Counted from the first letter of the stretch, positions 1-35,308 are shown. The stretch: DNA of 35,308 nt from Macrostomum lignano (GCA_002269645.1 NIVC01000565.1:1-35308), one strand, 5' to 3'. The notes: generated from the letters alone by a model not told the origin. A program made the numbers and translations.

Positions 1-85
1 CCTCTTTCCCCTCTTCTCTTCCTCTTCTCTCCTCTTATCTTTTGCCTTTTCTCTTATCCCATCTCTCGACTCTGCTCTGCTCTCG
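1..85 (+). repeat. Low-complexity polypyrimidine (CT-rich) tract
   Basis: cctctttcccctcttctcttcctcttctct... Confidence 0.7.
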
Positions 86-104
86 ACCCGCAGCCATGAG
101 CTGG

Positions 105-150
105 TTTCTAATTATCTGGGCCTTGAGGTAAAAAAGTTTGCCGACCCCTG
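105..150 (-). mobile_element. Terminus of a hAT/Charlie-type DNA transposon remnant
   Basis: Reverse complement reads CAGGGGTCGGCAAACTTTTTTACCTCAAGGCCCAGATAATT. From memory this resembles the CAGGGGTCGGCAAAC termini of hAT-Charlie MITEs such as MER58-type; the partner end is not visible. Confidence 0.5.
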
Positions 151-152
151 GA

Positions 153-183
153 ATTAGGGTTAGGGCTAGGGCTAGGGCTAGGT
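153..183 (+). repeat. Short interstitial telomere-like tract (TTAGGG)2(CTAGGG)n
   Basis: ttagggttagggctagggctagggctagg is visible directly. Confidence 0.7.
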
Positions 184-770
184 TTAAATGTAAAGGGTTA
201 GCTTCGATCGGCAGCAATTTGTAGCAGTCAAATGTCGAGGAGTATTTTCCCCGGATCTCAATCATTTTTAATGCATTACAAGCGTTGTTTACATAAATTC
301 TGTGTAAATACCGGTATGAACCCTGCGAATACATTAAACGTAATGTAAATGTTTTAAAACAGAACAAATAAATAAATATAAGCAATTTCTATTTGGCTAA
401 ATCAAATTTCAATCGCTGGTATTTATTAATTGTTAAAAGCATGGGAAATTACGTACATGCAGTTGATATTGCTTCAAAAAATGATTTCTACGATTCAGCA
501 ATAGGCTGTATAGCATAAACAAATTATAAATATTAGCAGTACATACTAACTAGACTATCTAGATAAACTAGATGTGTCACTCGAATTTGAAGTTGTGAAA
601 AAGAATAGCGTCTCTACTCTTTCTTCAGTGGTTTGTCTGCGCATTGTCACTTAAATTTGATGCGGCACCTAAAATTTCCTTTTCTTCCTCGGCCGGTCTT
701 GGACTCAGGAACAGATGAGATTGAGAATGAAAAACAGCATTTATCTCGGTGTACACAAGTGAACGCAAGT

Positions 771-955
771 CGGACGAAACTCAGTCTAGAGGCAGGCCTA
801 ATCTAGCCCAGCCAATGAGAGCCCAGAGAGGAGAGAGGTCAAAGTTAGACGGACGAAACCAGCTTTATGTATGGGGCAGGCCCAATCTAGCTCAGCCAAT
901 GAGATTGAATTAGGGAGAGAGTTTGGTTTGGCTGTCAAAGTCAGACGTACAAGCG
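771..955. repeat. Degenerate ~80-bp tandem duplication, each copy with an agCCAATgag box
   Basis: cggacgaaac at 771 and 850. ggcaggcc(t/c)aatctagc(c/t)cagccaatgaga and gtcaaagt(t/c)agacg each occur twice. Confidence 0.7.
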
Positions 956-1761
956 GGCAAGAGGGAAGCCAAGCTACAAAGTTCAAATTTCAAAGCAAAA
1001 ACGTTAATTTTGCGTCTTGAAGAGTAGATGAACGCATTTCGCGAGTGGCATATCTAGTTGTTCTAGAATTTGTGGTAATATCTAAGTATTGTATCGCAGA
1101 TATTGGCAGAATAGCTAGTAAACAATAGATATAGGAAAGGAATTGCAGTATGCTAATAGTTTGAAAATAGCGTGTAAAATCCAGCGCTACCAAACAAATA
1201 GAGGTATTTCAAAATCCGGCACGGATAGTAAAAAGGCTTGCAGAGTAGAATCAATGCGTTATTTGATTAGGTTAGGGCTGATTATGAAAGTATCCATGGC
1301 TTAAAGAGATATTTTGAGCCAAATATGCATTAAGCGTCAAGTTTGGCTATGGTATAAATGTTTCAGGATAGCTCATTAGTTTCTTATCAAATTCTAGACA
1401 AAGGATAACTTTAAACCATTCTTAGTCCCAGTGCTAATTTTAATACGACATAAGCAACCCCCTTACCCCAGGCCAGATTGTAAACAGTTCGCTGCTCTCT
1501 TCAACACACTGGCGTCAGGGTAACCCCGCCCGCCCCGTCACCCCTTTATCGATTTCTTAGGCTTCCAGTGTACAGTTGTAAGGACTCGGATGTACATCTG
1601 TGTGAATTGCCTCAGCTATATAGGGATAGAGAATAGAAAAGAATGTACAAAGACGGAAATTTTAATTTCTTAAAAAATTGCAAGCTGTCTAAGAAATTAT
1701 TTATATGCGCGATGAAATTAGCTTTTACAGTAAAAAGTGACTTCACAGCAGATTGCATCAC

Positions 1762-1816
1762 CTCTTCAGTTGCACCAATAAGCCAGTTCTGTCCGTCGAG
1801 TTCGAGCTAGCGGTTA
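1762..1816 (-). CDS. Possible small penultimate exon (VTASSNSTDRTGLLVQLK)
   Basis: catttgaCAG acceptor, open in the required phase 1, AG/GTGATG donor. Joining to the TAG acceptor at 1616-1618 gives an immediate stop. No domain support. Confidence 0.25.
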
Positions 1817-1896
1817 CTGTCAAATGTGGGTGGGTGTAGTTGATAGTAGTCACTTTAGGCTCTAGAAATTTGGTTCTATTTTTTTTCTAAATTCAA

Positions 1897-2003
1897 AAGG
1901 CCGCTGCTCCATCCTAGTTGAATTACATCAAAGAAACCGCCTTTCCGAGTCTCCATCCTAGCGATGCTACATCAAAGAGGCCGCTCGCTCTCCATCCTAG
2001 GCT
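1897..2003. repeat. Three degenerate ~40-bp tandem copies (ccgc...ctccatcctag...tacatcaaag)
   Basis: ctccatcctag occurs three times and tacatcaaag twice in the region. Confidence 0.7.
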
Positions 2004-2131
2004 ACACGCAGTGCACCAGAGGCCAACTTCCAATCAGCTCGAGCTCATTTTTAAGTTGTACTTATAACACCCGTAATGGAAAAGTTGTTGTATCTTTGGT
2101 TTAGTACTTCAGCTCTTCCACCTGAAATTAC

Positions 2132-2332
2132 CTGCAATGCATCGAATGACAAAGTTGCTGCAGTTGATGCTGGAGCTGGGGCAGACTGCCTTGCAGATCT
2201 GACCATCGGGGCAGACGCCACTACCTTCGCCATCAGCGCCGCAGGGTGACACGCAGTCGCACGTTGGGCAGCCATTGGCGTCATTCACGTAGCCGTAGCG
2301 GCACTTCAGCTGGCATCGACTTGGTTGACACT
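2132..2332 (-). CDS. Exon: 12-Cys antistasin-like module 2
   Basis: CQPSRCQLKCRYGYVNDANGCPTCDCVSPCG...CPDGQICKAVCPSSSINCSNFVIRC, with antistasin CxxxCxxGYxxDxNGCxxCxC pattern. CAG and GTAATT ends, 201 nt, phase 1-1. Confidence 0.88.
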
Positions 2333-2520
2333 CTGCAAATTGGATCATGTTTGAAACGGTGATTGCATCGGTCTCGAGAATTTTTAATGACCCCTATATG
2401 TTAGTCACATTTGCAGTCATACGCTCGTAGTATACATAGTAGTAGTTGCGTAACACTTTCAAACAGGCACTCCATGGATTCAAAATCCCGATGTCAATAA
2501 CCTGATAGCTCAATGCTTAC

Positions 2521-2928
2521 TAGACAGAACAGTTACATTGACGCGGTTGGACTCGGCCGTCTCCAGCCCGTTGCCTAGGCGGCAGAAGTACCGCCCGGCG
2601 TCCTCGCGACGCAGAGCCGCCAGATGTAGCGGGCCTGAAGCGCCAATCGGCGTCGGCTGCGGTCGCCCAGCACCTCCTTGTACCAGAACGTCCAGTACGG
2701 CGCCGGGTGCCCACCAAGGGACGCACAGGTCAACAGGAGTGAGTCACCGACGGAGAGCTCAACCGAAGTGGACTCAGTGCTGGCGGCTGCCATGGCCACC
2801 GCGCCGGAGAGGGGTTCGCGGTACTGGACTAGGACAGTGCGAGAGTCCGGCTGGCCGATGCTGTTGCCAGCCTGGCAGAGGTACACGCCCTCGGCGCCCG
2901 GTTGAGCTGTTAGGCGCAGCCTGGCACC
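2521..2928 (-). CDS. Exon: C-half of Ig2 and all of Ig3, with apparent 1-nt deletion at ~2673
   Basis: GARLRLTAQPGAEGVYLCQAGNSIG...LTCASLGGHPAPYWTFWYKE, then in a shifted frame GAGRPQPTPIGASGPLHLAALRREDAGRYFCRLGNGLETAESNRVNVTVL. The exon is 408 nt but its phases (0 to 1) require 409. Confidence 0.8.
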
Positions 2929-2992
2929 CTGCGCGTCGCAATGAGGATGACAATAAGGATGAGTGAGATTCTTTCCACAACCTTGGAAAATA

Positions 2993-3170
2993 TTAACCCG
3001 AATTTTTCGACCGGATGTTTTTGACTCGACCCGGATCTAGACAGGATAAAATAAACCCAAACCAAACCACCGTAAATACGTTATTTAGGAGCTTAAAAAG
3101 ATTTGGACCACTCCGATTGGGTCAGTTCACTATCAGTTCACCTAGAAACCAGGTCAATTTTTCGGGTTAA
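2993..3170. mobile_element. Putative ~170-bp non-autonomous piggyBac-like MITE in intron
   Basis: TTAA|CCCGAA...TTCGGG|TTAA (TTAA at 2993-2996 and 3167-3170). The imperfect inverted repeat extends to a gacc motif at both ends. TTAA duplication with CCC ends is typical of piggyBac. Confidence 0.45.
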
Positions 3171-3641
3171 GGCTGGGGTTGTTACGTTTATGGTTACTAG
3201 TATCAGGGTTTGGAATAGGGTTGTTAATGTTAGGGCTTAAGAAGACAAAATTAAAAGATGTCGTATGTTTGCTCTTGTCAGTGTGCCCCACAGAATATGT
3301 ATATTATGTGCCCTGCTCAAGGACAACTTTTGTAAGGATAAACAAGTTATCAACGAAGTTCCCTTGCAGTAGCATTAAGCAACGAAAATTTAATAACTGC
3401 GGCCTTATAAAATTCAAAACCTTTGATATAATGCCTCTTTACGCTCGTAATGACGTAATGGCAAAACCTATACTCGTATGTTTCTCAAGACTGCAGTATT
3501 CTTTATATACAAAATCTAAGCTCACTGAAATACTCAAAGAACTTGAATTACGAGCGTATACGGGAATAAATACTCGAGAAATACTTATTAAGGGACATTT
3601 CCCACTTTTAATAAATCGTTGACCCTCTTCTAAAGTAGTAC

Positions 3642-3963
3642 CTCAGCCAGGGGCCCCAGCTGGAGCTGGTCGTATCGGAACCACCGCACCGTGGGCGGCG
3701 GCTGGCCCCGGACCTCGCACACCAGCAGTGCAGTCTGGTTCCGACTCGTCAACGGCAGGCCGGAAGTCGTCACTCCATTGATTCTGGCCGGAGACAGCAC
3801 GCTTAGTCGGACGGTGTTGAATACGAGGTCACCGTTACCATGACAACGATAGGCGCCAGAATCAGAGAGCTCGGCGTGAGCGAACCACAGGGCGCTACCA
3901 GGCGGGTCAGACGGCTGATTGTCGTCGTCAAGACTGACTCGATCGTCGAGTCCGATTGAAATC
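3642..3963 (-). CDS. Exon: C-half of Ig1 and N-half of Ig2
   Basis: LWFAHAELSDSGAYRC (DxGxYxC motif), then LLVCEVRGQPPPTVRWFR. 322 nt, phase 2 to 0; donor GAG/GTACTA is weak-looking. Confidence 0.85.
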
Positions 3964-4300
3964 CTGCGATAATCAGCAAATACAGGATGGTGTTTTGTAG
4001 AAAGTTTTGAACCGCGCTTCACATTTAAGGTTTACGGTTTTAAAAGCGTGCTGTGCACGAAATAGAAGGAACACGCTCTAATACTCGCGTTTGGTATGTT
4101 GCTTATACAGGGCGGTAGGATATTTCTTCGTGCTCTGCAATTGTTGCTTCTTCTTCTCTCTGCCTCCGGCCGTTCCGCTAAGCCTTCTTGGCGACTTTTT
4201 CCAACGATTGCAATGGAGATATCATGCGCTCCTATTTTACGCTTACAGCTGGTGAAATTTTCGAACACAACTCATCTGTACGCGCTTTCCAAAAACGCAC

Positions 4301-4466
4301 CCGTCTTTTTTCCATACGACGGCTGCCACCGAAGTCTCAGACTGCGGCTCTGTCCCGAGACGAACTGCGCGGCGGCAGGCCAATCGAACCGGCTGTCCTT
4401 CGATTGCTGTCACGAACTCGGACGATCCTTCGTCCTTCGAGTCAACGCGAGGGGATGCAGTGCGAG
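4301..4466 (-). CDS. Exon: N-terminal half of Ig domain 1
   Basis: EFVTAIEGQPVRLACRR...VVWKKDG. Acceptor cctctacttgCAG, donor GTGCGT, 166 nt, phase 1 to 2. Confidence 0.85.
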
Positions 4467-4611
4467 CTGCAAGTAGAGGATATTGCGTTTTAAACACTAT
4501 AGGATTACCGCTAGCATGCTAGACATGCTAATCCGTCCCTGACATTAATATTCCACTGGCTAGCGACCTCACTAAGGACCATCCTGAGCTATAAAAGTAG
4601 GAATTATTTAC

Positions 4612-4812
4612 AGGTCTCGCAGGTGACATTCATCTCAGCGCACTGCAAGCCACTGCAGTGCACCCTGCACCGCTCCAACGGCCCACAGCGACCCGCAGCG
4701 GCGCACGGATCGTGGCAGCGGCAGACGCGGCAGCCGGACTCGGGCAGGGTGAATCGCCGGTGTCTGCCGTAGGGACAGTCTGCCGGGCACTCGTCCAGCC
4801 TCGGGTTGCATT
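4612..4812 (-). CDS. Exon: 12-Cys antistasin-like module 1 (not in the ORF track)
   Basis: CNPRLDECPADCPYGRHRRFTLPESGCRVCRCHDPCAAAGRCGPLERCRVHCSGLQCAEMNVTCET. Acceptor tttttCAG, donor GTAAAT, 201 nt, phase 1-1. Confidence 0.85.
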
Positions 4813-4893
4813 CTGAAAAATATGCGATTCTCGATATGGCTAAAACTTACGGGCCAATTTACTTCCTGAGAAAAATATCAAGGCTATGCTCAC

Positions 4894-6021
4894 GTTTGCT
4901 CTCTACAGGGCAGAGATTCTCACAGTCGCTGAGACTCAAGAAAGCATTGCCCCGGAGCGTGGAGTTGCCGGCCGAGCAGAATTTTCTACCCAGCACGCGT
5001 TTGCACATCCGGCTGGCGGCGCTGAAGCTGTACACGTCGCGCTGGAGCTCTGTGGGACAGACACTACGAGTACTTCGGCCGGGTGCTGGAGCCTCATCGC
5101 CAATATCGGAATGACAAATTTCCGGATTCCAAGTTTTCGGCAGTGCCGCTTGATTTTGAATGATAGATCGTTTAGCCCTCTGAGCCGAAGCCGCTGCGCC
5201 TGCAGTTTGAATCGCTTGCGTGTCGGCCTCGGGTGCGCACCTGGCCTGGCACTCCCGGTAGCTGCCGAACCTGTTGGGGTTTCCACCACAGCCGTTGTAC
5301 AGGAAGCGGCTGCACTGCTTGGTGTCGTAGTTGTAGTAGTACCGCCACGACTGGGCCAGCAGTGGATTGGGACCGCCGCACAGGCGACCTTCCGAGACAG
5401 GGTGGAGGCACGGGTCATTTAACAGCGGTGTCTCGCACACATTGCGGCACTCGGCCAGGCTCAGAAAGCGGTTTCGATTGCCCAGGCAGCCGCTGTAGCG
5501 CATCTCCTGGCAGCTGCCTGTGTCTGGATCGTAGCTGAACCGCAGAAGCGACTCGCCGCACGGCCCCGGGTCGGGCGCCAGGTAGCAGACGCGCTGCCGA
5601 AGCTCTGGGTAGCAGTGCCTCTTGCAGTCCGACCAGGTCACGAAGAAGTTCATGCCTTTGCGGCCTACGCCGCGCACCACCGAATCGCGGCAGGTGACGT
5701 CGCTTGCGTCGAAAAAATAGCTGACGTAGGCTGAGGATGCGTGCGACGACTTCTGGGAGGGCAGCGTTGGCGGCAGCTGGCAGCGGTCCTGCAGCATGTC
5801 CACCGAGGCCGATCGGCCAGAGCACAGGGCCCGGCGCTGGTGGCAGTCCCTACGGTTAGCGAATAGCTGCTGAGAATGTCGAGCGGCGCAGACAGCCGCG
5901 ACGGACACCTCTTCGCAGTCTGAAGTTGGATCGCCAAGCTGCCAGCGGGTGACCATCTGGACGTTTGGATTATCGTTGTCGATGCAGCCTGGCGGCCGTT
6001 GGCAAGACGGCTGAGATGCTC
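4894..6021 (-). CDS. Exon: five Kunitz-like domains (K6-K10) plus linker with RAKR
   Basis: Acceptor tttttttgCAG at 6022-6024 extends ORF 4859-5956 upstream (RASQPSCQRPPGC...). Two domains are clearly canonical (VCYLAPDPGPC...GCLGNRNRF...; PCLHPVSEGRLC...GCGGNPNRF...). Donor GTGAGC, 1128 nt, phase 1-1. Confidence 0.92.
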
Positions 6022-6046
6022 CTGCAAAAAAATAGTAAGCATTCTT

Positions 6047-6496
6047 ATAGCTACTGCTATTGCTACAGCTACTGCTACAGCTACAGCTACTGCTACTGCT
6101 ACAGCTACTGCTACAGCTACAGCTACAGCTACAGCTACAGCTACTGCTACAGCTACAGCTACAGCTACTGCTACAGCTATTACTACAGCTACTGCTACAG
6201 CTACAGCTACAGCTATAGCTACTGCTACAGCTACTGCTACCGCTACAGCTACAGCTACTGCTACAGCTACAGCTACAGCTACAGCTACAGCTACTGCTAC
6301 AGCTATTACTACAGCTACCGCTACAGCTACAGCTACAGCTACAGCTACAGCTACAGCTACTGCTACAGCTACTGCTACAGCTATTACTACAGCTACCGCT
6401 ACAGCTACAGCTACAGCTACAGCTACAGCTACAGCTACAGCTACAGCTACAGCTACAGCTACAGCTACAGCTACAGCTACTGCTACAGCTACTGCT
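6047..6496. repeat. Intronic hexamer microsatellite (CTACAG/CTACTG)n, ~75 units
   Basis: Directly visible. It produces the spurious poly-AV, poly-AT and poly-YS ORFs in the track. Confidence 0.97.
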
Positions 6497-6629
6497 CTTT
6501 GCAATTCAGTCTCTTCTTGGCTGAAAATTTCACACTGAGCATGTAAACTCCAATGCACTAACTACTGTAATAGTATTACTACTACTGCTCCAAAAATGTC
6601 CAACAGCATCACCAACTCCATCAGCTCAC

Positions 6630-7103
6630 TGAAATTCAGGCACGCATAGTGACAGTCCTCTTCAGTCTCGAAGTTGTTTGCGTTGCCTCCGCAGCCGGTG
6701 AATTTAAATGTCCGACATTGGCCGGTCCTTTCATCGAAGAAGTAGCGGGTCAGCCTCACAAGGTCAGACATCGGGCAGGAGCCAGCGGATGGTGGCAGCT
6801 GGCAGACGCTGCTGAAGTTGGACTCTGGCAGCAGCAGCGGCGCCGGGCCGCCGACCCACCGGCTAGAATGGCGGCGGCTGCTGGACTCCAGTGGGCCGCC
6901 GCTGCGCGCCGCGGCTTGTTGAGCGCCAGATCCCGCGGTGCTGCCGCAGGTTCGCTCGCAGTCCATCAATCCGAGGAAGCGGTTCCGGTTGCCCTGGCAA
7001 CCGCTGTAGACGAATTCGCGACAGGTGCGCTCATTTGCATCGTAGAAGAAACGGACGTGACTCTCCTGGCAGGAGCCTTCATCCATGGGCAGGCTGCACA
7101 CGT
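6630..7103 (-). CDS. Exon: two canonical Kunitz domains (K4, K5) with G/S/A-rich linker
   Basis: VCSLPMDEGSCQESHVRFFYDANERTCREFVYSGCQGNRNRFLGLMDCERTC and VCQLPPSAGSCPMSDLVRLTRYFFDERTGQCRTFKFTGCGGNANNFETEEDCHYAC. 474 nt, phase 1-1, donor GTGAGC. Confidence 0.92.
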
Positions 7104-7550
7104 CTGCCGGTTGAATATCGAATGAAAACTGTCTACTAAGAATATACTGACGCATAGCAACTGCCTTGTTCTTTATTTAAACAAATAAACCCTTTTAAAT
7201 GTCTATACTATCAGCGCCTCATGTCGACCCACCGTCACCGATTCGGGTAAAAATCACCTCAAAACAATTCTGTCCCCAGAACCAACATGAATGAACTGCA
7301 CGACCTCAGCAATCCGAGCTAGGAATGCAAACAGCAATGAACGCAACAATAAAGGCCAGGTCGCAAGACGATCGTCCGAACCTCGGCATGAATGAAGGCC
7401 AAAGCAACTTCTCAGCTAAAATCCCTCGGTCTAAATGTAACGACATCTATCCAGAAAATACATTCTCTGTGTAACTAAGGTGCAATAAAGTCCTAAAATT
7501 TTTGTCGCCCTGATTTAGGAGACTCCAAGCTGGCACCCCAAAACCCTCAC

Positions 7551-7742
7551 CGGCCAGCGACTCGGGCATGCAGTGCTGTCTGCACTCATCCAGGCTGCCG
7601 AAGCTGTTGCCAGCCAGCGAGTCGTTCGGGCAGACTGTAAGGCGAATACACGCCCTGTGCTGTTCACTGTAAAAGTACATGTCCCTCGGGAACTCGCAGT
7701 GCCTCGCGTCCGAGTCCACGTCGAAGGATGCGTAACAGCGGT
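7551..7742 (-). CDS. Exon: Kunitz domain (K3)
   Basis: DRCYASFDVDSDARHCEFPRDMYFYSEQHRACIRLTVCPNDSLAGNSFGSLDECRQHC. CAG and GTGAGG ends, 192 nt, phase 1-1. Confidence 0.85.
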
Positions 7743-7898
7743 CTGAGACGGACAGATTTGTTCGATTTACGAGTAGCTTCAGTTGATAACTTTAGTTATT
7801 TATGTTAAACATGCAGCAGTTAACATGTACAACAGCTTGCTAGGAACAAACATAAAAAATGCCACAATGCTGTCCCAGGCCACCAGCCACGCACTCAC

Positions 7899-8144
7899 CC
7901 TGCACAATGCTGTCCGTGGCCTGACTGACGCAAGTCTCGCTGCAGGTGACTCTATCCACAAAGAAGCTGACTTTTCCAACGAGGCTTCGACACTCCGGGC
8001 TTTCCTTGAGAGCAACGGGCAGACAGGCGCCTATCTTGGCCGAGTAGCGGTAGTGCTGGACGCTGCCCCGGTCTGTCGTCTCTGCTGAGAAGTCCAAGCA
8101 GGCCTGAGCTGCGCTGGTCATTGTGCAGCGCGAGTTCAAATCCT
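7899..8144 (-). CDS. Exon: divergent 6-Cys Kunitz-like domain (K2)
   Basis: RCTMTSAAQACLDFS...YRYSAKIGACLPV...ECRSLVGKVSFFVDRVTCSETC. Acceptor ctcttctatctctCAG, donor GTGAGT, 246 nt, phase 1-1. Confidence 0.8.
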
Positions 8145-8329
8145 CTGAGAGATAGAAGAGAGGGACTTAGCAAACTTTCTCTGGTTCGAATGGTTCACTA
8201 GTTGACTTAGCACGAACCTGCAGTCTTCGCAAGCAATGCACATGTCATGCTCGTAGGTTGACGAGAAATTACACTAACAGTCAAATTATAATTTAACAGT
8301 GTTTTCAAGACCCCTGAAGTCAATCTTAC

Positions 8330-8539
8330 TTTTGAATCGGTCCAAGCAGTTCTTCTCGCACATCTCTTGCGTGTCAAAGCGATTTGCTGAGCCGTTACCA
8401 ATAACCGAGTATTCGTAGGGGGCGCAACTACCGTCGTTTGGCAAGTAGCCAAAGGCATGCCGGGCGGTCTTCGCCGTGTTGGACAGCATCGATTGCACAC
8501 CGCTGAACCCTCCAGTCTCCTGAAGACAGGGCTCGTAGC
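8330..8539 (-). CDS. Exon: degenerate 4-Cys Kunitz domain (K1)
   Basis: GYEPCLQETGGFSGVQSMLSNTAKTARHAFGYLPNDGSCAPYEYSVIGNGSANRFDTQEMCEKNCL, with Kunitz N-R-F-x5-C-x3-C tail. CAG and GTAAGA ends, 210 nt, phase 1-1. Confidence 0.8.
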
Positions 8540-8688
8540 CTGTGGTGTGGACAAGGCTTCAGTAGCTACTGAATTTCAAAGTGACTGTGCTAAAGCTTCA
8601 AACCCTGCATCTGCCGGAGCTTCAAACCTTAAACGCACAAGAGAAAAAGCAATAGCAACTGAAACAAGATGCACAAAAATTCACTTAC

Positions 8689-9058
8689 CAAGTACCCGGG
8701 GCGCCGCCTGAGATCGTCTAACCCGATTAGACCGGTCGCACTGAACGCTCTTCCAGGCGGGGCCCTCATCCTGGCTGCGGCAGAAGCTCAGTGGCACCTG
8801 GCGATCGCCAATTCGACAAGACGGCGTCATGATCCGCAGACCCAGAGCTCTACTGCAGTTTCCAGGCACCCAGTGCAGAGTGGACTGTCCAAGCGGGTCG
8901 CAGTTGTCCCTGTAGCTGCAGCTCTGCAGCATATCCGAAGCAAAATCCTCGGTGAGCTGATCCATGCAGGTCCTGGTGGGCAGCAACTCGTTGAAGACGC
9001 TCACGCAGATGATTTCCCTGGTCTGATAGCTCTCGTTGGAGCTGTGGTCGCACATGCA
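8689..9058 (-). CDS. Exon: two divergent ADAMTS-type TSP1-like repeats plus linker with RVRR
   Basis: CMCDHSSNESYQTREIICVSVFNELLPTRTC...SCSYRDNC and HWVPGNCSRALGLRIMTPSCRIGDRQVPLSFC...VQC. Acceptor ttttcctaaAG, donor GTAAGT, 370 nt, phase 0 to 1. Confidence 0.8.
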
Positions 9059-9148
9059 CTTTAGGAAAAGTGAAAGGCAGAAGTATTGAAACAAGTTGAT
9101 CTCAGTGGTTTTGACTTCATGAAAATAATATCACCTAGCAGCACATAC

Positions 9149-9240
9149 CTCCGACCATGGAGTGTAGGTCAATCTGGAAAATCTGTCAGAATCGTTAATA
9201 GTCAGGTAGGGATAATCAACCTGGTCTGGCTCTCCCGTAA
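9149..9240 (-). CDS. Exon: linker and start of TSP1-like repeat (TGEPDQVDYPYLTINDSDRFSRLTYTPWSE)
   Basis: tttttttCAG acceptor, GTATGT donor. Only one of three frames is open; it ends in WSE, which joins C of the next exon to give the TSP1 WSxC motif. Confidence 0.8.
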
Positions 9241-9308
9241 CTGAAAAAAATCGGACAAAGATATTTCTAAAAAGAGAAAAATAGAAACAGCAGATGTTAC
9301 CGACTCAC

Positions 9309-9327
9309 TTGCGATTTCACGAACGTT
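9309..9327 (-). CDS. 19-nt micro-exon (NVREIA + first base of I), phase 0 to 1
   Basis: Acceptor ctttttgttgCAG (9328-9330) and donor GTGAGT (9303-9308). Its leftover A completes ATT with the next exon, which is open in only that frame. Confidence 0.7.
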
Positions 9328-9650
9328 CTGCAACAAAAAGGCAATAAGACAAGAGTCAAATCTACGACTATTCAAAAAACAGTCAAAGCTGGAAAAAAAC
9401 TACTTGCCCCGAAATCGACTTCCGGCATGAAAAGAGAATCTCTAGTGGGAGTGGGCCGCAACACTGAAATTGTTATCAAAGTACTTAAAAAACTTCTTGA
9501 ATAAAAATATTATAGCACTAAAAATTTATAGCACTACTAAAATCAGTAATATCAATGTTTATACGCCCGAAACAGAAGACTTTGTTACTAAATCCGATTT
9601 TTCAGTAAAGCCAACAATATCAATGTTTAGTGCTCGCAGACGGTCGAAAA

Positions 9651-12600
9651 GCTCAATGTCGGGCCTGTCGCTTCTGGTACACTCACGCTCGGCGTCTCGA
9701 CACTGGCGGCGCTTGTGGCTTCCGGTTCCGCAGTGGAAACAGTAGACGCAGACGCAGTGCTCGCAGTCTCGGCCTCGCTGCTGGGCGTCGCGCCACTCAC
9801 GGTCGAGCTCTCAACTGTCTGTGTCGACTCCGTGCTCAATGTCGGGCCTGTCGCTTCTGGTACACTCACGCTCGGCGTCTCGACACTGGCGGCGCTTGTG
9901 GCTTCCGGTTCCGCAGTGGAAACAGTAGACGCAGACGCAGTGCTCGCAGTCTCGGCCTCGCTGCTGGGCGTCGCGCCACTCACGGTCGAGCTCTCAACTG
10001 TCTGTGTCGACTCCGTGCTCAATGTCGGGCCTGTCGCTTCTGGTACACTCACGCTCGGCGTCTCGACACTGGCGGCGCTTGTGGCTTCCGGTTCCGCAGT
10101 GGAAACAGTAGACGCAGACGCAGTGCTCGCAGTCTCGGCCTCGCTGCTGGGCGTCGCGCCACTCACGGTCGAGCTCTCAACTGTCTGTGTCGACTCCGTG
10201 CTCAATGTCGGGCCTGTCGCTTCTGGTACACTCACGCTCGGCGTCTCGACACTGGCGGCGCTTGTGGCTTCCGGTTCCGCAGTGGAAACAGTAGACGCAG
10301 ACGCAGTGCTCGCAGTCTCGGCCTCGCTGCTGGGCGTCGCGCCACTCACGGTCGAGCTCTCAACTGTCTGTGTCGACTCCGTGCTCAATGTCGGGCCTGT
10401 CGCTTCTGGTACACTCACGCTCGGCGTCTCGACACTGGCGGCGCTTGTGGCTTCCGGTTCCGCAGTGGAAACAGTAGACGCAGACGCAGTGCTCGCAGTC
10501 TCGGCCTCGCTGCTGGGCGTCGCGCCACTCACGGTCGAGCTCTCAACTGTCTGTGTCGACTCCGTGCTCAATGTCGGGCCTGTCGCTTCTGGTACACTCA
10601 CGCTCGGCGTCTCGACACTGGCGGCGCTTGTGGCTTCCGGTTCCGCAGTGGAAACAGTAGACGCAGACGCAGTGCTCGCAGTCTCGGCCTCGCTGCTGGG
10701 CGTCGCGCCACTCACGGTCGAGCTCTCAACTGTCTGTGTCGACTCCGTGCTCAATGTCGGGCCTGTCGCTTCTGGTACACTCACGCTCGGCGTCTCGACA
10801 CTGGCGGCGCTTGTGGCTTCCGGTTCCGCAGTGGAAACAGTAGACGCAGACGCAGTGCTCGCAGTCTCGGCCTCGCTGCTGGGCGTCGCGCCACTCACGG
10901 TCGAGCTCTCAACTGTCTGTGTCGACTCCGTGCTCAATGTCGGGCCTGTCGCTTCTGGTACACTCACGCTCGGCGTCTCGACACTGGCGGCGCTTGTGGC
11001 TTCCGGTTCCGCAGTGGAAACAGTAGACGCAGACGCAGTGCTCGCAGTCTCGGCCTCGCTGCTGGGCGTCGCGCCACTCACGGTCGAGCTCTCAACTGTC
11101 TGTGTCGACTCCGTGCTCAATGTCGGGCCTGTCGCTTCTGGTACACTCACGCTCGGCGTCTCGACACTGGCGGCGCTTGTGGCTTCCGGTTCCGCAGTGG
11201 AAACAGTAGACGCAGACGCAGTGCTCGCAGTCTCGGCCTCGCTGCTGGGCGTCGCGCCACTCACGGTCGAGCTCTCAACTGTCTGTGTCGACTCCGTGCT
11301 CAATGTCGGGCCTGTCGCTTCTGGTACACTCACGCTCGGCGTCTCGACACTGGCGGCGCTTGTGGCTTCCGGTTCCGCAGTGGAAACAGTAGACGCAGAC
11401 GCAGTGCTCGCAGTCTCGGCCTCGCTGCTGGGCGTCGCGCCACTCACGGTCGAGCTCTCAACTGTCTGTGTCGACTCCGTGCTCAATGTCGGGCCTGTCG
11501 CTTCTGGTACACTCACGCTCGGCGTCTCGACACTGGCGGCGCTTGTGGCTTCCGGTTCCGCAGTGGAAACAGTAGACGCAGACGCAGTGCTCGCAGTCTC
11601 GGCCTCGCTGCTGGGCGTCGCGCCACTCACGGTCGAGCTCTCAACTGTCTGTGTCGACTCCGTGCTCAATGTCGGGCCTGTCGCTTCTGGTACACTCACG
11701 CTCGGCGTCTCGACACTGGCGGCGCTTGTGGCTTCCGGTTCCGCAGTGGAAACAGTAGACGCAGACGCAGTGCTCGCAGTCTCGGCCTCGCTGCTGGGCG
11801 TCGCGCCACTCACGGTCGAGCTCTCAACTGTCTGTGTCGACTCCGTGCTCAATGTCGGGCCTGTCGCTTCTGGTACACTCACGCTCGGCGTCTCGACACT
11901 GGCGGCGCTTGTGGCTTCCGGTTCCGCAGTGGAAACAGTAGACGCAGACGCAGTGCTCGCAGTCTCGGCCTCGCTGCTGGGCGTCGCGCCACTCACGGTC
12001 GAGCTCTCAACTGTCTGTGTCGACTCCGTGCTCAATGTCGGGCCTGTCGCTTCTGGTACACTCACGCTCGGCGTCTCGACACTGGCGGCGCTTGTGGCTT
12101 CCGGTTCCGCAGTGGAAACAGTAGACGCAGACGCAGTGCTCGCAGTCTCGGCCTCGCTGCTGGGCGTCGCGCCACTCACGGTCGAGCTCTCAACTGTCTG
12201 TGTCGACTCCGTGCTCAATGTCGGGCCTGTCGCTTCTGGTACACTCACGCTCGGCGTCTCGACACTGGCGGCGCTTGTGGCTTCCGGTTCCGCAGTGGAA
12301 ACAGTAGACGCAGACGCAGTGCTCGCAGTCTCGGCCTCGCTGCTGGGCGTCGCGCCACTCACGGTCGAGCTCTCAACTGTCTGTGTCGACTCCGTGCTCA
12401 ATGTCGGGCCTGTCGCTTCTGGTACACTCACGCTCGGCGTCTCGACACTGGCGGCGCTTGTGGCTTCCGGTTCCGCAGTGGAAACAGTAGACGCAGACGC
12501 AGTGCTCGCAGTCTCGGCCTCGCTGCTGGGCGTCGCGCCACTCACGGTCGAGCTCTCAACTGTCTGTGTCGACTCCGTGCTCAATGTCGGGCCTGTCGCT

Positions 12601-15600
12601 TCTGGTACACTCACGCTCGGCGTCTCGACACTGGCGGCGCTTGTGGCTTCCGGTTCCGCAGTGGAAACAGTAGACGCAGACGCAGTGCTCGCAGTCTCGG
12701 CCTCGCTGCTGGGCGTCGCGCCACTCACGGTCGAGCTCTCAACTGTCTGTGTCGACTCCGTGCTCAATGTCGGGCCTGTCGCTTCTGGTACACTCACGCT
12801 CGGCGTCTCGACACTGGCGGCGCTTGTGGCTTCCGGTTCCGCAGTGGAAACAGTAGACGCAGACGCAGTGCTCGCAGTCTCGGCCTCGCTGCTGGGCGTC
12901 GCGCCACTCACGGTCGAGCTCTCAACTGTCTGTGTCGACTCCGTGCTCAATGTCGGGCCTGTCGCTTCTGGTACACTCACGCTCGGCGTCTCGACACTGG
13001 CGGCGCTTGTGGCTTCCGGTTCCGCAGTGGAAACAGTAGACGCAGACGCAGTGCTCGCAGTCTCGGCCTCGCTGCTGGGCGTCGCGCCACTCACGGTCGA
13101 GCTCTCAACTGTCTGTGTCGACTCCGTGCTCAATGTCGGGCCTGTCGCTTCTGGTACACTCACGCTCGGCGTCTCGACACTGGCGGCGCTTGTGGCTTCC
13201 GGTTCCGCAGTGGAAACAGTAGACGCAGACGCAGTGCTCGCAGTCTCGGCCTCGCTGCTGGGCGTCGCGCCACTCACGGTCGAGCTCTCAACTGTCTGTG
13301 TCGACTCCGTGCTCAATGTCGGGCCTGTCGCTTCTGGTACACTCACGCTCGGCGTCTCGACACTGGCGGCGCTTGTGGCTTCCGGTTCCGCAGTGGAAAC
13401 AGTAGACGCAGACGCAGTGCTCGCAGTCTCGGCCTCGCTGCTGGGCGTCGCGCCACTCACGGTCGAGCTCTCAACTGTCTGTGTCGACTCCGTGCTCAAT
13501 GTCGGGCCTGTCGCTTCTGGTACACTCACGCTCGGCGTCTCGACACTGGCGGCGCTTGTGGCTTCCGGTTCCGCAGTGGAAACAGTAGACGCAGACGCAG
13601 TGCTCGCAGTCTCGGCCTCGCTGCTGGGCGTCGCGCCACTCACGGTCGAGCTCTCAACTGTCTGTGTCGACTCCGTGCTCAATGTCGGGCCTGTCGCTTC
13701 TGGTACACTCACGCTCGGCGTCTCGACACTGGCGGCGCTTGTGGCTTCCGGTTCCGCAGTGGAAACAGTAGACGCAGACGCAGTGCTCGCAGTCTCGGCC
13801 TCGCTGCTGGGCGTCGCGCCACTCACGGTCGAGCTCTCAACTGTCTGTGTCGACTCCGTGCTCAATGTCGGGCCTGTCGCTTCTGGTACACTCACGCTCG
13901 GCGTCTCGACACTGGCGGCGCTTGTGGCTTCCGGTTCCGCAGTGGAAACAGTAGACGCAGACGCAGTGCTCGCAGTCTCGGCCTCGCTGCTGGGCGTCGC
14001 GCCACTCACGGTCGAGCTCTCAACTGTCTGTGTCGACTCCGTGCTCAATGTCGGGCCTGTCGCTTCTGGTACACTCACGCTCGGCGTCTCGACACTGGCG
14101 GCGCTTGTGGCTTCCGGTTCCGCAGTGGAAACAGTAGACGCAGACGCAGTGCTCGCAGTCTCGGCCTCGCTGCTGGGCGTCGCGCCACTCACGGTCGAGC
14201 TCTCAACTGTCTGTGTCGACTCCGTGCTCAATGTCGGGCCTGTCGCTTCTGGTACACTCACGCTCGGCGTCTCGACACTGGCGGCGCTTGTGGCTTCCGG
14301 TTCCGCAGTGGAAACAGTAGACGCAGACGCAGTGCTCGCAGTCTCGGCCTCGCTGCTGGGCGTCGCGCCACTCACGGTCGAGCTCTCAACTGTCTGTGTC
14401 GACTCCGTGCTCAATGTCGGGCCTGTCGCTTCTGGTACACTCACGCTCGGCGTCTCGACACTGGCGGCGCTTGTGGCTTCCGGTTCCGCAGTGGAAACAG
14501 TAGACGCAGACGCAGTGCTCGCAGTCTCGGCCTCGCTGCTGGGCGTCGCGCCACTCACGGTCGAGCTCTCAACTGTCTGTGTCGACTCCGTGCTCAATGT
14601 CGGGCCTGTCGCTTCTGGTACACTCACGCTCGGCGTCTCGACACTGGCGGCGCTTGTGGCTTCCGGTTCCGCAGTGGAAACAGTAGACGCAGACGCAGTG
14701 CTCGCAGTCTCGGCCTCGCTGCTGGGCGTCGCGCCACTCACGGTCGAGCTCTCAACTGTCTGTGTCGACTCCGTGCTCAATGTCGGGCCTGTCGCTTCTG
14801 GTACACTCACGCTCGGCGTCTCGACACTGGCGGCGCTTGTGGCTTCCGGTTCCGCAGTGGAAACAGTAGACGCAGACGCAGTGCTCGCAGTCTCGGCCTC
14901 GCTGCTGGGCGTCGCGCCACTCACGGTCGAGCTCTCAACTGTCTGTGTCGACTCCGTGCTCAATGTCGGGCCTGTCGCTTCTGGTACACTCACGCTCGGC
15001 GTCTCGACACTGGCGGCGCTTGTGGCTTCCGGTTCCGCAGTGGAAACAGTAGACGCAGACGCAGTGCTCGCAGTCTCGGCCTCGCTGCTGGGCGTCGCGC
15101 CACTCACGGTCGAGCTCTCAACTGTCTGTGTCGACTCCGTGCTCAATGTCGGGCCTGTCGCTTCTGGTACACTCACGCTCGGCGTCTCGACACTGGCGGC
15201 GCTTGTGGCTTCCGGTTCCGCAGTGGAAACAGTAGACGCAGACGCAGTGCTCGCAGTCTCGGCCTCGCTGCTGGGCGTCGCGCCACTCACGGTCGAGCTC
15301 TCAACTGTCTGTGTCGACTCCGTGCTCAATGTCGGGCCTGTCGCTTCTGGTACACTCACGCTCGGCGTCTCGACACTGGCGGCGCTTGTGGCTTCCGGTT
15401 CCGCAGTGGAAACAGTAGACGCAGACGCAGTGCTCGCAGTCTCGGCCTCGCTGCTGGGCGTCGCGCCACTCACGGTCGAGCTCTCAACTGTCTGTGTCGA
15501 CTCCGTGCTCAATGTCGGGCCTGTCGCTTCTGGTACACTCACGCTCGGCGTCTCGACACTGGCGGCGCTTGTGGCTTCCGGTTCCGCAGTGGAAACAGTA

Positions 15601-18600
15601 GACGCAGACGCAGTGCTCGCAGTCTCGGCCTCGCTGCTGGGCGTCGCGCCACTCACGGTCGAGCTCTCAACTGTCTGTGTCGACTCCGTGCTCAATGTCG
15701 GGCCTGTCGCTTCTGGTACACTCACGCTCGGCGTCTCGACACTGGCGGCGCTTGTGGCTTCCGGTTCCGCAGTGGAAACAGTAGACGCAGACGCAGTGCT
15801 CGCAGTCTCGGCCTCGCTGCTGGGCGTCGCGCCACTCACGGTCGAGCTCTCAACTGTCTGTGTCGACTCCGTGCTCAATGTCGGGCCTGTCGCTTCTGGT
15901 ACACTCACGCTCGGCGTCTCGACACTGGCGGCGCTTGTGGCTTCCGGTTCCGCAGTGGAAACAGTAGACGCAGACGCAGTGCTCGCAGTCTCGGCCTCGC
16001 TGCTGGGCGTCGCGCCACTCACGGTCGAGCTCTCAACTGTCTGTGTCGACTCCGTGCTCAATGTCGGGCCTGTCGCTTCTGGTACACTCACGCTCGGCGT
16101 CTCGACACTGGCGGCGCTTGTGGCTTCCGGTTCCGCAGTGGAAACAGTAGACGCAGACGCAGTGCTCGCAGTCTCGGCCTCGCTGCTGGGCGTCGCGCCA
16201 CTCACGGTCGAGCTCTCAACTGTCTGTGTCGACTCCGTGCTCAATGTCGGGCCTGTCGCTTCTGGTACACTCACGCTCGGCGTCTCGACACTGGCGGCGC
16301 TTGTGGCTTCCGGTTCCGCAGTGGAAACAGTAGACGCAGACGCAGTGCTCGCAGTCTCGGCCTCGCTGCTGGGCGTCGCGCCACTCACGGTCGAGCTCTC
16401 AACTGTCTGTGTCGACTCCGTGCTCAATGTCGGGCCTGTCGCTTCTGGTACACTCACGCTCGGCGTCTCGACACTGGCGGCGCTTGTGGCTTCCGGTTCC
16501 GCAGTGGAAACAGTAGACGCAGACGCAGTGCTCGCAGTCTCGGCCTCGCTGCTGGGCGTCGCGCCACTCACGGTCGAGCTCTCAACTGTCTGTGTCGACT
16601 CCGTGCTCAATGTCGGGCCTGTCGCTTCTGGTACACTCACGCTCGGCGTCTCGACACTGGCGGCGCTTGTGGCTTCCGGTTCCGCAGTGGAAACAGTAGA
16701 CGCAGACGCAGTGCTCGCAGTCTCGGCCTCGCTGCTGGGCGTCGCGCCACTCACGGTCGAGCTCTCAACTGTCTGTGTCGACTCCGTGCTCAATGTCGGG
16801 CCTGTCGCTTCTGGTACACTCACGCTCGGCGTCTCGACACTGGCGGCGCTTGTGGCTTCCGGTTCCGCAGTGGAAACAGTAGACGCAGACGCAGTGCTCG
16901 CAGTCTCGGCCTCGCTGCTGGGCGTCGCGCCACTCACGGTCGAGCTCTCAACTGTCTGTGTCGACTCCGTGCTCAATGTCGGGCCTGTCGCTTCTGGTAC
17001 ACTCACGCTCGGCGTCTCGACACTGGCGGCGCTTGTGGCTTCCGGTTCCGCAGTGGAAACAGTAGACGCAGACGCAGTGCTCGCAGTCTCGGCCTCGCTG
17101 CTGGGCGTCGCGCCACTCACGGTCGAGCTCTCAACTGTCTGTGTCGACTCCGTGCTCAATGTCGGGCCTGTCGCTTCTGGTACACTCACGCTCGGCGTCT
17201 CGACACTGGCGGCGCTTGTGGCTTCCGGTTCCGCAGTGGAAACAGTAGACGCAGACGCAGTGCTCGCAGTCTCGGCCTCGCTGCTGGGCGTCGCGCCACT
17301 CACGGTCGAGCTCTCAACTGTCTGTGTCGACTCCGTGCTCAATGTCGGGCCTGTCGCTTCTGGTACACTCACGCTCGGCGTCTCGACACTGGCGGCGCTT
17401 GTGGCTTCCGGTTCCGCAGTGGAAACAGTAGACGCAGACGCAGTGCTCGCAGTCTCGGCCTCGCTGCTGGGCGTCGCGCCACTCACGGTCGAGCTCTCAA
17501 CTGTCTGTGTCGACTCCGTGCTCAATGTCGGGCCTGTCGCTTCTGGTACACTCACGCTCGGCGTCTCGACACTGGCGGCGCTTGTGGCTTCCGGTTCCGC
17601 AGTGGAAACAGTAGACGCAGACGCAGTGCTCGCAGTCTCGGCCTCGCTGCTGGGCGTCGCGCCACTCACGGTCGAGCTCTCAACTGTCTGTGTCGACTCC
17701 GTGCTCAATGTCGGGCCTGTCGCTTCTGGTACACTCACGCTCGGCGTCTCGACACTGGCGGCGCTTGTGGCTTCCGGTTCCGCAGTGGAAACAGTAGACG
17801 CAGACGCAGTGCTCGCAGTCTCGGCCTCGCTGCTGGGCGTCGCGCCACTCACGGTCGAGCTCTCAACTGTCTGTGTCGACTCCGTGCTCAATGTCGGGCC
17901 TGTCGCTTCTGGTACACTCACGCTCGGCGTCTCGACACTGGCGGCGCTTGTGGCTTCCGGTTCCGCAGTGGAAACAGTAGACGCAGACGCAGTGCTCGCA
18001 GTCTCGGCCTCGCTGCTGGGCGTCGCGCCACTCACGGTCGAGCTCTCAACTGTCTGTGTCGACTCCGTGCTCAATGTCGGGCCTGTCGCTTCTGGTACAC
18101 TCACGCTCGGCGTCTCGACACTGGCGGCGCTTGTGGCTTCCGGTTCCGCAGTGGAAACAGTAGACGCAGACGCAGTGCTCGCAGTCTCGGCCTCGCTGCT
18201 GGGCGTCGCGCCACTCACGGTCGAGCTCTCAACTGTCTGTGTCGACTCCGTGCTCAATGTCGGGCCTGTCGCTTCTGGTACACTCACGCTCGGCGTCTCG
18301 ACACTGGCGGCGCTTGTGGCTTCCGGTTCCGCAGTGGAAACAGTAGACGCAGACGCAGTGCTCGCAGTCTCGGCCTCGCTGCTGGGCGTCGCGCCACTCA
18401 CGGTCGAGCTCTCAACTGTCTGTGTCGACTCCGTGCTCAATGTCGGGCCTGTCGCTTCTGGTACACTCACGCTCGGCGTCTCGACACTGGCGGCGCTTGT
18501 GGCTTCCGGTTCCGCAGTGGAAACAGTAGACGCAGACGCAGTGCTCGCAGTCTCGGCCTCGCTGCTGGGCGTCGCGCCACTCACGGTCGAGCTCTCAACT

Positions 18601-21600
18601 GTCTGTGTCGACTCCGTGCTCAATGTCGGGCCTGTCGCTTCTGGTACACTCACGCTCGGCGTCTCGACACTGGCGGCGCTTGTGGCTTCCGGTTCCGCAG
18701 TGGAAACAGTAGACGCAGACGCAGTGCTCGCAGTCTCGGCCTCGCTGCTGGGCGTCGCGCCACTCACGGTCGAGCTCTCAACTGTCTGTGTCGACTCCGT
18801 GCTCAATGTCGGGCCTGTCGCTTCTGGTACACTCACGCTCGGCGTCTCGACACTGGCGGCGCTTGTGGCTTCCGGTTCCGCAGTGGAAACAGTAGACGCA
18901 GACGCAGTGCTCGCAGTCTCGGCCTCGCTGCTGGGCGTCGCGCCACTCACGGTCGAGCTCTCAACTGTCTGTGTCGACTCCGTGCTCAATGTCGGGCCTG
19001 TCGCTTCTGGTACACTCACGCTCGGCGTCTCGACACTGGCGGCGCTTGTGGCTTCCGGTTCCGCAGTGGAAACAGTAGACGCAGACGCAGTGCTCGCAGT
19101 CTCGGCCTCGCTGCTGGGCGTCGCGCCACTCACGGTCGAGCTCTCAACTGTCTGTGTCGACTCCGTGCTCAATGTCGGGCCTGTCGCTTCTGGTACACTC
19201 ACGCTCGGCGTCTCGACACTGGCGGCGCTTGTGGCTTCCGGTTCCGCAGTGGAAACAGTAGACGCAGACGCAGTGCTCGCAGTCTCGGCCTCGCTGCTGG
19301 GCGTCGCGCCACTCACGGTCGAGCTCTCAACTGTCTGTGTCGACTCCGTGCTCAATGTCGGGCCTGTCGCTTCTGGTACACTCACGCTCGGCGTCTCGAC
19401 ACTGGCGGCGCTTGTGGCTTCCGGTTCCGCAGTGGAAACAGTAGACGCAGACGCAGTGCTCGCAGTCTCGGCCTCGCTGCTGGGCGTCGCGCCACTCACG
19501 GTCGAGCTCTCAACTGTCTGTGTCGACTCCGTGCTCAATGTCGGGCCTGTCGCTTCTGGTACACTCACGCTCGGCGTCTCGACACTGGCGGCGCTTGTGG
19601 CTTCCGGTTCCGCAGTGGAAACAGTAGACGCAGACGCAGTGCTCGCAGTCTCGGCCTCGCTGCTGGGCGTCGCGCCACTCACGGTCGAGCTCTCAACTGT
19701 CTGTGTCGACTCCGTGCTCAATGTCGGGCCTGTCGCTTCTGGTACACTCACGCTCGGCGTCTCGACACTGGCGGCGCTTGTGGCTTCCGGTTCCGCAGTG
19801 GAAACAGTAGACGCAGACGCAGTGCTCGCAGTCTCGGCCTCGCTGCTGGGCGTCGCGCCACTCACGGTCGAGCTCTCAACTGTCTGTGTCGACTCCGTGC
19901 TCAATGTCGGGCCTGTCGCTTCTGGTACACTCACGCTCGGCGTCTCGACACTGGCGGCGCTTGTGGCTTCCGGTTCCGCAGTGGAAACAGTAGACGCAGA
20001 CGCAGTGCTCGCAGTCTCGGCCTCGCTGCTGGGCGTCGCGCCACTCACGGTCGAGCTCTCAACTGTCTGTGTCGACTCCGTGCTCAATGTCGGGCCTGTC
20101 GCTTCTGGTACACTCACGCTCGGCGTCTCGACACTGGCGGCGCTTGTGGCTTCCGGTTCCGCAGTGGAAACAGTAGACGCAGACGCAGTGCTCGCAGTCT
20201 CGGCCTCGCTGCTGGGCGTCGCGCCACTCACGGTCGAGCTCTCAACTGTCTGTGTCGACTCCGTGCTCAATGTCGGGCCTGTCGCTTCTGGTACACTCAC
20301 GCTCGGCGTCTCGACACTGGCGGCGCTTGTGGCTTCCGGTTCCGCAGTGGAAACAGTAGACGCAGACGCAGTGCTCGCAGTCTCGGCCTCGCTGCTGGGC
20401 GTCGCGCCACTCACGGTCGAGCTCTCAACTGTCTGTGTCGACTCCGTGCTCAATGTCGGGCCTGTCGCTTCTGGTACACTCACGCTCGGCGTCTCGACAC
20501 TGGCGGCGCTTGTGGCTTCCGGTTCCGCAGTGGAAACAGTAGACGCAGACGCAGTGCTCGCAGTCTCGGCCTCGCTGCTGGGCGTCGCGCCACTCACGGT
20601 CGAGCTCTCAACTGTCTGTGTCGACTCCGTGCTCAATGTCGGGCCTGTCGCTTCTGGTACACTCACGCTCGGCGTCTCGACACTGGCGGCGCTTGTGGCT
20701 TCCGGTTCCGCAGTGGAAACAGTAGACGCAGACGCAGTGCTCGCAGTCTCGGCCTCGCTGCTGGGCGTCGCGCCACTCACGGTCGAGCTCTCAACTGTCT
20801 GTGTCGACTCCGTGCTCAATGTCGGGCCTGTCGCTTCTGGTACACTCACGCTCGGCGTCTCGACACTGGCGGCGCTTGTGGCTTCCGGTTCCGCAGTGGA
20901 AACAGTAGACGCAGACGCAGTGCTCGCAGTCTCGGCCTCGCTGCTGGGCGTCGCGCCACTCACGGTCGAGCTCTCAACTGTCTGTGTCGACTCCGTGCTC
21001 AATGTCGGGCCTGTCGCTTCTGGTACACTCACGCTCGGCGTCTCGACACTGGCGGCGCTTGTGGCTTCCGGTTCCGCAGTGGAAACAGTAGACGCAGACG
21101 CAGTGCTCGCAGTCTCGGCCTCGCTGCTGGGCGTCGCGCCACTCACGGTCGAGCTCTCAACTGTCTGTGTCGACTCCGTGCTCAATGTCGGGCCTGTCGC
21201 TTCTGGTACACTCACGCTCGGCGTCTCGACACTGGCGGCGCTTGTGGCTTCCGGTTCCGCAGTGGAAACAGTAGACGCAGACGCAGTGCTCGCAGTCTCG
21301 GCCTCGCTGCTGGGCGTCGCGCCACTCACGGTCGAGCTCTCAACTGTCTGTGTCGACTCCGTGCTCAATGTCGGGCCTGTCGCTTCTGGTACACTCACGC
21401 TCGGCGTCTCGACACTGGCGGCGCTTGTGGCTTCCGGTTCCGCAGTGGAAACAGTAGACGCAGACGCAGTGCTCGCAGTCTCGGCCTCGCTGCTGGGCGT
21501 CGCGCCACTCACGGTCGAGCTCTCAACTGTCTGTGTCGACTCCGTGCTCAATGTCGGGCCTGTCGCTTCTGGTACACTCACGCTCGGCGTCTCGACACTG

Positions 21601-24600
21601 GCGGCGCTTGTGGCTTCCGGTTCCGCAGTGGAAACAGTAGACGCAGACGCAGTGCTCGCAGTCTCGGCCTCGCTGCTGGGCGTCGCGCCACTCACGGTCG
21701 AGCTCTCAACTGTCTGTGTCGACTCCGTGCTCAATGTCGGGCCTGTCGCTTCTGGTACACTCACGCTCGGCGTCTCGACACTGGCGGCGCTTGTGGCTTC
21801 CGGTTCCGCAGTGGAAACAGTAGACGCAGACGCAGTGCTCGCAGTCTCGGCCTCGCTGCTGGGCGTCGCGCCACTCACGGTCGAGCTCTCAACTGTCTGT
21901 GTCGACTCCGTGCTCAATGTCGGGCCTGTCGCTTCTGGTACACTCACGCTCGGCGTCTCGACACTGGCGGCGCTTGTGGCTTCCGGTTCCGCAGTGGAAA
22001 CAGTAGACGCAGACGCAGTGCTCGCAGTCTCGGCCTCGCTGCTGGGCGTCGCGCCACTCACGGTCGAGCTCTCAACTGTCTGTGTCGACTCCGTGCTCAA
22101 TGTCGGGCCTGTCGCTTCTGGTACACTCACGCTCGGCGTCTCGACACTGGCGGCGCTTGTGGCTTCCGGTTCCGCAGTGGAAACAGTAGACGCAGACGCA
22201 GTGCTCGCAGTCTCGGCCTCGCTGCTGGGCGTCGCGCCACTCACGGTCGAGCTCTCAACTGTCTGTGTCGACTCCGTGCTCAATGTCGGGCCTGTCGCTT
22301 CTGGTACACTCACGCTCGGCGTCTCGACACTGGCGGCGCTTGTGGCTTCCGGTTCCGCAGTGGAAACAGTAGACGCAGACGCAGTGCTCGCAGTCTCGGC
22401 CTCGCTGCTGGGCGTCGCGCCACTCACGGTCGAGCTCTCAACTGTCTGTGTCGACTCCGTGCTCAATGTCGGGCCTGTCGCTTCTGGTACACTCACGCTC
22501 GGCGTCTCGACACTGGCGGCGCTTGTGGCTTCCGGTTCCGCAGTGGAAACAGTAGACGCAGACGCAGTGCTCGCAGTCTCGGCCTCGCTGCTGGGCGTCG
22601 CGCCACTCACGGTCGAGCTCTCAACTGTCTGTGTCGACTCCGTGCTCAATGTCGGGCCTGTCGCTTCTGGTACACTCACGCTCGGCGTCTCGACACTGGC
22701 GGCGCTTGTGGCTTCCGGTTCCGCAGTGGAAACAGTAGACGCAGACGCAGTGCTCGCAGTCTCGGCCTCGCTGCTGGGCGTCGCGCCACTCACGGTCGAG
22801 CTCTCAACTGTCTGTGTCGACTCCGTGCTCAATGTCGGGCCTGTCGCTTCTGGTACACTCACGCTCGGCGTCTCGACACTGGCGGCGCTTGTGGCTTCCG
22901 GTTCCGCAGTGGAAACAGTAGACGCAGACGCAGTGCTCGCAGTCTCGGCCTCGCTGCTGGGCGTCGCGCCACTCACGGTCGAGCTCTCAACTGTCTGTGT
23001 CGACTCCGTGCTCAATGTCGGGCCTGTCGCTTCTGGTACACTCACGCTCGGCGTCTCGACACTGGCGGCGCTTGTGGCTTCCGGTTCCGCAGTGGAAACA
23101 GTAGACGCAGACGCAGTGCTCGCAGTCTCGGCCTCGCTGCTGGGCGTCGCGCCACTCACGGTCGAGCTCTCAACTGTCTGTGTCGACTCCGTGCTCAATG
23201 TCGGGCCTGTCGCTTCTGGTACACTCACGCTCGGCGTCTCGACACTGGCGGCGCTTGTGGCTTCCGGTTCCGCAGTGGAAACAGTAGACGCAGACGCAGT
23301 GCTCGCAGTCTCGGCCTCGCTGCTGGGCGTCGCGCCACTCACGGTCGAGCTCTCAACTGTCTGTGTCGACTCCGTGCTCAATGTCGGGCCTGTCGCTTCT
23401 GGTACACTCACGCTCGGCGTCTCGACACTGGCGGCGCTTGTGGCTTCCGGTTCCGCAGTGGAAACAGTAGACGCAGACGCAGTGCTCGCAGTCTCGGCCT
23501 CGCTGCTGGGCGTCGCGCCACTCACGGTCGAGCTCTCAACTGTCTGTGTCGACTCCGTGCTCAATGTCGGGCCTGTCGCTTCTGGTACACTCACGCTCGG
23601 CGTCTCGACACTGGCGGCGCTTGTGGCTTCCGGTTCCGCAGTGGAAACAGTAGACGCAGACGCAGTGCTCGCAGTCTCGGCCTCGCTGCTGGGCGTCGCG
23701 CCACTCACGGTCGAGCTCTCAACTGTCTGTGTCGACTCCGTGCTCAATGTCGGGCCTGTCGCTTCTGGTACACTCACGCTCGGCGTCTCGACACTGGCGG
23801 CGCTTGTGGCTTCCGGTTCCGCAGTGGAAACAGTAGACGCAGACGCAGTGCTCGCAGTCTCGGCCTCGCTGCTGGGCGTCGCGCCACTCACGGTCGAGCT
23901 CTCAACTGTCTGTGTCGACTCCGTGCTCAATGTCGGGCCTGTCGCTTCTGGTACACTCACGCTCGGCGTCTCGACACTGGCGGCGCTTGTGGCTTCCGGT
24001 TCCGCAGTGGAAACAGTAGACGCAGACGCAGTGCTCGCAGTCTCGGCCTCGCTGCTGGGCGTCGCGCCACTCACGGTCGAGCTCTCAACTGTCTGTGTCG
24101 ACTCCGTGCTCAATGTCGGGCCTGTCGCTTCTGGTACACTCACGCTCGGCGTCTCGACACTGGCGGCGCTTGTGGCTTCCGGTTCCGCAGTGGAAACAGT
24201 AGACGCAGACGCAGTGCTCGCAGTCTCGGCCTCGCTGCTGGGCGTCGCGCCACTCACGGTCGAGCTCTCAACTGTCTGTGTCGACTCCGTGCTCAATGTC
24301 GGGCCTGTCGCTTCTGGTACACTCACGCTCGGCGTCTCGACACTGGCGGCGCTTGTGGCTTCCGGTTCCGCAGTGGAAACAGTAGACGCAGACGCAGTGC
24401 TCGCAGTCTCGGCCTCGCTGCTGGGCGTCGCGCCACTCACGGTCGAGCTCTCAACTGTCTGTGTCGACTCCGTGCTCAATGTCGGGCCTGTCGCTTCTGG
24501 TACACTCACGCTCGGCGTCTCGACACTGGCGGCGCTTGTGGCTTCCGGTTCCGCAGTGGAAACAGTAGACGCAGACGCAGTGCTCGCAGTCTCGGCCTCG

Positions 24601-27600
24601 CTGCTGGGCGTCGCGCCACTCACGGTCGAGCTCTCAACTGTCTGTGTCGACTCCGTGCTCAATGTCGGGCCTGTCGCTTCTGGTACACTCACGCTCGGCG
24701 TCTCGACACTGGCGGCGCTTGTGGCTTCCGGTTCCGCAGTGGAAACAGTAGACGCAGACGCAGTGCTCGCAGTCTCGGCCTCGCTGCTGGGCGTCGCGCC
24801 ACTCACGGTCGAGCTCTCAACTGTCTGTGTCGACTCCGTGCTCAATGTCGGGCCTGTCGCTTCTGGTACACTCACGCTCGGCGTCTCGACACTGGCGGCG
24901 CTTGTGGCTTCCGGTTCCGCAGTGGAAACAGTAGACGCAGACGCAGTGCTCGCAGTCTCGGCCTCGCTGCTGGGCGTCGCGCCACTCACGGTCGAGCTCT
25001 CAACTGTCTGTGTCGACTCCGTGCTCAATGTCGGGCCTGTCGCTTCTGGTACACTCACGCTCGGCGTCTCGACACTGGCGGCGCTTGTGGCTTCCGGTTC
25101 CGCAGTGGAAACAGTAGACGCAGACGCAGTGCTCGCAGTCTCGGCCTCGCTGCTGGGCGTCGCGCCACTCACGGTCGAGCTCTCAACTGTCTGTGTCGAC
25201 TCCGTGCTCAATGTCGGGCCTGTCGCTTCTGGTACACTCACGCTCGGCGTCTCGACACTGGCGGCGCTTGTGGCTTCCGGTTCCGCAGTGGAAACAGTAG
25301 ACGCAGACGCAGTGCTCGCAGTCTCGGCCTCGCTGCTGGGCGTCGCGCCACTCACGGTCGAGCTCTCAACTGTCTGTGTCGACTCCGTGCTCAATGTCGG
25401 GCCTGTCGCTTCTGGTACACTCACGCTCGGCGTCTCGACACTGGCGGCGCTTGTGGCTTCCGGTTCCGCAGTGGAAACAGTAGACGCAGACGCAGTGCTC
25501 GCAGTCTCGGCCTCGCTGCTGGGCGTCGCGCCACTCACGGTCGAGCTCTCAACTGTCTGTGTCGACTCCGTGCTCAATGTCGGGCCTGTCGCTTCTGGTA
25601 CACTCACGCTCGGCGTCTCGACACTGGCGGCGCTTGTGGCTTCCGGTTCCGCAGTGGAAACAGTAGACGCAGACGCAGTGCTCGCAGTCTCGGCCTCGCT
25701 GCTGGGCGTCGCGCCACTCACGGTCGAGCTCTCAACTGTCTGTGTCGACTCCGTGCTCAATGTCGGGCCTGTCGCTTCTGGTACACTCACGCTCGGCGTC
25801 TCGACACTGGCGGCGCTTGTGGCTTCCGGTTCCGCAGTGGAAACAGTAGACGCAGACGCAGTGCTCGCAGTCTCGGCCTCGCTGCTGGGCGTCGCGCCAC
25901 TCACGGTCGAGCTCTCAACTGTCTGTGTCGACTCCGTGCTCAATGTCGGGCCTGTCGCTTCTGGTACACTCACGCTCGGCGTCTCGACACTGGCGGCGCT
26001 TGTGGCTTCCGGTTCCGCAGTGGAAACAGTAGACGCAGACGCAGTGCTCGCAGTCTCGGCCTCGCTGCTGGGCGTCGCGCCACTCACGGTCGAGCTCTCA
26101 ACTGTCTGTGTCGACTCCGTGCTCAATGTCGGGCCTGTCGCTTCTGGTACACTCACGCTCGGCGTCTCGACACTGGCGGCGCTTGTGGCTTCCGGTTCCG
26201 CAGTGGAAACAGTAGACGCAGACGCAGTGCTCGCAGTCTCGGCCTCGCTGCTGGGCGTCGCGCCACTCACGGTCGAGCTCTCAACTGTCTGTGTCGACTC
26301 CGTGCTCAATGTCGGGCCTGTCGCTTCTGGTACACTCACGCTCGGCGTCTCGACACTGGCGGCGCTTGTGGCTTCCGGTTCCGCAGTGGAAACAGTAGAC
26401 GCAGACGCAGTGCTCGCAGTCTCGGCCTCGCTGCTGGGCGTCGCGCCACTCACGGTCGAGCTCTCAACTGTCTGTGTCGACTCCGTGCTCAATGTCGGGC
26501 CTGTCGCTTCTGGTACACTCACGCTCGGCGTCTCGACACTGGCGGCGCTTGTGGCTTCCGGTTCCGCAGTGGAAACAGTAGACGCAGACGCAGTGCTCGC
26601 AGTCTCGGCCTCGCTGCTGGGCGTCGCGCCACTCACGGTCGAGCTCTCAACTGTCTGTGTCGACTCCGTGCTCAATGTCGGGCCTGTCGCTTCTGGTACA
26701 CTCACGCTCGGCGTCTCGACACTGGCGGCGCTTGTGGCTTCCGGTTCCGCAGTGGAAACAGTAGACGCAGACGCAGTGCTCGCAGTCTCGGCCTCGCTGC
26801 TGGGCGTCGCGCCACTCACGGTCGAGCTCTCAACTGTCTGTGTCGACTCCGTGCTCAATGTCGGGCCTGTCGCTTCTGGTACACTCACGCTCGGCGTCTC
26901 GACACTGGCGGCGCTTGTGGCTTCCGGTTCCGCAGTGGAAACAGTAGACGCAGACGCAGTGCTCGCAGTCTCGGCCTCGCTGCTGGGCGTCGCGCCACTC
27001 ACGGTCGAGCTCTCAACTGTCTGTGTCGACTCCGTGCTCAATGTCGGGCCTGTCGCTTCTGGTACACTCACGCTCGGCGTCTCGACACTGGCGGCGCTTG
27101 TGGCTTCCGGTTCCGCAGTGGAAACAGTAGACGCAGACGCAGTGCTCGCAGTCTCGGCCTCGCTGCTGGGCGTCGCGCCACTCACGGTCGAGCTCTCAAC
27201 TGTCTGTGTCGACTCCGTGCTCAATGTCGGGCCTGTCGCTTCTGGTACACTCACGCTCGGCGTCTCGACACTGGCGGCGCTTGTGGCTTCCGGTTCCGCA
27301 GTGGAAACAGTAGACGCAGACGCAGTGCTCGCAGTCTCGGCCTCGCTGCTGGGCGTCGCGCCACTCACGGTCGAGCTCTCAACTGTCTGTGTCGACTCCG
27401 TGCTCAATGTCGGGCCTGTCGCTTCTGGTACACTCACGCTCGGCGTCTCGACACTGGCGGCGCTTGTGGCTTCCGGTTCCGCAGTGGAAACAGTAGACGC
27501 AGACGCAGTGCTCGCAGTCTCGGCCTCGCTGCTGGGCGTCGCGCCACTCACGGTCGAGCTCTCAACTGTCTGTGTCGACTCCGTGCTCAATGTCGGGCCT

Positions 27601-30600
27601 GTCGCTTCTGGTACACTCACGCTCGGCGTCTCGACACTGGCGGCGCTTGTGGCTTCCGGTTCCGCAGTGGAAACAGTAGACGCAGACGCAGTGCTCGCAG
27701 TCTCGGCCTCGCTGCTGGGCGTCGCGCCACTCACGGTCGAGCTCTCAACTGTCTGTGTCGACTCCGTGCTCAATGTCGGGCCTGTCGCTTCTGGTACACT
27801 CACGCTCGGCGTCTCGACACTGGCGGCGCTTGTGGCTTCCGGTTCCGCAGTGGAAACAGTAGACGCAGACGCAGTGCTCGCAGTCTCGGCCTCGCTGCTG
27901 GGCGTCGCGCCACTCACGGTCGAGCTCTCAACTGTCTGTGTCGACTCCGTGCTCAATGTCGGGCCTGTCGCTTCTGGTACACTCACGCTCGGCGTCTCGA
28001 CACTGGCGGCGCTTGTGGCTTCCGGTTCCGCAGTGGAAACAGTAGACGCAGACGCAGTGCTCGCAGTCTCGGCCTCGCTGCTGGGCGTCGCGCCACTCAC
28101 GGTCGAGCTCTCAACTGTCTGTGTCGACTCCGTGCTCAATGTCGGGCCTGTCGCTTCTGGTACACTCACGCTCGGCGTCTCGACACTGGCGGCGCTTGTG
28201 GCTTCCGGTTCCGCAGTGGAAACAGTAGACGCAGACGCAGTGCTCGCAGTCTCGGCCTCGCTGCTGGGCGTCGCGCCACTCACGGTCGAGCTCTCAACTG
28301 TCTGTGTCGACTCCGTGCTCAATGTCGGGCCTGTCGCTTCTGGTACACTCACGCTCGGCGTCTCGACACTGGCGGCGCTTGTGGCTTCCGGTTCCGCAGT
28401 GGAAACAGTAGACGCAGACGCAGTGCTCGCAGTCTCGGCCTCGCTGCTGGGCGTCGCGCCACTCACGGTCGAGCTCTCAACTGTCTGTGTCGACTCCGTG
28501 CTCAATGTCGGGCCTGTCGCTTCTGGTACACTCACGCTCGGCGTCTCGACACTGGCGGCGCTTGTGGCTTCCGGTTCCGCAGTGGAAACAGTAGACGCAG
28601 ACGCAGTGCTCGCAGTCTCGGCCTCGCTGCTGGGCGTCGCGCCACTCACGGTCGAGCTCTCAACTGTCTGTGTCGACTCCGTGCTCAATGTCGGGCCTGT
28701 CGCTTCTGGTACACTCACGCTCGGCGTCTCGACACTGGCGGCGCTTGTGGCTTCCGGTTCCGCAGTGGAAACAGTAGACGCAGACGCAGTGCTCGCAGTC
28801 TCGGCCTCGCTGCTGGGCGTCGCGCCACTCACGGTCGAGCTCTCAACTGTCTGTGTCGACTCCGTGCTCAATGTCGGGCCTGTCGCTTCTGGTACACTCA
28901 CGCTCGGCGTCTCGACACTGGCGGCGCTTGTGGCTTCCGGTTCCGCAGTGGAAACAGTAGACGCAGACGCAGTGCTCGCAGTCTCGGCCTCGCTGCTGGG
29001 CGTCGCGCCACTCACGGTCGAGCTCTCAACTGTCTGTGTCGACTCCGTGCTCAATGTCGGGCCTGTCGCTTCTGGTACACTCACGCTCGGCGTCTCGACA
29101 CTGGCGGCGCTTGTGGCTTCCGGTTCCGCAGTGGAAACAGTAGACGCAGACGCAGTGCTCGCAGTCTCGGCCTCGCTGCTGGGCGTCGCGCCACTCACGG
29201 TCGAGCTCTCAACTGTCTGTGTCGACTCCGTGCTCAATGTCGGGCCTGTCGCTTCTGGTACACTCACGCTCGGCGTCTCGACACTGGCGGCGCTTGTGGC
29301 TTCCGGTTCCGCAGTGGAAACAGTAGACGCAGACGCAGTGCTCGCAGTCTCGGCCTCGCTGCTGGGCGTCGCGCCACTCACGGTCGAGCTCTCAACTGTC
29401 TGTGTCGACTCCGTGCTCAATGTCGGGCCTGTCGCTTCTGGTACACTCACGCTCGGCGTCTCGACACTGGCGGCGCTTGTGGCTTCCGGTTCCGCAGTGG
29501 AAACAGTAGACGCAGACGCAGTGCTCGCAGTCTCGGCCTCGCTGCTGGGCGTCGCGCCACTCACGGTCGAGCTCTCAACTGTCTGTGTCGACTCCGTGCT
29601 CAATGTCGGGCCTGTCGCTTCTGGTACACTCACGCTCGGCGTCTCGACACTGGCGGCGCTTGTGGCTTCCGGTTCCGCAGTGGAAACAGTAGACGCAGAC
29701 GCAGTGCTCGCAGTCTCGGCCTCGCTGCTGGGCGTCGCGCCACTCACGGTCGAGCTCTCAACTGTCTGTGTCGACTCCGTGCTCAATGTCGGGCCTGTCG
29801 CTTCTGGTACACTCACGCTCGGCGTCTCGACACTGGCGGCGCTTGTGGCTTCCGGTTCCGCAGTGGAAACAGTAGACGCAGACGCAGTGCTCGCAGTCTC
29901 GGCCTCGCTGCTGGGCGTCGCGCCACTCACGGTCGAGCTCTCAACTGTCTGTGTCGACTCCGTGCTCAATGTCGGGCCTGTCGCTTCTGGTACACTCACG
30001 CTCGGCGTCTCGACACTGGCGGCGCTTGTGGCTTCCGGTTCCGCAGTGGAAACAGTAGACGCAGACGCAGTGCTCGCAGTCTCGGCCTCGCTGCTGGGCG
30101 TCGCGCCACTCACGGTCGAGCTCTCAACTGTCTGTGTCGACTCCGTGCTCAATGTCGGGCCTGTCGCTTCTGGTACACTCACGCTCGGCGTCTCGACACT
30201 GGCGGCGCTTGTGGCTTCCGGTTCCGCAGTGGAAACAGTAGACGCAGACGCAGTGCTCGCAGTCTCGGCCTCGCTGCTGGGCGTCGCGCCACTCACGGTC
30301 GAGCTCTCAACTGTCTGTGTCGACTCCGTGCTCAATGTCGGGCCTGTCGCTTCTGGTACACTCACGCTCGGCGTCTCGACACTGGCGGCGCTTGTGGCTT
30401 CCGGTTCCGCAGTGGAAACAGTAGACGCAGACGCAGTGCTCGCAGTCTCGGCCTCGCTGCTGGGCGTCGCGCCACTCACGGTCGAGCTCTCAACTGTCTG
30501 TGTCGACTCCGTGCTCAATGTCGGGCCTGTCGCTTCTGGTACACTCACGCTCGGCGTCTCGACACTGGCGGCGCTTGTGGCTTCCGGTTCCGCAGTGGAA

Positions 30601-33600
30601 ACAGTAGACGCAGACGCAGTGCTCGCAGTCTCGGCCTCGCTGCTGGGCGTCGCGCCACTCACGGTCGAGCTCTCAACTGTCTGTGTCGACTCCGTGCTCA
30701 ATGTCGGGCCTGTCGCTTCTGGTACACTCACGCTCGGCGTCTCGACACTGGCGGCGCTTGTGGCTTCCGGTTCCGCAGTGGAAACAGTAGACGCAGACGC
30801 AGTGCTCGCAGTCTCGGCCTCGCTGCTGGGCGTCGCGCCACTCACGGTCGAGCTCTCAACTGTCTGTGTCGACTCCGTGCTCAATGTCGGGCCTGTCGCT
30901 TCTGGTACACTCACGCTCGGCGTCTCGACACTGGCGGCGCTTGTGGCTTCCGGTTCCGCAGTGGAAACAGTAGACGCAGACGCAGTGCTCGCAGTCTCGG
31001 CCTCGCTGCTGGGCGTCGCGCCACTCACGGTCGAGCTCTCAACTGTCTGTGTCGACTCCGTGCTCAATGTCGGGCCTGTCGCTTCTGGTACACTCACGCT
31101 CGGCGTCTCGACACTGGCGGCGCTTGTGGCTTCCGGTTCCGCAGTGGAAACAGTAGACGCAGACGCAGTGCTCGCAGTCTCGGCCTCGCTGCTGGGCGTC
31201 GCGCCACTCACGGTCGAGCTCTCAACTGTCTGTGTCGACTCCGTGCTCAATGTCGGGCCTGTCGCTTCTGGTACACTCACGCTCGGCGTCTCGACACTGG
31301 CGGCGCTTGTGGCTTCCGGTTCCGCAGTGGAAACAGTAGACGCAGACGCAGTGCTCGCAGTCTCGGCCTCGCTGCTGGGCGTCGCGCCACTCACGGTCGA
31401 GCTCTCAACTGTCTGTGTCGACTCCGTGCTCAATGTCGGGCCTGTCGCTTCTGGTACACTCACGCTCGGCGTCTCGACACTGGCGGCGCTTGTGGCTTCC
31501 GGTTCCGCAGTGGAAACAGTAGACGCAGACGCAGTGCTCGCAGTCTCGGCCTCGCTGCTGGGCGTCGCGCCACTCACGGTCGAGCTCTCAACTGTCTGTG
31601 TCGACTCCGTGCTCAATGTCGGGCCTGTCGCTTCTGGTACACTCACGCTCGGCGTCTCGACACTGGCGGCGCTTGTGGCTTCCGGTTCCGCAGTGGAAAC
31701 AGTAGACGCAGACGCAGTGCTCGCAGTCTCGGCCTCGCTGCTGGGCGTCGCGCCACTCACGGTCGAGCTCTCAACTGTCTGTGTCGACTCCGTGCTCAAT
31801 GTCGGGCCTGTCGCTTCTGGTACACTCACGCTCGGCGTCTCGACACTGGCGGCGCTTGTGGCTTCCGGTTCCGCAGTGGAAACAGTAGACGCAGACGCAG
31901 TGCTCGCAGTCTCGGCCTCGCTGCTGGGCGTCGCGCCACTCACGGTCGAGCTCTCAACTGTCTGTGTCGACTCCGTGCTCAATGTCGGGCTGTCGCTTCT
32001 GGTACACTCACGCTCGGCGTCTCGACACTGGCGGCGCTTGTGGCTTCCGGTTCCGCAGTGGAAACAGTAGACGCAGACGCAGTGCTCGCAGTCTCGGCCT
32101 CGCTGCTGGGCGTCGCGCCACTCACGGTCGAGCTCTCAACTGTCTGTGTCGACTCCGTGCTCAATGTCGGGCCTGTCGCTTCTGGTACACTCACGCTCGG
32201 CGTCTCGACACTGGCGGCGCTTGTGGCTTCCGGTTCCGCAGTGGAAACAGTAGACGCAGACGCAGTGCTCGCAGTCTCGGCCTCGCTGCTGGGCGTCGCG
32301 CCACTCACGGTCGAGCTCTCAACTGTCTGTGTCGACTCCGTGCTCAATGTCGGGCCTGTCGCTTCTGGTACACTCACGCTCGGCGTCTCGACACTGGCGG
32401 CGCTTGTGGCTTCCGGTTCCGCAGTGGAAACAGTAGACGCAGACGCAGTGCTCGCAGTCTCGGCCTCGCTGCTGGGCGTCGCGCCACTCACGGTCGAGCT
32501 CTCAACTGTCTGTGTCGACTCCGTGCTCAATGTCGGGCCTGTCGCTTCTGGTACACTCACGCTCGGCGTCTCGACACTGGCGGCGCTTGTGGCTTCCGGT
32601 TCCGCAGTGGAAACAGTAGACGCAGACGCAGTGCTCGCAGTCTCGGCCTCGCTGCTGGGCGTCGCGCCACTCACGGTCGAGCTCTCAACTGTCTGTGTCG
32701 ACTCCGTGCTCAATGTCGGGCCTGTCGCTTCTGGTACACTCACGCTCGGCGTCTCGACACTGGCGGCGCTTGTGGCTTCCGGTTCCGCAGTGGAAACAGT
32801 AGACGCAGACGCAGTGCTCGCAGTCTCGGCCTCGCTGCTGGGCGTCGCGCCACTCACGGTCGAGCTCTCAACTGTCTGTGTCGACTCCGTGCTCAATGTC
32901 GGGCCTGTCGCTTCTGGTACACTCACGCTCGGCGTCTCGACACTGGCGGCGCTTGTGGCTTCCGGTTCCGCAGTGGAAACAGTAGACGCAGACGCAGTGC
33001 TCGCAGTCTCGGCCTCGCTGCTGGGCGTCGCGCCACTCACGGTCGAGCTCTCAACTGTCTGTGTCGACTCCGTGCTCAATGTCGGGCCTGTCGCTTCTGG
33101 TACACTCACGCTCGGCGTCTCGACACTGGCGGCGCTTGTGGCTTCCGGTTCCGCAGTGGAAACAGTAGACGCAGACGCAGTGCTCGCAGTCTCGGCCTCG
33201 CTGCTGGGCGTCGCGCCACTCACGGTCGAGCTCTCAACTGTCTGTGTCGACTCCGTGCTCAATGTCGGGCCTGTCGCTTCTGGTACACTCACGCTCGGCG
33301 TCTCGACACTGGCGGCGCTTGTGGCTTCCGGTTCCGCAGTGGAAACAGTAGACGCAGACGCAGTGCTCGCAGTCTCGGCCTCGCTGCTGGGCGTCGCGCC
33401 ACTCACGGTCGAGCTCTCAACTGTCTGTGTCGACTCCGTGCTCAATGTCGGGCCTGTCGCTTCTGGTACACTCACGCTCGGCGTCTCGACACTGGCGGCG
33501 CTTGTGGCTTCCGGTTCCGCAGTGGAAACAGTAGACGCAGACGCAGTGCTCGCAGTCTCGGCCTCGCTGCTGGGCGTCGCGCCACTCACGGTCGAGCTCT

Positions 33601-35256
33601 CAACTGTCTGTGTCGACTCCGTGCTCAATGTCGGGCCTGTCGCTTCTGGTACACTCACGCTCGGCGTCTCGACACTGGCGGCGCTTGTGGCTTCCGGTTC
33701 CGCAGTGGAAACAGTAGACGCAGACGCAGTGCTCGCAGTCTCGGCCTCGCTGCTGGGCGTCGCGCCACTGTCGAGCTCTCAACTGTCTGTGTCGACTCCG
33801 TGCTCAATGTCGGGCCTGTCGCTTCTGGTACACTCACGCTCGGCGTCTCGACACTGGCGGCGCTTGTGGCTTCCGGTTCCGCAGTGGAAACAGTAGACGC
33901 AGACGCAGTGCTCGCAGTCTCGGCCTCGCTGCTGGCTCGCGCCGCCACTCACGGTCGAGCTCTCAACTGTCTGTGTCGACTCCGTGCTCAATCGCGGGCC
34001 TGTCTTCTGGTACACTCACGCTCGGCGTCTCGACACTGGCGGCGCTTGTGGCTTCCGGTTCCGCAGTGGAAACAGTAGACGCAGACGCAGTGCTCGCAGT
34101 CTCGGCCTCGCTGCTGGGCGTCGCGCCACTCACGGTCGAGCTCTCAACTGTCTGTGTCGACTCCGTGCTCAATGTCGGGCCTGTCGCTTCTGGTACACTC
34201 ACGCTCGGCGTCTCGACACTGGCGGCGCTTGTGGCTTCCGGTTCCGCAGTGGAAACAGTAGACGCAGACGCAGTGCTCGCAGTCTCGGCCTCGCTGCTGG
34301 GCGTCGCGCCACTCACGGTCGAGCTCTCAACTGTCTGTGTCGACTCCGTGCTCAATGTCGGGCCTGTCGCTTCTGGTACACTCACGCTCGGCGTCTCGAC
34401 ACTGGCGGCGCTTGTGGCTTCCGGTTCCGCAGTGGAAACAGTAGACGCAGACGCAGTGCTCGCAGTCTCGGCCTCGCTGCTGGGCGTCGCGCCACTCACG
34501 GTCGAGCTCTCAACTGTCTGTGTCGACTCCGTGCTCAATGTCGGGCCTGTCGCTTCTGGTACACTCACGCTCGGCGTCTCGACACTGGCGGCGCTTGTGG
34601 CTTCCGGTTCCGCAGTGGAAACAGTAGACGCAGACGCAGTGCTCGCAGTCTCGGCCTCGCTGCTGGGCGTCGCGCCACTCACGGTCGAGCTCTCAACTGT
34701 CTGTGTCGACTCCGTGCTCAATGTCGGGCCTGTCGCTTCTGGTACACTCACGCTCGGCGTCTCGACACTGGCGGCGCTTGTGGCTTCCGGTTCCGCAGTG
34801 GAAACAGTAGACGCAGACGCAGTGCTCGCAGTCTCGGCCTCGCTGCTGGGCGTCGCGCCACTCACGGTCGAGCTCTCAACTGTCTGTGTCGACTCCGTGC
34901 TCAATGTCGGGCCTGTCGCTTCTGGTACACTCACGCTCGGCGTCTCGACACTGGCGGCGCTTGTGGCTTCCGGTTCCGCAGTGGAAACAGTAGACGCAGA
35001 CGCAGTGCTCGCAGTCTCGGCCTCGCTGCTGGGCGTCGCGCCACTCACGGTCGAGCTCTCAACTGTCTGTGTCGACTCCGTGCTCAATGTCGGGCCTGTC
35101 GCTTCTGGTACACTCACGCTCGGCGTCTCGACACTGGCGGCGCTTGTGGCTTCCGGTTCCGCAGTGGAAACAGTAGACGCAGACGCAGTGCTCGCAGTCT
35201 CGGCCTCGCTGCTGGGCGTCGCCACTCACGGTCGAGCTCTCAAACTGTCTGTGTCG
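9651..35256. repeat. Tandem array, 183-bp unit, ~140 copies, ~64% GC
   Basis: tccggttccg recurs at 9721, 9904 and onward (period 183). The 60-nt display lines repeat every 3660 bp (20 units). One SalI (GTCGAC) and one SacI (GAGCTC) site per unit. Confidence 0.99.
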
Positions 35257-35308
35257 TGGCGCTTTTCTTGGGTTTCCATGTTGAAGCAGTAGTTTGCTGT
35301 GTAGTGCT
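9687..35308 (-). CDS. Giant mucin-like (PTS) exon: ~140 x 61-aa repeat STESTQTVESSTVSGATPSSEAETASTASASTVSTAEPEATSAASVETPSVSVPEATGPTL
   Basis: Minus-strand ORF 9627-31982 plus frameshifted continuations up to 35225. Unit has 15 S, 13 T, 10 A, 8 E, 6 V, 5 P. Same strand as the downstream exons. The unique sequence at 35243-35308 also reads S/T-rich (STTQQTTASTWKPKKSATTQTV). The 3' boundary is uncertain; 9687 is the most downstream GTGAGT donor. Confidence 0.75.

What the first reader, a model, noticed from the sequence alone, without database searches (positions are those of the whole stretch)
2132..35308. Papilin/lacunin-like protein with a ~8,500-aa homogeneous mucin spacer encoded in a >25 kb exon
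Seen: ~140 x 61-aa repeats lie on the same strand as, and upstream of, TSP1-Kunitz x10-antistasin-Ig x3-antistasin exons, giving >9,800 aa in the window. Established: papilins have an S/T-rich region before their Kunitz battery but are at most ~3-4 thousand aa; the largest well-known human exons (TTN ~17 kb, MUC16 ~21 kb) are shorter than this one. Inference: at ~0.25 nm per residue for O-glycosylated chains, the spacer would extend ~2 micrometres, making a mucin-papilin hybrid that could act as a long tether, mucus or adhesive scaffold, or basement-membrane spacer.
Basis: partly seen in the sequence, partly recalled or inferred. Interest (0 to 1): 0.85.

Follow-up and report, generated by a model that had tools for sequence, protein, structure and literature searches.

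The report
Flatworm papilin-like gene with giant mucin array
This is a locus of the flatworm Macrostomum lignano in which a 25.6-kb array of near-identical 183-bp units, encoding an acidic serine/threonine-rich 61-residue repeat, lies directly upstream of a known Kunitz/Ig 'papilin-like' gene. The two probably form one giant secreted glycoprotein, but the splice join, the copy number and the '25 kb exon' are not proven by this assembly.

Summary
**Observation: mostly real.**
- Window 9651-35256 is a 183-bp x 140 tandem array. 22,340 nt of it (122 units) are perfectly periodic.
- Its only open minus-strand frame encodes an acidic mucin-type 61-mer (46% S+T).
- Downstream on the same strand, 14 GT/GC-AG exons (9327-1758) encode about 1,360 aa:
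  - two degenerate TSR-like stretches with no Pfam hit;
  - 10 Kunitz-like domains, 7 of them Pfam-significant;
  - a weak antistasin, 3 Ig domains and a strong antistasin.

**Source.** The organism is Macrostomum lignano. The non-repeat part is the public RNA-seq-guided model PAA80802.1 (UniProt name 'Papilin'). UniProt fragments A0A1I8IMX4 and A0A1I8F1R4 already fuse repeats to the Kunitz part.

**Corrections.**
- The mucin frame is continuous for only 22.4 kb (7,451 codons). The upstream 3.3 kb has four or five frameshifting indel sites.
- The frame hits a stop 8 codons past the array, so fusion needs a splice. Phase-0 GTGAGT donors do fit acceptor 9327.
- Another assembly of this locus breaks inside the array and carries in-frame variant units that are absent here.

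**Verdict.** A coding mucin domain of the same papilin-like gene is the best reading (about 0.6). Papilin membership is unproven because there is no ADAMTS cassette in the window and no PLAC. Interest is moderate.

The parts
35257..35308 (-). Unique 52-nt flank upstream (5') of the array. In the mucin frame it reads STTQQTTASTWKPKKSATTQTV, is open to the window edge, and runs straight into unit 1.
   Evidence: three-frame translation; sequence
31991..35256 (-). The 5'-most ~18 array units. They match the consensus except for frameshifting indels at ~31990 (-1), ~33770 (-4), ~33935-34000 (cluster, net -1) and ~35225-35250 (-2/+1). The mucin frame hops between all three frames here.
9651..31990 (-). 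A perfectly periodic run of 122 identical 183-bp units (22,340 nt). It encodes the 61-aa acidic S/T-rich repeat (S15 T13 A10 E8 V6 P5 G2 Q1 L1; no Cys, aromatic or basic residue). Each unit holds two phase-0 GTGAGT donor-like sites.
9627..9629 (-). TAA stop of the mucin frame, 8 codons after the last unit (...TLSFSTVCEH*). It is used only if no splice removes it.
9681..9686 (-). The last copy of the strong donor-like site AGC|GTGAGT (first intron base 9686, phase 0). It fits acceptor 9327 in frame (...SVETPS|NVREIA...). A weak phase-1 donor GTGA|GTGTAC (first intron base 9682) would fit exon 9463-9408.
   Evidence: sequence and phase arithmetic; no RNA evidence
9408..9463 (-). Exon E0 (56 nt) of the public RNA-seq-guided model. 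It has acceptor tttcag|TG at 9463, the annotated ATG at 9428 and GC donor GGG|GCAAGT (intron 9407-9328). The first-stage reader did not see it.
9309..9327 (-). Exon E1 (19 nt, NVREIA-).
9149..9240 (-). Exon E2 (...TYTPWSE), the start of the first degenerate TSR-like stretch.
8689..9058 (-). Exon E3, with two degenerate TSR-like Cys-rich stretches and a furin-type motif RVRR|S (8725-8711).
   Evidence: (no Pfam hit)
8330..8539 (-). Exon E4, Kunitz-like domain 1 (lacks Cys2/Cys4).
7899..8144 (-). Exon E5, Kunitz-like domain 2 (divergent).
7551..7742 (-). Exon E6, Kunitz-like domain 3 (divergent).
6630..7103 (-). Exon E7, Kunitz domains 4 and 5 (strong Pfam hits).
6049..6496 (.). (AGCTAC)n hexamer microsatellite, 75 copies, inside intron 6629-6022. 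It is not coding, although it is open as (CS)n and (AV)n.
   Evidence: the public protein skips it
4894..6021 (-). Exon E8, Kunitz-like domains 6-10, with furin-type motif RAKR|S (5179-5165).
4612..4812 (-). Exon E9, a Cys-rich antistasin-like domain (17.8 bits, below the Pfam threshold).
4301..4466 (-). Exon E10, first half of Ig1.
3642..3963 (-). Exon E11, second half of Ig1 and first half of Ig2.
2521..2928 (-). Exon E12, second half of Ig2 plus Ig3. The window lacks one G at 2668 (GGGG->GGG), which gives a frameshift not present in GCA_002269645.1.
2132..2332 (-). Exon E13, C-terminal Antistasin domain (35.9 bits), with strong donor CAG|GTAATT at 2131.
1758..1816 (-). Terminal coding exon E14 (VTASSNSTDRTGLLVQLKR*, stop 1760-1758). 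ATTAAA lies at 1666.

Best explanation
The window is part of one Macrostomum lignano gene for a very large secreted extracellular-matrix or mucus glycoprotein.

- **N-terminus.** The signal peptide, and possibly more domains, lie beyond 35308.
- **Middle.** This is a huge exon, or nearly all of one, built from a 183-bp unit. It encodes an acidic S/T/A/E/P/V 61-mer. That is a classic PTS or 'mucin' domain, expected to be densely O-glycosylated, extended and polyanionic (net -8 per unit).
- **C-terminus.** A donor in or near the last unit is spliced to the small exons at 9463/9327. This attaches about 1,360 aa of disulfide-rich sequence: two decayed TSR-like stretches, ten Kunitz-like domains, an antistasin-like domain, three Ig domains and a terminal antistasin.
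- **Likely roles.** The C-terminal module is laid out like the back half of papilin and probably anchors or cross-links the protein in matrix. No Kunitz domain has a basic P1 residue, so trypsin-type inhibition is unlikely. The mucin domain would provide a hydrated spacer or gel.

**Shown:** the array, its frame and composition, the exon structure, the domains, the organism, and identity with public models.

**Inferred:** that the array is translated, that it is spliced to the Kunitz part, that the upstream frameshifts are assembly errors, glycosylation, and function.

The exact copy number (140) and the perfect homogeneity should be treated as properties of this assembly.
For: 1. The unit is 183 = 61 codons. 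Exactly one sense frame is open, and it is mucin-like. None of 7,824 open frames from 20,000 dinucleotide shuffles reaches its S+T content or its low entropy.
2. Array GC is 0.64, like the exons (0.61) and unlike the flanking non-coding DNA (~0.40).
3. The 52-nt unique flank 5' of the array is open and S/T-rich in the same frame.
4. In assembly GCA_002269645.1, at the same locus (0 mismatches over 9.6 kb), two variant units replace part of the unit with unrelated sequence. That sequence is +36 nt, stop-free in the mucin frame and of similar composition.
5. The array is on the same strand, 188 nt upstream of the first annotated exon.
6. The public RNA-seq-guided protein PAA80802.1 starts MPEVDFG... 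and has no hydrophobic signal sequence. Yet it is built wholly of secreted-type disulfide domains, so its real start must be upstream.
7. The last GTGAGT donor (9686) is phase 0 and acceptor 9327 is phase 0. This gives ...SVETPS|NVREIAITGEPDQ... in frame.
8. All differences between the two assemblies in the flank are indels, and one of them is the Ig3 frameshift. Indels in the upstream units are therefore plausibly errors.
9. Independent public gene models already join the repeats to the Kunitz part: A0A1I8IMX4 at the same locus with ~26 units, and A0A1I8F1R4, a paralogue.
10. The same worm makes a 14,794-aa repetitive glycosylated secreted protein, so genes of this scale are expressed in this species (PMC6410801).
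Against: - No RNA evidence was available here for transcription of the array or for any array-to-exon junction.
- The mucin frame stops 8 codons after the array.
- The RNA-guided exon E0 (9463-9408) needs one base from the upstream exon. The strong array donors are phase 0. Only a weak donor (GTGA|GTGTAC) would fit E0, and E0's frame has a stop at ~9510.
- Four or five frameshifting indel sites lie in the 5' 3.3 kb.
- Three of the six frames of the unit are open, so openness alone is weak evidence. A synonymous-codon test had no power.
- The fused UniProt models look like ab initio predictions. They hop between frames and use different, mutually inconsistent junctions.
- The array in the other assembly of this locus contains variant units absent here, so at least one assembly is wrong about the array.
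Confidence: 0.6

Rival explanations
1. The array is an intronic, or otherwise untranslated, satellite. The papilin-like gene has its signal peptide and N-terminal exons beyond 35308. A >26-kb intron containing the array is spliced out to acceptor 9463 (or 9327).
For: - Exon E0 of the RNA-guided model is open from its acceptor in the annotated frame. It needs one base from an upstream exon, which the strong array donors cannot supply.
- The mucin frame is broken in the 5' 3.3 kb and stops right after the array.
- 15% of this genome is simple or tandem repeat (PMC5730564).
- The public RNA-guided CDS excludes the array.
Against: - The unit is 3n, with a strongly non-random mucin-type open frame.
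- The variant units are in frame and differ by a multiple of three bases.
- The unique flank is in frame and S/T-rich.
- Array GC is exon-like.
- The mean intron in this species is ~1.1-1.4 kb.
- The public model was built on a contig that ends inside an indel-ridden copy of the array, so leaving the array out of the CDS says little.
Confidence: 0.15
2. There are two cistrons. A stand-alone mucin gene ends at TAA 9627 (C-terminus ...TLSFSTVCEH). The Kunitz/Ig gene is a separate mRNA that starts at or near 9463, possibly by spliced-leader trans-splicing from a polycistronic precursor, and is translated from ATG 9428.
For: - There is a stop 8 codons after the array.
- A good acceptor at 9463 lies 35 nt upstream of the annotated ATG.
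- 38.8% of M. lignano genes are trans-spliced, and ~7% of transcripts are polycistronic precursors (PMC5730564).
- The public model starts at that ATG.
Against: - The resulting Kunitz/Ig/antistasin protein would have no signal peptide. That is implausible for about 90 disulfide-bonded cysteines.
- No AATAAA or ATTAAA lies between 9627 and 9463 (sequence).
- In-phase strong donors fit acceptor 9327.
Confidence: 0.15
3. The size and perfection of the array, and hence the '25 kb exon' and '8,500 aa', are partly products of assembly. The true locus may have a different copy number and interspersed variant units. The 122 identical units would then reflect consensus polishing of a repeat that reads could not anchor. 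This is compatible with any of the readings above.
For: - Two other assemblies of this genome end their contigs inside this array, with 28 and ~26 units.
- GCA_002269645.1 has two variant units within the last 20 units, where the window has none. Array-only public models carry six or more variant traces.
- All errors in the window's array cluster in the last 3.3 kb next to the window edge.
- The window has at least one indel error in an exon.
Against: - The normal units are also near-identical in the other assemblies. There are 2 substitutions in 28 units, and the in-frame protein units are identical.
- The ML2-based model of the same locus shows no variant unit in its ~26 units, which agrees with the window.
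- The window does reach unique sequence on both sides.
Confidence: 0.35

Closest known systems
Papilin (Drosophila Ppn, C. elegans MIG-6, Manduca lacunin).
   Same: The domain order in the back half matches: a battery of 8-10 Kunitz domains, then a small Cys-rich inhibitor-type domain, then 2-3 Ig domains, then a terminal Cys-rich domain. Papilins and 'papilin-like' proteins are the best non-Macrostomum hits, at 24-28% identity. UniProt names the public model 'Papilin'. Weak TSR-like stretches precede the Kunitz battery.
   Different: - No TSP_1, ADAMTS Cys-rich, ADAMTS spacer or TSP1_ADAMTS domain is detectable in the window, though they could lie beyond 35308.
- Antistasin replaces WAP.
- Antistasin replaces the defining PLAC domain at the C-terminus.
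- A mucin array of thousands of residues is not a feature of P0008 or P0010.
Gel-forming and tethered mucins with giant central PTS exons (for example human MUC16, MUC4, MUC5AC/B; from general knowledge)
   Same: It has a tandem S/T/P-rich repeat of tens of residues and very high inter-unit identity. The unit is encoded without introns, flanked by Cys-rich domains, and its length is difficult to assemble.
   Different: - The flanking domains are Kunitz/Ig/antistasin, not vWD/C8/TIL/CK or SEA.
- The repeat is unusually acidic (13% Glu) and rich in Ala and Val.
- The repeat has no homologue outside M. lignano.
Mlig-ap2 and Mlig-ap1, adhesive proteins of M. lignano (PMC6410801)
   Same: They come from the same species. 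They are giant (14,794 and 5,407 aa), repetitive, secreted and glycosylated, with Cys-rich interaction domains at the ends.
   Different: They are different genes. They have vWD/TIL/LDLa/TSP1/EGF/C-lectin domains and repeats of 255/221 aa or KR-rich regions. They have no Kunitz or antistasin.
Multi-Kunitz proteins of arthropods (P0006 from a tick, 20 Kunitz; P0007 from a tardigrade, 10 Kunitz)
   Same: A long battery of Kunitz domains; these are among the top hits.
   Different: They have no Ig, antistasin or mucin array.

Membership tests
Papilin / lacunin / MIG-6 | N-terminal 'papilin cassette' homologous to the ADAMTS ancillary region (TSP_1 + Cys-rich + ADAMTS spacer) | tested here: inconclusive
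   Pfam finds none in any exon of the window. Canonical papilins P0008 and P0010 show it clearly. The gene's 5' end is outside the window, so absence cannot be concluded.
Papilin / lacunin / MIG-6 | TSP1_ADAMTS repeats immediately before the Kunitz battery | tested here: inconclusive
   There is no Pfam hit at E<=1 for the 161 aa before Kunitz 1, and no PDB sequence hit. BLAST to the TSR region of P0008 gives E=0.017, with PWSEC..QTREIIC aligned to PWSAC..QTRLVVC.
Papilin / lacunin / MIG-6 | Battery of Kunitz/BPTI domains | tested here: met
   PF00014 at 259 bits with 7 significant stretches; 10 domains by cysteine pattern.
Papilin / lacunin / MIG-6 | Ig (I-set/C2) domains after the Kunitz battery | tested here: met
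   Three Ig stretches: Ig_3 at 78 bits and I-set at 67.5 bits.
Papilin / lacunin / MIG-6 | C-terminal PLAC domain | tested here: not met
   The C-terminal exons (2332-2132 and 1816-1758) give only Antistasin, at 35.9 bits. The stop codon is in the window.
Mucin-type (PTS-domain) glycoprotein | Long tandem repeats rich in Ser/Thr/Pro in an open reading frame | tested here: met
   46% S+T and 8% P. The frame is open for 7,451 codons and is non-random against shuffles.
Mucin-type (PTS-domain) glycoprotein | Repeat domain is transcribed and translated, and the protein is secreted (signal peptide) | not testable with these tools
   No RNA or proteomic data could be queried. The 5' end lies beyond 35308.
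Mucin-type (PTS-domain) glycoprotein | Dense O-glycosylation | not testable with these tools
   This needs lectin or mass-spectrometry work.
Inhibitory Kunitz (BPTI-like trypsin inhibitors) | Basic P1 residue (Lys/Arg) after Cys2 | tested here: not met
   By inspection, the P1 residues are L, E, Q, P, G, G and P. Domains 1 and 7 lack Cys2/Cys4 altogether.
Antistasin-domain proteins | Pfam PF02822 above the gathering score | tested here: met
   The C-terminal domain scores 35.9 bits against a cut-off of 21.2. The internal one scores 17.8 bits, below the cut-off.
Non-coding satellite DNA | No constraint on reading frame (unit length and variants not multiples of three; no meaningful ORF) | tested here: not met
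   The unit is 183 = 3x61, the variant unit is +36 nt and in frame, and there is a mucin-like ORF.

The most novel reading that the evidence does not exclude
The assembly is right and the fusion is real. One M. lignano gene would then encode a protein of more than 10,000 aa. In it, a single coding exon of about 25.6 kb holds 140 almost identical units (122 identical to the base), which implies very recent expansion or intense concerted evolution. The exon forms a ~2-micrometre polyanionic O-glycan brush, tethered to matrix by a papilin-type Kunitz/Ig module. This would be one of the longest and most homogeneous coding exons described in an animal, and a domain combination (mucin + papilin back half + antistasin) not described before.
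Probability: 0.3. Interest if true: 0.6.

Novelty: new variant of a known kind. Interest (0 to 1): 0.4.

Why it matters
- **Biology.** If the fusion is real, it shows that a basement-membrane-type scaffold (papilin-like) can be turned into a giant mucin by expanding one lineage-specific repeat. It would add a second class of giant secreted glycoprotein to a flatworm that is a model for reversible bioadhesion, regeneration and mucus-based locomotion.
- **Candidate function.** A polyanionic, micrometre-long glycoprotein is a plausible component of mucus, of the glycocalyx/basement membrane or of secretions. It could be tested directly by RNAi and in situ hybridisation in this tractable animal.
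- **Annotation.** Public annotation handles the locus badly.
  - One model is truncated and has no signal peptide.
  - Others hop between frames and are named 'CCHC-type domain-containing protein' from an out-of-frame artefact.
- **Assembly quality.** The locus is a good test case for how assemblers and polishers treat long, perfect coding repeats.

Tried and rejected
1. **Synonymous-codon (RSCU) test.** I scored the three open frames of the unit against codon usage of the 1,226 non-repeat codons. The scores were 0.0, -2.5 and -3.1 bits, so the test had no discriminating power.
2. **Crude splice-aware gene finder.**
   - It over-called micro-exons and read the (GTAGCT)n microsatellite as a (CS)n coding stretch.
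   - This was corrected by hand and confirmed against PAA80802.1.
3. **Pfam on the array.** Pfam on the mucin repeat and on the other open or near-open frames of the unit found nothing meaningful. The 'CCHC zinc knuckle' pattern CFHCGTGSHKRRQC lies in a frame with one stop per unit and is not a Pfam zf-CCHC hit.
4. **N-terminal 161 aa.** Pfam and PDB sequence searches found no TSP1.
5. **Homologues of the repeat.**
   - The word-indexed search and the exhaustive HMMER search returned only M. lignano models.
   - No transcript-derived protein bridging the array and unique sequence was found.
6. **Genomic DNA for the fused UniProt model.** A look-up for A0A1I8F1R4 found nothing on record.
7. **Literature.**
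   - No paper mentions Mlig025764, a Macrostomum papilin, or a Kunitz-mucin protein.
   - Three papers' supplements do not list the gene.
   - Mlig-ap1 and Mlig-ap2 were considered and rejected as identities.
8. **RNA genes.** Rfam and tRNA scans found nothing.
9. **Error-rate argument.** I considered arguing from indel rates that the perfect 22 kb must be artificial. I dropped it as a firm claim, because only one of the eight single-base differences in the flank can be assigned to the window.
Full report
**1. What is in the sequence**

- Tandem Repeats Finder reports a single large array at 9651-35256. It has period 183, 140.0 copies and 99% matches.
- The first 122 units, counted from 9651, are identical to the base. 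The perfect periodic run is 9651-31990, 22,340 nt.
- All variation is indels, clustered in the 3.3 kb next to the high-coordinate edge:
  - -1 at ~31990;
  - -4 at ~33770;
  - a messy cluster at ~33935-34000;
  - -2/+1 in the last unit.
- Only 52 nt of non-repeat sequence follow before the window ends.
- Array GC is 0.64. The exons are at 0.61 and the flanking non-coding DNA is at ~0.40.

**2. Reading frames of the array**

- Three of the six frames of the unit lack a stop: two on the plus strand and one on the minus strand.
- The minus-strand frame reads TESTQTVESSTVSGATPSSEAETASTASASTVSTAEPEATSAASVETPSVSVPEATGPTLS.
- Its composition is S15 T13 A10 E8 V6 P5 G2 Q1 L1. It has no Cys and no aromatic or basic residue, and net charge is -8 per unit.
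- In 20,000 dinucleotide-preserving shuffles of the unit, 7,824 frames were open. None reached 46% S+T or so low an amino-acid entropy. The mucin-like frame is therefore not a by-product of base composition.
- The two plus-strand frames are the usual open antisense frames and match nothing meaningful.
- As assembled, the mucin frame is continuous only from 31982 down to 9630, which is 7,451 codons. Above that it hops through all three frames.
- It ends at TAA 9629-9627, eight codons past the last unit (...TLSFSTVCEH*).
The 'single >25 kb exon' and '>9,800 aa' hold only if the upstream indels are errors and a splice removes the stop.

**3. The downstream gene**

- A hand-curated model on the minus strand links 13 exons between 9327 and 2132 with canonical GT-AG introns and consistent phases. 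A terminal exon lies at 1816-1758, and ATTAAA is at 1666.
- Pfam results on the spliced product:

| Domain | Result |
|---|---|
| Kunitz_BPTI | 259 bits, 7 significant stretches; 10 domains by cysteine pattern |
| Ig | three domains |
| Antistasin, C-terminal | 35.9 bits, above the 21.2 cut-off |
| Antistasin, between Kunitz and Ig | 17.8 bits, below the cut-off |
| First 161 aa ('TSP1') | no hit even at E<=1 |

- The first 161 aa also gave no relevant PDB sequence match. There is only a weak BLAST match (E=0.017) in which PWSEC...QTREIIC aligns with a TSP1_ADAMTS repeat of a true papilin.
- The (AGCTAC)75 microsatellite at 6049-6496 lies in an intron.
- No Kunitz domain has Lys or Arg at P1, and two lack the Cys2-Cys4 disulfide.
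- Two furin-type motifs are present: RVRR|S at 8725-8711 and RAKR|S at 5179-5165.

**4. Identity of the locus**

- A database search with the spliced product found PAA80802.1 (BOX15_Mlig025764g1, Macrostomum lignano; UniProt A0A267G6C4, named 'Papilin'). It is 99% identical over 99% of the query.
- Its exon junctions are the same as mine.
This exon contains the annotated ATG (9428) and is joined to 9327 through a GC-AG intron.
- That annotation was built from RNA-seq with StringTie/TACO and the TBONE pipeline, on the Canu/Pilon assembly Mlig_3_7 of PacBio data (PMC5730564).
- The contig carrying it (NIVC01000566.1 of GCA_002269645.1) ends inside the array after 28 units.
- Its 9.6 kb of unique sequence differs from the window by 0 substitutions, 8 single-base indels and one ~20-nt short-tandem-repeat difference.
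- The only exonic difference is a G missing from the window at 2668, which causes the Ig3 frameshift.
- The window therefore comes from a different assembly of the same locus and contains at least one indel error.

**5. Other public models of this locus**

- Cluster look-up revealed UniProt A0A1I8IMX4 (2,922 aa, the same locus) and A0A1I8F1R4 (1,867 aa, a paralogue differing by a few per cent in the unique part).
- Both begin as fragments inside the same 61-aa repeat, with ~26 and ~10 units, and continue into the Kunitz-Ig part.
- Their junctions differ from each other and from the RNA-guided model, and they hop between frames. I treat them as ab initio predictions on error-containing contigs, not as evidence of splicing.
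- The name 'CCHC-type domain-containing protein' comes from the out-of-frame string CFHCGTGSHKRRQC. That frame has one stop per unit, and the string is not a Pfam zf-CCHC hit.
- An exhaustive HMMER search with 250 aa of the array found the repeat only in M. lignano models.

**6. Is the array coding, and is it the same gene?**

For:
- The unit is 61 codons, and the composition of its open frame is non-random.
- The 52-nt flank 5' of the array reads STTQQTTASTWKPKKSATTQTV in the same frame. It is open to the window edge and is interrupted only by the +1 indel in unit 1.
- In the Mlig_3_7 copy of the array, two units carry an unrelated 125-nt segment. It lengthens the unit by 36 nt, has no stop in the mucin frame, and reads DTSQSVTTPEIETESFTRIGQTAPSKVEDESTVEEDRSTVT. 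This is what a coding repeat variant looks like.
- The annotated protein has no signal-peptide-like hydrophobic stretch, although it consists only of secreted-type disulfide domains. Its true start must be upstream, and the array begins 188 nt upstream of its first exon.
- The array carries 279 GTGAGT sites on the minus strand and none on the plus strand. They are phase 0 in the mucin frame, and acceptor 9327 is phase 0. The last one (9686) gives ...SVETPS|NVREIAITGEPDQ... in frame.

Against:
- No RNA data could be queried.
- Exon 9463-9408 needs one base from its upstream partner, which only a weak donor (GTGA|GTGTAC, 9682) would provide. Its frame has a stop at ~9510.
- The frame stops right after the array.
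- The upstream units are frameshifted.
- The codon-usage test had no power.

I put the fused coding reading at about 0.6, the intronic or untranslated satellite reading at about 0.15, and two separate cistrons at about 0.15. The two-cistron reading is possible because spliced-leader trans-splicing is common in this species.

**7. How far to trust the array as assembled**

- Two other assemblies break inside this array.
- Mlig_3_7 has variant units at about the 15th and 20th unit from the 3' end, where the window has perfect units.
- An array-only public model shows at least six variant traces, and the paralogue shows one. The ML2 model of the same locus shows none in ~26 units, which agrees with the window.
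- Normal units are near-identical in every source. There are 2 substitutions in 28 units of L001.
- Extreme homogeneity is therefore probably real. The number 140 and the absence of variant units are not verified.
- The indel cluster next to the window edge looks like poorly supported consensus.

**8. Comparison with known families**

- Canonical papilins retrieved here (P0008, P0010) have this order: TSP_1, ADAMTS Cys-rich, ADAMTS spacer, TSP1_ADAMTS x3-6, Kunitz x8-10, (WAP), Ig x2-3, PLAC.
- The flatworm gene parallels the back half. It has TSR-like remnants, Kunitz x10, a small Cys-rich domain, Ig x3 and a terminal Cys-rich domain.
- It uses antistasin where papilins have WAP and PLAC, and no cassette is visible in the window.
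- PLAC was tested and not met. I therefore call the gene papilin-like in architecture, not a demonstrated papilin.
- The array is a typical PTS-type mucin domain in composition and organisation, but it is unusually acidic and is lineage-specific.
- It is not Mlig-ap1 or Mlig-ap2, the known giant adhesive proteins of this worm, which have different domains and repeat lengths (PMC6410801). Those proteins do show that proteins of ~15,000 aa are made in this species. The size claim is therefore notable but not unprecedented.

**9. Verdict**

- The finding is a new variant of known kinds: a papilin-like matrix protein plus a mucin domain. It is not described in the literature I could search, but it is partly present in public gene models.
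- Its most striking numbers depend on one assembly.
- Interest is 0.4.

Noticed in passing
window 6049-6496: An (AGCTAC)75 hexamer microsatellite lies inside the intron between Kunitz exons E7 and E8. On the minus strand it is open as (CS)n and (AV)n and can fool a gene finder into calling a Cys-Ser repeat. The public protein skips it.
   Followed up: yes
window 9651-35256, minus strand, frame +2 relative to the mucin frame: The out-of-frame translation contains CFHCGTGSHKRRQC, a perfect CX2CX4HX4C zinc-knuckle pattern, once per unit, in a frame with one stop per unit. This explains the UniProt names 'CCHC-type domain-containing protein' for A0A1I8IMX4 and A0A1I8H713. It is not a Pfam zf-CCHC hit, so the names are artefacts.
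   Followed up: yes
window 2668 (exon 2928-2521): One G is missing from a GGGG run relative to GCA_002269645.1. This frameshifts the third Ig domain. It is most likely an assembly indel error in the window.
   Followed up: yes
L001 (GCA_002269645.1 NIVC01000566.1) 1645-1770 and 2592-2717: Two variant array units carry an unrelated, AT-richer 125-nt segment. It adds 36 nt, is in frame and reads DTSQSVTTPEIETESFTRIGQTAPSKVEDESTVEEDRSTVT. The segment is absent from the window's 140 units. It begins with GTGAGT and ends with ACAG, so predictors may also treat it as an intron.
   Followed up: partly
window 9511-9566: A ~20-nt length difference between the two assemblies lies in an AT-rich short tandem duplication (TRF 16-mer x2.1 at 9502-9536), in the putative intron between the array and exon 9463-9408.
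   Followed up: partly
window 9328-9407: The first intron of the public RNA-guided model is GC-AG (GGG|GCAAGT...TTGCAG|AAC), 80 nt long.
   Followed up: partly
window 8711-8725 and 5165-5179: There are two furin/proprotein-convertase-type motifs. RVRR|S lies between the TSR-like region and Kunitz 1, and RAKR|S lies between Kunitz 9 and 10. They suggest the precursor could be cut into a mucin-bearing fragment and Kunitz/Ig fragments.
   Followed up: no
window 4894-8539 (Kunitz exons): None of the ten Kunitz-like domains has Lys or Arg at P1 (the residues are L, E, Q, P, G, G, P). Domains 1 and 7 lack the Cys2-Cys4 disulfide. Classical trypsin inhibition is therefore unlikely.
   Followed up: partly
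window 9651-35256: There are 279 consensus 5' splice-site hexamers (GTGAGT) on the minus strand of the array and none on the plus strand, two per unit, both in phase 0 of the mucin frame. If the array is an exon, splicing must ignore all but perhaps the last of them.
   Followed up: partly
window 1-41: A CT-rich low-complexity stretch (CCTCTTCTCTT-like, 2-3 copies) lies at the window start, in the region downstream of the gene.
   Followed up: no
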